Notes under the pieces: model-generated
What the model was told of the DNA's origin: nothing
Seen by the model: the letters and a program-made list of their open reading frames with translations, nothing else
Database searches by the model: none
Translations under genes and position numbers: made by a program
Part shown: positions 1 through 64,000 of the stretch, piece after piece
Layout: the number at the start of each line of letters is the position of its first letter
Numbering within the stretch: the first letter of the stretch is position 1
Assembly (NCBI GenBank): GCA_963677745.1
Contig: OY782391.1
Location: 1,216,001 to 1,280,000, forward strand
Origin: Candidatus Altimarinota bacterium
Lineage (GTDB): Bacteria; Patescibacteriota; Gracilibacteria; UBA1369
Length of the DNA stretch: 64,000 nt
Reading direction: 5' to 3'

Positions 1-1
1 G

Positions 2-166
2 GAAGGCATCATCAGCAGTCTGATCCTGGTGTTTTTGGAACCGGGTGGCTGGTTCATGGTCTGGTACGGTCTGGACATTATTTTTTACATTTCCAGAGAG
101 AAAAACGCCGATCTGGAATTCAACCGCAAAATGGTCAGAGCGGAAATACATTTCAATCCGTATTAA
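2..166 (+). CDS. 3' end of a membrane protein (truncated by the window edge)
   Basis: Open frame EGIISSLILVFLEPGGWFMVWYGLDIIFY...HFNPY ending in TAA at 164-166; hydrophobic segment. Confidence 0.7.
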   Translation, partial: EGIISSLILVFLEPGGWFMVWYGLDIIFYISREKNADLEFNRKMVRAEIHFNPY

Positions 167-175
167 ATAAGATTT

Positions 176-1396
176 ATGTCAAATCGTGATCAAGATGTGG
201 CAGGACTGCCGGACGAGGAAAACAACCAGGAACCTTATGCCGATCTGTTCCGTGAATATTTAAAACAGTCAGGCCTAAAAATAAGCGAAACGGATGAAGA
301 AGCAAAACCTCAGGATATCGAAGCTGTTCGTATAGGTGTGGCTAACGAGATTTTGTCGATTGATGAATTAACCAGAGAATACGAAGCAGAGGGAATATTT
401 GATGCGGAAAATGCGCAGAAGCAATACGATGATCTGATAGCTGAAGGACTTCGTTCTTTAAGACCGGAACAAATCCAAAAAGTCCTGGCTTTTATGCGCA
501 TGAAAAATAGAATTCCGGAATTGATGCGGAGCTTCTACGTACTGAGGCGGGAAAAAATCAAGGAAGCAAAAGAGAAAAAAGACTTGTCGTTATATCTCAT
601 GTGGTATTCACAGCAACTGGACACGGCATACATTAATTATGTCATGATGACAAATAATTGCTTTGATTTCGACCAATTGTTTAAACTTATTTTGGCTGAT
701 ATTGAAGAAAAAAGATCCAGATTTGCCACTGAGGCAAAACATGTCAGGAAGATGTATCACACCATGAATAGTATTCCGCGTGATTCGTCCAAACCAAGGA
801 TTGCTCTGGGCAGGCTGCCGAAGGAGTTGGATCATATGCGTCCGGTTTGGGTGCTAATTGAATATCCGGAGGGATCCTATTTATCCCCTTATGATGAATA
901 CCTTGACCGGGAAACGGGAAAGATTATCGGAAAACCTGAAAATAAAAGAAAGATATTTTTATCCAGTCACCCGAATGGCTGTTCGTCCCATGCCTACGAC
1001 GATTTGTATAAGGCCACCAGAATCCCAAAAGGTAAAGATTCGTTTGAATCAAGACCTTTCTATATTGCGGCATATGAAGCTATTGATCCGCCTGAAGGGT
1101 TTCCAGATTCCGCAAAAAACATTCTTGAAATCTCATTTCAGAGTGGAAATATCATCCCGAATACGCGGGCCAGGATTAAAGAAAGTTATCCCGACATCCA
1201 ATATGCAAAAAAGCCCTATATTAGTCAGGATGATTATTCACAAAGTATTAAGCATCAAAACGGAGTGGCTCATTATGCCGTACAAAATGAAAACAATGGT
1301 CCCGTGACCAAGCAGGATCTGGTCCCTTATGCCATGATGAGTATTAGATCAGGCCAACACTCAATTCCAGACTTAGAAGATTTCCTAAATGAATAA
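176..1396 (+). CDS. hypothetical protein (orphan, acidic N-terminus)
   Basis: 406-aa ORF; no recognisable motif. Confidence 0.75.
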   Translation: MSNRDQDVAGLPDEENNQEPYADLFREYLKQSGLKISETDEEAKPQDIEAVRIGVANEILSIDELTREYEAEGIFDAENAQKQYDDLIAEGLRSLRPEQIQKVLAFMRMKNRIPELMRSFYVLRREKIKEAKEKKDLSLYLMWYSQQLDTAYINYVMMTNNCFDFDQLFKLILADIEEKRSRFATEAKHVRKMYHTMNSIPRDSSKPRIALGRLPKELDHMRPVWVLIEYPEGSYLSPYDEYLDRETGKIIGKPENKRKIFLSSHPNGCSSHAYDDLYKATRIPKGKDSFESRPFYIAAYEAIDPPEGFPDSAKNILEISFQSGNIIPNTRARIKESYPDIQYAKKPYISQDDYSQSIKHQNGVAHYAVQNENNGPVTKQDLVPYAMMSIRSGQHSIPDLEDFLNE

Positions 1397-1405
1397 AAAA
1401 AATTT

Positions 1406-1492
1406 TGGTGCGCGAGAGAGGACTTGAACCTCCATGATCTTGCGATCACTACCTCCTGAAGGTAGCGCGTCTGCCAGTTTCGCCACTCGCGC
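1406..1492 (-). tRNA. tRNA-Leu(CAG)
   Basis: Reverse complement GCGCGAGTGGCGAAACTGGCAGACGCG-CTACC TTCAGGA GGTAG-long variable arm-GGTTCAAGTCC...CTCGCGCACCA; encoded CCA. Confidence 0.97.
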
Positions 1493-1547
1493 GCAGAGGG
1501 ATTATAATATTTCCCGGCAGTAAATCAAACCTTTCTCACAAATTGGC

Positions 1548-2150
1548 TTAAATACGTGGATAAAGCTTCCTGATTTCGGCAGTCTGCAGGTGGGGCACAG
1601 CCCGGTGCTGAGCGGCGGAAATTTGGCGGAAAGCAGTTTCACCGATTTGCAGGGTGTCCCCGTGCGAGGCCAGCACAATTTTTTGGTCAGAAAAGTCCCG
1701 TTCGCAGTCCATTATTAGCTCCCAAAATCTCCTTTGCACCGCATTGGCCGATTCAACTCCCATCTCTGTGTGGTCTGGATTATGCACGTCCAAATCCCAT
1801 ACTTTCTGATAATTTTGGTTTGAACCCCGTTCATATTTTCCAAAAAATCTTTCTCTCAGCCTGGGATCGAAAATTATCGGTTGGCAGGATAAAATCTGAC
1901 GGGCGATCTCTGCGCTTTGTTTGGCCCGGGAAAAATCCGAGGAAACAATCACCACGTTCTCGTCCAGTTCACCTTTTCGCACTGCGGCGATAACAGCAGA
2001 CTGAACCTGTTGCAGGCCTTCTTCCACCAGCCCGTAATCCAGACTGATTCCGTCCACGGGATCGCTTAAAATAATTCCTTCGACATTGGGCACGGATTTG
2101 CCGTGTCTAAGGGTGAAATAGCTGTTTTGAAGATTGTGTCGGTTGTCCAT
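1548..2150 (-). CDS. histidine phosphatase (phosphoglycerate mutase-like) family protein
   Basis: LRHG, SSDFSRAKQSA, LRERFFG and SHGD motifs. Confidence 0.92.
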   Translation of the reverse strand: MDNRHNLQNSYFTLRHGKSVPNVEGIILSDPVDGISLDYGLVEEGLQQVQSAVIAAVRKGELDENVVIVSSDFSRAKQSAEIARQILSCQPIIFDPRLRERFFGKYERGSNQNYQKVWDLDVHNPDHTEMGVESANAVQRRFWELIMDCERDFSDQKIVLASHGDTLQIGETAFRQISAAQHRAVPHLQTAEIRKLYPRI

Positions 2151-2300
2151 TGTCGTTTAATAGTTTACAAGCCAGAAGATATTAGTAGGTTTAGTAAACA
2201 AATCAAGAGTTATTTCCTTTTTAAATTATTGCGGCTTGCCTGTAATATTCCAGCCCGAAATACGTTCTAATTATGTGCGTGCAAACGCGTTTTTTATTTT

Positions 2301-4058
2301 TTGAATATTTTGAAAACAGTTCAAACTACAAAAATCCCCGGCAGTCCTCTGCAATACATGATTTTTTTAAGTAAAAAATATCGCTTATTGGTCGTGGGGA
2401 TATTTTTAATGGTGACTTTCGCCTGTGTCCTGGGCACCGGAAACAACTATGTCTTCAAAAAAATTATCGACTCCATCGGTACTCCCGAGGACTTATGGCT
2501 GTGGGGAGTGATTTACGCGGTGGTTTTCTTTCTGAGCGCCATCAGCTGGAGATTAAGCGGACTTATTGGTATGCGCTGGATGGTTCATGCTTGTTCGGAT
2601 TCCTATGCCCTGCTATTCAGCTACCTGATCAATCACAGCAGCAATTACTTTGACAATCGTTTTGCCGGAGCCATCAGCAGCAAAGTTTCCAACGCCTCCG
2701 ATGGTGTGAGAAGAATAATGTCCGTCCTTTGCTGGAATTTGTATCCGGTTATTGTAAACATTGCGGCCAGTCTGGTTCTGGCTTTTTCGGTTAGCTATAA
2801 GTTTGCCGTCATTCTGATGATCTGGGCGACTATCTTTATTTCCTTCAACGTATTTGCCGTATTGAAAAAGCAAAAACATTCCATTGCCTATGCTGATTCG
2901 GTTTCGGCGCTCAGGGGACAGATGGTGGACATTACTACCAACGTCAAAGCCGTCAATCATTATTCCCGGAGAACTCACGAATTGGGGCGCCTGGACGGAT
3001 ACATTGCCGACAGAACCAAAAAGCACATGAAGAATTGGTGGATGGGCGAGTGGATGCTGGCCACCAACAACTTTTTACAGTTTATTTTCGTGATGGTCAT
3101 GCTGCTGCTGGCCCTCTGGCTGAATCAGAATCAGGGCTTAAGTATCGGCAACACCATTATGATTATCACGCTTTCGGCCTCCCTCAAGGATCAACTGATG
3201 TGGGTAGGCAATCACCTGAATGATCTGATGGATTTTTACGGTGAAGTGAAAGACGGACTGAATGAGATCCTGGTTGAACATGAATTAAAGGACCGGGAAA
3301 ACGCCCGGCACCTGGGTGTCAAAAATGCCAATCTGGATTTCCGTAACGTTGGTTTTAAATACGGGAAAAAATATATTTTTAAAGACTTTAATCTGAATAT
3401 TTTCCCAGGTCAGAAAATCGGTCTGGTGGGGGAGAGCGGAGCCGGCAAAAGCACTTTGGTCGGCATGCTGTCCCGGCAGCACGATCTGGCTTCCGGGGAG
3501 ATCCTGATCAATGAACATAATATTGCCCATGTGACGCAGGAGAGTTTGAGATCTGCCATCGCCATTGTTCCCCAGGAACCAATGTTGTTTCACCGTTCCA
3601 TCATGGAAAATATCCGTTACGGCAATTTGCAGGCCACCGACGAGGAAGTGATGCAGGCCGCCCGGCAGGCCCAGGCTCATGAATTTATTCTGGAACTGGC
3701 CAACGGTTATCAGACCACGGTAGGAGAAAGGGGCGTGAAACTTTCCGGGGGACAGAGACAAAGAGTCGCCATTGCCAGAGCAATTTTAAAAAACGCACCG
3801 ATTCTGGTCTTGGATGAAGCCACCAGTTCTCTGGACAGTAAAAGCGAAGGGGAAATCCAAAAAGCCCTGCAAAACCTGATGAAAGACAAAACGGTGATTG
3901 CCATTGCTCACCGCCTGTCTACCATCAAGGCTATGGATAGAATCATCGTCATTGATAACGGCAAAATTATTCAGGATGGCTCACATCAACAACTGCTAAA
4001 GGAGAAAGATAGTACCTATCAAAAACTCTGGCAGAAGCAGAGTGAGGGCTTTATCTAA
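2301..4058 (+). CDS. ABC transporter fused permease/ATP-binding protein (MsbA/MdlB-like exporter)
   Basis: N-terminal TM domain; GESGAGKST, LSGGQRQR, LVLDEATSSLD, IAHRLST; alternative ATG start at 2358. Confidence 0.96.
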   Translation: MNILKTVQTTKIPGSPLQYMIFLSKKYRLLVVGIFLMVTFACVLGTGNNYVFKKIIDSIGTPEDLWLWGVIYAVVFFLSAISWRLSGLIGMRWMVHACSDSYALLFSYLINHSSNYFDNRFAGAISSKVSNASDGVRRIMSVLCWNLYPVIVNIAASLVLAFSVSYKFAVILMIWATIFISFNVFAVLKKQKHSIAYADSVSALRGQMVDITTNVKAVNHYSRRTHELGRLDGYIADRTKKHMKNWWMGEWMLATNNFLQFIFVMVMLLLALWLNQNQGLSIGNTIMIITLSASLKDQLMWVGNHLNDLMDFYGEVKDGLNEILVEHELKDRENARHLGVKNANLDFRNVGFKYGKKYIFKDFNLNIFPGQKIGLVGESGAGKSTLVGMLSRQHDLASGEILINEHNIAHVTQESLRSAIAIVPQEPMLFHRSIMENIRYGNLQATDEEVMQAARQAQAHEFILELANGYQTTVGERGVKLSGGQRQRVAIARAILKNAPILVLDEATSSLDSKSEGEIQKALQNLMKDKTVIAIAHRLSTIKAMDRIIVIDNGKIIQDGSHQQLLKEKDSTYQKLWQKQSEGFI

Positions 4059-4063
4059 ACGCC

Positions 4064-4987
4064 CTACACTCGGACAAACTTCTGGACTTTGATGCCATAT
4101 TGTATGGAAAATTTTTCCATGGAGACATTGTCGATCACTATCTCTGCGGTCGCTCCGGTAAAATCGTATTTGGACTCCAGGTCGTATCTTTCCAGGACAG
4201 TACCGGCTATTTTCTTTCTGGCATCTTCCAGATTTCCACCGGTCCAGATAAAAATCCGCTTTCCCTGAGCCGCATAGTTTTCCAGCATCGCTACCATCTC
4301 GGCATTAATACTTCCATCCCGCATTATCAGTGTGTCGTCCAGATCGCAGTAAACTCCTTCTATCTTGCAGCGCATTTTTTCCGGTAAATTAGGTCTGGAA
4401 TTTACAATGAATTCCACCACCTGTTCATCGGTTGCCCGGTCATTTATGGCAAATTGCTTCCTGGCCTGGGCAATGATCGAACGATAAGTTTCACCTTTTT
4501 GTTCGATCACATAAGGTTTCAAATCGTGTCTGAGATGTCCCATCAGTCTGGTATTCAGAACCATAATCAGTCCGGCTATGGCCGGGTCGACCAATTCTTC
4601 CATTTCATCAGAAACAACCGGCTTTTCTTGCGCCAATTTGGCTTCCTGCTCGAATTCAACCAACAATTTTAGTATTTCCAGTGCTTCCGGTAAGGGATGT
4701 TTACAAACCTTGACGCGCGGGCTGTCTACCAGATGTGACTTCAATTCATCCTTAAACTCCGACCAGGCATCTGACACCACCACCATTTTCATCTCCGGAT
4801 TAGCCCGTAACAAATCAACGGCTTCCTGTATCAGCTTCTGATCCTGCGGGAAAAGAATTATGATTTCTCCGCCCATTTCTGCCGAAGTTTTTTGCCACAT
4901 CATTGGCAAAACCATACCAAGCGCTCTTCCAATCGCTCCTGGAGCAATTATCCGCAAACCTGAATCTTTTATTTCCTTTTTTTCCAT
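4064..4987 (-). CDS. hypothetical protein with C-terminal HAD-like phosphatase domain
   Basis: CDLDDTL (motif I), WTGG (motif II), K...VIDN (motifs III/IV). Confidence 0.75.
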   Translation of the reverse strand: MEKKEIKDSGLRIIAPGAIGRALGMVLPMMWQKTSAEMGGEIIILFPQDQKLIQEAVDLLRANPEMKMVVVSDAWSEFKDELKSHLVDSPRVKVCKHPLPEALEILKLLVEFEQEAKLAQEKPVVSDEMEELVDPAIAGLIMVLNTRLMGHLRHDLKPYVIEQKGETYRSIIAQARKQFAINDRATDEQVVEFIVNSRPNLPEKMRCKIEGVYCDLDDTLIMRDGSINAEMVAMLENYAAQGKRIFIWTGGNLEDARKKIAGTVLERYDLESKYDFTGATAEIVIDNVSMEKFSIQYGIKVQKFVRV

Positions 4988-5025
4988 GGGTATAATTAGT
5001 TTAAGGTGTTAATATACAACATAAC

Positions 5026-5067
5026 GGGCGGGAGGTCAAGGCCTCGAAACGCCTCGACCTCCCGCCC
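5026..5067 (-). terminator. GC-rich hairpin overlapping a sigma70-like promoter
   Basis: GGGCGGGAGGTC...GACCTCCCGCCC; on the minus strand TTGACC-17 nt-TATATT. Confidence 0.65.
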
Positions 5068-5074
5068 TGCAAAG

Positions 5075-6514
5075 CTAAAACTCATCGTCTTTTTTAGCTT
5101 TTTTGAGCAGTTTCCCGTCTTCAGTGATTTCATAATCTTTTTCCCAGCCGCCCCTCCAGCCGGCTCGTCCATGATAGTAAGTGTTGGCCTTGAATCCCTG
5201 TATCAGCGGATTGGTGTCATCCACCATGATATCCAGGAGCTTGCCGCGATAATTTTCCTTGGCCTGTACCGGCAGATACTTTGCCGGTAAGCCCATTCCC
5301 GCCAGTCTGGCTGTCTGCCTCTCCGGATCTCCGCCGGTAAAGACAATCACTTTGCATCCTGCCTTTTCCAGCGCCATCATTAATGTCAAAACATTGTCCG
5401 ATATGGCCTCTTCCTCCAAGCTATGTCCCCGTTCATCTCTTACATAATCTCCATTTTTCATTACGGCTCTCATTTGTACCAATGTCCCGTCCACGTCCAC
5501 CATCACCGCTTCCACCAGCTCTTTGGCCTCCTCGGCGGCGGCCAGATTGCCAACCAGGCTCAGCCTGTCCAGTCCTTCCCTCTGATAACGGAGCCCCACT
5601 ACTGCGTCGGCTTCTTCTGCCGAAATATCTGCGGGAACCAGCTTGGCCAGAACGGCTACCAATTTTTTTGGATCAAGAGAATGCAGCACATTGTACTCTC
5701 TATAATCTTTCTTAGCGCTTAGATAGCTTTTAATAAGTGCAATCAGCAGCGGCTTGGGAGATTTGGCCAGGCAGAATAGTTCCATGGTGGGATTTTGGTA
5801 ATCTCCATCACCTCTCATAATTCTGGCAAACTCTGTATTATTCAGAGATTCGGGCTTATAGGGCCACTGCCCATCCAGTCCATCCGCCTCCAATTTATCT
5901 ATATTGTATTTGATCAGAGGACTGACGATTCTTTCCACGCAACCACCATGGCGATGCTTTAAGGTCCGGGCTACTGCTTCATCAATCAGTCTGGTGCAGC
6001 TTGGTTGTAGGGATTTGGCATCGAGCAAACTTCTGCTTCCCTCTGACCCGTTCATTTCATAGTGTTCAAAGACATGGCAGAGCGAATGGCTCCAGCTTTG
6101 AAAAGCCCTGTTTCCCCAATCCGAATCCTTCTCGGAAATGAACAGATCGGCAATCTTTTCCACCAGACGGTCATAATTCCCTCTGTGGAATGTTTTGTAT
6201 TTAACCAGATAAATCAGATTTTCAGCCGCAGCCGCGCCTTCATAGTAACGATCTGAGATTTCCTTTCCCGATTTCTTGGACAATTCCAGCGTCAAGCCAT
6301 AATAATCAGGCTTTCCTCCTTCCGGAAAATATTTATCCAGCAGATATTGTTCATCCGCTCTTTCCCTGATGTCCTCCGGATCAAGCTCCAAATCAGCTGT
6401 CAGATCCACTCTGGCGCGGCCCTTCGGGCCGCCCCCCTCCGGGGGGGCGGCCATTGGAACCGCCTCACATACTACATTGCCTTCCACCTGATTTTTCTTA
6501 TTATCATCTGTCAT
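5075..6514 (-). CDS. hypothetical protein with C-terminal HAD-like phosphatase domain
   Basis: VDVDGTL, FTGG, K...MVDD; C-terminal domain paralogous to that of 4064..4987. Confidence 0.78.
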   Translation of the reverse strand: MTDDNKKNQVEGNVVCEAVPMAAPPEGGGPKGRARVDLTADLELDPEDIRERADEQYLLDKYFPEGGKPDYYGLTLELSKKSGKEISDRYYEGAAAAENLIYLVKYKTFHRGNYDRLVEKIADLFISEKDSDWGNRAFQSWSHSLCHVFEHYEMNGSEGSRSLLDAKSLQPSCTRLIDEAVARTLKHRHGGCVERIVSPLIKYNIDKLEADGLDGQWPYKPESLNNTEFARIMRGDGDYQNPTMELFCLAKSPKPLLIALIKSYLSAKKDYREYNVLHSLDPKKLVAVLAKLVPADISAEEADAVVGLRYQREGLDRLSLVGNLAAAEEAKELVEAVMVDVDGTLVQMRAVMKNGDYVRDERGHSLEEEAISDNVLTLMMALEKAGCKVIVFTGGDPERQTARLAGMGLPAKYLPVQAKENYRGKLLDIMVDDTNPLIQGFKANTYYHGRAGWRGGWEKDYEITEDGKLLKKAKKDDEF

Positions 6515-6559
6515 AGATTTTGGGGTTAAAAATAATTGTTTTAATACTTTGTTGCCGTC

Positions 6560-7402
6560 CTAAAAGCTCCGGCTGACCGTGAAGTTGCCCCAGAGCGATG
6601 TGCCGCCTGTCTTTTTCATTAGAGGGTCTAGCGGGTCATAGTTAAGGTTGGCGCCGATAAAAGTCTTCTTGTTGTCAAAAAGCAGCCCGGCTGCCAGACC
6701 AAGGGATAACTGATGTTGGGGTATCAGAAATTCCGGTGTGCCGTCACCGTTGCTGTCATAGATTTTCAAGGGCAGGTCTGAAGTCCTGAGCAGTCGCTTG
6801 TAGCTGACCGAAGGAGTGATGGTGAAGTAGTTGGCTTTTTTGTCATCCAGCGACAGTGCCATCGGCAGGCCTAAATTGGCGGAAGCATAAGGAACCGGAA
6901 TGAAATCGGAAGTTTCTTTCTTGTCCAGACCTGTCATGTAGTAAGAGAGTCCGGCGTTGACCGATGGGTTTACTGCCAGGTAGGCCGGTTCGCCGACTGG
7001 CCTGGAGGCTAACTCCAGGTTAGCGCCCAGATTCAGCTGTACCCCCGGAACAAAGCTGGCGTTCAGACCTGAAACCGAGATATCTCCGGACGGTACAATT
7101 GGTCCGAGCTTTGGAGCATTTAGCCTCACGTTGAAGAGATGACCCTTGCGGTAGGTGGTAGTCAGGTATTGCAGGCTGGAGCTGACCGCACCAGACAGGT
7201 GGTAAGAGTCAGGATTGGCTTTTGGCTTTTCCTGTGCCTCTGCAGTCGAGGCGATAGCAGATGCCAGCATTAGTGATCCGACCAGGGCGTTAAATCTTGC
7301 GCAGATCGGCGTTACACTTGGCGGAGAGGTACCGGCTTTGTCACCCGGTGCGACTTCCGATCCGGAAATAATTTCCGGTTTGTCCTTGTCCAAAGTATCC
7401 AT
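6560..7402 (-). CDS. secreted beta-strand-rich protein, putative beta-barrel
   Basis: Signal-like LVGSLMLASAIASTAEA-Q after a ~35-aa extension; many amphipathic strands; ends WGNFTVSRSF. Confidence 0.6.
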   Translation of the reverse strand: MDTLDKDKPEIISGSEVAPGDKAGTSPPSVTPICARFNALVGSLMLASAIASTAEAQEKPKANPDSYHLSGAVSSSLQYLTTTYRKGHLFNVRLNAPKLGPIVPSGDISVSGLNASFVPGVQLNLGANLELASRPVGEPAYLAVNPSVNAGLSYYMTGLDKKETSDFIPVPYASANLGLPMALSLDDKKANYFTITPSVSYKRLLRTSDLPLKIYDSNGDGTPEFLIPQHQLSLGLAAGLLFDNKKTFIGANLNYDPLDPLMKKTGGTSLWGNFTVSRSF

Positions 7403-7589
7403 GGTTTAGAGGGTTAATTGTTACTACCCAAAGGCTAAACTTGGGCAATAGGAAAAGCAAACCACACCATAAAAAGCGGGCAAGTCAATATTTCGGCAAG
7501 AGTATGCAAAAAGTGCGTACTGTCATAACACTTTGACAACAGAAGTGAAAAAGTAGTAGATGTAATCTATACTTAAAAGTCACAAAAAC

Positions 7590-8357
7590 ATGCTGCCGCA
7601 AATACTCAAAAACCTGGGCCTGGACGAAAAAGAAATCAGAATATTTCTCCAGACAGCGCATCAAAAACTGGCCCCTGTCAGCCAGATCGCCAAAAAAACC
7701 GGTCTCAAGCGCACTACCTGCTATCAGATTATTGAAAACCTGGTAAAACGAAAATATATCCGGCGATATATCCAGCATGGGATGAAATACTATGCCGCTG
7801 CTTCACTGGAGGAGCTAAAACAGCTGCTGGATAAGCAGGCGGCTCCTTTGGAGGAAGCCAGAAATCTACTTGCGCACGACACGTCCGAACTGAAAAAATT
7901 TTACAATGTGGGCACCGCTGACACGCAAATATCTTTTTATGAAGGATATGAGGAAATTCAACTGGCTTATGACAAAGTACTGGACCAGGAGGACAGTGAA
8001 ATTTACTCACTGCTGCGCAAGGAGGAAACTGCCAATCACCCTCTAAAAAAATACTGGGAAAAGTACCTGCAAAAACGTCAGCAGCTGGGCAAAAAAAGTA
8101 AATCGCTGGTCCCGGCCAGCCAAAGATCAAAAACTTATGTCAAAACCAGCGCGCAGGAAAATCGCTACACTGTCAGCATCAAAGAGCAGGACATCCCGAT
8201 CGTCGGTGATCTGAAAGTCTGCGGCAATCTGGTTGCCATTATTTCCCAGCATCAGGGGCGCATTTTTGGCATCACCATCGAAAATCCCCGGACCGCTGCA
8301 ATGTTCAAAGGCATCTTGAAAACGCTCTGGAAACACTTCTCCAAAGCAAAAAAATAA
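7590..8357 (+). CDS. TrmB-family transcriptional regulator
   Basis: LKNLGLDEKE...IAKKTGLKRTTCYQIIENLVKRKYI HTH; ISFYEG segment; C-terminal PLD-like effector domain. Confidence 0.9.
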   Translation: MLPQILKNLGLDEKEIRIFLQTAHQKLAPVSQIAKKTGLKRTTCYQIIENLVKRKYIRRYIQHGMKYYAAASLEELKQLLDKQAAPLEEARNLLAHDTSELKKFYNVGTADTQISFYEGYEEIQLAYDKVLDQEDSEIYSLLRKEETANHPLKKYWEKYLQKRQQLGKKSKSLVPASQRSKTYVKTSAQENRYTVSIKEQDIPIVGDLKVCGNLVAIISQHQGRIFGITIENPRTAAMFKGILKTLWKHFSKAKK

Positions 8358-8375
8358 TTCCCCCGAAATAAATAA

Positions 8376-8451
8376 TGGTGGGCGTGCACGGACTCGAACC
8401 GTGGACCTCTGTCGTGTGAGGACAGCGCTCTACCAACTGAGCTACACGCCC
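8376..8451 (-). tRNA. tRNA-Val(CAC)
   Basis: GGGCGTGTAGCTCAGTTGGTAGAGCG-CTGTC CTCACAC GACAG-...GGTTCGAGTCC...CACGCCCACCA. Confidence 0.97.
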
Positions 8452-8502
8452 CTATGCGTAAAATTATATATACTGTAATGAAATTGGAAACAAGAGGCTT
8501 TT

Positions 8503-9108
8503 CTATTTCCCGTATAAATCGTAATCTGTGAATCTCTTTTTGGCTTTTTCACTTTCCTCTACATCATGACCGACGTCTGAAATGAACTGTCTTTTTCTGA
8601 TAATTTCAGTTTGCAGGGCATCAATGTGGCTTTTCAGCATTTTAATGTCAAAACTTTTGTCTCCAATAGACTCACTGGTCAATTCCTGCATTTTATTTCT
8701 CAAATCGGCAGCTTTTTCCTCCTTTTTTTTGAGGCCTTCCGGAGTACTGTTGACCATCTTGCGCCAGATACTGACGCGTTCGCGGTCGCGCTTTATTTCT
8801 GCGTTTAGGTCCTGATATTCCCTGTTCAATTTTTCTGTTTCGCGCTGAATTTCCGATGTAGTCCGTTTAACTGCGCCTTTTTTCTCCAATGTTGCCAATT
8901 CCTTTTTCTTAGCCGCCAATTCATCCTGCAATTCATCCAAACTTTTTGTGGCCTGCTCATATCTATGCTGGTTGGATTGCAGATCTCTGGCTCTGGATTT
9001 TTCTCTTTCTTTTTTCTGATCTCGTTCCTGCCGCTCCATTGCAGCTTTTTGGGTTTCATAATCGGAAGGCAAGGCCCGATCGTCAGCTTCAAGGTAATTT
9101 CTTTTCAT
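8503..9108 (-). CDS. coiled-coil hypothetical protein
   Basis: 201 aa, highly charged heptad-like sequence. Confidence 0.75.
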   Translation of the reverse strand: MKRNYLEADDRALPSDYETQKAAMERQERDQKKEREKSRARDLQSNQHRYEQATKSLDELQDELAAKKKELATLEKKGAVKRTTSEIQRETEKLNREYQDLNAEIKRDRERVSIWRKMVNSTPEGLKKKEEKAADLRNKMQELTSESIGDKSFDIKMLKSHIDALQTEIIRKRQFISDVGHDVEESEKAKKRFTDYDLYGK

Positions 9109-9329
9109 ATATATATTAGAATTAATATATTCTATATATAATACAATAAAAGAGGCTGGTGGTAAAGAGCCGGAGATCTGATTTTAATAAATCTTTATGT
9201 GAAAACAAATAAGTCAATCCCGTCCGCGACAAGCTTTCTTCTCTTTTGCTAAGGCAAAGAGCTGTCAATTGAATTATTGGCTTATTCTGCTATGATTCTA
9301 AACATGTATTCTTTAATCAAAAGATTACT

Positions 9330-10229
9330 ATGAAATTTTCTGTTAAAAAATCAGTTGCCGGAATTGTGGCTACATTATTTATGTTTTCATTGTCACCCAT
9401 AGCTCTGGCGGGCGGCTCCAGTTATGAATTTACGACTTATGTGCGAAGCGGTCTGGTCAAAACCGGTTCCACCCTGCCCGAAGCTCTGCGGATCAATGTT
9501 CAGGTATACATGAATCCAAATATCTTTAAGATGAATCAGATTGGTATAAAAACCGTCAAGATCAGCTGTGAAGGCGATGATGCCCTGGAGTCCGCCCAGT
9601 TGAAACTGGGGAACACGGTACTGGCTTCAACCAACTTTGTCCCGTCGACTCTGGCTTCCAATTGGCATAAAGCACTTCTCCAGCCCCCATCCCTGATTCT
9701 CGACAATGACACTGTACATAATCTGGGCATTGATCTGAAAAGCCGCCCCAACCTCAAGGGCAACCAGGTAGTGATTTGCGAGGCAGAAATATTGGAACAC
9801 GATAAAATGTACAATAATGCGCTGGCGGATGTTCAAGACCTGGACTTTGCCAACATTGACCAGGATAATCGAGCCATGATCGTAGCCACAGACTCCGGAA
9901 AGTTATTCTCCAGCGACCAAAATTACCGTTTTTTGGATATGACTCAGCCTGTTTATTTTGGCGATATACTCACTATTTCGGGTACGGTTTCCAAGGTCAA
10001 AACCGGACAATATCAGATTTCCACTTCCTTCGCCGATTGGGGAAAGGCAGGGCTTTATAACGTGATGATTCCTTATTTGGATTTAAGTCCGGTAAAGTTT
10101 GACATCACCAGTCCCCGTTTTTTCACAACAGAACAATTGAAGCCATATAAGACTTTTTCCATTCAGGAAATGCACCTCTATGACCAACCGGCTGCCAACG
10201 GCTCGGTTGGGAAAATTACTCTGAAATAG
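9330..10229 (+). CDS. secreted hypothetical protein
   Basis: Signal peptide MKFSVKKSVAGIVATLFMFSLSPIALA; beta-rich mature part. Confidence 0.75.
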   Translation: MKFSVKKSVAGIVATLFMFSLSPIALAGGSSYEFTTYVRSGLVKTGSTLPEALRINVQVYMNPNIFKMNQIGIKTVKISCEGDDALESAQLKLGNTVLASTNFVPSTLASNWHKALLQPPSLILDNDTVHNLGIDLKSRPNLKGNQVVICEAEILEHDKMYNNALADVQDLDFANIDQDNRAMIVATDSGKLFSSDQNYRFLDMTQPVYFGDILTISGTVSKVKTGQYQISTSFADWGKAGLYNVMIPYLDLSPVKFDITSPRFFTTEQLKPYKTFSIQEMHLYDQPAANGSVGKITLK

Positions 10230-10659
10230 TCCTGACTGCTTCCTTTACCGCCCATTTATGGAAATCCCGCCCCGGACCGTTTAGAAATTCCTCCACCGTT
10301 AACCAGTAGGGGACATGGTCCGGTTCCGTTGCCTGGGAAGGCTCAAAACTGATCATTCTGGCGACGTAAAAAGTCGCCAGTTTGTTCAGGTTTTTCAGTT
10401 TAGGTTTCAAAAAATACTGATTGGCTTTACCCAAAAAACGCAGGTCGGTGATTTCACAGCCTGCTTCCTCCATCGTCTCGCGCCTGGTTGCAGTTTGATG
10501 GTCTTCGCCGGCTTCCACTCCGCCTCCCGGCAGATGGTAGACATCGCGGACTTTTAAAACCAGAAGTTCCTGGCGTTCATTAAACACTATGGCATAGGCA
10601 CAAATCCGCTCAGTAAACTCACCCGGATGTTCTCCGAATTGTAAAACTAGCTCGTCCAT
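10216..10659 (-). CDS. NUDIX hydrolase
   Basis: Nudix box GGGVEAGEDHQTATRRETMEEAG. Confidence 0.95.
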   Translation of the reverse strand: MDELVLQFGEHPGEFTERICAYAIVFNERQELLVLKVRDVYHLPGGGVEAGEDHQTATRRETMEEAGCEITDLRFLGKANQYFLKPKLKNLNKLATFYVARMISFEPSQATEPDHVPYWLTVEEFLNGPGRDFHKWAVKEAVRTISE

Positions 10660-10940
10660 TTTTATTTTCCCAAAATTTTAATGGTGGGCCCAGCAGGACT
10701 TGAACCTGCGACCAATCGGTTATGCTTCTCACTATCACTTTCGTGATCCCTTTCGGGTTTGTAAGCTGGACTATCCCTTCTCCCTCGAGGGGAGTCTGCC
10801 GTCTAGTCTCTACACCTTCCGCACCGAAGCGCGGCTTGGCTCGGGATTACCATTGTGTCGCCACTTTAGGCTTCCCCGAATTTGACAGATTATCATTAGA
10901 AAATTGCTTCTCTAACAGCCCTAGTACTCAAAAGAAAAGC

Positions 10941-10949
10941 TGATATACT
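10941..10949 (+). promoter_or_regulatory. extended -10 promoter for the HNH gene (leaderless transcript)
   Basis: TG-A-TATACT ending 6 nt before the ATG at 10956. Confidence 0.55.
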
Positions 10950-10955
10950 ACGGTT

Positions 10956-11321
10956 ATGAAAAAACACACTAACTGTACAATTTGCTCAAAACCTCTTGAT
11001 GGAAGACAAACGTTATTTTGCTCTATCAGATGCAAAAACGTTTATCACCAAAGCTATCAATCCCAGAAACAACGAGCATTAAAAAGAAAGTCAAATCTGG
11101 TAAAAGAAGCAGGAGATAAATGTACTCGCTGCGGATATAATACGAATCTTGCTGCTCTCGCCTTTCATCATCTTGATCCAAAAAAGAAAGATTTTAAACT
11201 TGATGCCAGATCTCTCTCTAATAGGACATTGGAAAAAATTGAACGCGAATTAAGCAAATGCATATTATTATGCCACAACTGTCATGCGGAAATTCATAAC
11301 CCAGAGATGAGTCTTTCTTAA
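10956..11321 (+). CDS. intron-encoded HNH homing endonuclease with N-terminal Cys4 zinc finger (antisense to the intron)
   Basis: CTIC...FCSIRC; CTRCGY...LAFHHLDP...CILLCHNCHAEIH. Confidence 0.9.
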   Translation: MKKHTNCTICSKPLDGRQTLFCSIRCKNVYHQSYQSQKQRALKRKSNLVKEAGDKCTRCGYNTNLAALAFHHLDPKKKDFKLDARSLSNRTLEKIERELSKCILLCHNCHAEIHNPEMSLS

Positions 11322-11423
11322 GAATCTTTAAGCCGACTGCTCTAACCACTGAGCTATGGGCCCATTTTTCAATGTGCATCTCCGCCTGTTGCAGCCGCCT
11401 GCTGCCTTAAAATCCATACCAAA

Positions 11424-11469
11424 AGAGGGGAGGCATGCTAATCTTAATCAACGGCTTCCCCTCTGTAAA
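11424..11469 (-). terminator. intrinsic terminator overlapping the tRNA-Ile2 promoter
   Basis: AGAGGGGAAGC...GCCTCCCCTCT-TTT on the minus strand; TTTACA-17 nt-TAAGAT with the -10 in the loop. Confidence 0.6.
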
Positions 11470-11499
11470 TAGAAAAATCACCGCACAGCAGCATGGAAA

Positions 11500-12204
11500 T
11501 TAACTGCTCTTCTTGGTCTTGATCAGACTGATGTCAGGTACGTTATCTGTCAGTGAGCATGATTCCATCAGAGAATAACCTTCCTTCTCAAAGGGACGGA
11601 TTATATTGTCGGCGTCTTCGCTGTGCATTCCGGTTGCGGAAGCTGCCCAGCCCGCACTTACCAGACTAGCCTGAATGTCATCGCAAACCTGTTTTAAATC
11701 TACGTTTTCAACTTTATAACTGAGTGAAGCCATGGTGTCGGCACTGAAATAGCTGAAATCAGTGGCACCACTTGGGCTGGGTAAATCCGCCGGTGCATCG
11801 GATGGTCTTGCCGCACCTTCCCCCCCCTGAAATGTACTTACTTTTCCCTGGGTGTCCGTCACTGTCATTATATTTCCATCTGTTTTTAACACTTCCTTAC
11901 CACTCTCGTCTTTGATTACCACATTGTCTCCTCCGCCTGATCCTTCCACCAGTGTTTTGCCGGTATTGTCAGTCACCTTAAAGTTGGCGTCTTTGCTGCT
12001 TCCGTCAATTGCCATATTGCCATCCTTGGTTTGCACCGTGAATTTTCCGTTTTCCAGATCGTCAAATTTCACCTTAACCTCTCCGTTGGAGGCTGAGTTA
12101 ATAATGCCTTCGGCGAGTTTGTTGCCAATTTGATCCTCCAGATTCTGACAGCCTGCCAGAATCAGAGCGGCTGCCGCTCCGGCCAATAGAATTTTTTTGT
12201 TCAT
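11500..12204 (-). CDS. lipoprotein
   Basis: MNKKILLAGAAAALILAG-C lipobox; start refined to ATG 12204. Confidence 0.8.
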   Translation of the reverse strand: MNKKILLAGAAAALILAGCQNLEDQIGNKLAEGIINSASNGEVKVKFDDLENGKFTVQTKDGNMAIDGSSKDANFKVTDNTGKTLVEGSGGGDNVVIKDESGKEVLKTDGNIMTVTDTQGKVSTFQGGEGAARPSDAPADLPSPSGATDFSYFSADTMASLSYKVENVDLKQVCDDIQASLVSAGWAASATGMHSEDADNIIRPFEKEGYSLMESCSLTDNVPDISLIKTKKSS

Positions 12205-12229
12205 GTCTTTCCATTTATGAAATAAAAAC

Positions 12230-13189
12230 TTATTCACTTATAACAAAGGCATCTCGTTCCGACAAGTTTGTTCCGTAGCCAAATATTACCGGAAATTTGT
12301 CACGCACCTCGCCTCTCAGATATTCAATGTCATCGATTTCCAGCGCGTCAAAATGGTCAAGCACATGTTCCTGCAGAAAAGACTGCAGCTGCCGAGCGGC
12401 CTCCTCGCTTCTGCATAACTCCATCAGACGGGCACCCGGTTTCAACGTTATGGGCAGATTGTTCCGGAATTCAAATTGGACATAATCCTGTTTGTCCAGA
12501 TTATAGGCAATAATGTTCCTGGCCACATGACCGGAAGCCTGGGCTTTATCCATCAGTTTGGCAATCAGCGCAACCCGGTCATTATCTGCCGGGACTTCAA
12601 ATCTGTTATAAATTGGGATGATTTTTTGCGCTTGTTCCCTGGGTAGTGATTTGTGCAGTGCGTACTTGGCCCACCTTGGTTCCAGCTTCTTTTTTCTGAT
12701 TCCGTCCAGAGTTCCCTGATTGGTAAGGACTACATCGCCGGTTCCGATTTCTCCCACATCATGGACTATTATCATCGTCAGAAGTTCGTGCCAGACGGAT
12801 CTGTCTTCACCCGTGATTTCAGCATAAAGCGCCGGGTATTCCCTTTCAATCAGATTACACCACTTTATCAGGCCCAATACATGATCCAGATCGTTTTCAT
12901 GGAAATCAGGATTCATTTTTCGGGGTTGGTCCTTCCAGGTTACATTCTGCCAGCGCAGGGTTTTTTCCAGTCCTGCGACCAGTCCCTGTCTTACCTCTCT
13001 CCTGACTTGAAGATATTCAGGTTGAAAACTCCTTGGTAGAACATCCAAAATTGGATCGGACTCACGTCGAAGCTGCAAATCATGTGAGGATAAATATTTG
13101 GCCCGGCGTTGGAATCCAACCTTTGGTGAAGTGACAGTATCTTGTTCCGCTTCGCTTTTTAATCCGGTCCAGTCTGATTCAAAAGCCAT
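12230..13189 (-). CDS. HD-domain protein (YfbR/5'-deoxynucleotidase-like)
   Basis: ENDLDH...VHDVGEIGTGD...MDK motifs. Confidence 0.8.
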   Translation of the reverse strand: MAFESDWTGLKSEAEQDTVTSPKVGFQRRAKYLSSHDLQLRRESDPILDVLPRSFQPEYLQVRREVRQGLVAGLEKTLRWQNVTWKDQPRKMNPDFHENDLDHVLGLIKWCNLIEREYPALYAEITGEDRSVWHELLTMIIVHDVGEIGTGDVVLTNQGTLDGIRKKKLEPRWAKYALHKSLPREQAQKIIPIYNRFEVPADNDRVALIAKLMDKAQASGHVARNIIAYNLDKQDYVQFEFRNNLPITLKPGARLMELCRSEEAARQLQSFLQEHVLDHFDALEIDDIEYLRGEVRDKFPVIFGYGTNLSERDAFVISE

Positions 13190-13252
13190 AAATGATTTTT
13201 ATTTATCACTTGCAACCTATACTCGCGGACTTCCGTCATCAAGCAACTGGCA

Positions 13253-13282
13253 TTGACGCCCCCCTATACCCGTTGCTATAAG
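13253..13282 (+). promoter_or_regulatory. sigma70-like promoter of hppA
   Basis: TTGACG-18 nt-TATAAG with a TG extension. Confidence 0.5.
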
Positions 13283-13324
13283 TTATAGCGACTTGTTTTT
13301 GTATTTCTTAACACAAAATTCTAT

Positions 13325-15337
13325 ATGGGGTTTCTTTTGGATCCTGTCGTCAGCGCGATTCTGGTTTCGTGTTTGGCGCTTCTCTATGCCGTCTACTTGA
13401 CCTGGCAACTGCTCAGTGTCGAGACCGGAACGGAAAAAATGCAGAGCATAGCCGGTTACATCCGCGAAGGTGCCACTGCCTATCTGAACAAGCAGGCAAT
13501 GTACATCGGTATTTTTGCCGTTGTGATTTTTCTGCTGCTTTGGCTTCTGTTGCCTAACGGCGTCAAGATCGCCGTTGGTTTTCTGGTTGGTGCCGTCCTT
13601 TCCGGTTTTGCCGGTTACATCGGCATGATTGTTGCCACCAGGGCCAATGTCCGCACCGCGGCCGTGGCCAAACACGGTATGAAAGAAGCTTTTAATCTGG
13701 CCTATAAAGGCGGAAATATCGTCGGACTGTTTGTGGTTGCCACCAGCCTTTTGGGTGTCAGTTTCATGTATTATTTTTACAAGGATCCGACCATGATGAT
13801 CGGTTTCGGTTTTGGAGCCAGTTTGATCTCATTGTTTGCCCGTGTCGGTGGTGGGATTTACACCAAGGCCGCCGATGTGGGAGCTGATCTGGTCGGTAAA
13901 GTGGAGGCCGGAATTCCCGAGGATGATCCAAGAAATCCTGCCGTGATTGCCGATAATGTCGGTGATAATGTCGGTGATTGTGCCGGTATGGGTGCGGATC
14001 TTTTTGAAAGTTATGCCGTGACTCTGATTGCTTCCATGATTCTGGCAGCCACTCCCGCCATCAAAGCGATTTACGGAGAGAATGGAATTTTACTTCCGAT
14101 TATTCTCGGTGCCGTGGCCATAGTTGCCGGTATCATCGGTTCGTTGTTCGTACGTCTGGGCAAAAAGAAAAATATTATGGGAGCCTTTTATAAGGGCATT
14201 TTTGTCACCGCCCTGGTGGCCACGCTCGGTTTCGGAGGAGTAATCTATTTCTTTTTCCCCGGTCAATGGATTCCGCTTACCGGTTGCGCTTTCATCGGTC
14301 TGGTTATCATGGTTCTCATCAATAAAATCGCCGAATACTACACTGCCACGCATTACAAACCTGTCCGCTCCATAGCCAAGGCTTCCGAAACAGGAGCCGG
14401 TACCAATTTGATTGCCGGTCTGGCTATCGGTAAAGAAAGCACACTGCTTCCGGTTCTGCTGATTCTGGCAGGTATGCTTGCCGCACACCAATTGGCCGGT
14501 ATTTTCGGTATTGCCATTGCCGCCGTCGGAATGCTGTCCACTACCGGTCTGGTTATCTCCATGGATTCTTATGGACCGATTACCGACAATGCCGGAGGTA
14601 TTGCCGAAATGTCCGGTCTGCCGGAAAAAACCCGTGAGGTTACGGACGAACTGGATGCCGTTGGCAACACCACCAAGGCCGTTACCAAGGCTTTCGCCAT
14701 CGGTTCCGCCGCTCTGGCCGCTCTGGTTATGTTTGCCGCTTTTACCGATTATTTCCCCGGTATGCGGTTTGATCTGAGTAACATTTATGTACTGGTTGGT
14801 CTGTTCCTGGGCGCAGTAATTCCATTCGTTTTCTCTTCCATGACCATGAAGTCAGTCGGCAAGGCCGCCTTCTCCATCGTCACCGAAGTCCGCCGCCAGT
14901 TCAAGGAAATCCCCGGCATTATGTCCGGTGAAGGCAAACCGGAATATGGAACCTGCGTGGCTATCGTCACTCAGGCCGCTCTCAAAGAAATGATCCTGCC
15001 CGGCATTCTGGCCGTTGTTTCCCCGCTGCTGGTTGGTTACCTGTTTGGTCCAAGGGGACTGGCCGGTATGCTCACCGGTGTAATTATTTCCGGTTTCCTG
15101 CTGGCTATCCAGATGACCACCGGAGGTGCCGCCTGGGACAATGCCAAGAAACATATTGAAAAGGGTCATCATGGCGGCAAGGGCTCCGACGCCCACAAAG
15201 CAGCCGTGGTTGGTGATACTGTCGGCGATCCATACAAGGATACAGCCGGACCAGCCCTCAACTCCCTGATCAAGGTGATCAACACTATTGCTCTGATTAT
15301 CGCCCCTCTGCTGACCACCATCGCTCTGATGAAATAA
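13325..15337 (+). CDS. hppA: membrane-bound ion-translocating pyrophosphatase, K+-independent (H+-pumping) type
   Basis: [44 protein letters not shown]; GNTTKA (Lys at the K+-site position); GGAWDNAKK; [14 protein letters not shown]. Confidence 0.98.
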
Positions 15338-15365
15338 CAGCCAAGAATCAGTACTGAACAAAAGC

Positions 15366-15401
15366 TAATAAAAGGCGCGCCCGCGGGCGCGCCTTTTATT
15401 A
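15366..15401. terminator. intrinsic terminator downstream of hppA
   Basis: Perfect inverted repeat TAATAAAAGGCGCGCCC-GC-GGGCGCGCCTTTTATTA. Confidence 0.85.
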
Positions 15402-15445
15402 ATAGCTATTTTATGCTAAAATAATAAGATTATTTAATTGCAAAA

Positions 15446-17404
15446 ATGGCTGTCAATTCGGTAAATAGCGGAGACCAGACACGGCGGGACAACCATCTGC
15501 CGGTACCCGATGATCTTCAGATGGCGGAAAGCCTTGAATTTCAGGATACCGAGAGACGTCCCGGCGCAGGTGAGGAGGGGGATCCTGAATCACTTCCTGG
15601 GAGTAAAACCGATGTCATGAACAAGCCGATCGGTTTTGTTGAACCGGAAAGCCCGGCAGCACTGACCGTTGCCTCGTCGGGAATAAATGACTATCTGGCC
15701 AGTACCCATGGCAAGGTGGGAAAAGCCTTACGGGAAATCAAAATTTTTGAGCCCTCCGTGGACGATCAAACCTCATCGGAATATGCCGAGTTAACTCAGG
15801 TAAAAAGAGGAGATCTTTCCCAGACCTTTCCCAGCGCCGGCGTCTGGCAGGATGTCGACCTGAGTAAAATTGAAGAATCTTTCGCCAATCAAACAGCTGC
15901 CGCGAAACAGGCAAACCCAAACGAAGAAGGCACTGTTGTTAAACATTTATCAAAAGAAGGGAATGATTTTGTTGAATTGACCCCTGAACAGGCAGAGGCA
16001 TTATTGGCAGAAGCCTCAGGGGAAGAGTTTCCCGAAATAGAAATTGACGAAAAGGAAATGCCTGCCATCGCCCCCATTCCGCTGGAGCAATTTATTCTCA
16101 AGGAAAAGTTGGAAAGTCATGACGCCTATCATGTATTCCGCTTGCTGATGTTACATCGCGAAGATCCCCTCCTCTGGAAATTCCTGTCGGAAAAATCCAG
16201 TAATCCGGCCAATTTTGAAATATTCAGACGGAACTGGAAAAAGAGACTGGTTCTTCCGCCCAGGAATAAGTTGAGACCTTTACTTTCTCCCAATTTTGTC
16301 CAGTCATTGCTGATTACCGGAGGAGTAAGGGAGAAAATCAAACATCCCCGCTACGGTTATGATGTTTCGGTTTTTACTTATTCCGATGAGAGAAACAAAT
16401 TGGGCGGCGGGCAACAGGGAGAGGTTTTACATGTGCTGTTTGCCGACGAGAATGCCAAGGAAAGAAAAGACATCCTGGTTTTGAAAGCGGTTTTACTTAA
16501 AAAAGCTCTTCCGACCGAAATGGCCCAGGAAAACTTTGAGAGGGAACGACAGATTGCCATCTATTGCGGGAAAATTGTAGAAAACAATCCCGAAGATTCA
16601 CGCAGTGGGCATTTGCTGACCCCGATTTATGTCGGAACAGATAAGATAATCATGCCGGTGCTCCGTGATCAAAACGGCCAGTCTTTGAACCTCAAGCAAA
16701 TTGCCAGAAACAATGATTTTAGAACTTGGACCCGCTGTCTGGCAGGGGCAGTAAAAGGAGCCAATTTTGCCAGTGATAACGGACTGATAAATTCCGACTT
16801 TAAACCGGATAATATTGTTAACACAGAGGCCGGCGGTGTCATGATCGACTGGGGTGGCTTGATCAGGGCCGACGACGTAAAAAACGGCAATCTGATTTTA
16901 ACCGACCTTGGCGATGGAATTGTCTGGCCGCTGCGCCCCAGCGGGAAAACCCCGCCGCTCACGCCCAACTATTGGTGCGGTCACCTGATGGCAATGGAGT
17001 TGAAGGGTGATCTGCCTGCCGGGGCTCTTCATAAATACATGTTTGCGAGGATTATTGAAAAATATTTAATTACGAAATACGCTGCGGATTTTGACCGCAA
17101 ACAAGTCAAGGAGGTCGTTCCGGAAAATAAAAAAGATGTGCCCTTCGGCAAGTTGCCCGATAATATTAAACTGAATTATCCGCCGCTTCAGATTCCAACC
17201 GAAGCAGTGCTGCCTGAGGAAAAATTATTATATGAACTATATCTAAAACTGCACCAGTCGCACCGTCATCCTTTCCGTTTCAAAAACAATGATACCAAGC
17301 AGGGCATTGATCCGGATTATATTTCCCTGAGCGAAATCGTCGACAGACTGGAGGAAATTTCCAATCTGCCGTCTAATGAGCCCGATACCCAGCCAACAAA
17401 ATAA
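15446..17404 (+). CDS. protein kinase-like domain protein with long acidic disordered N-terminus
   Basis: LGGGQQGEV (Gly loop), VLLKK, FERE (helix C), NSDFKPDNI (catalytic loop), IDWGG (DFG-like). Confidence 0.8.
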   Translation: MAVNSVNSGDQTRRDNHLPVPDDLQMAESLEFQDTERRPGAGEEGDPESLPGSKTDVMNKPIGFVEPESPAALTVASSGINDYLASTHGKVGKALREIKIFEPSVDDQTSSEYAELTQVKRGDLSQTFPSAGVWQDVDLSKIEESFANQTAAAKQANPNEEGTVVKHLSKEGNDFVELTPEQAEALLAEASGEEFPEIEIDEKEMPAIAPIPLEQFILKEKLESHDAYHVFRLLMLHREDPLLWKFLSEKSSNPANFEIFRRNWKKRLVLPPRNKLRPLLSPNFVQSLLITGGVREKIKHPRYGYDVSVFTYSDERNKLGGGQQGEVLHVLFADENAKERKDILVLKAVLLKKALPTEMAQENFERERQIAIYCGKIVENNPEDSRSGHLLTPIYVGTDKIIMPVLRDQNGQSLNLKQIARNNDFRTWTRCLAGAVKGANFASDNGLINSDFKPDNIVNTEAGGVMIDWGGLIRADDVKNGNLILTDLGDGIVWPLRPSGKTPPLTPNYWCGHLMAMELKGDLPAGALHKYMFARIIEKYLITKYAADFDRKQVKEVVPENKKDVPFGKLPDNIKLNYPPLQIPTEAVLPEEKLLYELYLKLHQSHRHPFRFKNNDTKQGIDPDYISLSEIVDRLEEISNLPSNEPDTQPTK

Positions 17405-17413
17405 TAAAATAAA

Positions 17414-18085
17414 ATGTCCACCGATAAAATCAATGAAAATCCGCTATCCCTGATACTTAACGCCATTGTGTTTCTTACAAAAAGTGCCAATGCCGGAGAG
17501 TTTAAAAAGGAAAATCCGCCCGCCGCACCCGAAAGATTCACTCTGGAAGGGCTGATTTCCACTTTGCTGGGAATAAATCAGGACAACTTTCTAACAGAGG
17601 CCCCGCTTCACGCATACCTTGGCAATTTCTCACGTGGTGAAGAAAATGACAACAGCAGTCTGCCGGATTCGGACCAGGCTCCTGACGCCCAGCTGCTCAG
17701 ACCGGTCAGACAGGCGATTCCCGAGGGAGCACGCCTAACTTTTGCCGTTCTTCCCTGCCGAATTAACGGACTGCCACTTGTTCCTCTGGATTATGATGAC
17801 ATTCAGAATAATAATTTTAATTATTTCCACGTCTTTTACAGTGACCCGAATAATAAGCGGGGAATGGCTAAAACCGCTGACTGCGAGGAGTACGCTCCAT
17901 ACTTAATGGTTATTCCCCAGGAGTTCCTGGATCAGTGCTCTTTCGTGGTCAAATATCCCGACTCTCTCCCGCCAATGCTAAATGAAAGGGATCCGGCCAG
18001 AGACGAACGGGATTTCCTCTATTTTGAAGGTGAATGCCTCAAAATATTCCGGAATATCCAGAGTCTTTTGAAAACGAACAAATAA
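17414..18085 (+). CDS. hypothetical protein
   Basis: 223-aa ORF 9 nt downstream of the kinase gene. Confidence 0.7.
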   Translation: MSTDKINENPLSLILNAIVFLTKSANAGEFKKENPPAAPERFTLEGLISTLLGINQDNFLTEAPLHAYLGNFSRGEENDNSSLPDSDQAPDAQLLRPVRQAIPEGARLTFAVLPCRINGLPLVPLDYDDIQNNNFNYFHVFYSDPNNKRGMAKTADCEEYAPYLMVIPQEFLDQCSFVVKYPDSLPPMLNERDPARDERDFLYFEGECLKIFRNIQSLLKTNK

Positions 18086-18099
18086 TTATTTACATACGG

Positions 18100-18603
18100 T
18101 TAATATCCTTCGTCGATAATGGTGGAAGTAGAACTGGTATCCGGTGCCGGTGGATTCAGATCAAGATTCAGGACTCTCCACTGCCCGTTTTCATTGACCA
18201 GCTGCATGGTAATCGGAGCAACCTGACCGTCGGTGGCGGTAATGGTGCCGCTGATGGTGGCAAAATTATTTTCAATGCTAAAAGAATTGAAAGAAGTTGA
18301 TTTAACCTTTGTTAATACCGGGAATTGAACCAGAAATCCGTTAAACTGTTCTTTGGACACAGTATTTTTGAACTCAATGGAACCCGAATCATAGGCAGTG
18401 TCCACCTGATTGCTGGACAGCTGTGTCAAAAACGTCTCACCTGTTTTCAGGGTTGGGCCGCCCGCCCAGAACACCAGGGCAATGATACCTGCCACCATGG
18501 CAATCAATCCTCCAAAACAAATACCAACGATCAGAAGCCAATTGGTCTTTTTCGGTGCTGTCGGATTATCGGGCTGACCGGGCGCCTTGGGCATCATGTT
18601 CAT
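18100..18603 (-). CDS. single-TM membrane protein with NTF2-like (DUF4864-like) extracellular domain
   Basis: TM LLIVGICFGGLIAMVAGIIALVFW; FLTQL...AY...S.EFK; LVNENGQWRV. Confidence 0.7.
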   Translation of the reverse strand: MNMMPKAPGQPDNPTAPKKTNWLLIVGICFGGLIAMVAGIIALVFWAGGPTLKTGETFLTQLSSNQVDTAYDSGSIEFKNTVSKEQFNGFLVQFPVLTKVKSTSFNSFSIENNFATISGTITATDGQVAPITMQLVNENGQWRVLNLDLNPPAPDTSSTSTIIDEGY

Positions 18604-18642
18604 ATTTTTAAAATTATGAAAAATATTTAGAAAAATTATAGC

Positions 18643-19968
18643 CTAGAAGGAAAATTTTTCATAATGGATTTGTCCGGTAGGAATACCGAGCTCCGAAAAA
18701 ATCTTCATCAGAGCGGCGGTCATTGGCCGGGGACCGCAAAGATAAATTTCTCTGTCTTTAAGGTCAGGAACCAGCTTCCGCAGTTTCTCCAGGTTTATCT
18801 GACCTTGCTCGCCCCGGAAATCAGGCTCGTCGCTGATTATAAAGTGGATTGGAAATTTGTATTTTGAGCCAAGTTCCCGCAATTCATCGTGGAATATCAG
18901 CTGATTTTGTTTCTTTGCCGCATATAGCAGTATGGAATCATGACAGTCACAAACTTCCCGTAAGATGGAGATAATTGGGGTAATGCCAACTCCTCCGGCT
19001 ATAAAAAGGTATTTGCAATTCTTTTCCTCCCGGGGAGTAAAAGTTCCGAAAGGACCTTCGATAAAAACCTTGGCAGAGGGGTTTAATTCAGAAATCCGGG
19101 AGGTAAAGTCTCCCAGTTTTTTTATGGTAATACGGAAAGACCCGTCCGGGTTACGTTGTGAAACCGAAAAAGGGTGTGCCTCCCACCAGAATCCTTTTTG
19201 AAGAAATCTTATAATCAAAAACTGTCCGGCTTTCATCCGAAATTTTGCCGGATTTTTTCCGGAGATCTGAATGGAAAAAGTATCTTCGGTTTCTTGTTCC
19301 ACTTTGGCCACCTCAAACCTGAACCTGGTAAAATTATACAGAGGGACAATTAGTTTGAAGACCAGAAAGTTGGCAAAAACAACCAGATATAACCCTGTCC
19401 AATAAGCCGAGAAGAGCTTGTTGCCAAGCAAATCACCGCCAATTTCCAGCTGATGCGAAAAAGCCAGGATTACGGCCAGATAAGTAAGCAGGTGAACCAG
19501 AAACCAGGCCTCATAACGGAAATGCCTGCGTATCAGTTTAATCGACAACACAACCACCGCCAAAAACAGAAAGACGGCAACGGTAGCCGCTGCAACTCCT
19601 TCGAAATTTTGAAAAAAATCGACCATCTGCAGCCAAAAACTGGTTTTGGCATCCATTGCATAGGAAAAAGCCAGTAACACAGGATGAACTAATATGAAAA
19701 ACAACGCCAGAAATCCGTTCAAATGATGAAAATAAGCCAGCTTGTCATGTCCAAAGAATTTTTCCAGCCAGACCGGTCTGCCGATCAGCACAAATTCCAG
19801 CAATACACAAAAAACGGACAACAATCCCGTCAGTCTGCCAAAAGCCAACAACAACCCCGCCGTATCAGAACTGAAAAGACCGTGCGAACCGGCCCACCAT
19901 CCCCAAAAAATCACAGCCAAATTGGCTAAGAGTAGGATTGCAGCCAGCGGTTTTCCAAAATATTTCAT
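18643..19968 (-). CDS. ferric reductase-like transmembrane protein with FAD/NAD-binding domain
   Basis: TM His pairs (HH...H, H...H); GQF, HPFSV, EGPFG, AGGVGITP, CGP, EKF. Confidence 0.93.
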   Translation of the reverse strand: MKYFGKPLAAILLLANLAVIFWGWWAGSHGLFSSDTAGLLLAFGRLTGLLSVFCVLLEFVLIGRPVWLEKFFGHDKLAYFHHLNGFLALFFILVHPVLLAFSYAMDAKTSFWLQMVDFFQNFEGVAAATVAVFLFLAVVVLSIKLIRRHFRYEAWFLVHLLTYLAVILAFSHQLEIGGDLLGNKLFSAYWTGLYLVVFANFLVFKLIVPLYNFTRFRFEVAKVEQETEDTFSIQISGKNPAKFRMKAGQFLIIRFLQKGFWWEAHPFSVSQRNPDGSFRITIKKLGDFTSRISELNPSAKVFIEGPFGTFTPREEKNCKYLFIAGGVGITPIISILREVCDCHDSILLYAAKKQNQLIFHDELRELGSKYKFPIHFIISDEPDFRGEQGQINLEKLRKLVPDLKDREIYLCGPRPMTAALMKIFSELGIPTGQIHYEKFSF

Positions 19969-19974
19969 GGGCGA

Positions 19975-20391
19975 TTATTTTTGCAGGTCGCCCAGATAAT
20001 AATTTTCCAGTAACTTTCTTGCCCGGTCAGAGTGGGGGACTCCGGCAAACATCATGCTGCCGTCTGTTCCACAGCCGTTCAGGATGGCTTCTCCACCGGG
20101 ATGCTTGGCAATATATTTGCTGACGTCATAGACCTTGCCGTCAATCGCCATCCAGCAGTCTGCAGCCGTGGAATGGCCGGTAAGTTCACTCAGGGCATAT
20201 TCTTTGGCGGTTGTGACTGCAGAAGTCGTACCGCTATCAGCCGGAGTGGTCACAACTGCAGGAGTTTCTGTTCCGGTCGTAACCTGGCCTGCGGTTTGAT
20301 CAGGGGTTTTTGCCGTATTGGCTGTATTTTCCCCGCAACCAAAAAGCAAGATAAGCAATGTCGAAACCGCCAGTAATTTTAATTTCACCAT
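19975..20391 (-). CDS. cytochrome b5-like heme-binding lipoprotein
   Basis: LFG-C lipobox; DCWMAIDGKVYDVSKYIAKHPGG...CGTDGS...HS. Confidence 0.93.
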   Translation of the reverse strand: MVKLKLLAVSTLLILLFGCGENTANTAKTPDQTAGQVTTGTETPAVVTTPADSGTTSAVTTAKEYALSELTGHSTAADCWMAIDGKVYDVSKYIAKHPGGEAILNGCGTDGSMMFAGVPHSDRARKLLENYYLGDLQK

Positions 20392-20558
20392 TATTTTAAT
20401 AATTATAAATTTAGCGAAATGATTATTCCTAAAAAGTTCTATCTTTATTACCGGTAAAATTCAAACAAAATTACATCAACTGGTCCGTGCTGTTAAGATA
20501 ATGACAAAAACTGAAAAACATCCTATGATTGGCTTATGATAAAACCAAAACCACTATT

Positions 20559-21752
20559 ATGAAAATGCCTAAAAAAGAGATTGTCTGGCTCGGCCTGGTC
20601 AGTTTCCTGACGGATGTAAGCTCTGAAATGATATTTTCGGTTCTGACCATCTTTTTGAGCGCCGTATTGGGGGCATCCAGTTTTATTATCGGGACAATGG
20701 AGGGATTGGCCGATTTCGCCGCTTCCTCTCTTGACTATCTGTCCGGATATTGGTCAGATAAAACCGGCAAACGCAAAGCTTTTGCGGTTTTCGGCTATGC
20801 TTTTTCAACGGTTGCCAAGGGGATTCTGCTGATTTCCAGCTCTATTGCCGGTGTTTTTACTTTCCGCATCGTGGAGCGGCTGGGAAAATCCGTCCGTGGT
20901 GCCCCGCGTGACGCGCTTCTTTCCTCCCTGGCTGATAAAAACACCATGGGTTTTGCCTTCGGTTTCCACAAAACCATGGATAAGGCCGGAGCTGTCCTGG
21001 GACCATTTCTGGGCTATGGGATACTCAGTCTGCTCGGACAAAATCTGGCCGCCTTTCAGGTGCTTTTCCAGGTAGCCATAGTTCCGGCTCTGCTTTCCGT
21101 ACTGATCCTGATCTTCTTTGTGCCGGAGCAGAAAACACCCGTTACCGCAGTACGCGAGAATATTTTCAAGAATTTCCATAAACTGGGCAAAAATTTCCAC
21201 AACTATCTGAAAGTGGCGGCTCTTTTTTCGTTGTCCTATTTCAGCTTTGCCTTTCTGTTGCTTAAAGCCAACGAGGTGGGTTTTGACATCAAAGATGTGG
21301 TGCTATTGTATGCCCTTTTCAATACCTCTTTCATGCTGATTTCCATTCCGGTCGGTAAAATCGGCGACCGCATTGGTCGCCGGAAAATCATTCTGGCCGA
21401 ATACCTGATCTACCTGCTGATGTGCGTGGGCTTTATCTTTGCCACCGATAAAATCGCAGTAATAGCTTTATTTCTGGTTTACGGGGTCTTTTACGCCATC
21501 GACGAAGCTCAAACCAAGGCTTATATCAGCGATCTTTCTTCAGCCGAGCATCGCGCTTCGGCCATCGGAGTCTATAATTTTGTCACGGGCATGGTCTATC
21601 TGCCCGCCTCTCTGCTGGCCGGCTGGCTCTGGTATGCCTACAGTCCCTCCGCAGCTTTCGCCGTGGCGGGGTTTATTGCACTTCTCAGTGCTATTGTGTT
21701 CATCGCACTCAAACCAACAGTTCTATCGTCAAAACAACAGAAAGACTATTAA
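20559..21752 (+). CDS. MFS transporter
   Basis: LVSFLTDVSSEMI, GYWSDKTGKRK, ERLGKSVRGAPRD, GKIGDRIGRR; ~12 TM segments. Confidence 0.95.
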   Translation: MKMPKKEIVWLGLVSFLTDVSSEMIFSVLTIFLSAVLGASSFIIGTMEGLADFAASSLDYLSGYWSDKTGKRKAFAVFGYAFSTVAKGILLISSSIAGVFTFRIVERLGKSVRGAPRDALLSSLADKNTMGFAFGFHKTMDKAGAVLGPFLGYGILSLLGQNLAAFQVLFQVAIVPALLSVLILIFFVPEQKTPVTAVRENIFKNFHKLGKNFHNYLKVAALFSLSYFSFAFLLLKANEVGFDIKDVVLLYALFNTSFMLISIPVGKIGDRIGRRKIILAEYLIYLLMCVGFIFATDKIAVIALFLVYGVFYAIDEAQTKAYISDLSSAEHRASAIGVYNFVTGMVYLPASLLAGWLWYAYSPSAAFAVAGFIALLSAIVFIALKPTVLSSKQQKDY

Positions 21753-21901
21753 AGATCATTTTAGTCGGATTTGACTGAAAATAAATATACCTGATTCAAC
21801 ACGGGAAAACTCGCTCTATTCCTAACGAATTTGAGTAGCTAAGGATTTGAAGAAAAATATAAAATATGTTAAAATAAATAGAAATATTTACATAAAAATA
21901 T

Positions 21902-23017
21902 ATGAACAACGATCTTCTCAACACCGGGAAACAACATCCTGTGGACCGTAAAAAGGCTTTTAATGTAATGCCGCTGCGCGTTCAGACTAATTCGGGGCGG
22001 AGTCAAATAGAACAGTGCCGGAAGGAGGAACTGGCTAAAATCAATGGGTTTATCAGCGGGGTTGACTCAGCCGGTGTCATTGAAACCGTGGCCAGATCAG
22101 GAAATACCTCTATGATAAATTATTTGGTACTTTCCGGAACAGAAAATGGTCAGCAGATTGTCTGTTTAAGTGCTGAAGACAGCCCAAGCCGTCTTAAAGA
22201 AGAACTACGACACATAGTGACGGATAACGAAACTGTCACAATATTGCTCGATGAGTCGCCGCATTTATTGAATTGGGAGGAAGAATTAAAGCGGACACCT
22301 GATAAAAACGATAGAGCCGCGCGAGACTCACAGACTGAAATTAAAAATTTTTTTGAATACTTGAAAGAACTGATCTCTCAGAAAAAAGTTAAAATTATTT
22401 TGTTGGCGCACGCTGGCATGGATGAACAGGGAAATACTACCGGTGACGAAATGGTGAAGTGGGGACAAAGCCGTTTAATCGATGGGGAATCAACAATTCC
22501 CAAAACCAATTTGGAAGTCATGAGTAAAGAAGGCCTGGCCCTGCTTTTCGAAATGCATCCCGAGCGGGAGAACTTTCCTCCTGAATTGATCTCTGCCAAG
22601 GAGGACATAGTGGCTTATGTTTGGGGACCAATGCAACTGAACGCCTATCTGGACAAATATTTGGAAAAGCGGGATCAGGGCGAAACCGACCAGCAGTCTG
22701 CGGAGTTCGCCAGGAGCTTTATAATCAATCAGAATGAAATCTGGGATGTGATCCGCACCACAGCCGGTTTACGTTCCAATGAAATACTGCAACTAATGGT
22801 CAAGGCCGGTCTGGGGGGAATATCAATGGAAACTCTTACTGAGGAAGAAAAGAAAACTCTAAACGCTCTGCAATTTGCCCATCTGTTTGAAACAAAAGAT
22901 GGTATGGTGCGGGTAGGCGCTGGATGTCTTTATGATTACGCTAAAGTAAAGACTGAAACTGAGAAAACCCGCCGGCAGCAAATGGAGGCTCTGGATTCCA
23001 AATTCCAAAAAATTTAA
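21902..23017 (+). CDS. hypothetical protein, degenerate P-loop/AAA-like ATPase fold
   Basis: Walker-A-like ARSGNTS (Lys replaced by Asn), Walker-B-like ILLDES, helical C-terminus. Confidence 0.5.
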   Translation: MNNDLLNTGKQHPVDRKKAFNVMPLRVQTNSGRSQIEQCRKEELAKINGFISGVDSAGVIETVARSGNTSMINYLVLSGTENGQQIVCLSAEDSPSRLKEELRHIVTDNETVTILLDESPHLLNWEEELKRTPDKNDRAARDSQTEIKNFFEYLKELISQKKVKIILLAHAGMDEQGNTTGDEMVKWGQSRLIDGESTIPKTNLEVMSKEGLALLFEMHPERENFPPELISAKEDIVAYVWGPMQLNAYLDKYLEKRDQGETDQQSAEFARSFIINQNEIWDVIRTTAGLRSNEILQLMVKAGLGGISMETLTEEEKKTLNALQFAHLFETKDGMVRVGAGCLYDYAKVKTETEKTRRQQMEALDSKFQKI

Positions 23018-23027
23018 CTTTAATTTC

Positions 23028-23101
23028 TGGCAGGGGTAGTAGGAATCGAACCCACATCAAAGGTTTTGGAGACCTCTGTACTACCATTGTACTATACCCC
23101 T
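23028..23101 (-). tRNA. tRNA-Trp(CCA)
   Basis: AGGGGTATAGTACAATGGTAGTACA-GAGGT CTCCAAA ACCTT-...GGTTCGATTCC...ACCCCTGCCA. Confidence 0.97.
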
Positions 23102-23177
23102 AAATCATTACTATCTTACTCCGGTCGCAGCTGTCTTCCAACATAATCACGCTTCTTCCGGCCGTAAAAAATTACAC

Positions 23178-23211
23178 AAAAAAGGCGCGGAAATCAAATG
23201 ATTTCCGCGCC
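23178..23211 (-). terminator. intrinsic terminator of rpsT
   Basis: GGCGCGGAAATCA-TT-TGATTTCCGCGCC followed by TTTTTT on the minus strand. Confidence 0.85.
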
Positions 23212-23227
23212 GTCCGTTTAACAAAAA

Positions 23228-23530
23228 TTACTTTTTAGCAGCAGCTTTCTTGGTTTCGGCGGGCTTATTTTCGGCAGCTTTGCCGATCAGTGCGGCCAGT
23301 CTGGCTTTCTTGCGGGAAGCAGTATTCTTGTGAATAATGTGTTTTTTGCTGGCGGTATCAATTACCGATTGGGTTTTTGGAAATAAAGCCTTGGCTTTAA
23401 CCTGATCGGTCTTTACCGTTTCCAGGAATTTTTTGATTTCCGATTTTAGTCTGGATTTATAAGGTTTTCGTCTGTCCAGTCTGGCGTTTGCTTGCCTCAT
23501 GGCCTTTTTGGCCGAAGTTGTGATTGGCAT
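23228..23530 (-). CDS. rpsT: 30S ribosomal protein S20
   Basis: SAKKAMRQ...KSRLKSEIKK...IDTASKKHIIHKNTASRKKARL. Confidence 0.96.
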   Translation of the reverse strand: MPITTSAKKAMRQANARLDRRKPYKSRLKSEIKKFLETVKTDQVKAKALFPKTQSVIDTASKKHIIHKNTASRKKARLAALIGKAAENKPAETKKAAAKK

Positions 23531-23650
23531 ATCTTGAAAAAGGAAGTTAAATTTTGCGCCGTAATATAATCAAATTCAGGTCGGCCTGTCAATTAAATCA
23601 CCTGTCGGCATTGAAATCTATGACATCATTAAAAAAAATCAGGGAAAAGC

Positions 23651-23678
23651 TTGACATAGACTAGAAATGTGATAAGAT
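23651..23678 (+). promoter_or_regulatory. sigma70 promoter of the S-layer-like gene
   Basis: TTGACA-16 nt-TAAGAT with a TG extension. Confidence 0.65.
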
Positions 23679-23689
23679 TCATGTCTTAA

Positions 23690-23930
23690 CCAGGCGAAAA
23701 CTCAGGGGAATTCCCTGAAACAAGCCAAATTATAGCGCGCCAGGTGAGAACTTTGACAGACCGGTAAGAAACCCACTGCTAATCTGTGTAATACGGATTG
23801 GCAGAATCAGATCGGACCTATGTATATGAAAATGTACGGGTTTGATCAAAATATTAGCATTATTTCACTTATCACTAACCTGTCTGACCACGTGTTTGTA
23901 ATACAGCACCCGGTCACGCGTTATATCAAT
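23690..23930 (+). promoter_or_regulatory. structured 5' leader RNA (unclassified)
   Basis: Several G-U-containing hairpins enclosed by the long-range stem TATAGCGCG (23731-39)/CGCGTTATA (23917-25). Confidence 0.55.
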
Positions 23931-23956
23931 TGTAAATTTAACCATAAACAATCACT

Positions 23957-26830
23957 ATGAAAAACTTCCTTCGTCAAAGTCTAGCGAAGAAAGTGATACT
24001 TTTCGGCTTTATAATCGGCCTGGTATCACCTTCCGCTATGGCTTATGTAGATGGGGGCTATCCAGTTGGAACCCTCCGCGCTCAGCCGATTGAACTTAAC
24101 AGTTCACTTCGCGCCGTGGATCCGGCTCTTCTGGTAGCCGTCGTAGCACCATCCGTTCAAAATTTGAACGTTTCAACAGCTACGGGTAGCGCCGACGTAT
24201 CTTTCAGTCTCAATACTAATGCCACGGCAACGGTTTGGATCAAGGATACCACCGACACTATCGTCAAGACTCTTATTTTCGATAACAACCTCTCCGGAGG
24301 CACGGTTTATTCCTATACCTGGAACGGCACCGACAATAACGGCCAGAAAGTGGCCAACGGTTCCTATAAAGCCCAGGTCGTGGCCTATAACACTGTTTCC
24401 TCTGACATTGAGAGCTATTCCTTTAATTTCACTTCAGGTTCCGTGGTAACCGCCCCGGACGTGACAGCTTCCGTTTCTCCCAGCTCTTTTGAACCAACCA
24501 AGGGACAAACCACTACCTTCAGCTACAGCCTCAATACTGCTGCCAGTCTGAAAGTGGAAGTTAAGCTGAACGGCGCCGTTGTCAAAACACTGCGCGCTCA
24601 GTCTCAACAGGCAGCCGGTTCCTACCAGCTGCTCTGGAACGGCACCAACGACAGCAATGTCACCATGTCTCCCAACACCTACAATATCGAGGTGTATGCC
24701 AGCAACACTGCCGGCACCGATCTCGCTTTGGCCAGAGTCAACATTACCAATACACCGGTAGAAGTTGCTCCGGTCGTCTCGGTTTCCGCTTCTCCAGTTT
24801 CTTTTGACCCCACTAAAGGTCAGAGCACTACAGCTACTTATACCCTGAACACCACTGCCAACCTCCGCGTTGACGTGAAGCAGGGCAGCACTGTGGTCAA
24901 GACCCTTCGCGGTCTGAGCGAACAGACAGCCGGAACTTATTCCCTGGTCTGGGACGGCAGCATTTACAATGCCAATCCGCTTGCACCGGTTGGAGCCTAT
25001 ACCATTGAGGTCTATGCCACCAACAATGCCGGCAGCGACACCGACACCACCACTGTCAACGTTATCACTTCCAACACCACTACCGCTCCCAATGTAACCA
25101 ATCTTTACGCTACTCCGACTCCTTTCAATCCAAGTAATGAAAACACCCGTGTCTACTTTACTACGGATAAAACTGCCGACGTAACAGTCAGCATTCTGGA
25201 TGGATCCAGCACGGTAAAGAATCTGGTCAGCGGCACATCACTGTCCGCCGGTACTTATTACTATGAATGGAACGGACGCGATTCCAATGGCTATACCATG
25301 GCCGACAAGGTCTATACAGCCAGAGTTACTGCTTCCAACACCGCCGGTTCCGACACCGAGAGCACTTCGGTTGAAGTGAAAACCTCCGGCAGCGGCACCT
25401 GCGACCTTATTACTTCTCATTACGTCAATCCGACCACTTTTGATCCGGATGAACGTGATGCCCTGATTTCCTATACTTTGGCCCGCTCGGCTGAAGTTAC
25501 TGTCAGAATCAAGGACGGATCCACCACCATCAGAACACTGGTTGATCATCAGTCTCAAAACTCCGGTTCCAAGACAGTATCCTGGAACGGACACGAGTCT
25601 GATGGCGATCATGCCACAGATGGTTACTATACTTACGAAATCACTGCCTATGTCAGCGGTTGCAGCACGGACGTTGAGTCCAGCTCGGTCCGCGTGGACA
25701 ACAACGGCACTACCGACGACGAGGACGACTGGGATTCCACAGATGAAGATCTGATCACCGATGTCACTGTCAGAAACGAAGTTTTTGACCCGACTGATGG
25801 AGAAAGATCAACTGTTGAGTTCACACTCGACCGCCGCGCCGATCTGATCGTCCAGGTTATGGATGGCAGCCATGTAGTAGAAACACTCAGAGACGCCGAC
25901 GACCAGGCCGGAGGAGACTACTCCTACAGCTGGGACGGCCGCGACTCCGACAACGATATCATGGATGACGACGTATATCAGTTCCGCATTATGGCCGATG
26001 ACGGCGATGATACGGATACCGACCGCGCCTACACAGAGGTGGATACCGACGGAATCATCATTGGTTTCCCGGACAGCGACCGCTGCGCCGGCTACCGCGA
26101 TGTATCCATTAACTCTCCTTTCTGTAAAGCCATCGAACTGATGTCGGAAAGAGGCATCTTCGAAGGATACTCCGATGGAACTTTCAGACCTTATGCCAAG
26201 ATCAACCGCGCTGAAACAGTCAAGGTTGTCACCCTGGCCCTGGGATATGATGTAAACACCGGAGGCACCTACAACCTCGGTTATCGCGACACCTCTTCCA
26301 CAGCCTGGTATTCACCATACCTCTATGTGGCCAAGAGGGAGAACATAGCTACAGGTTATCCGGACAATACTTTCCGCCCAAGCAGCACTATCAACAGAGT
26401 TGAACTCCTGAGAGTGTTCCTGGAAGGAAATCAGACCGACGACCTCTTTAGCTGCAGCCCTCAACCGTTTGACGACACACCTATTACCTCCGATACCCGC
26501 TGGTATATGAAGTATGCCTGTTATGCACAGGATCATGACCTGATGGACAGTGGATACAACAACAATTTGTATCCTGCCGAAGCCATGACCAGAGGCGATG
26601 TAGCCGACCTGTTCTACGACTTTGAAGTCAAAGGACTGTACTCGGATTATGTACTGGACCGCACCGGCAACGGTGACAATCATTACGTTTGCGTCGAATA
26701 CGACCATGACGATGATTGCGTACGCTACGAATCGACTGCCGACCGCTATACCTACAACTATTCCAACAACGACAGTAACGACGGATATTATGTATATAGA
26801 AACGGCCGTTACGTCTGGGTTTCTTACTAG
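23957..26830 (+). CDS. S-layer-like surface protein: about six FlgD-type Ig repeats plus C-terminal SLH domains
   Basis: Signal peptide; repeated (VK/IR)TL...G.Y...W(N/D)G.D..G...V.DG.Y; SLH motifs GYSDGTFRPYAKINRAE, GYPDNTFRPSSTINRVE, MTRGD. Confidence 0.9.
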   Translation: MKNFLRQSLAKKVILFGFIIGLVSPSAMAYVDGGYPVGTLRAQPIELNSSLRAVDPALLVAVVAPSVQNLNVSTATGSADVSFSLNTNATATVWIKDTTDTIVKTLIFDNNLSGGTVYSYTWNGTDNNGQKVANGSYKAQVVAYNTVSSDIESYSFNFTSGSVVTAPDVTASVSPSSFEPTKGQTTTFSYSLNTAASLKVEVKLNGAVVKTLRAQSQQAAGSYQLLWNGTNDSNVTMSPNTYNIEVYASNTAGTDLALARVNITNTPVEVAPVVSVSASPVSFDPTKGQSTTATYTLNTTANLRVDVKQGSTVVKTLRGLSEQTAGTYSLVWDGSIYNANPLAPVGAYTIEVYATNNAGSDTDTTTVNVITSNTTTAPNVTNLYATPTPFNPSNENTRVYFTTDKTADVTVSILDGSSTVKNLVSGTSLSAGTYYYEWNGRDSNGYTMADKVYTARVTASNTAGSDTESTSVEVKTSGSGTCDLITSHYVNPTTFDPDERDALISYTLARSAEVTVRIKDGSTTIRTLVDHQSQNSGSKTVSWNGHESDGDHATDGYYTYEITAYVSGCSTDVESSSVRVDNNGTTDDEDDWDSTDEDLITDVTVRNEVFDPTDGERSTVEFTLDRRADLIVQVMDGSHVVETLRDADDQAGGDYSYSWDGRDSDNDIMDDDVYQFRIMADDGDDTDTDRAYTEVDTDGIIIGFPDSDRCAGYRDVSINSPFCKAIELMSERGIFEGYSDGTFRPYAKINRAETVKVVTLALGYDVNTGGTYNLGYRDTSSTAWYSPYLYVAKRENIATGYPDNTFRPSSTINRVELLRVFLEGNQTDDLFSCSPQPFDDTPITSDTRWYMKYACYAQDHDLMDSGYNNNLYPAEAMTRGDVADLFYDFEVKGLYSDYVLDRTGNGDNHYVCVEYDHDDDCVRYESTADRYTYNYSNNDSNDGYYVYRNGRYVWVSY

Positions 26831-26847
26831 GATCTGAACAATCTGAC

Positions 26848-26886
26848 AAAAAAGGCTCCTTTCCTTTACAGGATCGGGGCCTTTTT
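26848..26886 (+). terminator. intrinsic terminator overlapping the next promoter
   Basis: AAAAAGGCTCC...GGGGCCTTTTT; TTTACA in the loop and TG-T-TATAGT downstream. Confidence 0.7.
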
Positions 26887-26925
26887 GTTATAGTATGATA
26901 AACAATAATATAAAAAAATAAAACT

Positions 26926-27414
26926 ATGGCCAGAAACGGAAAATTAGTAATTGGTGCCATTTTAGGCGCTCTCTTCGGTTTGGCATTCGCTCCCAAAAAA
27001 GGCAGCGAACTCCGCAAAGACATCAAATCGGAACTGGACAAAGGCGGACACGGTGAAAAAACCGCCAAAAAGGTAGCATCTGCCATCAGTCAGGACGTTG
27101 CCGATACGGCCAAGGAAGTCTATGCGGACCCGGCAGTTCAGAAACAGCTGGAGAAAGGCAAGAAGGAAGCCCGCAAACTGGTCGGTCAGGCCAGGGAGAA
27201 AATCCAGGTATCAAGCGAGGAATGGGTGAAGATGGCCCGGGAAAAGATTATTGAAGGTGAGAAAAAACTGGAAACCGAAGGTGCTAAAGCATTTGATACA
27301 TTAAAGAAGAAAGTGATGCCCGTTCCCGCCCAAAAAGCCGCGCCGGCCGCCTCCGCCGCCCCGGTCAAAAAGGCCGCTCACGTTGCCGCCAAAACTAAAA
27401 AGAAGCGCAAATAA
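26926..27414 (+). CDS. YtxH-domain protein
   Basis: GAILGALFGLAFAPKKGSELRKDIK; Ala/Lys-rich tail. Confidence 0.9.
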   Translation: MARNGKLVIGAILGALFGLAFAPKKGSELRKDIKSELDKGGHGEKTAKKVASAISQDVADTAKEVYADPAVQKQLEKGKKEARKLVGQAREKIQVSSEEWVKMAREKIIEGEKKLETEGAKAFDTLKKKVMPVPAQKAAPAASAAPVKKAAHVAAKTKKKRK

Positions 27415-27421
27415 ATTACCT

Positions 27422-28021
27422 CTAGAACCCCCGGACAGCCCGGAGTAATAGTACAATCGCGGCCTGGACGTGCTGTGGAGAATGAGACGCCTGTTGTTCG
27501 ATCTTTCCGGCCAGGTCTTTCGATGCCTCCACCAGATGGGGATTGCCTCCTTTAATCAGAGGTATTTTGGCCGGCAGCAGATAAGGCAGAAGCTGTTGAT
27601 TCTCCGCCAATTCAACCAAGGTCATCCTAAACAGCTGTCTGAAAGTCTGAATTACTTCTTCCTGGGTCTTTTTCAGGTAAAAATCCCGGGGGAAAAACTT
27701 TTCCAGCTCAAAGCAGACTTTATAGCAAAAATTCAAAACCCTCATCACGCCGATCACTCTCGGATCATGTACATAGCTGGTGAAATCAAATTTATCATCA
27801 AAAAACGCCCGGTAATCATTCATTCTGGCCTCATCTATGTTCTGATCTTGTGAGGTCAGGCCGGCCTCCCTGCGGCTTCTTCTGCAGATGTCCCTGAGCA
27901 GGGTTTCCACCTGGGAAGTTATTCCCTGATGCAAATCAATTTCTTCTATAGGCTGTCTTTTGCCTACGGATTCTGTTGAATAACCAGTACTGTCTTCCGG
28001 AAAACGTCTTCCCTGTACCAT
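27422..28021 (-). CDS. hypothetical protein
   Basis: 199-aa helical ORF. Confidence 0.65.
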   Translation of the reverse strand: MVQGRRFPEDSTGYSTESVGKRQPIEEIDLHQGITSQVETLLRDICRRSRREAGLTSQDQNIDEARMNDYRAFFDDKFDFTSYVHDPRVIGVMRVLNFCYKVCFELEKFFPRDFYLKKTQEEVIQTFRQLFRMTLVELAENQQLLPYLLPAKIPLIKGGNPHLVEASKDLAGKIEQQASHSPQHVQAAIVLLLRAVRGF

Positions 28022-28102
28022 AAACCTGATAGGCTATAGCAAAATAGGAGGTTATTATAGCGGAAAATAACTTTATGTAAAGGTCAACCCGCTATTTTAC
28101 GT

Positions 28103-29260
28103 TCAGGGCACCTGATAAACGAAAAACGACTCCACGGAAACGTTGTCATTATCCGAGTTTCTAAAATCTTCTTTTATCTTGTCATTGATTTTGTCAAAGA
28201 ACAATTGAGGAGAAAGATGTTTGGACTCGGTGGGTTGGCCGTTTGAATCTGCACTGGTTGAGCGGGCGGTTTTTAAGGATTCTCTGATCAGATCCTGAAG
28301 TTGTAGAGCTCCTTCAGCTTCAACAAAATCATCCGGTAAACCTTCGGCCGAATTTCTGGTCATTTTTTGTACCAGAGAGCGTAACAGGTTGTTGCTGACA
28401 GCTAAAATTATATCCCCCTGTTCCAGAGAGAAAGTCTCGCGTAGAGTTAAGCTCTCTGAAGAGGTTCCGCTAATTTTGTTGATATTTTTCCCTCTGATTA
28501 TGAAGCAGATGGACCGGCTTCCCGGAGTTTGCATAAGCTCCAGAGAATATGCTTCCAGCTTAATGTCCAGATTGAGCTGGCCGGCTTCTTTATCCGGTAA
28601 ATTCATTTTGCTTAAGCCACCGTTTTTTCTTGCCCGTGAAAGAAGCTGTGGCAGCTGTTTTTTCTGCTCCGGGGATACTATTTGAAAATCGAGCATATTC
28701 ACATCCAGGCTATTTTTGCCGTATCTGACCGCAGCAACCCCTATTCTGGCGGTCTGATCATCGGCAATTTCCAATCCCGAGGTGTTACTGAACATTCCGA
28801 TCGCCACAGGTTTTCCTTTTACAATACCAGCTCCCAGATGGGCACCTGCTTCAATGCGGTTGGGAATAGGGTATTGGTAATCAATTGAAAGCATACTGGC
28901 CCTATTGGCTTTTAATTTAATTGTGTCTGCTATTTCTGAGGCTTTCTCTTCGTCTTTCGCTTTTTCTTGTTCCCTTTTCTCAGCGGCTAAGGGGTCATAG
29001 TATGCATAAGCTTTAGGTTTAGAAGCTTTTGGAGTGTTTTCAAAAAAATCCTTGTCATAAGGAATAGTCCGCTCATTTGAACTAACCGGATTTAAAAAAC
29101 TTTCACTGTAGGAAGGGACTGTTTGGTCAGTTTTTTGTTCCAGAATATGTTCCGGTCCCGGTTTATGCAGGTCCCGCAGACGTTCATCGTTTTCCTGAGG
29201 CTGTGGGAGCTGTGGCGAGGATCCTCCTGTATGTTTTGATGGACTCATATATTCAGTCAT
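28103..29260 (-). CDS. hypothetical protein, degenerate PP2C/PPM phosphatase-like fold
   Basis: FSLEQGDIILAVSNNL (compare L..GD.LLL.SDGL) and terminal DNDNVSV (compare DNIT); disordered N-terminus. Confidence 0.5.
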   Translation of the reverse strand: MTEYMSPSKHTGGSSPQLPQPQENDERLRDLHKPGPEHILEQKTDQTVPSYSESFLNPVSSNERTIPYDKDFFENTPKASKPKAYAYYDPLAAEKREQEKAKDEEKASEIADTIKLKANRASMLSIDYQYPIPNRIEAGAHLGAGIVKGKPVAIGMFSNTSGLEIADDQTARIGVAAVRYGKNSLDVNMLDFQIVSPEQKKQLPQLLSRARKNGGLSKMNLPDKEAGQLNLDIKLEAYSLELMQTPGSRSICFIIRGKNINKISGTSSESLTLRETFSLEQGDIILAVSNNLLRSLVQKMTRNSAEGLPDDFVEAEGALQLQDLIRESLKTARSTSADSNGQPTESKHLSPQLFFDKINDKIKEDFRNSDNDNVSVESFFVYQVP

Positions 29261-29341
29261 ACTAAATAATCCTATAATTATAGCATATATAGAAAATAAT
29301 GCAATTATGGCGTTTATCTTACAAGTTCGATTTGCTGAAAA

Positions 29342-29884
29342 CTATTTTCCGAGAGTATCGATCACCATTTTCTTGTACTGGACCGGGAGTTCCAGCAGTT
29401 TATTCTCCGTGTTATTCTCCTCTACTGTTTCACCTTGTTGCATCGAAACCGTTATTTCCTGAATACAGCGGTTCAACTCTTCCAAACAAACGGCAGGTGG
29501 CTTTTTTGCCCCGCTGTCATTGCTGGCTGATTTCAGACCAATCATAGAGCTGACTCGGGAGCTGTAATTCAAAAAAACCAGCATCATCAGAATATTGGCT
29601 TGTTTGATTCGTAAATCCAGCCTGGAGTCGGCGGGAGGAAAATCAAAATAACGGGCCATTTTAATGAAAAAGCGCTCTGCAAAATGCCAATAATCAAGCT
29701 TTGTCCCGTCATCATCCACTACCTTCCGGCACATCTTTAACAATTTCAACCAATCTTCTTCAGAATACACTCCCCCGACCATCTCCAAAACAGCCAGCAC
29801 TTCCTTTTTTAGAGGATTTTCGGTTTCCTGCTCCGATACCAGTCTCAGATTGCCAAGTTTGGCCATAAACCTTGTTAAGGCCAT
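29342..29884 (-). CDS. hypothetical protein
   Basis: 180-aa ORF. Confidence 0.65.
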   Translation of the reverse strand: MALTRFMAKLGNLRLVSEQETENPLKKEVLAVLEMVGGVYSEEDWLKLLKMCRKVVDDDGTKLDYWHFAERFFIKMARYFDFPPADSRLDLRIKQANILMMLVFLNYSSRVSSMIGLKSASNDSGAKKPPAVCLEELNRCIQEITVSMQQGETVEENNTENKLLELPVQYKKMVIDTLGK

Positions 29885-29957
29885 AATAATAAACTAAAAT
29901 AGCCAAAAGTCAAAAACTGGCGTGAAACACTAAAAACCATCAGTTAAATCAACTTAT

Positions 29958-30830
29958 TTAGATTTGGCGCGTATTTATGGCCGCTTTCAGCAGATTTAAC
30001 ATCAGGCAGGCCACTGTGAGCTTCCCCACGCCCCCTGGAACGGGCGAAATCAATCTGGCCCTGTCCTTTACCTGCTCGAAGTCCACATCCCCGCTGGTCT
30101 TATCCAGACCGTCTTTGGAAATGCCTACGTCTACCACTACCGCGCCTTCCTTGATCATATCCGCAGTAATCATCCTGGGCGAACCCACGGCTACCACCAA
30201 TATGTCGGCCTGTCTGCTGATTTCAGCCAGATCAGGAGTTTTGCTGTTGCAAATGGTGACAGTGGCCTTACGGTTGGAAAGCATGATGGCAATCGCTTTT
30301 CCGGCAATAATTCCGGAACCGATTACAACGACTCTTTGGCCCGTAATCGGCACGTTATAGTATTCCAGCATGGTAATAACCCCTCTGCCGGTGGGCGGGG
30401 CGTAATATTCAAAATCCATGCCCAAGGTTGTTTCTCCGTAGTTGAAGGGATTAAGTCCGTCCACGTCCTTGGCGGGGTCGATCGCCTTTATGACAGCCGA
30501 CTTTTCAATCTGCGGTGGCAGTGGCATCTGGACGATAATACCGTCCACGTTCTGATTAGTATTATGTTTTCTGACAATTTCAATCACATCCTTCGTGCTG
30601 TATTTTTCTCCTTCCTGATGATGATCCAGTTCAAAATCAAAGCCCAGGTTCTCACAGGCTTTCATCTTCATTCTCACGTAAATGGCACTGGACTCATTAT
30701 TACCTATCATCACCACGACCAGTTTGGGCTTTCTTTTGAGCTGGCCGGATTGCCGGGCTTCGCTGAAATCAGCCCGGATGCGGGCATAGATATGTTCGGC
30801 CACGACTTTTCCGTCCATCAGTTGTTCCAT
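29958..30830 (-). CDS. folD: bifunctional methylenetetrahydrofolate dehydrogenase/cyclohydrolase
   Basis: YVRMK, DGIIVQMPLP, KDVDGL, VVVDVG, PVPGGVG. Confidence 0.98.
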   Translation of the reverse strand: MEQLMDGKVVAEHIYARIRADFSEARQSGQLKRKPKLVVVMIGNNESSAIYVRMKMKACENLGFDFELDHHQEGEKYSTKDVIEIVRKHNTNQNVDGIIVQMPLPPQIEKSAVIKAIDPAKDVDGLNPFNYGETTLGMDFEYYAPPTGRGVITMLEYYNVPITGQRVVVIGSGIIAGKAIAIMLSNRKATVTICNSKTPDLAEISRQADILVVAVGSPRMITADMIKEGAVVVDVGISKDGLDKTSGDVDFEQVKDRARLISPVPGGVGKLTVACLMLNLLKAAINTRQI

Positions 30831-31429
30831 CAGCTTTTTTTCAGAAAATTATGTACGGTATTCCAGATATCATCGGCGGTTTCACCGATGGAAGGCTTGA
30901 TATTGACCCTGGTCCAATTGAATTTGACCGCCAGGTTGTCATATATAAACTGACAGGCTTCCACCAGCTCGTCGTTGCTTTCATGCAGATGGTTGTATTC
31001 CTTGGCCTGCAGATTCCTTTTGCCTTTCAGATAAACGGCCAGATCCTCTTTGAGCAGATATTTGTTCATTTCCATCAGCCATTCCAGGCTGGCTCCTTTG
31101 GCGCTGCCCCAGGCCAAACCTGTGGCTACATAGTCCTCGGCGATCACCACTTTTCCTTCGGCCAGCATCTGTTTCAGTTCCGGTTCGAATTGATAGCGGT
31201 TGATGGTGTACCACATTTGCAATTCGTCCTCGGTGATATTCTGTTTATTGGAGGAGTTGCGCAGAACATTGTTGATGTAAGTGCCGGACGGTTCGATGCT
31301 GTAGACCGGATACTTCAGATAGACAGCATCATAACCATGCTTTTTGAGATTATCGATCAAAATTTTGCATTGGGTGGACTTGCCGATATTGTTGATACCG
31401 TAGACTGTTATAAGTTTTCCTCTCTTCAT
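30830..31429 (-). CDS. tmk: thymidylate kinase (divergent motifs)
   Basis: RGKLITVYGINNIGKSTQ P-loop, KYP, NRYQ, GKVVIAEDY; located between dut and folD. Confidence 0.85.
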   Translation of the reverse strand: MKRGKLITVYGINNIGKSTQCKILIDNLKKHGYDAVYLKYPVYSIEPSGTYINNVLRNSSNKQNITEDELQMWYTINRYQFEPELKQMLAEGKVVIAEDYVATGLAWGSAKGASLEWLMEMNKYLLKEDLAVYLKGKRNLQAKEYNHLHESNDELVEACQFIYDNLAVKFNWTRVNIKPSIGETADDIWNTVHNFLKKS

Positions 31430-31444
31430 GTGAATTGTTTTAAA

Positions 31445-31876
31445 TTATCCGGTGGATCCGAAACCTCCCCGGGTCGGGGCGTCAATATTGTCCACTTCTT
31501 CGAAGCCAAAGCGGTCAATACGTACAAACACCCCCTGTGCGATTCTTTCACCGCGGGGGATTATAATTGATTTATCCGTAAAATTGTAGACCTGTACTTT
31601 CAATTCGTCCTCCGGTCCGTGATAATCGTGATCAATAATGCCGAATCCGTGCGGAGTGGAAAGTCCTTTTTTGATGGGCGTACTGCTTCTGGAGGCCAGG
31701 CAGAGCATGTGGCCTTCGGGCACTTTTACAATCAGATTGCTGGGTACCAAAACCACTTTTCCCGGTTCCACAGTTGTCTCCAGTCTGGAAAGCAGATCAA
31801 AAGCCACCGCTCCCGCCGTTTCGTATTTAGGCAGAGGCAAGTCCTTGTCTATCCTTCTGATCAGAACATTTTCCAT
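31445..31876 (-). CDS. dut: dUTP diphosphatase
   Basis: AVAFDL, SRSS, GIIDHDYHG, RIAQ, RGGFGSTG. Confidence 0.97.
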   Translation of the reverse strand: MENVLIRRIDKDLPLPKYETAGAVAFDLLSRLETTVEPGKVVLVPSNLIVKVPEGHMLCLASRSSTPIKKGLSTPHGFGIIDHDYHGPEDELKVQVYNFTDKSIIIPRGERIAQGVFVRIDRFGFEEVDNIDAPTRGGFGSTG

Positions 31877-32000
31877 TTTGTTTCTTTAGAATATCTGCAC
31901 CAATTTAGTACCGGCAGGATTAATTTCCAAGTTTCCGGGCTTATTTTGATTTGCCATTTGAACCGAAGCTTGGTTACCATATAAAAAAGTAATCTATCCA

Positions 32001-32948
32001 ATGTCCCAATCAAAACCAGCCATAGATTTTGCCGTCGGCGGTCAGGCCCTGATGGAGGGGGTAATGATGCGTTCACCCAGCCACAATGTCATTTGCGTGC
32101 GCACCCCGGAAGGCAAAATCATTCACCAGGTCGAGTACTATCAAAATCTTATTAAAAGAATAAAAATTTTGAACATCCCTTTGGTCAGGGGAGTGATCAA
32201 CATGTTTGAAATGCTCCTCATCGGTACCAAAGCCCTCAATTTTTCCTCTCAGGTTGCTCTGGGGGAGGATCCGTTGGTAAAAGACAAAAAAGAAGGGAAA
32301 TGGACTCAGATTACCGTGATTTTTTCGATTATTTTCGGACTGGCTTTGGCGATTCTGCTGTTCAAATTTATCCCGCTGCTTCTCGCAACCTTTATCAGCA
32401 GCTTTATCCCGGCTCTCAACGATAATTATCTGCTTTTCAATCTGGTTGATGCAGTCCTGAAAACCGCTATTTTTGTCGGATATATTGCCCTGATGTCGCT
32501 GGTCCCGGATTTGAAAAGGGTCTTTCGCTATCACGGCGCCGAGCATAAATCCATTATGACCTACGAACACGGCAAGGAATTGACCGTCGATAATGCCCGT
32601 AGCCAGACCCGCTTTCATCCCCGCTGCGGTACCAGTTTTATTTTGCTGGTTTTTCTGATCAGTATTGCGATTTTCACCTTATTGCCCCGGCAGACCGACT
32701 TACTGACCAATTTTTCCCTGAGATTTCTGGCGCTGCCCCTGATCGCCGGCCTTTCTTACGAAATCCTCAAGCTTTCCGCTAAAAAGTCCGGGCACTGGTT
32801 TTTCCGCCTGGTGGCAGCGCCGGGCCTGCTGATGCAGCGTCTGACCACCGCCGAACCCGATGACAGTATGCTGGAGGTGGCACTCAAATCATTAAAACTG
32901 GCCCTGGAAGCCGAACAAAATTTTCAAAATAACAAAAATGTCCCTTAA
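32001..32948 (+). CDS. DUF1385 family membrane protein
   Basis: VGGQALMEGVMMR, YHGAEHK, FHPRCGTSF, LTTAEPDD. Confidence 0.95.
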   Translation: MSQSKPAIDFAVGGQALMEGVMMRSPSHNVICVRTPEGKIIHQVEYYQNLIKRIKILNIPLVRGVINMFEMLLIGTKALNFSSQVALGEDPLVKDKKEGKWTQITVIFSIIFGLALAILLFKFIPLLLATFISSFIPALNDNYLLFNLVDAVLKTAIFVGYIALMSLVPDLKRVFRYHGAEHKSIMTYEHGKELTVDNARSQTRFHPRCGTSFILLVFLISIAIFTLLPRQTDLLTNFSLRFLALPLIAGLSYEILKLSAKKSGHWFFRLVAAPGLLMQRLTTAEPDDSMLEVALKSLKLALEAEQNFQNNKNVP

Positions 32949-33231
32949 ATTACCCAAAATAACCCGTCAAAGGTTGATCATCCTGATTGCCGCCCTCGCC
33001 GGTCTGCTGGTAGTCGGTTACTATATCTGGTCCGGTCAGGCCGGTCTGCAGAAAAGCAGCCGGGACCTGCAGAACTCGGATAAAAATATTGAACAGATCA
33101 CTGTGAAAGAACAGCAGGAAGGCCAAAAAGATGTTGAGGTAAAATGCAAGGACGGCAGCAGCTACGACATCTATTATCCGCCCGGCGAAACCAATTACGA
33201 CTCGCTGGCCGCCGGCAAATGTCAGGAATAA
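32938..33231 (+). CDS. small single-TM protein
   Basis: TM LIILIAALAGLLVVGYYIW; two C-terminal Cys. Confidence 0.7.
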   Translation: MSLKLPKITRQRLIILIAALAGLLVVGYYIWSGQAGLQKSSRDLQNSDKNIEQITVKEQQEGQKDVEVKCKDGSSYDIYYPPGETNYDSLAAGKCQE

Positions 33232-33323
33232 CAGACCTTTGCGGAACAATGTCTGAGCATAGGAAAAATAATAACAATATGTTATAATCACCAGATTGTG
33301 TTATTATTTTTACTATATAAAAC

Positions 33324-36300
33324 GTGAGAAAAAAAACTGATAGAATATTGTCGCGCTATATTAACCGCAGACACGGCCCCAAATTTATACTGGTAGCCAT
33401 GTGTCTTCTTGTTACAGTTTTCTTCCAGATGAGCCAGATAGCTCTGGCCTCTGGAGTAAACAAATGGGCCAGCCTTTTGCAGGTCAGCAACTCCTACTCA
33501 TCCCACAATAATGTCATAGTTCCCACTTCCGACGGCAAATACATTATCGTCTGGGCTCAGGAAGTTAGCTGGGATGATGATCTGTATGCCATGAAAATCG
33601 AAAACCTGGGATCATCCGGACAAAACGTCTGGGGAGCACCTGTACAGCTTACCAACCTCTCCGGCAGTGAACCGGATCAGGAGGGGGGCCTCTCTGTGGT
33701 AGCGGATGGCAGTGGTGGGGCGTATATCGCTTACCGCCGCAACGGACCAGATGTTTATGTCCAGCACATCGACAGCAGTGGAGCGATCTGGCAAATGAAC
33801 GGAGAAAAAATGTATTACGATTCCACGGTGGAAAACTGGGAGACCCAGCCCAGTTTATTGTATGACTCTACATCGGGCGGCGTCTACGTAGCCTGGCATG
33901 ATGCTCAGTCCTTCGGCAGTTTCAATAATTATGTTTACCTGAGCCGACTTGGCAGTAGCGGCAGCGTTCATGCCAACTGGAATACCGGAGACGGCGACCC
34001 CAATCACACCTATCGTCCCGTCAGAGTAGGGACTTCGGATAACGCTGAACGTCCATTTCTGATCGATAATGCCGCTGACCTGCCTTTAGTCACTACCATG
34101 AATCTCGATGCCACCAGGTCTGTCACGGCATTCAGGTATAGCGCGACCGGAGCCCCGAGCTGGGGGCCTACCACCATCACGGATGCCAATAATATGTATA
34201 ACAATTCCGACACTTACATTGCTGTTCCCGACGACAATGATGGTATCTATCTGGCTTACGAATCTTTGACCGACGAGGTTCACGCTGTCCAAATCAGCAA
34301 TTCCGGAGCTGTCGGCTGGAATTCCACGGTGTTTACGCCGGGAGCGGAGGAACAGCTGGATTCAGCTTCTTACATTCATGGTATCAATGATGGCGACGGG
34401 AACTTCATGGTAGTTTGGGGAGTACAATCCACTTCAGATTTTTCCTACGACCTCTTTACCCAAAAAGTGAATTCCAGCGGTTCGGCTTTGTGGAATGAAG
34501 GCACTCCCTACCAGGTCTTCGACGACCCTTCAAAAGGCAATAGAATGCTAAAAGATAACAACTATTCGATTGTGAGTGACGGTCAGCAGGGACTGATCGT
34601 TGCTGCCTACAAGTTTTCACAGAACAAAGTCAATCTTCAACATCTACTCAGTGACAGCACCAGGGATTATGGGGACTGGAATTATGTAATGCCCTATTCG
34701 AGTTACTATCACTCTATTGCTCCGGATGGGCAGGGGGGCGCAATCATTTCCTACAATATCAGCAGAATATATGCGCAGCGTTATAATAATCCCGCGCCCG
34801 CCGCACCTTTCAGTCTTACCGCCGATTATCAGGCGGGAGGCGGAGTTCATCTGGAATGGGCAGGTTCCTATAGCCCTCCAGCCACCTTCAGAATTTATCG
34901 TTCAACCAGCCAGGGAGGCCCCTATGCATTCCTGGACGACAGCGCAACAGACACCTATGACGACCTCACTGCGGAAGGCGGCATTCCCTATTATTATGTG
35001 GTCAGGGCTTACAGAGGAGGGGAAGAAAGCACCAATTCCAACGAAGCATCAATTATTCTGACGGCTCCCGCATCTCCGCAGAATGTTGGAGGTGAGTCGG
35101 GCAATCAGACCACTCATATCTATTGGGACGCCTCAACCGGTGCGGACAACTATGACGTCTATCGTTGTGAGACGGCAGTATGTGACTATCCCCTGGATCT
35201 CGTGAGGATTGCTGAGGGGGTGGCTGATTTATTCTATAACGATTCTGCACTATCCAACGGGACTGAATATACTTACTCGGTCAAGGCAGCCAATTTGTAC
35301 GGGGATAGTGAATATAGTGCATCGGTTGATCTGATGCCTACTGCAGGAGGGCCCTCTCCATCAATTTCTTATACAATTGAGAACTTCACCTGGATTGGTG
35401 CCACCAATGTAAATATCGAAATATTTGGGCAGAATCTTGATAATGCAATCAGCGTTAATGTCGGAGGTGAAAATTGTAGTATTTCTGTAAACCAGACAGA
35501 TTATATCACCTGCCAGTTAGCCAATGTCCCTGCAATAGCCGGAAACAGCAGTCTCAACCTTTTTACACCCAATGGCCCGGTATCTGTATCATTTTATATC
35601 TACGGCCCTCCCAGCGTTTCAGACATGACTCCGGTTTCAGGTTTCTCTACCGGCGGAACTCCGGTAACAATTTATGGAAGTGGTTTTGGCTGGAACACAG
35701 TGGTGGAATTTAATGGTAATCCTGCCAATGTCGTGGATATATTTACCGATGCCATCGAAGTAGAAACACCGGCAGGCACAGCCGGTCAGACAGTTCCGGT
35801 GATTGTAACCAACCCAGGAAATCAGACCGCCTCTGCAGGTAATTTTACCTATGTTGCTGCTCCGGTTCCACCGGGAGAATGGTGGAAGCACGGAATAACA
35901 GGAGACGGATTGATTATCTCGGATTATCCGGACGGAGACGTTCCCTATCAGTTCGACCCGCAGGCAATCAGGACCTCGGACGGTCATTATCTGTCGGTCT
36001 GGGTAGATGATCGGGAAGATTCAACCAGTCATTTGTATGCCAAAAAGATCAATGAGACCGATGGAAGTTCCTTTGCGGGATGGCCGGACAACGGCCTGGC
36101 TGTAACCAGCTTTAATCTGCCGGTGCCCAGCGAAAATACCGAAAACTTCAGCCTGTATTCAGACAATGCCGGAGGCGCCTATGTAATTTTTGACTATGTG
36201 GACGGCAGCGGACAAGAACTGGTCTATGCTCAAAGATTGTCTTCGGCAGGAAGCCGTTTATGGACCGACACAGGTGTGGCAATCGAAACCCCTCTATCAG

Positions 36301-37889
36301 GTCACGACCGGAGTATTTATGGAGCAGCCGGCAGCAACGCTGCCGACGGTCTATATGTCAGCTGGAGCAGACTGGACAGCGGTTTTAACTTTGAAGATTT
36401 TTACCTGACCAGACTCAATGCCAACGATGGTTCTACAGCTTTCTCTCCGCTGATTATAGACAGCGGCAATACTACGGATGAGGGCAATACGCAGCTCGGT
36501 GTCGACAGCAACAACAACGCCATGTTCTTGTATACCAAGACCGGCAATCTTGCTCTTGCCAGTTCAAGAATTTCACCATCCGGAACAGTCACACCAGGTC
36601 CTGTCATTCAATCCGGCCAGGAAGATTATGATTTTACGGCATATTTCTATGCGATAATGGCCAGTGATGGGCAGGATGGCTACTTTATCACATATTTGGG
36701 CATCAACAGCTCGGATGAAACTGAACTGAGGGCCAGAAGAATTTTGTCCGGTCTCACCCTGGACAGCAATTGGCAAGTCAATAACGCAGGTGATTTAACC
36801 GGTATTCAACTGGCCAATAATATACAGGGAATTGAGAATATGAATATAGTCGGGGACGGAAGCCAGGGTGCTTACTTCGTCTGGGATCAGTTTGTTGGGG
36901 CGGGTAAGGAAGGTGCTTATGATATATATGGCCAATATGTTGGATCCGATGGACAAAAGAACTGGGGTGGTGGTGACGGAGTAGGTCTTAGTGATACTGG
37001 AGATGATGTCGATCAGTTTTTGACTTACGAGGGAAATGTAGCCATATCTGATAATAACGGAGGATTTATTTACACCTACTTCGACGAAAACTGGGAATCA
37101 CAAATCGGGCCAAGTGTTTTTGCACAAAGGGTTGCCAATGATATTGACAACTATGAAAACCTATGGCCGATCGCCTCACCTGATACTGTCGGCTATGATC
37201 TCGGCGGCCTCACTTCTGGACGGGATCGGAAACCGGTGCTGGTCAGTGACGGAGCGGTTGGCGCAGCTGTTTTCTGGATTGGATATGATGAAAACACCGA
37301 ATACTACGATCTCTATGGTCAATACCTGACAGGCCAGGAGGAAGCCGGTGGCGGAGGAGAGTGTCTCGCCGGGCCCGGACAAACCTGCGGAGAGATTACT
37401 ATCGGATGTAACCTCGGTGGAACAATTTCCATCAGCAATATTACGCCGGAGGCCACTTTTGAACCCCGCTCTACCAACTTTTATCAGGATCCCACCAACG
37501 CACCCCTGGATAGTAACATCCAGGTGGACATAACTGACACACGCGGTTATGGAAGTTGTGGCGATGCTTCAACATTATCAATACAGAGCACAGGCTTGGT
37601 CCTGGGATCCTCAACACTGGGACTGAGTCTTGGAACTGCTTTGACGCAGGGAAACATCACTTGTCCTGGCGACAATTGTGTACCAGATTCCGCCCATCTT
37701 TCAGATGTAGCTACAACCCCCGGAACAACCGGCAGCATCGCCACTGGTGCTGACGTGTTAAACCTTTCAGAGGGCTTTGACGGTACAATCAGACTGCAAT
37801 TCAGCAGCAACAACCTGGAAGTGGTAAAGCCATCCAGCCCGATCAGCAAAGGTGATTATGTCGGAGATATAATCTTTACATTGATCTAA
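33324..37889 (+). CDS. large secreted surface protein 1: propeller-like repeats, 2 FN3, 2 IPT/TIG, second propeller, WxL-like C-terminal cassette
   Basis: Signal ...SQIALA; repeated (S/A)DGxGGAxxxW and IYAQ; FN3 FRIYRS...YYYVVRA; IPT GGTPVTIYGSGF; ends GDYVGDIIFTLI. Confidence 0.85.
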   Translation: MRKKTDRILSRYINRRHGPKFILVAMCLLVTVFFQMSQIALASGVNKWASLLQVSNSYSSHNNVIVPTSDGKYIIVWAQEVSWDDDLYAMKIENLGSSGQNVWGAPVQLTNLSGSEPDQEGGLSVVADGSGGAYIAYRRNGPDVYVQHIDSSGAIWQMNGEKMYYDSTVENWETQPSLLYDSTSGGVYVAWHDAQSFGSFNNYVYLSRLGSSGSVHANWNTGDGDPNHTYRPVRVGTSDNAERPFLIDNAADLPLVTTMNLDATRSVTAFRYSATGAPSWGPTTITDANNMYNNSDTYIAVPDDNDGIYLAYESLTDEVHAVQISNSGAVGWNSTVFTPGAEEQLDSASYIHGINDGDGNFMVVWGVQSTSDFSYDLFTQKVNSSGSALWNEGTPYQVFDDPSKGNRMLKDNNYSIVSDGQQGLIVAAYKFSQNKVNLQHLLSDSTRDYGDWNYVMPYSSYYHSIAPDGQGGAIISYNISRIYAQRYNNPAPAAPFSLTADYQAGGGVHLEWAGSYSPPATFRIYRSTSQGGPYAFLDDSATDTYDDLTAEGGIPYYYVVRAYRGGEESTNSNEASIILTAPASPQNVGGESGNQTTHIYWDASTGADNYDVYRCETAVCDYPLDLVRIAEGVADLFYNDSALSNGTEYTYSVKAANLYGDSEYSASVDLMPTAGGPSPSISYTIENFTWIGATNVNIEIFGQNLDNAISVNVGGENCSISVNQTDYITCQLANVPAIAGNSSLNLFTPNGPVSVSFYIYGPPSVSDMTPVSGFSTGGTPVTIYGSGFGWNTVVEFNGNPANVVDIFTDAIEVETPAGTAGQTVPVIVTNPGNQTASAGNFTYVAAPVPPGEWWKHGITGDGLIISDYPDGDVPYQFDPQAIRTSDGHYLSVWVDDREDSTSHLYAKKINETDGSSFAGWPDNGLAVTSFNLPVPSENTENFSLYSDNAGGAYVIFDYVDGSGQELVYAQRLSSAGSRLWTDTGVAIETPLSGHDRSIYGAAGSNAADGLYVSWSRLDSGFNFEDFYLTRLNANDGSTAFSPLIIDSGNTTDEGNTQLGVDSNNNAMFLYTKTGNLALASSRISPSGTVTPGPVIQSGQEDYDFTAYFYAIMASDGQDGYFITYLGINSSDETELRARRILSGLTLDSNWQVNNAGDLTGIQLANNIQGIENMNIVGDGSQGAYFVWDQFVGAGKEGAYDIYGQYVGSDGQKNWGGGDGVGLSDTGDDVDQFLTYEGNVAISDNNGGFIYTYFDENWESQIGPSVFAQRVANDIDNYENLWPIASPDTVGYDLGGLTSGRDRKPVLVSDGAVGAAVFWIGYDENTEYYDLYGQYLTGQEEAGGGGECLAGPGQTCGEITIGCNLGGTISISNITPEATFEPRSTNFYQDPTNAPLDSNIQVDITDTRGYGSCGDASTLSIQSTGLVLGSSTLGLSLGTALTQGNITCPGDNCVPDSAHLSDVATTPGTTGSIATGADVLNLSEGFDGTIRLQFSSNNLEVVKPSSPISKGDYVGDIIFTLI
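37350..37889 (+). repeat. C-terminal cassette repeat, copy 1 (~540 bp)
   Basis: Near-identical to 44325-44864, 51161-51700 and 53390-53929. Confidence 0.95.
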
Positions 37890-37902
37890 GTAATAAACAA
37901 TC

Positions 37903-37937
37903 AAAAAATACCGACGGAATTTCCGTCGGTATTTTTT
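37903..37937. terminator. bidirectional intrinsic terminator
   Basis: AAAAAATACCGACGGAA-T-TTCCGTCGGTATTTTTT between convergent genes. Confidence 0.9.
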
Positions 37938-37959
37938 TTTCCTATCTAAAACGATAAGT

Positions 37960-38661
37960 CTATAACTCGCTCAAAGCAGCTTGAGTATCGAGCTTAATGC
38001 CCGGTCCCATGGTGGTTGCCACGGACAGACTCTGAATATAAGTTCCTTTAGCCGTTGCGGGCTTAGTATCTACAATGGCCTTGATCAGTTTTTTCAGATT
38101 GTCTTTCAGATCGGCCTCCGAAAAGGAAACCTTCCCGAAGATATTGTGCATCTGACCCTGTTTATCTGTTCTGAATTCAACTCTTCCCAATTTCAGTTCT
38201 TTGATAGTCTTTCCAATATCCGGGGTTACGGTTCCGGCCTTGGGATTTGGCATCAAACCTTTGGTACCCAAAGTCTTGGCGATTTTACCAAGATTTTTCA
38301 TAACTTCCGGACTGGCTACCGCGACATCAAAATCCAGCCATCCTTTGACAATTTCCTCAATCAGTTCATCCAGACCGGCTTTGATGGCACCTGCTTCTTT
38401 GGCCTCCTTGACCTGTCCTTCACCGACAAACGCAATCACTCTCACATCTTTACCTGTACCGTGTGGTAATGACACTGTCGATCTGACCAGCTGGTCAGCC
38501 TGGCTCACATCCACTCCCAGTTTCACGTGCAGCTCGCAGCTGGAATCAAACTTGGTGGTGGAGGTCTTTTTCAGAAGCTCGCAGGCTTCGTCCAAACTAT
38601 AAACTTTGTTGCGGTCAATGTTTTCCACAACTTTGCGATAATTTTTCCCTTTCTTTGCCAT
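37960..38661 (-). CDS. rplA: 50S ribosomal protein L1
   Basis: KFDSS.ELH.KLGVD, LPHGTGK, GLMPNPKAGTVT, TTMGPG. Confidence 0.99.
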   Translation of the reverse strand: MAKKGKNYRKVVENIDRNKVYSLDEACELLKKTSTTKFDSSCELHVKLGVDVSQADQLVRSTVSLPHGTGKDVRVIAFVGEGQVKEAKEAGAIKAGLDELIEEIVKGWLDFDVAVASPEVMKNLGKIAKTLGTKGLMPNPKAGTVTPDIGKTIKELKLGRVEFRTDKQGQMHNIFGKVSFSEADLKDNLKKLIKAIVDTKPATAKGTYIQSLSVATTMGPGIKLDTQAALSEL

Positions 38662-38676
38662 AAATGTATATCTTGC

Positions 38677-38711
38677 GTGGTTTTAACGCCGGACCGACAT
38701 CCGGCTCCCAC
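38677..38711 (-). promoter_or_regulatory. putative L1-binding autoregulatory site upstream of rplA
   Basis: GTGGGAGCCGG-loop-CCGGCGTTAAAACCAC matches the GGGAG.../CGUUA..ACC internal-loop pattern of L1 operator RNAs. Confidence 0.75.
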
Positions 38712-38727
38712 AAAAATAAATAATAAA

Positions 38728-39150
38728 CTAACTCTTTGCTCTGGATTTTTTCCAGTCCAGTTGAATCAGCCAGAAATGCAGCAGCCAGACCGGAAAACCA
38801 ACCAGGGTCAGCGCTACGGATTCCGAAATCTGTCTGTTAAATTCGTTCTGTTGTTGAATTTCCTGTTGTTTCACCATGGCCAGTTCGCACTTTTGAGCTT
38901 CCTCGGTTGATACCATGATTTGCTGCTTGCCGTCGGGAGACCATCTGTATTCACAGTTGGATTTCTCGTAAGGCATGGTGTAGCTGAAATAATTGTTTAC
39001 CGGAAACCAAACATTCAGCACCAGTTTAACAGCTCCCGAAGCTCCCATGATAAAGCAGATCAAACCGATAATGGCGGCCAGACTTAGATAAATAGTCCTT
39101 ATATACTGGAGTGCAGTTGGCTTGTTGTGCGGACCGATAGTTTTTTCCAT
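38728..39150 (-). CDS. two-TM membrane protein (DUF5671-like)
   Basis: IRTIYLSLAAIIGL...; ALTLVGFPVWLLHFW. Confidence 0.75.
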   Translation of the reverse strand: MEKTIGPHNKPTALQYIRTIYLSLAAIIGLICFIMGASGAVKLVLNVWFPVNNYFSYTMPYEKSNCEYRWSPDGKQQIMVSTEEAQKCELAMVKQQEIQQQNEFNRQISESVALTLVGFPVWLLHFWLIQLDWKKSRAKS

Positions 39151-39161
39151 TGTTTTGATGA

Positions 39162-39590
39162 TTATTTTTCAACAACATCTACTCCCATGCTGCGGGCGGT
39201 GCCGGCAATAATTTTCATGGCGGCCTCCACGTCATTGGCGTTGAGGTCGGGCATCTTTTTCTCGGCAATTTCGCGCAGTTGAGCATTGGTGATTACTCCC
39301 ACCTTGTCTTTGTTGGGAACACCTGAACCTTTGGGGATTTTAATTGCTTTCATGATCAGAACGGCGGCCGGAGGAGTTTTCAGGATAAAAGTAAAAGACT
39401 TGTCTTCGTAAACCGTGATTTCCACAGGGATGATCGTGTCTCCCATTGGGGCGGTGGCCGCGTTAAACTGGCTGCAGAAACCTGGAATATTCACACCGTG
39501 CTGGCCGAGTGCCGGACCGATCGGAGGTGCTGGATTGGCCTTGCCGGCCGGTATCTGTAATTTGATTACAGTATGTATCTTTTTTGCCAT
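39162..39590 (-). CDS. rplK: 50S ribosomal protein L11
   Basis: MAKK...[26 protein letters not shown]...GTARSMG; start refined to 39590. Confidence 0.99.
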
Positions 39591-39648
39591 AGTAAATTGA
39601 TTGATTGTAAACGACTGACACGAGTGTAGAAGCGGCACCCGCCAAGTC

Positions 39649-40413
39649 TTAGATTAATTCCGAAAGCAGTTTGGAGGTCAGTTCAAAATAAGTCAGGTCT
39701 CCATCTTTAGCCTTCGGGTAGCTCAGAGCATACACGTTGGTTCTGGTTTTGACAACTAAAAATGCCTGGTCTTTGGGCACCTGGAAATTTATATAAAAAG
39801 AGCTCAAACCAAACTGATTTGTTTCATTGATGGTAACCCCCAGTTCATCCTTGATTTTTGCCCTCAGAAAATCATAAATCTCCTGAGTACTGGCATCGTC
39901 GGTAAAATTGAATTCATAAACTCTCAACACTGGCACCTCATTACCGTCAATTATCCGGGTAATTTTTTTATCCACAATGTCCAGATAACTGAGCATATTC
40001 AGATCAAAAAGCCCAAACAACTGTCCGTCAAAAGGGCGGGGCTTGACGATAAAATCCCGGTAACCTGCCTTGTCCAGAAGCTCATTGCTGATATTTCTGG
40101 TCAGAAGTTCGGTCTCGGCCGGATCGGTTTCGTCAGTTGTCGGATCCGGAATATTGTCTGACACCAGATTATTCACCAAATCTGTAAGTTTGTTTTCCTG
40201 CTTGGATTCCGCCGTAACAATCTCAACACTGGTATCCTGGTCAAACGCCCCCACAGTTTCAACCGGCTCCTGTTCTTCCGTTTCATCCGCACCCGCGCTG
40301 GGAAAAGGCTTTCTGACAGGGGAATCCTCCACATTGCTCAGTGCGATAAACAACACTATCAGAATGGACAGGATGGAGATTAAAGCCAGTGCTGTGGAAG
40401 ATTTGCTATGCAT
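39649..40413 (-). CDS. membrane-anchored hypothetical protein
   Basis: N-terminal TM, acidic linker, globular C-terminal domain; ATG 40413 or GTG 40431. Confidence 0.7.
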
Positions 40414-40559
40414 ACAGCAATAATAAACCACCGGCTAGGCAAAAAGTAAAGAAACGAAATTCAGTAACATTTAAGAAAAAGTCTACCAAGGTAATTGTTA
40501 GAACTTAGCAAATATGTTAAAATAACAAGATATTTTTTAAATTATGTAAAAACAAATCA

Positions 40560-43500
40560 ATGAAAACAAAAAAAATATTCTCTAAACGATTTCTGCATAA
40601 ATATTTTGACCATATCAGGAAAATGGAGATGCGGGATCTACTTATTGCCTTGGCGGTGACGGTAATGTTGGTATCTATATCGCTGGCGGCGGGTCAGGGA
40701 CAATGGCCCAACACCAGTTCTCCTTCAGCTGTCCAACTAATGAATGGCGGCTGGGAGTCCCGGGGAGTAAGAACCAGCGATGGGAATTATATAATCGGTA
40801 TGATTGCCAACAATGTTGGTTTACAAAAATTAAATTCAGCAGGCAGCAAACTCTGGAACGGCGGAGACCCGATTGATATACCCGATTCCTACGCTGTAAA
40901 CGAAATTGTCGCAGATTCATCTGGTGGGGCCTTTGTCCTTTATGAGGGCACAAGCATAGGCAGCAGCAATAAATATATTAGGCACGTCGACGGCAGCGGT
41001 AATGAGCTCTGGACTGTCGGTCCGTTTGATTCAACGGAAGATAGCGAAAATAGTCCCAGAATACTTAACGACGGGAATGGCGGTCTGTATCTTGCCTGGT
41101 ATCGGTCTGACATGTCTGGGTACATCACCCATTTAGGCGCAGACGGTGATGTTTGTGATGTGGCCACCTGCGGTTATTCCTGGAATCCGGGAGGACCCGG
41201 CACCTATCGTGAGAAAGCTTTCCCAACTACCGGCAGCGTTAGTCCAGAACCCAAATTAATTCTCTCTGATTCAGGCAGCGTAATAGTTTCTTATATGGTG
41301 GACGCTGGTATCGACGTTACCAAATTTAATGCCGATAGCAGCTTTGCCTGGAGTCTGCCTGCAAGCTACCAGTCAATCATTGATCAGAATTACCTGATGA
41401 TGGCCGAGTCGGATGGTAATAACGGTATAAATATTGCCTATTGGAATAATGAAGGGGAAAATACCAATCTGATGATGTCCAGAGTTCTGTCCACGGGAGC
41501 TTTTTCTTTTGCGCCGAATAGCCTGACCATAAAAACTATCGATAATACAGCCCTGTATACCGGCAGTATGGCCAGTTCATCCGACAGCAGCGGCAATATG
41601 TATCTGGCCTGGCAGCAAGCCGACGTGGCCACGGACGAAACGGATACCTACGTCCAAAAGATAAATGCGTCCGGAGTAGAACAGTGGACCTCGGGTGGAG
41701 TTCTGATGGGTACCCTGGGCGACGGAATAAGCGATTATATCGAAAATTCATATCTTTATAATTTACCCCATACCATTGTTGCCGATGGTACCGGCGGTGC
41801 CATTGTAGCCATGAACCGAAACCAGAATATGGTTGGCGGCATGGTGGTTGGCCAAAGGGTATTAAACAACGGTAATTTGGATTGGGGCATAGGTTATTCA
41901 CTTACCAACAATCCCTTTGTGGACAGTGATGACATGCCGGATATAATCAGTAACGGATCAGGCGGGGCATTGTTCAGCTGGCATCAGTGGACAAACAGTG
42001 GAGAATTTGTGTCAGCTCAATTGGTTCAGTCCGCAGCACTTGGTCTGAATGTAACCGAGGTGCTGGATAGCTCCGTTCCGACACGGGGAGGTCAAATTGT
42101 AAACATCAAAGGCAGTGGTTTTATCAGTGGTGCCACAGTGGACATAGGCGGCTCAGCAGCCACAGATATTATTGTTCTGGCTGACAATGTACTGTTGGCC
42201 ACCGTGCCGGGCCATGCCATGGGGTTGGCTGATGTTTCTGTAACCATTCCCGGTCCGTCATCGTACATCCTAAACAATGGCGTGAACTATATTAATCCAA
42301 CGCCCGCGCTTAATTATTGCAGCGGTGGTTTCAGTAAAATCGATTATGACAGCGGACATGGCATAGCTTTGGCCATGGACGGCAGCGTCTGGACCTGGGG
42401 CAGTAATATTAATGGGCAGCTCGGTGACGGTACAACGACCGACCGCCAGGCTCCTGTAAAGATCAGCGGTCTGACCGATGTGATTGATGTTAAAGTAAAT
42501 TATAACACTTCGTATGTACTCAAAAGCGACGGAACCGTCTGGGCCTGGGGAAAGAACACCAGCGGCGAAATCGGCGACGGTACCTACACTGACAGGCATG
42601 CACCGGTACAGATCACTTCCCTGAGCAATATGACGCAGATTGAACCGATAGGGAATTGGGTTGTCGCCTTGAAAGGGGACGGCACGGTCTGGAGCTGGGG
42701 TTATAACGGATACGGGCAACTTGGTAACGATTCGATGGCCGAAAACAGCAATGTTCCAGTTCAGGCCACAGGATTGACAGGAGTACAAAAAGTTTTCGGA
42801 GAATTTGAAACCGCCTACGCCATCAAAACAAACGGAACAGTCTGGGGTTGGGGCTACAACTACTATGGACAGGTAGGTAATGGAACCACTGGCTTTTACC
42901 AGAGAACCCCGGTACAGGCAACTGGTATAACCACCGCGACAGATTTACATGCCGGCTTATATCACGTAGTGGTAAAACTAAGTGATAACACACTAATGGC
43001 CTGGGGAAAAAATGATGAGGGAGCGGTGGGTGACGGTACAACTACCAACCGTACAACCCCGGTACCGGTTAATGGGCTGACCGATATAGTCAAAGTAGAG
43101 GCGGCAACCAGTTCTCACAACCTGGCCCTGAAAAGTGACGGAACAATCTGGGCTTGGGGTCGCAATGAGGCCGGCACTATCGGTGACGGTACAAATATAC
43201 AGCGTAATTCACCCGTGCAGATAACCACTCTTACCAACGTATCTGATATTTTTTCTTACGAGCACACTGCCTTTGCCATCAAGAATGATGGAACTGCCTG
43301 GGGTTGGGGCTCGAACGGTACTGCCATGCTGGGTGACGGAACATATACGGACAGTAACGTTCCGATACAAATCCATAATCTGAGTAACGTAACTTATCTG
43401 CACGGCGATTTCTATAATATGGTGGCTCTTGAGGAGGATAACAGTGCCTATGGCTGGGGAGATACTTTCGATCCTTGGCTCGGCGCCGGAAACAACTATG

Positions 43501-44864
43501 GCTTCAATAGTTATGAGCCCGCCAGAATTTCGGGTACCGCCTGCAGTACGGTAATCGACCCGGTTCAGGGGTCAATTGGAGGTGGCACAGCAGTAACCAT
43601 AACCGGTGATAACTTCTACGATGGGGCTTCGGTAACATTTGACGGTCTTCCTGCTACTGATGTCACAGTCGTGGACATGGGAACAATTACGGCCACGTCT
43701 CCTGCGCATGCTGCCGGGGTGGTCAGCTTTTCGGTCACCAATCTGGACGGTCAGTCGGAAACATATGCCAACGGCTTCGAGTACAGCGGCGTGACGCCCA
43801 CGGTGACTGATGTATCACCGGCAAGTGGGCCGGCCTCCGGAGGAACAATGGTTTTAATTACAGGAACTGGATTTACAGGGGCCACTAGTGCATCGTTCGG
43901 AGGCTCGACTTGCAATGCGTTTAGTGTAATGGATGATACCTCAATTGAATGCGAAACTTCCGCTCATCATCCAGGTGCTATCATAGTCTCTGTAACAGGT
44001 CCTAATGGTACCGGAATGGGGCCGGGGCTATTTACTTACAATGCGGGAGGTCCCGCGCCGACTGGTGTGACTGCGACCCCCGGCAATGAACAGATTACTT
44101 TGAACTGGGATAACATGCCTGATGCCACGGGGTATAACATCTATAGGGTTATGGGCGGGGAACTGCCTTTATTTGTTCTCGAAGATACAGGAGGACCAAT
44201 TGTTATCAACAGCTATACTGTCACCGATCTGCCTAACAACATGGAAAGAAGATATGTGGTTACAGCGATTTATGCAGGAGGTGAAAGCGACTACAGCGAT
44301 CCGCCGGTTAGGGCAACGCCCACTGCCGGAGGAGGTTGTGTGGCCGGCCTCGGAGAGACCTGCGGAGAGATCACCATCGGATGTAATCTCGGCGGGACAA
44401 TCTCCATCAGCAATATTACGCCGGAGGCCACTTTTGAACCCCGCTCTACCAACTTCTATCAGGATCCCACTAACGCCCCCCTGGAGAGTGTTATCCAGGT
44501 GGACATAACTGATACACGCGGTTATGGAAGTTGTGGCGATGCCTCAACATTATCAATACAGAGCAGCGGCTTGGCTCTGGGAGCTTCCACACTGGGACTC
44601 AACCTTGGTACTGCTTTGACGCAGGGAAGTATCACCTGTCCGGACGACAATTGTGTACCTGATTCAGCCCATCTGTCAGATGTAGCCACAACTCCTGGAG
44701 CAACCGGCAGCATCGCCACCGGTGCTGACGTATTAAACCTTTCAGAGGGCTTTGACGGTACAATCAGACTGCAAATCAGCGGTGATAACCTGGAAGTGGT
44801 AAAACCGCTGGAGCCGATCAGCAAAGGTGATTATGTCGGAGATATCACTTTCACGCTAATCTAA
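40560..44864 (+). CDS. large secreted surface protein 2: propeller, IPT, RCC1-like repeats, 2 IPT, FN3, WxL-like cassette
   Basis: RCC1 repeats DGTVWAWGxNxxGQLGDGT; IPT GGTAVTITG; ends GDYVGDITFTLI. Confidence 0.88.
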   Translation: MKTKKIFSKRFLHKYFDHIRKMEMRDLLIALAVTVMLVSISLAAGQGQWPNTSSPSAVQLMNGGWESRGVRTSDGNYIIGMIANNVGLQKLNSAGSKLWNGGDPIDIPDSYAVNEIVADSSGGAFVLYEGTSIGSSNKYIRHVDGSGNELWTVGPFDSTEDSENSPRILNDGNGGLYLAWYRSDMSGYITHLGADGDVCDVATCGYSWNPGGPGTYREKAFPTTGSVSPEPKLILSDSGSVIVSYMVDAGIDVTKFNADSSFAWSLPASYQSIIDQNYLMMAESDGNNGINIAYWNNEGENTNLMMSRVLSTGAFSFAPNSLTIKTIDNTALYTGSMASSSDSSGNMYLAWQQADVATDETDTYVQKINASGVEQWTSGGVLMGTLGDGISDYIENSYLYNLPHTIVADGTGGAIVAMNRNQNMVGGMVVGQRVLNNGNLDWGIGYSLTNNPFVDSDDMPDIISNGSGGALFSWHQWTNSGEFVSAQLVQSAALGLNVTEVLDSSVPTRGGQIVNIKGSGFISGATVDIGGSAATDIIVLADNVLLATVPGHAMGLADVSVTIPGPSSYILNNGVNYINPTPALNYCSGGFSKIDYDSGHGIALAMDGSVWTWGSNINGQLGDGTTTDRQAPVKISGLTDVIDVKVNYNTSYVLKSDGTVWAWGKNTSGEIGDGTYTDRHAPVQITSLSNMTQIEPIGNWVVALKGDGTVWSWGYNGYGQLGNDSMAENSNVPVQATGLTGVQKVFGEFETAYAIKTNGTVWGWGYNYYGQVGNGTTGFYQRTPVQATGITTATDLHAGLYHVVVKLSDNTLMAWGKNDEGAVGDGTTTNRTTPVPVNGLTDIVKVEAATSSHNLALKSDGTIWAWGRNEAGTIGDGTNIQRNSPVQITTLTNVSDIFSYEHTAFAIKNDGTAWGWGSNGTAMLGDGTYTDSNVPIQIHNLSNVTYLHGDFYNMVALEEDNSAYGWGDTFDPWLGAGNNYGFNSYEPARISGTACSTVIDPVQGSIGGGTAVTITGDNFYDGASVTFDGLPATDVTVVDMGTITATSPAHAAGVVSFSVTNLDGQSETYANGFEYSGVTPTVTDVSPASGPASGGTMVLITGTGFTGATSASFGGSTCNAFSVMDDTSIECETSAHHPGAIIVSVTGPNGTGMGPGLFTYNAGGPAPTGVTATPGNEQITLNWDNMPDATGYNIYRVMGGELPLFVLEDTGGPIVINSYTVTDLPNNMERRYVVTAIYAGGESDYSDPPVRATPTAGGGCVAGLGETCGEITIGCNLGGTISISNITPEATFEPRSTNFYQDPTNAPLESVIQVDITDTRGYGSCGDASTLSIQSSGLALGASTLGLNLGTALTQGSITCPDDNCVPDSAHLSDVATTPGATGSIATGADVLNLSEGFDGTIRLQISGDNLEVVKPLEPISKGDYVGDITFTLI

Positions 44865-44919
44865 TCTGGAAAGTAATTAGAGATATCAAAACAGCCCCGC
44901 CGTACGGCGGGGCTGTTTT
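44325..44919 (+). repeat. C-terminal cassette repeat, copy 2, including 3' UTR and terminator
   Basis: 3' flank TAATCTGGAAAGTAATTA.AGATATCAAAACAGCCCCGCCGTACGGCGGGGCTGTTT shared with copy 4. Confidence 0.95.
44888..44919 (+). terminator. intrinsic terminator
   Basis: AAAACAGCCCCGCCG-TA-CGGCGGGGCTGTTTT. Confidence 0.9.
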
Positions 44920-45094
44920 CTAATCTAAAAATTCTATCCGTAATATTCGGCAACCAGACTTGAACCCTTGTCAAATACTCCAACGGTTTCCGTTGTTTTT
45001 TGCTCTTCTGCCGTAAAGTAAACAGTTGGCAGAGGGAGGGGAAATATGTTAAAATATAAAGATATTATCTAAAATTGATAAATAAAAAAACACA

Positions 45095-48000
45095 ATGCTA
45101 CAGCCAAAAATCATCCACACAGCGAAAAAGCTTCACTGCCATATTAAAACACATGGTTTCAAATACCTGGCCGGTTTGGCTGTTTTTTCTATACTGACCA
45201 CGGCCTTTGTCTATCGTCCATCCCAGACTCCAACTGCCAAAGCCGCGGCCAGCTATCTATGGAATACAATGTTGAATCCCGAAAACGCAACATATGAAGA
45301 TAGTGCAAAAGTGGTTCGAACATCATCTGGAAATTATTTTGTAGCCTGGGAAGAATCAGTGGCCTATGATTCAACAGACGACATAAAAATGGCCAAAATC
45401 GATGTCGATGGCAATCTAATCGGATCAATTATAACCGTAACGAACAGCGCTGCTAATGACGAAAATCGCGTGCAATTGGCTCCCGATAATTCAGATGGTG
45501 TTCAAATAGTGTTTACTACAGAGGCAGATGTTTATGCAGCTCATTACAATTCCAGTGGTAGTCTGACTTGCAGCAATGCAATATACCGGGGAAACGTGAA
45601 TCCTGGCGGTGGTGGAAACAAGGAACAAGTGGCAATGGAGACAATTCCCCAATTGCTGCACGATGGAAATGGTGGAATGTATTTTAGCTGGATTTTATAT
45701 GATGGTAACTGGCGGACCTATGTCACACACCTCGGTTCGGATTGCAATATGGACAGTGCCTGGAATCCCACGGTTACCAACTATGGTCCGTTCAAAGTTA
45801 TTGAAGCGTTAAACGTCGATGGCAGTAGCTTTAAAATGACTAGTGGCGGCAATAATGCCATGATCTGGACCGGTGATGATAGTGCATCAAATTATCTTAT
45901 TACTAACAAAATAGATAATACCGGTGCCTATGTGACCGGCTGGACAGGTACAAAATATGTATATACAGGATCAAGTACTTCTTCCGCTCACACAATTGCG
46001 TCGGATGGCAGTGGGGGATTGGTTGTGGCACACCAGGATTCAGCCGCCCTAATGGTGCATTTAACACACCTTAATTCCGATGGAACGGCAGATACTAATT
46101 GGGGCGGAACAGGAACGATTGACGTCTTAGACACTCCCTCAAATAGTCTGAATTGGGCCAGAGTAATTAACGATGGTACCAACAACTTCATTGTAACCTG
46201 GACTCGTGGGGAGGCGGGGCCTATCTACCACCAGTATATCCAAAAAGTATCCGGTTCTGATGGCCAATTACTTTGGGGAGCAGGCAGTCCGATAGAGGTT
46301 ATTTCGTCTGATACTAACGCACTGGCATCGGGCTCCACGGATAGTATTGTTCCGGACACTCACGGAGGTGCCTACCTGAGTTATACTACTTTTATGTGGG
46401 GATACAGACGCATACAAAACGTTAAATCTGACGGGTCGCTTGATTTTGGCAATATGGGTTATATGGATGGCCGCATATCAAATGGGTGGGAGCCCACCCT
46501 GGTTGTCGATGGGAGCGGAGGAGTGATAGCCGTTAGAACAGAACAATCTGATGCGCCTGATTTTGACTGGGATATTTTTGCGGAACGAATTGAGTCTGTC
46601 CCACAGATCGATTATGTCTCTCCAAACTATTCCTATATTGACGCTAACAATGTTATTATTACAATTTCGGGCAGCAGTCTGGCCGACATGACTACTGCCA
46701 CAGTCGGCGGTGAGCCCTGTACTCTTATTACCAAATCATCTTTTTCGTATGAATGCGAAGTAGCCACTATGTCCCATACGGCAGGATTGGTTGATGTATA
46801 TTTGGAAGGTCCTTCTGGCAACACTGGCTCCTCGGGAAATAATCTTTTTCAAATATATGGCCCACCAACTGTTACGGGTATGTCTCCCAACCATGGCAGT
46901 CCTGTTGGGGGGACCGAAATTACCATCAATGGTGACGGTTTTGGACCCGAGACCACAGTTTCATTCGGCCCAACCCTGGCCAATATTAGTACCTCATCGA
47001 GTGACAGAATTAATTTAACCTCCCCTGAAGGTACCCCAGGAGTTGTTGCAGTAACCTTAACCAATCCTGGAAATCAGACTGTTTCAGCAGGGGACTTTAC
47101 CTACGACGCATATCCCAGAGAAGGAGCATGGTCTGTCAATAATATATTGAAGGATGGTTATCCTGATATAACACAACTGTCCAAACAAAATCCATATATT
47201 ATCAAAGCCTCTGACGGTAATTATATTGCTGCCTGGACGCGTTACGGATCTGATATGGACCAGGACATTATTGTACAAAAGATTGATCAGACGGATGGTC
47301 ATTCCATCTGGCCTGACGATGGCGGGGGGAATGGCGGTATGCAAATAACCGACCTGGATGCCACAACCTACAGCCAGAATATTCAAACATATTCACATCC
47401 CAACCTGATAGCGGATAACAGTGGCGGTGCGTATTTTATCTTCAGGGAAGATCACTCATCTGTCGGCGGCGGACTAGATTTGATGATTCAACATGTCAGG
47501 GCTGACCATTCGTTACAATATGGACCTAATCCGCTTAATCTGACCAACAATTTGTCCGGTGTTGAAAATGACACCTACAATATCATCAGTGATGGCGCAG
47601 GCGGAGTATATGTCGGTGGATCAAACATTGATTGGAATACCGAGGAAAGACACGTTTTTGCCATGCGAGTTGCCTCTGATGAAACAGTCACTCCTATGCA
47701 GCCCAGTGGAGGAAATTTCCCTATTGGATCGCAAAGTCCGGCATTAGCGCTGGATAGTAGCCAGAACCTCTATGTAGTCTATAAAGTAATACAACCAGGC
47801 ACATCCACACACACCATCGAAGCACAAAGGTTTGCTCCCGACGGCACCAAACCGGGCGTCGGGCTGGATTGGCATGACACATTTAACATGCCATTGGTGG
47901 CCGGTGAAGAAATATATTCTCATGAAATAGCGGTTGATAGCAGCAATAATATTATTGTGATTTATAGCTCTTATGTAGATCCGGTTTCCAGGGTTGCGGC

Positions 48001-51000
48001 CCAAAAGATTAGCAGCGATGGCAGTTCCAGCTCCTGGTTTACTCCAGGCGTCGGAGGAACAGCGCTGGTTGCCTCAACAACAAATCCGGGGAGCCTGCAA
48101 ATCGTGCCCGATGGAGCGGATGGTGCCATAGCTGCCTGGAATGAAGGTAATAATGGAATAATCTATGCCCAGAAAATCAACACCGGCGGAGTGACGCAAT
48201 GGGGCGCTGATGCTCTTCAGGTTTCCAGCGGAACAAGGTGGGATTCTTTGTCAATAGTGAATTCAATTACTTCGGATGGAGCTGGAGGAGTTATATTGGC
48301 ATACTCGAGCGACCAGATCACGTTGCAGAAAATAGATAGCTCAGGTGCTCTACAATGGCCCGAAGCTGCGCCAGGTACCAGTGGTTATACAAGTTTCAGT
48401 GAATATACCAATAACATGGATCAGAATCCGGCCCTTGTAGGTGATGATCTCGGGGGGGCGGTAGTAGTCTGGATGGGTAGAACTATGATCGGCTGGGACA
48501 GCTACGACAATGTCTATGCCCAACATTATCAAATAGACAATACTCCGGTGCCGCTCAGCGTAGACCCGGCTTTGGGAAGTCCGGCAGGGGGTACCAATAT
48601 CACCATCAGCGGTATTCATTTTATCGATGGTGGCACTACGGTAACCGTTGGTGGATTAGCCTGCCAAAACATCGTAGTTAATTCCCCGCGTGAATTAACC
48701 TGTGACACCCAGGCACATGAAGCTGGAACTGTTGATGTCTCTGTGACAACCATTAATGGCACATCTACATTGACCGGAGGTTATGAATATGGTGAACCTG
48801 TGATTGTTCCTGAAGGAACGATTGAATTACATATTGCTGACAGCGTCATCGGATCCAATAGTGATACCGGTGCCGGTATTTCCAATGGAGATGACGCAGG
48901 AGGGCTTGCAGATCTTGATTTTACCGGTGCTCCCGCTACCGCTCCAGACACTTTTTCAGGTGCAGAGATATATACATTTAATTCCGGTGTTCCAACCATG
49001 AATCCGACCGCGTTAAATATTGAAAATCTGGACGGATTTGATTTAACTGGAGCTGATAGTATTCACCTTTCCAATGAGGATGACCTGATTAGTACGGTTG
49101 TCCCACTTGGTTTTACAACCAAAATATATGGACGCGATGTTGATTCCGTTGTTGTCGACTCCAACGGTCTTGCCTATCTGAATACCAGTGCCGATATGTC
49201 TGTAAATGATAGCAGTTGTTGCAACGGTTACAGCATGTCAAATTACACCGGAGTCGATTGGCCTGCCTCTGTCGACGGGTCTGCAACAGGAGACATAATG
49301 ATTGCGGCGAAATGGACTGATCTCCTGCCGCAAGCAAATCCAGGATCTGCAATTACCTATTCTACAGACGGAGTGGCACCAAACCGCCGTTTTGTAATTA
49401 CCTTTGCGGATGTTCCGTATCTTGATCCGGACACGACTCAAAATACATTTCAGATAAAAATTCTCGAGTCGGGGCCTGGGAGCGGCGTTACTGTTACCAA
49501 CGTTTTACCTGCCTCCGGCACTGACGCAGGAGGAACCCCCGTTTTGATTACAGGAACAGGTTTCACGGGAGCAACTGCCGTCTACTTTAAAACTGGGGTA
49601 GATCCCGAACCGGGAACGGCCTGTATAAATTTACTTGTTATAAACGACACACAAATCGAATGCGAAACCGGAGCGCATGGAGCTGCTTTGGTCAACGTCA
49701 AAGTCGTCACGCCGGGCGGAGAAGGAATCGGAAACGGCTTATACACATATACTGGAGCGGCCGGTGGCGTCCCTACAGACCTCTGGGGATCAATCAAACA
49801 GGTGGAGGGCAACGGAACCAATCAATATTTTGCTCCATTTATCTCAAAAACTAACGATAATAATTACATTATTGCTTATGCGGATTCTACTCTTGGTACG
49901 GGAAACGGGGAAATAGTTGCCGAAAAAATCAATGCCACCACTGGTGCAGATATGTGGGCCAGTCCGGTACAGGTTTCCACTAATGCCAGTATGGACATGA
50001 GCAAAACCATCCAAATGATTCCCAATGCCAGCGGAGGAGTTTTCATGGCGTGGCAAAATGTCAATGGGGACATATTGTTGCAGAGTATTGATGGCTCCGA
50101 CGGGGCATTATTATGGGATGCTGTAAACATTTCAGAATCTTTTAATGCTGACAGCAAACCGGTGATGGTTTCCGATAATGCCGGAGGAGTCTATCTGGCC
50201 TTTGTAAGACACTTCCCGGAAGGACGCTGGGGAATCGATAAAACAGAAGTCACTCGCGTCAATGCAGAAGGAACCGTCCACTCAGACTGGAATACTGGCG
50301 GCATCGGCAATTACCGTCTCTTTCTGGTTGATCATGGTATTGGTTCTTTGCGAACTATTAAGACTAACTCAGACAATGACCTTTTTGTTCTGACAGCCCA
50401 GGGGTCCATTGCCTACGTTGACAAACTAGTATCCACCGGACAGACAGACCCCGATTTCCCTTCGGTCAGCACTAGCTTAATGGGAGATTCAGATGGCGAA
50501 ATATCAGATATCATTGTAAATACCTCGGGAGGAGTAACCCTCTTTTATGAATCTCAAATGTTTATTGGATGGCCAACCTATCATGTTTCGGCAATCAGCT
50601 ACAATGATACCGGTAACATCAATTGGGCTCATTATTCTGTTACGGCAAACAGTTATGACAATCGGGCGGAAGATGATATTGCAGATCTTCATGTACTGGA
50701 CATGGGAGCACAACAATTGATTGCCTATGAATTCAGTAATGACAATAAAATATATGCCCAGAAAATAGATGCCACCACCGGGGAACCGATTTGGGCTGCT
50801 CCTGTTTCGGTTACCGATTCCACTGATGATTCCAATGCCAGTTTCTATTCTTTATGGGGCAATGTAAAACTGGATGCAATGATCAAGGACACCGGTTCTG
50901 GTGCATTCTTCGTCTATACTTCACAGGGGGCAGACTTCTTCTATCGCGTTCATTTGCAGCATATAGATACTAACGGATTAAAGATATTTGGCTCGAATGG

Positions 51001-51700
51001 CTATGAGTTGGAATCTCTTCCTGGCCATAGCGATGACAATGCCCCTGCCATTGCAGGCAACAGTCTAAACGCGGGCGTCATAGCCTGGATGGGATATGAC
51101 AGTGATCTTAGTAATGCAACCTCAATCTATACCTTTGGTTTTGATTCCACACAAAGTGGAGGCGGCGGAGTATGTGGCGCCGGACCCGGAGAGACCTGTG
51201 GTGAAATCATAATTGGCTGTAACCTGGCAGGAACAATTTCCATCAGCAATATTACGCCGGAGGCCACTTTTGAACCCCGCTATACCAACTTCTATCAGGA
51301 TGCTACCAACGCACCACTGGAAAGTAACATCCAGGTGGATATAACTGACACACGGGGTTATGGAAGCTGTGGCAATCCCTCAACATTATCAATACAAAGC
51401 AGCGGCTTGGCTCTGGGAGCTTCCACACTGGGACTGAGTCTTGGCACTGCCTTGACGCAGGGAAATATCACCTGTCCGGACGACAACTGTGTACCAGATT
51501 CCGCCCATCTATCAGATGTAGCCACAACTCCTGGAGCAACCGGCAGCATCGCCACCGGTGCTGACGTATTAAACCTTTCAGAGGGCTTTGACGGTACAAT
51601 CAGACTGCAAATCAGCGGTGATAACCTGGAGGTGGTAAAACCGCTGGAGCCGATCAGCAAAGGTGATTATGTCGGAGATATCACTTTCACGCTGATTTAA
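45095..51700 (+). CDS. large secreted surface protein 3 (2201 aa): three propeller-like domains, about four IPT/TIG, NIDO-like segment, WxL-like cassette
   Basis: TM/signal; repeated SDGxGGxxxxW and IYAQKI; IPT GGTEITING; IAAKWTDL...NRRFVITF..V...NTFQIKI. Confidence 0.85.
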   Translation: MLQPKIIHTAKKLHCHIKTHGFKYLAGLAVFSILTTAFVYRPSQTPTAKAAASYLWNTMLNPENATYEDSAKVVRTSSGNYFVAWEESVAYDSTDDIKMAKIDVDGNLIGSIITVTNSAANDENRVQLAPDNSDGVQIVFTTEADVYAAHYNSSGSLTCSNAIYRGNVNPGGGGNKEQVAMETIPQLLHDGNGGMYFSWILYDGNWRTYVTHLGSDCNMDSAWNPTVTNYGPFKVIEALNVDGSSFKMTSGGNNAMIWTGDDSASNYLITNKIDNTGAYVTGWTGTKYVYTGSSTSSAHTIASDGSGGLVVAHQDSAALMVHLTHLNSDGTADTNWGGTGTIDVLDTPSNSLNWARVINDGTNNFIVTWTRGEAGPIYHQYIQKVSGSDGQLLWGAGSPIEVISSDTNALASGSTDSIVPDTHGGAYLSYTTFMWGYRRIQNVKSDGSLDFGNMGYMDGRISNGWEPTLVVDGSGGVIAVRTEQSDAPDFDWDIFAERIESVPQIDYVSPNYSYIDANNVIITISGSSLADMTTATVGGEPCTLITKSSFSYECEVATMSHTAGLVDVYLEGPSGNTGSSGNNLFQIYGPPTVTGMSPNHGSPVGGTEITINGDGFGPETTVSFGPTLANISTSSSDRINLTSPEGTPGVVAVTLTNPGNQTVSAGDFTYDAYPREGAWSVNNILKDGYPDITQLSKQNPYIIKASDGNYIAAWTRYGSDMDQDIIVQKIDQTDGHSIWPDDGGGNGGMQITDLDATTYSQNIQTYSHPNLIADNSGGAYFIFREDHSSVGGGLDLMIQHVRADHSLQYGPNPLNLTNNLSGVENDTYNIISDGAGGVYVGGSNIDWNTEERHVFAMRVASDETVTPMQPSGGNFPIGSQSPALALDSSQNLYVVYKVIQPGTSTHTIEAQRFAPDGTKPGVGLDWHDTFNMPLVAGEEIYSHEIAVDSSNNIIVIYSSYVDPVSRVAAQKISSDGSSSSWFTPGVGGTALVASTTNPGSLQIVPDGADGAIAAWNEGNNGIIYAQKINTGGVTQWGADALQVSSGTRWDSLSIVNSITSDGAGGVILAYSSDQITLQKIDSSGALQWPEAAPGTSGYTSFSEYTNNMDQNPALVGDDLGGAVVVWMGRTMIGWDSYDNVYAQHYQIDNTPVPLSVDPALGSPAGGTNITISGIHFIDGGTTVTVGGLACQNIVVNSPRELTCDTQAHEAGTVDVSVTTINGTSTLTGGYEYGEPVIVPEGTIELHIADSVIGSNSDTGAGISNGDDAGGLADLDFTGAPATAPDTFSGAEIYTFNSGVPTMNPTALNIENLDGFDLTGADSIHLSNEDDLISTVVPLGFTTKIYGRDVDSVVVDSNGLAYLNTSADMSVNDSSCCNGYSMSNYTGVDWPASVDGSATGDIMIAAKWTDLLPQANPGSAITYSTDGVAPNRRFVITFADVPYLDPDTTQNTFQIKILESGPGSGVTVTNVLPASGTDAGGTPVLITGTGFTGATAVYFKTGVDPEPGTACINLLVINDTQIECETGAHGAALVNVKVVTPGGEGIGNGLYTYTGAAGGVPTDLWGSIKQVEGNGTNQYFAPFISKTNDNNYIIAYADSTLGTGNGEIVAEKINATTGADMWASPVQVSTNASMDMSKTIQMIPNASGGVFMAWQNVNGDILLQSIDGSDGALLWDAVNISESFNADSKPVMVSDNAGGVYLAFVRHFPEGRWGIDKTEVTRVNAEGTVHSDWNTGGIGNYRLFLVDHGIGSLRTIKTNSDNDLFVLTAQGSIAYVDKLVSTGQTDPDFPSVSTSLMGDSDGEISDIIVNTSGGVTLFYESQMFIGWPTYHVSAISYNDTGNINWAHYSVTANSYDNRAEDDIADLHVLDMGAQQLIAYEFSNDNKIYAQKIDATTGEPIWAAPVSVTDSTDDSNASFYSLWGNVKLDAMIKDTGSGAFFVYTSQGADFFYRVHLQHIDTNGLKIFGSNGYELESLPGHSDDNAPAIAGNSLNAGVIAWMGYDSDLSNATSIYTFGFDSTQSGGGGVCGAGPGETCGEIIIGCNLAGTISISNITPEATFEPRYTNFYQDATNAPLESNIQVDITDTRGYGSCGNPSTLSIQSSGLALGASTLGLSLGTALTQGNITCPDDNCVPDSAHLSDVATTPGATGSIATGADVLNLSEGFDGTIRLQISGDNLEVVKPLEPISKGDYVGDITFTLI
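51161..51700 (+). repeat. C-terminal cassette repeat, copy 3
   Basis: Near-identical DNA to the other three copies. Confidence 0.95.
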
Positions 51701-51907
51701 TAACAATTAAAATATCGCTTGAGATTAAATTTCCGGGTGCAACACCTTGGCATGTAAACTTGTAAACGAAAAGTTGGTCTAACCCACTTCTTTTGAGATA
51801 TTCGGGTGAAAAATTAATCTGCGTAAATAATAGAAGACCAAAGCATTAAGCGGATAGACGGGAGCTTCAAAATGTGTTAAAATAAAAAGAATATTATTAA
51901 AATTCAA

Positions 51908-53929
51908 ATGAAAAAAATTAATAAAATATTCCTTGCTACCTTGCTGTTTGTATTATCAATTTCCATCGCTTTTGCGGACGGTGCCGGTCAGTGGCCAAAT
52001 ACAACTTCACCAGTACCAATGCAACTAATGCAGGAGGCCAATAGTACAGGTACCTACGGAGTCCGCACTTCCGATGGTAACTACATTATTGCCATGCAAA
52101 ACTATACCGGAATCAGTGCGCAGAAAATCGATTCCAGTGGAAATAAACTTTGGGGTGTCGGTGGAGAACCTGTTACTGTCACTGATCCGGCTGGTTGGTT
52201 TACGGAAATAGTTGCAGATAATGATGGGGGCGCTTTCATTACTTATACAAACATCAATACGCAGAATGTAGCAAGAATTGACAGCAGTGGAACGGTGCTC
52301 TGGCGTAGTGGTGATTTTGAACCGGGTAATTCAATAGAAAATTGGGGAAAAATTCTTCACGATGGAAATAATGGTGTTTACGTCTCGTGGCTTGGACACG
52401 ACTCAAACAATGATGTAGTCAGGGAAGTCACGCATTTGGGCCCGGACGGAAATGTGTGTACTATTGCCACTTGCGGTATCGATTGGAACAACGGAGGAAC
52501 TGGCACATTCAAGCCCGTAACTTTGCCAAAACCAGCCGGGGATGGAGTATGGCATTATCAGGCCAGGCTAATTCCTTCGGATTTGGGCAGTTTAATAGTG
52601 GTATACGGTGATTACTCGCCACGAGATAACGTTTATGCGACAAAATTGAATACCAACGGAACCTTCGCCTGGAACGCTCTTGATTATCGAATGATTGATG
52701 ACACCTACAACATTAGCTCTAATTCTTTCGCGGCAGAATCTGATGGAAGTAATGGAGTATATATCGGGTATCGGGTTAGCGACGGTACCAATGATTATTT
52801 AAAACTTGTTAAAATCAACTCGTCCGGAACCTTTACGCTTGGCACTGTTAACGGTGGGTCTGCCGAGGGAGTAGTGGTCAAGACTCTTGACAGAGCAATA
52901 GCATACATAGGTAATGATATGGTTAGTACTTCAGACGGCAATGGAAATTTATATTTGGGATGGAATGAACGGGATGTGGCAAGCGGTGTCTACGACACTT
53001 ATGTCCAAAAATTCAACAGTTCAGGTGTCGAACAATGGACCGCGGGTGGTAAATTATTGGGTACAATTGGTGATGATGTGGAAGACTCTTTCTGGAGCGA
53101 TACGATTAATATTCCTCATTCAATAGTCACAGACGGAAGTGGGGGAGCCATCATTGCCACCTCTAGATACAGTAATACTATTACCGAGGCAGTTGCCATG
53201 CAAAGAGTTTTAAGCAATGGAAGTCTGGACTGGGGAAGCGGATATATTGTTACAGCCGATATTGAAAATCATCAGGATGAATATCCGGATCTTGTTAGTG
53301 ATGGTACCGGAGGAGCTGTAGTTTCTTTCGTGCATATTGATGCTGATTGGAATTATTTTAGTAACGCTCAATATGTTAAAACAGCAGCTGCCGGAGGAGG
53401 TTGTGGGGCGGGTCCCGGTGAGACCTGTGGAGAGATCACCATCGGCTGTAACCTGGCAGGAACAATTTCCATCAGCAATATTACGCCGGAGGCCACTTTT
53501 GAACCCCGCTATACCAACTTCTATCAGGATGCTACCAACGCACCACTGGAAAGTAACATCCAGGTGGACATAACTGATACACGCGGTTATGGAAGTTGTG
53601 GCGATGCCTCAACATTATCAATACAAAGCAGCGGATTGGCTCTGGGAGCTTCCACACTGGAACTGAGTCTTGGCACTGCTTTGACGCAGGGAAACATCAG
53701 CTGTCCGGACGACAACTGTGTACCTGATTCAGCCCATCTTTCAGATGTAGCCACAACCCCCGGAGCAACGGGCAGCATTTCCACCGGTGCAGACGTGTTG
53801 AATCTTTCTGAAGGCTTTGACGGTACAATCAGGCTGCAATTAAGCGGTAATAACCTGGAGGTGGTAAAACCGCTGGAGCCGATCAGCAAAGGTGATTATG
53901 TCGGAGATATCACTTTCACTCTAATCTAA
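51908..53929 (+). CDS. secreted surface protein 4: single propeller-like domain plus WxL-like cassette
   Basis: Signal MKKINKIFLATLLFVLSISIAFA; N-domain paralogous to that of 40560 (GQWPNT, THLG.DG.VC..ATCG..WN). Confidence 0.87.
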   Translation: MKKINKIFLATLLFVLSISIAFADGAGQWPNTTSPVPMQLMQEANSTGTYGVRTSDGNYIIAMQNYTGISAQKIDSSGNKLWGVGGEPVTVTDPAGWFTEIVADNDGGAFITYTNINTQNVARIDSSGTVLWRSGDFEPGNSIENWGKILHDGNNGVYVSWLGHDSNNDVVREVTHLGPDGNVCTIATCGIDWNNGGTGTFKPVTLPKPAGDGVWHYQARLIPSDLGSLIVVYGDYSPRDNVYATKLNTNGTFAWNALDYRMIDDTYNISSNSFAAESDGSNGVYIGYRVSDGTNDYLKLVKINSSGTFTLGTVNGGSAEGVVVKTLDRAIAYIGNDMVSTSDGNGNLYLGWNERDVASGVYDTYVQKFNSSGVEQWTAGGKLLGTIGDDVEDSFWSDTINIPHSIVTDGSGGAIIATSRYSNTITEAVAMQRVLSNGSLDWGSGYIVTADIENHQDEYPDLVSDGTGGAVVSFVHIDADWNYFSNAQYVKTAAAGGGCGAGPGETCGEITIGCNLAGTISISNITPEATFEPRYTNFYQDATNAPLESNIQVDITDTRGYGSCGDASTLSIQSSGLALGASTLELSLGTALTQGNISCPDDNCVPDSAHLSDVATTPGATGSISTGADVLNLSEGFDGTIRLQLSGNNLEVVKPLEPISKGDYVGDITFTLI

Positions 53930-53983
53930 TCTGGAAAGTAATTACAGATATCAAAACAGCCCCGCCGTACGGCGGGGCTGTTT
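53390..53983 (+). repeat. C-terminal cassette repeat, copy 4, including 3' UTR and terminator
   Basis: Near-identical to copy 2 through the terminator. Confidence 0.95.
53953..53983. terminator. bidirectional intrinsic terminator (also ends nusG)
   Basis: AAAACAGCCCCGCCG-TA-CGGCGGGGCTGTTT. Confidence 0.9.
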
Positions 53984-53996
53984 ATTTTAAATTCTG

Positions 53997-54542
53997 TTAT
54001 TTCTTCCTTACCTGCATGAAATCCAGTTCGATTGGCGTTTCGCGTCCAAAAATCGAGATCAGTACTTTTACCTTTCCTTTTTCTTCATCAACTTTGTTCA
54101 CCAGGCCGTCATAGTTAACAAAAGGGCCGTCCAGAATCATCACATGGTCGCCCACGCTGAAGTCAATCTTGAACTTGGCATCCTGTTCGCCCATCTGCTT
54201 CTTGACTATATTAAACTCATCCGGAGAAACCGGAACAGGCACATTCCCTGCACCCACGAATCCCGTAACATTTGGAGTATTTCTTACCACATACCAGGAT
54301 TCATCGGTAACCGTCATATCCACCAATACATATCCAGGGAAAATGCGCTTCTTTTCCGTGACCGGTTCACCCTTCTTGATCACGATTTGGGTTTCTTTGG
54401 GAACAACCACGTCAAAAATGTAGTCGTGCATGTTCAGTGAGTCAATTCTCTGCTTGAGAGCTTCAGCCACTGCGTCCTCGTATCCGGAGTAGGTATGAAT
54501 CACATACCAGTGTCTTCCTGTGTTTTCCGCTTGTCTGCCCAT
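53997..54542 (-). CDS. nusG: transcription termination/antitermination factor NusG
   Basis: WYVIHTYSGYE, FPGYVLV, VRNTPNVTGFVG, IFGRETP. Confidence 0.99.
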   Translation of the reverse strand: MGRQAENTGRHWYVIHTYSGYEDAVAEALKQRIDSLNMHDYIFDVVVPKETQIVIKKGEPVTEKKRIFPGYVLVDMTVTDESWYVVRNTPNVTGFVGAGNVPVPVSPDEFNIVKKQMGEQDAKFKIDFSVGDHVMILDGPFVNYDGLVNKVDEEKGKVKVLISIFGRETPIELDFMQVRKK

Positions 54543-54559
54543 GTGATTGTTTTATAACT

Positions 54560-54778
54560 TTATAATTTTGTCGTCGCTGCCAAATCCAGAAGCTGATTGT
54601 ATCCGAAATTGAGTCCCCAGTCCAGGAGTCCCACGAATGCCGCAAAAGCCAGACAGAAAGCCAAAACAATCACTGTTAGACGTACCGCCTTTTTGCCGGT
54701 TGGCCAGGTTACGCGCTTCAGCTCCATCACGCTTTCCACTGCATAATTAACGACGGGATTAGGTTTCTTTTCAGTCAT
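54560..54778 (-). CDS. secE: preprotein translocase subunit SecE
   Basis: ELKRVTWPT plus one TM; immediately upstream of nusG; start refined to 54778. Confidence 0.95.
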   Translation of the reverse strand: MTEKKPNPVVNYAVESVMELKRVTWPTGKKAVRLTVIVLAFCLAFAAFVGLLDWGLNFGYNQLLDLAATTKL

Positions 54779-54897
54779 AATTGAATAAACCAATAAGTAA
54801 AAGCAGCAAAATTTAAACAAAAAAGAGCGGATTAATCAAGAACTTTTGAAAAAAAAGCCAATTTTTGCTAAAATTTATAGATAAACCATGCCTTGAA

Positions 54898-55965
54898 ATG
54901 AATAAAAAAACAAAACTACCGGAAAAATCCGCATCTGTAATGAAAATATTCAGCAATTCTCTTATCTTCATAGGACTGTTGCTTTTTATTTTCCAGGTTG
55001 TCACTGCTCAGAGCCTTCCCGTTCCCGATGTCGGTAACTACGGGGGAATGGTGCAGAATCCCGGCAACGTGACTTTTGATACAGGCTTTGCCACTCTCGT
55101 TGTGGGGCTGGTTATGAATATCCGTTATCTGCTTACGGCCGTAGCCATTGCGCTGATGCTGTTTGCCGGATTCAAGATGGTTACTTCACAGGGCAAGGAG
55201 GAAGCCTGGACTCAGGCCAAGGCCACCATGGTCTGGTCGATCATCGGATTGGCATTGGTTGGACTGTCCGGAGAGATCGTCAGAATCTTTGCGGTTGGGA
55301 AATGCGCCGAACTGGGGATGTTACCTTCGTCCAACAACGTCGGTTGTATAGAAGGAGGCTTTCTGAAAAACCCTCAGTCCATTATTCAGAGAACCACCAT
55401 CTTTAATAAATCGGTTCAGTATATAATCACCTTTTTGAAATATTTAATCGGCTCGGTAACGATCCTGATGCTGGCCAGAAACGCCATTCGTATGGCTTCC
55501 AATACCGGAGGCGACGAACTGGAAAAAGACAAGAAAAACATCGTGGCCAGTTTGCTTGGCCTGATGCTGATAATCATTGCCGACCCCATCATCAACAATG
55601 TCTTTTTCTCCATTGATAAAACCCGTTACCCCAGTGTGGGCGGAGCAGTGGTCAGTGTCAATTATGCCCAGGGAGTCGGGGAAATAATTGGTTTTACCAA
55701 CTTTTTGGTTACCATTATCACCCCTATTGCCATCCTGGTGGTGCTGGCCGGAGGGATCATGTACATGACTTCCGGTGCCAACGCCGAAAACCAGAAGAAA
55801 GCCACTAAAATGATTACACTCGCCTTGATTTCGCTGGTCTTGATTTATGGAGCCTTTGCCATAGTTTCCACAATAATCAGCGGCCAGTTTGACGCTAATG
55901 CGCCGACCACCAACCCCGCTTCCATTGTGGAAGGCCAGGGACAAGTAACACAAACCAATGTCTAA
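54898..55965 (+). CDS. membrane protein with three tandem TrbC/VirB2-like pilin repeats
   Basis: 3x (hydrophobic helix)-AG..M.(T/S)S.G..E...K(A)K-(hydrophobic helix); start uncertain (54865/54898/54940). Confidence 0.8.
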   Translation: MNKKTKLPEKSASVMKIFSNSLIFIGLLLFIFQVVTAQSLPVPDVGNYGGMVQNPGNVTFDTGFATLVVGLVMNIRYLLTAVAIALMLFAGFKMVTSQGKEEAWTQAKATMVWSIIGLALVGLSGEIVRIFAVGKCAELGMLPSSNNVGCIEGGFLKNPQSIIQRTTIFNKSVQYIITFLKYLIGSVTILMLARNAIRMASNTGGDELEKDKKNIVASLLGLMLIIIADPIINNVFFSIDKTRYPSVGGAVVSVNYAQGVGEIIGFTNFLVTIITPIAILVVLAGGIMYMTSGANAENQKKATKMITLALISLVLIYGAFAIVSTIISGQFDANAPTTNPASIVEGQGQVTQTNV

Positions 55966-57025
55966 AACACCCATACATCCGAGTAAAAAAATTGGTCAGA
56001 CAGTCATGCTGGTCTTAGTGGCGGTCGGACTATTCTGCTCCTCACTGCCTCTGACTCTGGCCGTAGATCCCGCACCCGCTTCCACTGTCACTCCTTCCTC
56101 CAGTCAACCCGCCTCCGGTGCCAATTCCACCACCACGCCCACCGGCGGCATCAGTTCGGTTGTCCGACAGGTCGGGGGGACAACCAGCCTGCCCGACTAT
56201 GGCAGCGGCCATGCCAGCCAGAATTACCGCCCCGGTGCCTCGCAGCTGACCAGTACGGTTTATTATATTCTGGACTTTTTTAAGTACATTTTAGGCGGTA
56301 TCGCCGTCCTGATGATAGTAATTTCGGGCATCAAACTGATTTTGTCTGCCCGCAGCGTCCAGGATGTGATGAGCCGCGAGAAGGAAACTCTCCGTTTTGC
56401 CTTTTCCGGCCTGCTCATAATCTTACTGGCCGATTCCATTATTCGTAATGTCTTTTTCGGAGAAGAAGGCGAAATTTACCGTACGGGCACGGATATGACA
56501 ATGGCCGCCACACAGGGGGAAAAACTGGCCCTGGGCGTGACCGGCATGCTCAGAATATTTATCCCTTCCATCGCTATTCTTTTCTTTGTCATCGCCGCTT
56601 ATCGGTTGATGATTTCGCGTGGAGAGCCGGAAGCCCAGAAAAAAGCCCAGACCCAGATAACCTGGTCTATTATCGGTATAATTCTGGCAGGACTTTCCGA
56701 AATTGTGGTCTTCCAGATTCTTTTTCCCAAGCAGGGTACCACCATTCCCGATGCCCAGGCTTTTGCCCGCCAAATGGTGACCATGACCAACTGGGTGACG
56801 GGCTTCATATCGACCATCGCAGTCACCATGCTGATTTACGCAGGTTATCTCTATGTCACTTCCTTGGGAGGCGAGGGGATCCAGAAGGCCAAAACTGTCA
56901 TGATTGGAGCGATTGTCGGCTTGCTGATATCAATGGCTGCCTTTGGACTGGTTAATACTTTCGTAAAATTGGAACCACTTACCAGTAGCACCACAACCCA
57001 GGAAATACCCGTTCCCACCGGCTAA
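55958..57025 (+). CDS. membrane protein with three tandem TrbC/VirB2-like pilin repeats
   Basis: GGIAVLMIVISGIKLI; AAYRLMISRGEPEAQKKAQ; YAGYLYVTSLGGEGIQKAK. Confidence 0.8.
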   Translation: MSKTPIHPSKKIGQTVMLVLVAVGLFCSSLPLTLAVDPAPASTVTPSSSQPASGANSTTTPTGGISSVVRQVGGTTSLPDYGSGHASQNYRPGASQLTSTVYYILDFFKYILGGIAVLMIVISGIKLILSARSVQDVMSREKETLRFAFSGLLIILLADSIIRNVFFGEEGEIYRTGTDMTMAATQGEKLALGVTGMLRIFIPSIAILFFVIAAYRLMISRGEPEAQKKAQTQITWSIIGIILAGLSEIVVFQILFPKQGTTIPDAQAFARQMVTMTNWVTGFISTIAVTMLIYAGYLYVTSLGGEGIQKAKTVMIGAIVGLLISMAAFGLVNTFVKLEPLTSSTTTQEIPVPTG

Positions 57026-57158
57026 ACGGCTTAAAACAGAATAAAAGTTTGCAGTAGTCAACAGAATTTCCCGCCATCAACTTGGAAACGCCTCTTCCAT
57101 TTTGGTCCTTTTGGCTGAAACATGGTATAATTTAAAGATTCAAATTACACCAAACACT

Positions 57159-60100
57159 ATGTTTGCCAACAAAAACAAAAAACTCGCCGTGGCTCTACTG
57201 GGACTGATCTTCCTGGTGCAGGGAATTACCATGATCTTTCCTTCCACCGCTCGGGCGGACTCCGGCCAGGACTTTCTGCAATTTATGGGCTGTGACGACA
57301 AGAACGGCGACGGCAGTCTGAATTTCTTTGATGACTGTACGTCCGGAGGAAGCACTCCCGGCCAGGTCACCTCTTTCATTACCTTCAAAGGAGATCTTAC
57401 TCCGCCCAACACGGAAGGCTATGCTGCCGGACTGACTCAGGCTACGGACGCCCGTACTTTCATACTGCGTGTGACCAACTTCGCCCTGGGTTTTCTGGGT
57501 CTGATTGCCGTTTTGATTGTAATCTATGGCGGCTTTTTGTCCGTCATATCCGCCGGTGACGCCGAAAAGGCCAAAAAAGGCCGGAGTGCTATTACTTATG
57601 CCGCAATTGGTCTGTTGCTGGTGATGGGATCTTTTGCCTTAGTCAACACGATCCTGCTGGCTCCCGGAGGAAAAGGGGAAACCAGCGGCGCCCAGTCCGC
57701 TCTCAACAACAGTACAATCCGCGGAGTGGCAGGAGCTCAGCGTTTCAATTATCTGGCTTCCCAGATCGAGGACATCATGGTTCAGGTCTACAAAAGTTAT
57801 CAATTCCACCTGTCCGCCAAACAACAGCTCGAAAATGGACAGGCCGCCATCAACTCCTATAACGAATCAAGCTGCGTAGTCCCGATGAGCAGCTGCGTCA
57901 GCGCCTTCAGAACACTTACCACTAGTCAGGTAATAATTCTGCGCAACCTGGTCAATCTGCCCGACGCCAACGTCAAATTCAATACGAACATGACCAAACT
58001 GATCAATGACATCAATACTTTGATCAACAACGGTGGTGACGGAGCCAAAAGTCTCTCGGCCATCGCCGCCTATAGTCTGGCCGAAGGCTGCGATGATTCG
58101 GAAAACACTTTTGCCGATACCAACCCCTGCAAAGACAGCCAGAAACAGAAAATTATTAATGATATAAACGTTTTAAAGGGAGCGATAACCGCAAAAATCG
58201 CCGGAGCAGGTGCCTTCCTTTCCGAAAGTTACAAAATTGACTTGGACTCGGCTGCCCAGAAAACAGCTGCTGTCTATCAGACCGTCAAAGGTCTCGCTAG
58301 TAACATGATAGGTCAAAAATACTTTACGGATCTCATTAAAGTTTTTGTGGGAAATCAAAGTGCGACTGATGTGACGACAGCCTTTGCGGGTAGTGCGTAC
58401 GAGGCGGAATGGAAGTCCATGACTCCTTTTCTTAAGATTGATGGAATTAACAACAGTGCTTCTCTCTCCACTCTCGGACAGGACAACATCAAATTGATTT
58501 TAAAGAGCTTGATGGAAATCAGGTCACTTTTGACCAATCTGCAGTTTGTGAATGCCATCGTCAGCGCGGATGTGGTCCAGGGTAACGCACCATTGATCGT
58601 CAATTTCTCCAGCGTTGGATCCACCGATCCTTCCGGTTTCACTATTACAGATTCACAGATCAAATGGGATTTGAACGGCGACGGAGTATTCTCCGGAGAC
58701 AACGGTGCCTTATCCGCCACTTCCGGCAGCAAAGAGGAAGGGTACATGAACTGTCCTGAAAACCTCAAGGCTACCGCCAGCTGTATCTTCACCAAAGCCG
58801 GTACCTACCGGGTAACTCTCAAGATCAAACCAAAAAGCGATCCCAAGGCTTTGGATCCTGCTACAGGTCTCAGCTGGGAACAGGAGGTTGCTCCTGGAAT
58901 TTCCTATATCGACGTTCTGGTCAATCCTCCCGCCACCAAGATCAACCTGGAGGTTGGTCCCAAGTCCGGTCCGATGCGTACCATCATTAAGTACAGTGAA
59001 ACTACCGGTACTATTCAGGAGGATCATGACAAAATTTATTTTACTCTGGCGGAAGCAAAGGCAGGTTTGAAATTTGATGCCACCAAGTCCACTTTTTCCG
59101 ACGGGTCCACCTCCATTAATGGAGACATAAATACAAAAGTACGTTGGAATTTCGGGGTCCCTTCTCCCAACAACGATATTTATCAGGTGGCTTCCGATGG
59201 GAGTCTGGCACCTTTGGAACAGGCTTATAGCGCCGTGGGCAGTTATCAGGTCAGATTCGAGGTTATGGACAAGAACGGTGTCATTGACCGCAAGATCTTC
59301 ACAGTAGTTATTTCCAACGTGGCTCCGCGTATTACCAATCCGCCGGTCAGCGGGGAAGTAAACAAGGAAATTATTTTTGACGGATCGAATTCCACCAGCA
59401 GCGGCGGACCAATGATTTTCAATTGGAGTATTGAGAAAATCCCCGTCGGACAATTGACGGCCTATATCCGGTCTTCAGACAACTGGGTTGCGCGTAGCGC
59501 TCATGCGGCTTTGGTGGATCCAAACAAAACTCTTAGTGAGGCCGGGGCAGTCAGTGCGGCGGCCAGTCAGGTTTTACCGGTCAAGACGCTGGAACCCAGC
59601 AAACGCTCGGAAAGCAACTCTTATTATGACTGCAGCATGCCCGAAGGGAAAGACGACACACTGAAATGCAACTTTAAAAAAGCAGGAACCTACAAAGTGA
59701 CGCTCTATCTGGATGACGACGGTGAAGCACAGGATGAATCTACCATCATCACGATCAATTCCACTTCTCCAACCGCTTCCTTCCGGGCAACCAGAATAAC
59801 CGATGCTTCCCCGGCACTTTATCGTCTGGATGGAAGTAATTTCAGTTTTGATCCGGATGAGAAAGATAATTCCAATCTGGAGTACAGCTGGGAATTCAAT
59901 CCCAACAATTGCGTATTGGTTGGCTTTGCAGACGAGAATACGGAAGCCGATCTTACCAATGCCTACTCGGCCCAGACCCCCTGTGAAAGCCTAAAACCTT
60001 TCAGTGCTAAGAGTGGACAGCCTGTGGTCAAATTCACGCAGAAAGGGAATTTCACGGTAAGTCTGGTAGTCAGAATGATTGATGAGCCGAATCTGATCTC

Positions 60101-61952
60101 AGAATCATATGAACAAACACTGGTAATTGACAATATTCTGGATGTGACCTGGGGCGAAATGAAACCCAGTAACGTTTTACAGGTGACAGGAGGCGTTGCC
60201 GGTGCGGATCAGTTGCCGTCTGAGGTCAACACTACTCCGGTTGCCCCCATAACTTTCATCTTCAACAGTTCCCAGGCGATCAGTTACGATCTGGACTTCG
60301 GCGACGGAATCAATGAAAGCGGCGAAATGTCTATGGAAATTCCAAAGGAGGTGGTGCATCAGTATACGGCCACAGGTAAATACACCGCCAAACTAAGCGT
60401 CTTTGACGCGGATGATGTAGAAAATTCCATATCCAGAAAAATCTTTATCGGTGACGGAAAATCTCCGGTATCGATAGTAACAACCCTGGTCGACGGTTCG
60501 GAAGTGGAACCGCAGGATCTGGAGATGGAGGACGGTAAAACTCTCGAAAACGTGGTCGTGGTCAACCGTAAAAACAACCTTACTTTTGATGCCGTAAAAT
60601 CTCTGAATACCGACGGCACTTCCCGCCGGCTCAAGTATTCCTGGAATATCAACAACAACGAAAAGCAATCTACCAACAAACAGATTGCCTATAATTTCAG
60701 CCAGATTTCAGAGAACGGCCAACCCTATCCGGTAAAACTGAAAGTAACCAATGAAAAAGATGCCACCCAGGTCAGTGAGGATTCCGTAAACATTCTGGTG
60801 GTAGGGGAGCAGCCGACACTTCGCTCTCTCACAGCTGTACCGGACGGCCTGGAACAAACAACTCCGGTCAATGTTAAATTGACTGCGGTCGGCGCACAGG
60901 ATACCGACGGACAAATTGTTCAATACAAATGGTGGTATTATCCGGCCAACAACCCGCCATCTTCGGACGAGCGGCTCGGCCTGCAAATTACAGCTGTTCC
61001 AACTGCTGTCCTGACTATCGGGACACGTGGAATAGAAGGAGAAAAACCAACCTATAAATTCGGTGTGGAAATGACCGATAACGATAACCTGACGGTTTCC
61101 ACCGACAGCCAGAACGATGACCAGAAATTAAATCTGATCGCACCGCAGGTGCAGGTTACCAATGGCCCAAATAAAGCTCCGGTAGCCAGATTTACTGTAG
61201 ATAGGACCTCAGTACAGGTGGGAGAAATGGTAAATTACGCCTCCTCTTCGTTTGATCCGGATACCGGCGGCGGAATCAAAGAATACAAATGGGATTTCGG
61301 TGACGGCAGCAAAGGTGAAAACAAAGCCAGTGTCAGTCATGCGTATCAGAAAGCCAATGTTGACGGATACAAAGTCAAGCTGACGGTGGTCGACAGTAAC
61401 TCCAGCGAAGCCACCTCTGATCCTGTTAAAATCTATGTCGATGCGCAGGCCGAACCACCCGTGGCCAGTTTCACCTCACAGCAGCAAAGCGGTGCCAAAA
61501 CGGTCAAGTTTACCAACACCTCTACTGCCGATGAAGCGGCCGGAGCAGCCATTAAAAAATACTCCTGGGATTTTGACGTTAGCCTGGACTCCAACGGTGA
61601 CGGCAAAAAAGACAATGATATTGATTCCGGGGAATCCAATCCCACTTACACTTATCCCAATTATGGCATATACAGAGCCAAGCTGACCGTGGAAGACAAC
61701 CAGGGGCAGGTACGTTCCATCACCAATTTCGTAAACGTAAAACCGGCGGTGCCCGCCACTGTCAGCAGCACCGGAGGAGGGGTGAGAATAGCCCAGGGGG
61801 AATTCGATTCGGCCGTCAAATCTGCCGGAGCCAATCTCTTCGAAGCCAGTCACAAAGTTGACACAGGATTACTTGCCGGAAGTGTTGGAGCTTATGCTAT
61901 ACTCTGGTTAATTTCACAAAGAAAACAAAAAGCCACTACCAAAAATAAATAG
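57159..61952 (+). CDS. giant surface protein: N-terminal pilin-like repeat, helical region, multiple PKD domains, C-terminal TM anchor
   Basis: IAVLIVIYGGF...SAGDAEKAKKGR; repeated WDFGDG / Y...G.Y.V.L.V.D; TM followed by KQKATTKNK; start refined to ATG 57159. Confidence 0.88.
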   Translation: MFANKNKKLAVALLGLIFLVQGITMIFPSTARADSGQDFLQFMGCDDKNGDGSLNFFDDCTSGGSTPGQVTSFITFKGDLTPPNTEGYAAGLTQATDARTFILRVTNFALGFLGLIAVLIVIYGGFLSVISAGDAEKAKKGRSAITYAAIGLLLVMGSFALVNTILLAPGGKGETSGAQSALNNSTIRGVAGAQRFNYLASQIEDIMVQVYKSYQFHLSAKQQLENGQAAINSYNESSCVVPMSSCVSAFRTLTTSQVIILRNLVNLPDANVKFNTNMTKLINDINTLINNGGDGAKSLSAIAAYSLAEGCDDSENTFADTNPCKDSQKQKIINDINVLKGAITAKIAGAGAFLSESYKIDLDSAAQKTAAVYQTVKGLASNMIGQKYFTDLIKVFVGNQSATDVTTAFAGSAYEAEWKSMTPFLKIDGINNSASLSTLGQDNIKLILKSLMEIRSLLTNLQFVNAIVSADVVQGNAPLIVNFSSVGSTDPSGFTITDSQIKWDLNGDGVFSGDNGALSATSGSKEEGYMNCPENLKATASCIFTKAGTYRVTLKIKPKSDPKALDPATGLSWEQEVAPGISYIDVLVNPPATKINLEVGPKSGPMRTIIKYSETTGTIQEDHDKIYFTLAEAKAGLKFDATKSTFSDGSTSINGDINTKVRWNFGVPSPNNDIYQVASDGSLAPLEQAYSAVGSYQVRFEVMDKNGVIDRKIFTVVISNVAPRITNPPVSGEVNKEIIFDGSNSTSSGGPMIFNWSIEKIPVGQLTAYIRSSDNWVARSAHAALVDPNKTLSEAGAVSAAASQVLPVKTLEPSKRSESNSYYDCSMPEGKDDTLKCNFKKAGTYKVTLYLDDDGEAQDESTIITINSTSPTASFRATRITDASPALYRLDGSNFSFDPDEKDNSNLEYSWEFNPNNCVLVGFADENTEADLTNAYSAQTPCESLKPFSAKSGQPVVKFTQKGNFTVSLVVRMIDEPNLISESYEQTLVIDNILDVTWGEMKPSNVLQVTGGVAGADQLPSEVNTTPVAPITFIFNSSQAISYDLDFGDGINESGEMSMEIPKEVVHQYTATGKYTAKLSVFDADDVENSISRKIFIGDGKSPVSIVTTLVDGSEVEPQDLEMEDGKTLENVVVVNRKNNLTFDAVKSLNTDGTSRRLKYSWNINNNEKQSTNKQIAYNFSQISENGQPYPVKLKVTNEKDATQVSEDSVNILVVGEQPTLRSLTAVPDGLEQTTPVNVKLTAVGAQDTDGQIVQYKWWYYPANNPPSSDERLGLQITAVPTAVLTIGTRGIEGEKPTYKFGVEMTDNDNLTVSTDSQNDDQKLNLIAPQVQVTNGPNKAPVARFTVDRTSVQVGEMVNYASSSFDPDTGGGIKEYKWDFGDGSKGENKASVSHAYQKANVDGYKVKLTVVDSNSSEATSDPVKIYVDAQAEPPVASFTSQQQSGAKTVKFTNTSTADEAAGAAIKKYSWDFDVSLDSNGDGKKDNDIDSGESNPTYTYPNYGIYRAKLTVEDNQGQVRSITNFVNVKPAVPATVSSTGGGVRIAQGEFDSAVKSAGANLFEASHKVDTGLLAGSVGAYAILWLISQRKQKATTKNK

Positions 61953-61958
61953 ACCAAT

Positions 61959-64000
61959 ATGGAAAATACCAATCCCAACAACACGGCTGCAACACAGGGT
62001 TCTGCTCCCACTCCCGGACAGGCTATTCCGATGCCGGCTCCCAGCCAGACACCTGCACCCGCCCCAACTCCAGTACCTGCCCCGACTCCTGCTCCTGCTA
62101 CTGCTCCCGCCACTCCGGCCGCCGTACCGGTGGCTCCAGTGGTTCAGCCAGCTCCAGTCGCCCCGGCTGCGCAACCAGCCGCTCCAGCCGCAACTACAAC
62201 TCCAGCTCCCACCACTACTGTATCCCAGCCGGTTCCCGTTGTTCAACCCGCCGCGCCCGTTTCCCAGCCGGTTCAAAACGTCCCGACAGTTGCTCAGCCA
62301 GCCGTACAACCATCCGTACAGCCATCCATACAACAGGTGGCTCCCCAACAGGTCAGGATGCAACAACCCACAGTCATGCCGCAGGGGATTCCTGCCGGCC
62401 AGCCAATGCAAAATCAGCAGTCGTTTTATCAGAACCGTCCGAACCCTCAACAGATGCAACAGATACCTCTGCAGGGACAGCCGCAGCAGCCGGGTCAACC
62501 TGTAGCAGGCCAGCCTGGACAACCGGGTCGTCCCGTGCCCAGACAACTGGCCGGCCAACCCGGCGGACCCAACCCCAAGAAACTTTTGCTGGGATGCCTG
62601 GGATTTGTAGGCTTTTCCATAGTATTATTTATAATCTTTGTAGTCGCTTATGTCAGCCAGACCACGGCTGCCGGTGAAAATGCTTTGGCCTCGTCGCTGG
62701 GCGTAAATCCCGCGGAATTTACCAACACTTTGATTCTGCTGACCAACCTGATTTTCGGAGCGGTAACGATGATTGTCTTCTTTGTGGCGGTATTCGGACT
62801 GTTCAGAGGGGCGATGGCTCCCAAGACCGATAAACCGGCCAGATCCAAAGGATTCAAACAGGCGGGGATTTCCGGTGCGATTTTACTGTTGGTAATTTTT
62901 ATCTGGGTGATAGTTTTCATTTACCTTAACGGCAAAAAGATCGATATCCCTCAAAACCAGCAGCAAACAGTCGGCTTCACCACGGAACCCGAGACCACTA
63001 CCCGTCTGACCGCCCCGATTGATATTAAATTTGATGCTTCCAAACTGGTAGTTCCGAAAACCATTGAGCTGACTTTCTATCAGTGGGATTTCGGTGACGG
63101 GTCGGCTTCGACTGCACCGATTGTGACCCATACTTACCGTGAAGTGGGACAATATCCCGTCAAACTTACGGTCAGCGGCATCAACAAGAATAACAATGAA
63201 ACGGTTACCGAAACTTACGACAAACTGGTTACGGTAATTGATGTAAAAATCAATGCTGATTTTACTTACACGCCGGAAACGGGACCCGCTCCGCTCAAAG
63301 TTTCTTTTGACGCATCCGGATCAAGTTCCCCGGCCGGAGAAATCACCACCTATGCCTGGGATTTCAAAGGACAGAATAACTTCGCTGATGCCGATGGCCA
63401 AACGGCTGAATATACTTTCAATGGATCGGGAGATTATGACGTGAAGTTGAGAGTGACCGACAATACCGGCAAGGACGCCATTGTCACCAAAACAATTACG
63501 GTCGGAGGTCCCGATACTCCGGTTGCTGTTATTGATATTCCCACAACTGACGGAAAATATTATGTCGGTAAACAAATGACTTTTCTCGGTGAAAAATCAA
63601 CCTCTCCAAGTGGAGCAGTCACCAAATATGAATGGGACTTCGGTGATGAAACCCCCAAGGCCAATACCCGCACGGCCACTCATACTTATAAATCCGGCGG
63701 GCTATATGAGGTGACCTTAAAAGTCACCGATGAAGCCGGAAAATCTGGAATCGCCGCACAAAAAATTAACGTTGGCATGGAGGAACAGCCTCCGGTAGCC
63801 GTAATTTCCACCGATCCACCGCTTGGCAAAAACGAGAAATCGCTCAGCGGACAGGCCCCGTTCGAAGTGGCTTTTGATGCCGGACAATCCACGGATCCCA
63901 ATGAAAATCTGGTTGAATTTAAATGGGACTTTGATGGAGACGGCAAGATAGACGCCAATGGCGATGCGGTTTCCTATATTTTCAAAATACCCGGTTCCTA
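61959..64000 (+). CDS. PKD-repeat membrane protein with Pro/Gln-rich N-terminus (truncated at the window end; absent from the ORF track)
   Basis: ATG at 61959 reads MENTNPNNTAATQGSAPTPG...; three TM helices; repeated WDFGDG; no stop seen before 64000. Confidence 0.88.
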   Translation, partial: MENTNPNNTAATQGSAPTPGQAIPMPAPSQTPAPAPTPVPAPTPAPATAPATPAAVPVAPVVQPAPVAPAAQPAAPAATTTPAPTTTVSQPVPVVQPAAPVSQPVQNVPTVAQPAVQPSVQPSIQQVAPQQVRMQQPTVMPQGIPAGQPMQNQQSFYQNRPNPQQMQQIPLQGQPQQPGQPVAGQPGQPGRPVPRQLAGQPGGPNPKKLLLGCLGFVGFSIVLFIIFVVAYVSQTTAAGENALASSLGVNPAEFTNTLILLTNLIFGAVTMIVFFVAVFGLFRGAMAPKTDKPARSKGFKQAGISGAILLLVIFIWVIVFIYLNGKKIDIPQNQQQTVGFTTEPETTTRLTAPIDIKFDASKLVVPKTIELTFYQWDFGDGSASTAPIVTHTYREVGQYPVKLTVSGINKNNNETVTETYDKLVTVIDVKINADFTYTPETGPAPLKVSFDASGSSSPAGEITTYAWDFKGQNNFADADGQTAEYTFNGSGDYDVKLRVTDNTGKDAIVTKTITVGGPDTPVAVIDIPTTDGKYYVGKQMTFLGEKSTSPSGAVTKYEWDFGDETPKANTRTATHTYKSGGLYEVTLKVTDEAGKSGIAAQKINVGMEEQPPVAVISTDPPLGKNEKSLSGQAPFEVAFDAGQSTDPNENLVEFKWDFDGDGKIDANGDAVSYIFKIPGS

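Follow-up and report, generated by a model that had tools for sequence, protein, structure and literature searches.

Four large secreted proteins of a Candidatus Altimarinota bacterium carry, beneath diverged payloads, a common C-terminal cassette. This cassette is probably the module by which they are assembled into a donor-strand pilus, one of the same kind as the Elr/WxL pilus of Enterococcus faecalis (Sleutel et al., bioRxiv 10.64898/2026.10.17.759780) and the Pam pilus of Candidatus Mycosynbacter amalyticus (Troman et al., bioRxiv 10.64898/2026.03.03.709456), and would serve to mount beta-propeller, TIG and RCC1 payloads on a thin surface fibre. The DNA analyzed, hereafter called the window, is a stretch of 64,000 nt (assembly GCA_963677745.1, contig OY782391.1, positions 1,216,001-1,280,000).

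Results

A common cassette beneath diverged payloads

The four large secreted-protein ORFs (1521, 1434, 2201 and 673 aa) were confirmed in the window, all on the + strand. Their features, in window coordinates, are as follows.

33324..37889, +, gene A, 1521-aa secreted protein: two propeller-type modules of ~470 aa, an fn3-like domain (below cut-off), TIG, cassette
37350..37886, +, cassette copy A, 88% aa identity with copy D
37903..37937, +, terminator-like hairpin 3' of gene A, 16 pairs
40560..44864, +, gene B, 1434-aa secreted protein: propeller module, TIG, RCC1 propeller, two to three TIG, an fn3-like domain, cassette
44325..44861, +, cassette copy B, 93% aa identity with copy D
~44889-44917, hairpin 3' of gene B, near-identical to that of gene D
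45095..51700, +, gene C, 2201-aa secreted protein: three or more propeller-type modules with intervening TIG, then the cassette
51161..51697, +, cassette copy C, 94% aa identity with copy D
51908..53929, +, gene D, 673-aa secreted protein, the minimal form: one propeller module, Gly-rich linker, cassette
51980..53383, +, payload module of gene D, residues 25-492, a beta-propeller (AlphaFold2, Foldseek)
53387..53926, +, cassette copy D, 180 aa, the reference copy on which modelling, searches and complex prediction were based
53420..53449, +, segment ETCGEITIGC, cassette residues 12-21, donor-strand-like by alignment and model, with an inferred function
53891..53926, +, C-terminal strand GDYVGDITFTLI, cassette residues 169-180, with a predicted parallel pairing to the strand that the chaperone donates
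53954..53983, +, terminator-like hairpin 3' of gene D, 13 pairs

The end of the feature at 53983 takes in the terminator-like hairpin of gene D. Overall, terminator and promoter counts showed no excess over shuffles.

The cassette, of about 178-180 aa, is 88-95% identical between the four copies at the amino acid level and 86-92% at the nucleotide level, whereas the payloads share 22-42% identity, and this only where they can be aligned (BLASTP). The first-pass annotation of this DNA, made from the sequence alone, had described precisely such a shared module under diverged N-terminal parts. It had also called the cassettes almost identical even at synonymous sites, which was an overstatement, as 30-38 of the 178 codons differ synonymously in each pair and 9-21 non-synonymously. 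All copies of the cassette found in a whole-genome search lie in the four window genes, with one distant copy elsewhere, and its sharing among the four genes is not due to chance. The count of six cysteines (positions 6, 14, 21, 71, 106 and 111 of the 180-aa piece) and no tryptophan agrees with the earlier description of the module. The donor-strand-like segment follows a pattern, [ST]-x-[GA]-x-x-x-[IV]-x-C, which in the alignment is also kept in the stand-alone pilins. In contigs from four sequencing runs of two studies, the payloads were matched with 0 differences and no alternative gene arrangement was seen; these contigs break off at each cassette or within it, the usual behaviour of assemblies at repeats. 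One apparent joint leading back by 8578 arose from a cut of the stretch at 52900, through which the start of the gene D cassette fitted that of gene B. The cassette is probably kept uniform by gene conversion together with selection for one chaperone/pilin partner, while the payloads diversify fast.

The payload domains proposed earlier were recovered in part. IPT/TIG was clear in three proteins (Pfam, E 6e-18 to 6e-43), being found in gene A (E 5.7e-18), in gene B (E 4e-36) together with RCC1 (E 3.5e-58) and WD40_RLD (246 bits), and over four stretches of gene C (E 6e-43). The propeller-type modules of gene A repeat internally (BLASTP). The protein of gene D matched no Pfam family; its payload was modelled by AlphaFold2 (pLDDT 83.1, pTM 0.87) as all-beta, four-strand blades, and the best Foldseek matches were propeller enzymes and lectins (7roo, E 6e-10; 5mum, 4irt, 5mul and 6gxs). 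TIG, RCC1 and propeller domains are thus supported, whereas fn3 scored 17.5 and 18.3 bits and so fell short of its cut-off of 25.

A stand-alone paralogue between chaperone-type genes

The distant fifth copy is a stand-alone secreted protein of 212 aa, encoded ~560 kb from the window genes (34% identity, E 1e-16). It is flanked, with gaps of ~60-120 bp, by membrane-anchored DUF916/WxLIP-type proteins of 400 and 391 aa, which match PF06030 (WxLIP_PGBD) with 25.6/28.0 and 38.8/41.1 bits, respectively, for a cut-off of 27.3, and each of which has one TM helix and a LysM tail. The earlier suggestion to look for small stand-alone genes beside DUF916-type partners was thus borne out, but not the suggestion of DUF3324 partners, as PF11797 gave no match in the whole genome at E<=10. 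In genomic searches, PF06030 was matched four times over the cut-off (41.9, 41.4, 41.1 and 28.0 bits) and once below it; on proteins, three matches were over the cut-off (38.8, 39.4 and 39.4 bits) and two below (25.6 and 22.7 bits). All five DUF916-type proteins have a single hydrophobic stretch after the second domain, as read directly from the sequence; in their alignment, an N-x-G-N motif is conserved in a second beta domain. The LysM tail is an extra element of three chaperone-type proteins in this genome.

A scan of the 4889 ORFs of the genome for G.Y...TFTL returned ten, namely the four giants and six in a cluster at 664-690 kb that also holds all five PF06030 genes (5/5). A chaperone gene lies within 10 kb of the stand-alone paralogue, while the four window genes are ~560 kb from any. 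The genome has one sortase gene and one plausible LPKTG protein (C1:861648-863228; regex scan), and no LPxTG terminator of the ElrB type was seen near the chaperone cluster by regex. Neither PapD_N (PF00345) nor usher (PF00577) was matched at E<=1 in this 1.34-Mb genome, which is 97.9% complete.

In a search of genome contigs with a single protein, one relative was found, in the syntenic sister genome G401 (NusG 98% identical). The sister genome has one giant gene with a cassette, at 47% cassette identity, against four here, and no counterpart of gene A was found in it; the chaperone-pilin-chaperone triad is also present. Family scans found no further cassette carriers among the 400 other genomes of the phylum sample, and in 300 genomes of the class sample nothing but a single marginal fragment containing a TGA in frame. 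In metagenome contigs, scanned with a 6-row alignment and then with the protein P0009, no relative was confirmed, so the gene context was compared in two genomes only. Across the 401 genomes of the phylum sample, 93 had PF06030 over its cut-off and 10 had Pfam WxL, the two frequently adjoining.

Relation to WxL and predicted fold

Curated models did not recognize the cassette: no Pfam model matched at E<=10 and no NCBIfam model matched, PF13731 found nothing in the genome at E<=10, and only 1 of 22 family members matched it (E 0.0095). Compared by hhalign with 13 Pfam-recognized WxL proteins of the same phylum, the family scored 27.9 (local) and 24.6 (global), end-to-end collinear, and none of 30 column shuffles reached these scores (maxima 17.0 and 7.5, respectively). 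The hhalign probability was only 21-28% with signal peptides trimmed; a value of 88% obtained with signal peptides kept was discounted, since that alignment partly covered the signal peptide, and the comparison was redone on trimmed sequences. Among the 30 nearest ESM-Atlas clusters to the cassette, 8 carry WxL. By sequence comparison the cassette is therefore best described as a distant, collinear WxL relative of weak similarity.

The predicted fold of the cassette is a pilin-like Ig sandwich, for which the best structural matches, weak ones, were chaperone-usher pilins; a sequence profile search of the PDB with the cassette family returned noise only (best E 0.25). The WxL/pilin-like module proposed in the first-pass annotation thus stands as a pilin-like predicted fold with distant, collinear WxL similarity, and falls short of the Pfam definition of WxL. 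A C-terminal sorting tag resembling those of T9SS was considered separately and found no support. The family domain is C-terminal in 29 of 29 representatives, with the C-terminal motif likewise at the very end in 29/29, beneath N-termini that range from none up to ~2370 aa and payloads that differ. A constant module beneath variable N-termini (180-2550 aa), as proposed earlier, is thus also seen in relatives.

Predicted chaperone-cassette complex

The prediction of chaperone residues 41-308 together with the cassette gave an ipSAE of 0.85 (0.84-0.85 over three runs), a model confidence and not a measurement, for which the best of three controls reached 0.45. Of 157 solved complexes, 116 attain the ipSAE mark, as do 2 of 215 mismatched pairs, a calibration that holds only roughly here because our own alignments were used. 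The runs had at least 82% of contacts in common, with a partner pLDDT of at least 84. In the predicted complex, the chaperone strand 171-184 (SGFSVIMKARLLKP, with a near-invariant R180) runs parallel to cassette residues 169-180 and antiparallel to residues 32-41. The lowest-error predicted contacts join chaperone 173-182 with cassette 171-179, in parallel, and 173-177 with 38-34, antiparallel. The chaperone strand is thus predicted to lie between the first and last strands of the cassette, which corresponds to donor-strand complementation. Cassette residues 1-23, including ETCGEITIGC, are outside the predicted interface, and residues 1-25 are unstructured in the predicted monomer.

Discussion

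Taken together, these results favor the reading of the cassette as a pilus assembly module. The cassette would be a truncated Ig-like domain of the pilin type, with a groove between its first and C-terminal strands. This groove would first be occupied by a strand of a DUF916/WxLIP-type chaperone, which is membrane-anchored and has its gene at another place in the genome, and this strand would presumably give way to an N-terminal strand coming from a pilin or from a further cassette protein. The beta-propeller, TIG and RCC1 payloads might thereby be mounted on a thin surface fibre. Since the same module would plug all four proteins into the fibre, one docking unit could show many binding heads. 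We infer that the cassette proteins polymerise, that the giant proteins have their place at the tip of the fibre or in-line, and that they contribute to attachment, either to a host cell or to a substrate.

A bolder version, which we hold only tentatively and consider doubtful, is that the giants, rather than being simple tip adhesins, are themselves polymerising subunits, each with payload, donor strand and acceptor. They might then join one another and the 212-aa pilin in a heteropolymeric 'bottle-brush' fibre bearing several different propeller heads along its length, while gene conversion keeps the cassette interchangeable and the payloads turn over fast. If true, the locus would be a rapidly re-programmable host-recognition display system of an episymbiotic CPR bacterium.

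It is unlikely, in our estimation, that the cassette is instead docked permanently on a DUF916-type protein, which would give four single membrane-tethered adhesins and no fibre. Such a static platform is the earlier published model of WxL clusters, according to the discussion of the Elr preprint, and the contact with the chaperone is the sole interaction that has computational support here. Moreover, the LysM tail of three chaperone-type proteins could act as an anchor, and no LPxTG or other terminator subunit was recognized near the cluster. Against permanent docking stands the 212-aa paralogue, which has the same N-terminal strand motif without any payload, resembles a shaft pilin and keeps its place between two chaperone genes in both genomes compared. 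The giants also retain the donor-strand-like segment, which is free in the predicted complex, and in Elr and Pam, the two systems studied by experiment, the complex with the chaperone is an intermediate stage.

That the cassette is an unrelated Ig-like C-terminal domain, serving as a sorting or quality-control tag for some other export route or as a recently duplicated structural spacer, would make its link to the DUF916 cluster a coincidence and appears very unlikely. The paralogue lies exactly between chaperone genes in two genomes, the G.Y...TFTL motif is confined to the chaperone cluster and the four giant genes, the complex prediction is specific relative to its controls, and the similarity to WxL is collinear. 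Least probable is non-covalent binding of the cassette to the bacterium's own or the host's peptidoglycan as in the classical WxL model: it would suit the distant WxL relationship and earlier work, recounted in the discussion of Sleutel et al., in which the WxL region sufficed for surface localisation with peptidoglycan as ligand, but the motif Trp is absent, the Pfam definition of WxL is not reached and it is a protein strand that occupies the groove in the prediction. The cell-wall binding suggested in the first-pass annotation is thus less likely, as it follows the older WxL model that the Elr preprint revises; its other suggestion, that the module caps a fibre, comes close to the donor-strand pilus favored here.

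A life attached to hosts is assumed for CPR bacteria. The giant proteins, in which a standard socket carries exchangeable heads, are candidates for host recognition, and their evolution is much faster than that of the genome around them. No curated model recognizes the pilin/adhesin family of this locus, and the pair of socket and chaperone is small and lends itself to testing in E. coli.

Comparison with known systems

Donor-strand complementation was shown in 2026 for the enterococcal Elr/WxL pilus. As described in that preprint, it comprises the tip adhesin ElrA, the WxL pilins ElrC/D, the DUF916/DUF3324 membrane chaperone ElrE and the LPxTG base ElrB, with a C-terminal WxL attachment module beneath variable payloads. 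Both systems, to judge from that description, combine large adhesins of variable N-terminal payload and constant C-terminal truncated-Ig module with small secreted pilins of the same fold bearing an N-terminal strand, and with a DUF916 (PF06030) chaperone that has a C-terminal TM helix. The predicted parallel pairing of the chaperone strand with the subunit's C-terminal strand is the topology reported for ElrE-ElrD, and the T-x-G-x-I-x-I of the cassette resembles the published donor strand [S/T]-x-[G/A]-x-[V/I]-x-F, a resemblance of motif only. In contrast to Elr, Pfam WxL and DUF3324 were undetected here, the cassette has six Cys and no Trp, 560 kb separate the adhesin genes from those of the chaperones, a regex scan showed no LPxTG base subunit in the neighbourhood of the cluster, and the chaperones bear a LysM tail beyond the TM helix. 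Moreover, the adhesins here retain the donor-strand-like segment, whereas ElrA, as described, is without it. Sleutel et al. report the Elr system as confined to Bacillota, whereas the host here is an ultra-small, Peribacteria-like CPR bacterium. Their screen of RefSeq reference proteomes required PF06030, PF11797 and PF13731, the last at the gathering threshold, with 12 bits admitted inside confirmed loci and the LPxTG base and sortase optional; in their definition, chaperone and pilin are no more than 10 kb apart on one replicon.

For CPR bacteria, a donor-strand pilus has been proposed with Pam, composed, according to Troman et al., of the pilins PamA/B/E, the membrane chaperones PamC/D, the tip PamT and the anchor PamR. 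Its pilins consist of an N-domain, a donor-strand linker and a truncated Ig, and most of the reported homologues are from Saccharimonadia and Microgenomatia. The locus studied here resembles that description in its CPR host, in two membrane-anchored chaperones encoded beside the pilin, in paired cysteines and in the lack of an usher, and would share donor-strand assembly without one. The putative layout of payload, ETCGEITIGC segment and cassette would also be similar to the one described, and the sequence and the unstructured residues 1-25 of the model are consistent with it. The difference lies in the N-terminal part, as Pam N-domains are described as single sandwiches of ~9 strands, while the payloads here are of 490-2020 aa with propellers and Ig spacers. 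The features that would be shared with the two-domain tip adhesins of Gram-negative chaperone-usher pili, such as FimH, PapG and CfaE, are a head that binds receptors, carried by a C-terminal pilin domain lacking one strand, and complementation by a chaperone donor strand; unlike in those pili, the chaperone is membrane-anchored, this genome has no PapD_N or usher, and there is no sequence similarity.

The first-pass annotation had put the locus forward as the best candidate for an undescribed system in the window, but the principle is already present in both preprints, with Elr and with Pam as a donor-strand pilus of CPR bacteria. What is new is the sequence family, the lineage, the four scattered and homogenised paralogues in a hypervariable island, and the retained donor-strand-like segment. 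In the text available, neither preprint cites the other system, and that on Pam makes no mention of Gracilibacteria, Peregrinibacteria, WxL or DUF916. Thus, from what the two sources describe, our locus stands between Elr and Pam, with DUF916-type chaperones as in Elr in a CPR lineage for which Pam has not been reported.

Four giant genes with a common C-terminus

The four ORFs that the first-pass annotation had described as a family were recovered by ORF listing and translation:

33324-37889, + strand: gene A, 1521 aa
40560-44864, + strand: gene B, 1434 aa
45095-51700, + strand: gene C, 2201 aa
51908-53929, + strand: gene D, 673 aa

Read from their sequences, all four proteins open with a signal-peptide-like hydrophobic segment and end, after a Gly-rich linker, with the same stretch of ~180 aa, here called the cassette. 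Amino-acid identity to copy D (the 673-aa gene) is 94, 93 and 88% for the remaining cassettes, while the payloads, the parts N-terminal of the cassette, share 22-42% among A-D and only where they can be aligned, hence a sharp break of similarity at the linker. The constant C-terminus under diverged payloads is thus real. The statement that the copies are almost identical at synonymous sites was too strong, since cassette DNA is 86-92% identical between copies and 30-38 of 178 codons differ synonymously per pair (9-21 non-synonymously).

Of the proposed domains, Pfam supported IPT/TIG in three proteins and, in one protein, an RCC1 propeller, but fn3 appeared below threshold only; the 673-aa protein had no Pfam match. 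A recurring ~470-aa module with SDGxGGA-type repeats, previously called propeller-like, was indeed modelled by AlphaFold2 as a beta-propeller (pLDDT 83, pTM 0.87), and Foldseek matched it to glycan-acting propeller enzymes and lectins, plus CylK, at TM about 0.5; for this predicted model, such matches establish the fold and not the function. Terminator-like long hairpins lie 3' of genes A and D. At the RCC1 repeats of gene B (window 42403-42700), metagenome contigs of far greater depth (up to ~1900) gave partial alignments with short "skips"; most likely, these are RCC1-repeat genes of other organisms and not variants of gene B.

Cassette family, fold and relation to WxL

No Pfam or NCBIfam model matched the cassette, and phmmer, run exhaustively against 1.84 billion representatives, returned only 29 relatives at E<=1e-3. 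The domain is C-terminal in all 29, in proteins ranging from ~200-aa secreted stand-alone forms up to 2550 aa. N-terminal variation extends to these relatives, as payloads differ in the 13 larger ones (TIG in 8, also Kelch, SBBP/DUF7948, EPTP or fn3). From a 22-sequence alignment, AlphaFold2 gave a confident all-beta model (pLDDT 90.8, pTM 0.82) with the first ~25 residues unstructured. Foldseek ranked mostly chaperone-usher pilins at the top (CfaE/CfaB, FimA, FimG, PapA), none at E<=1e-3, nor did any other structure match at that level; the suggestion of a pilin-like fold was a good one.

The kinship with WxL is distant. Neither Pfam WxL (PF13731) nor DUF3324 (PF11797) was detected in the genome; PF13731 touched 1 of 22 cassette family members (E 0.0095), and WxL is carried by 8 of the 30 nearest ESM-Atlas clusters. 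We compared the cassette with a profile of 13 small Pfam-recognised WxL proteins from other genomes of the same phylum. A probability of 88% was discounted, having been obtained with signal peptides left in. Once these were trimmed, the local score was 27.9 (E 1.1e-3, probability 21%) and the global score 24.6; the global alignment spans 146 columns and is collinear, running from the N-terminal strand via D-x-R-G to G-x-Y-x-x-x-T-F-T-L. The highest values among 30 column shuffles were 17.0 and 7.5, respectively. Given these collinear scores above all shuffles, yet no PF13731 match, the WxL-like reading holds by sequence as that of a distant domain failing the family's formal test.

A hypervariable island in a ribosomal-protein cluster

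The genome is one contig of 1.336 Mb, 97.9% complete, in which the giant genes interrupt the nusG-rplK-rplA cluster. Window features around them are:

23957-26830: 957-aa S-layer-homology anchored surface protein, six FlgD_ig and SLH domains
37960-38661, - strand: L1 (rplA)
39162-39638, - strand: L11 (rplK)
53997-54542, - strand: NusG
54865-63998, + strand: T4SS_pilin/PKD locus, four genes downstream of nusG, a second surface-structure locus

The neighbourhood encodes T4SS_pilin (PF18895), DUF5671, SLH and PKD proteins. In the split unit (window 37960-40431 and 53997-54542), three + strand giant genes (13.4 kb) stand between nusG and a 260-aa ORF adjoining rplK, and a DUF5671 gene separates rplK from rplA. 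The SLH-anchored protein is consistent with a wall-bearing monoderm envelope. In the T4SS_pilin/PKD locus, three of the four genes carry PF18895, one of them (1616 aa) with PKD repeats, and the fourth is a PKD-rich ORF running off the window; these genes are conserved in the sister contig.

This sister contig, from an uncultured Candidatus Peribacteria bacterium, is syntenic with the window (NusG 98% identical, flanking DNA 65-78%). It shows the same nusG-rplK-rplA split, with one gene: a single 861-aa cassette gene replaces B, C and D (13.4 kb), its cassette is just 47% identical, and gene A has no counterpart. By this comparison, the adhesin genes form a hypervariable island, whereas the backbone is conserved. 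In four public runs (two studies), contigs matched the payloads with 0 differences and broke at the cassettes, as expected at repeats; no alternative gene arrangement was seen in them.

A stand-alone paralogue between putative chaperones

A genome check for stand-alone copies and DUF916/DUF3324 partners, as the first-pass annotation had advised, succeeded for DUF916 but not for DUF3324. The relevant features, in whole-genome positions, are:

663154-664308, 686106-687308 and 688127-689302: three long DUF916-type chaperone-like genes, Pfam LysM after a single TM helix
667654-668262 and 690016-690708: two short proteins (202 and 230 aa), one DUF916-like domain (22.7 and 39.4 bits) and a TM helix
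672312-686093: 4593-aa ORF, degenerate C-terminal motif GTYITTLVFDF...
687372-688010: stand-alone cassette paralogue, 212 aa, secreted, 34% identical to the cassette
690731-692140: O-antigen-ligase-like membrane protein (Wzy_C, E 1.6e-21), directly after the pilin/chaperone locus

The 212-aa protein is flanked by proteins of 400 and 391 aa, each with a signal peptide, WxLIP_PGBD (DUF916, PF06030), a second beta domain, one TM helix and LysM. This chaperone-pilin-chaperone triad is kept in the sister genome (pilin 36%, one chaperone 41% identical). The genome has five PF06030 genes, every one of them at 663-691 kb. Between them are encoded six secreted proteins (212 to 4593 aa) that have G.Y...TFTL-like motifs at the end; when the 4889 ORFs were all scanned, such an end was confined to these six and to genes A-D. 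A WxL HMM built from Pfam-recognised proteins of the same phylum matches two of these proteins at the C-terminus, those of 767 aa (E 5.7e-5) and 1118 aa (E 1.2e-4). The 4593-aa ORF may encode a giant adhesin belonging to this system, and the short proteins could serve as minimal chaperones or as fibre terminators/anchors, by analogy with PamR or ElrB. The Wzy_C protein may provide a link to fibre glycosylation or the envelope. If the N-terminal signal peptide is cleaved, and with basic residues directly following the TM helix, the LysM of the three long proteins would lie on the cytoplasmic side, an odd placement for a peptidoglycan-binding module. LysM-like tails, some doubled, occur in many of 21 aligned CPR chaperone homologues.

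Residues 41-308 of the 391-aa protein were modelled with the cassette, each with its own alignment. The three runs gave the predicted complex a score of 0.85 (0.84-0.85), and the highest-scoring of three controls reached 0.45; runs agreed in at least 82% of contacts, with partner pLDDT of at least 84. Of 157 solved complexes, 116 reach the score mark, as do 2 of 215 mismatched pairs, a calibration only roughly valid here because own alignments were supplied. Chaperone segment 171-184 (SGFSVIMKARLLKP), the most conserved stretch among the 21 CPR homologues, with a near-invariant Arg, is predicted to complement the cassette groove, running parallel to the last cassette strand (169-180) and antiparallel to strand 32-41, while cassette residues 1-23 remain free. 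This predicted donor-strand geometry would explain why the domain must lie at the very C-terminus. Rather than anchoring the proteins in a cell wall, as had been proposed, the cassette most likely serves as the standard module by which they dock and assemble into a chaperone-assisted donor-strand fibre.

Distribution and comparison with known systems

Among 401 sampled phylum genomes, this one included, the cassette family was found only here, and 300 further genomes of the class yielded one marginal fragment. PF06030 is above cut-off in 93 of the 401 (129 at E<=1e-4) and PF13731 in 10 (25 at E<=1e-3); many PF13731 matches have a PF06030 match no more than about 1 kb away (e.g. genome G329, contigs C5 and C1; G339 C27; G261 C21; G060 C4; G073 C14; G020 C8). 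At four loci of other phylum genomes (L047, L050, L052, L053), 300-600-aa proteins with a Pfam-recognised WxL at the C-terminus have a conserved module upstream of it in common (…DAELRTDQDF.CNY…), so that a further "payload plus WxL" family may exist in the phylum.

The principle is already described in two 2026 preprints, so the system is not the undescribed one first supposed. In E. faecalis, WxL proteins are shown in the Elr preprint (bioRxiv 10.64898/2026.10.17.759780, October 2026) to be pilins joined by donor-strand exchange, and the predicted chaperone-cassette geometry is that described there for ElrE-ElrD. The Elr system is said there to be confined to Bacillota, on the basis of RefSeq reference proteomes with three Pfam models required. 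CPR Pam pilins, according to the Pam preprint (bioRxiv 10.64898/2026.03.03.709456), consist of an N-domain, a donor-strand linker and a truncated Ig, with two membrane-anchored chaperones. The Elr preprint makes no mention of CPR or Pam, nor the Pam preprint of WxL/DUF916 or this lineage; literature searches on WxL with Patescibacteria, or DUF916 with the candidate phyla radiation, found nothing relevant.

New here are an unmodelled, Trp-less, Cys-rich cassette sequence family that very few genomes carry; its four homogenised copies on fast-evolving giant genes, far from the chaperones and inside a ribosomal-protein cluster; the LysM-tailed chaperones; and a donor-strand-like segment retained in the cassette. 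Whereas ElrA lacks a donor strand, the cassette keeps ETCGEITIGC, which can be aligned to the N-terminal ends of the mature stand-alone pilins ([ST]-x-[GA]-x-x-x-[IV]-x-C) and resembles the Elr donor-strand consensus as published there, [S/T]-x-[G/A]-x-[V/I]-x-F. Compared by description, the Pam pilin layout is the one proposed here for A-D, with giant payloads replacing the N-domain. Given this layout and the retained segment, proteins A-D may, by analogy with Pam, be incorporated along the length of the fibre and not at the tip alone.
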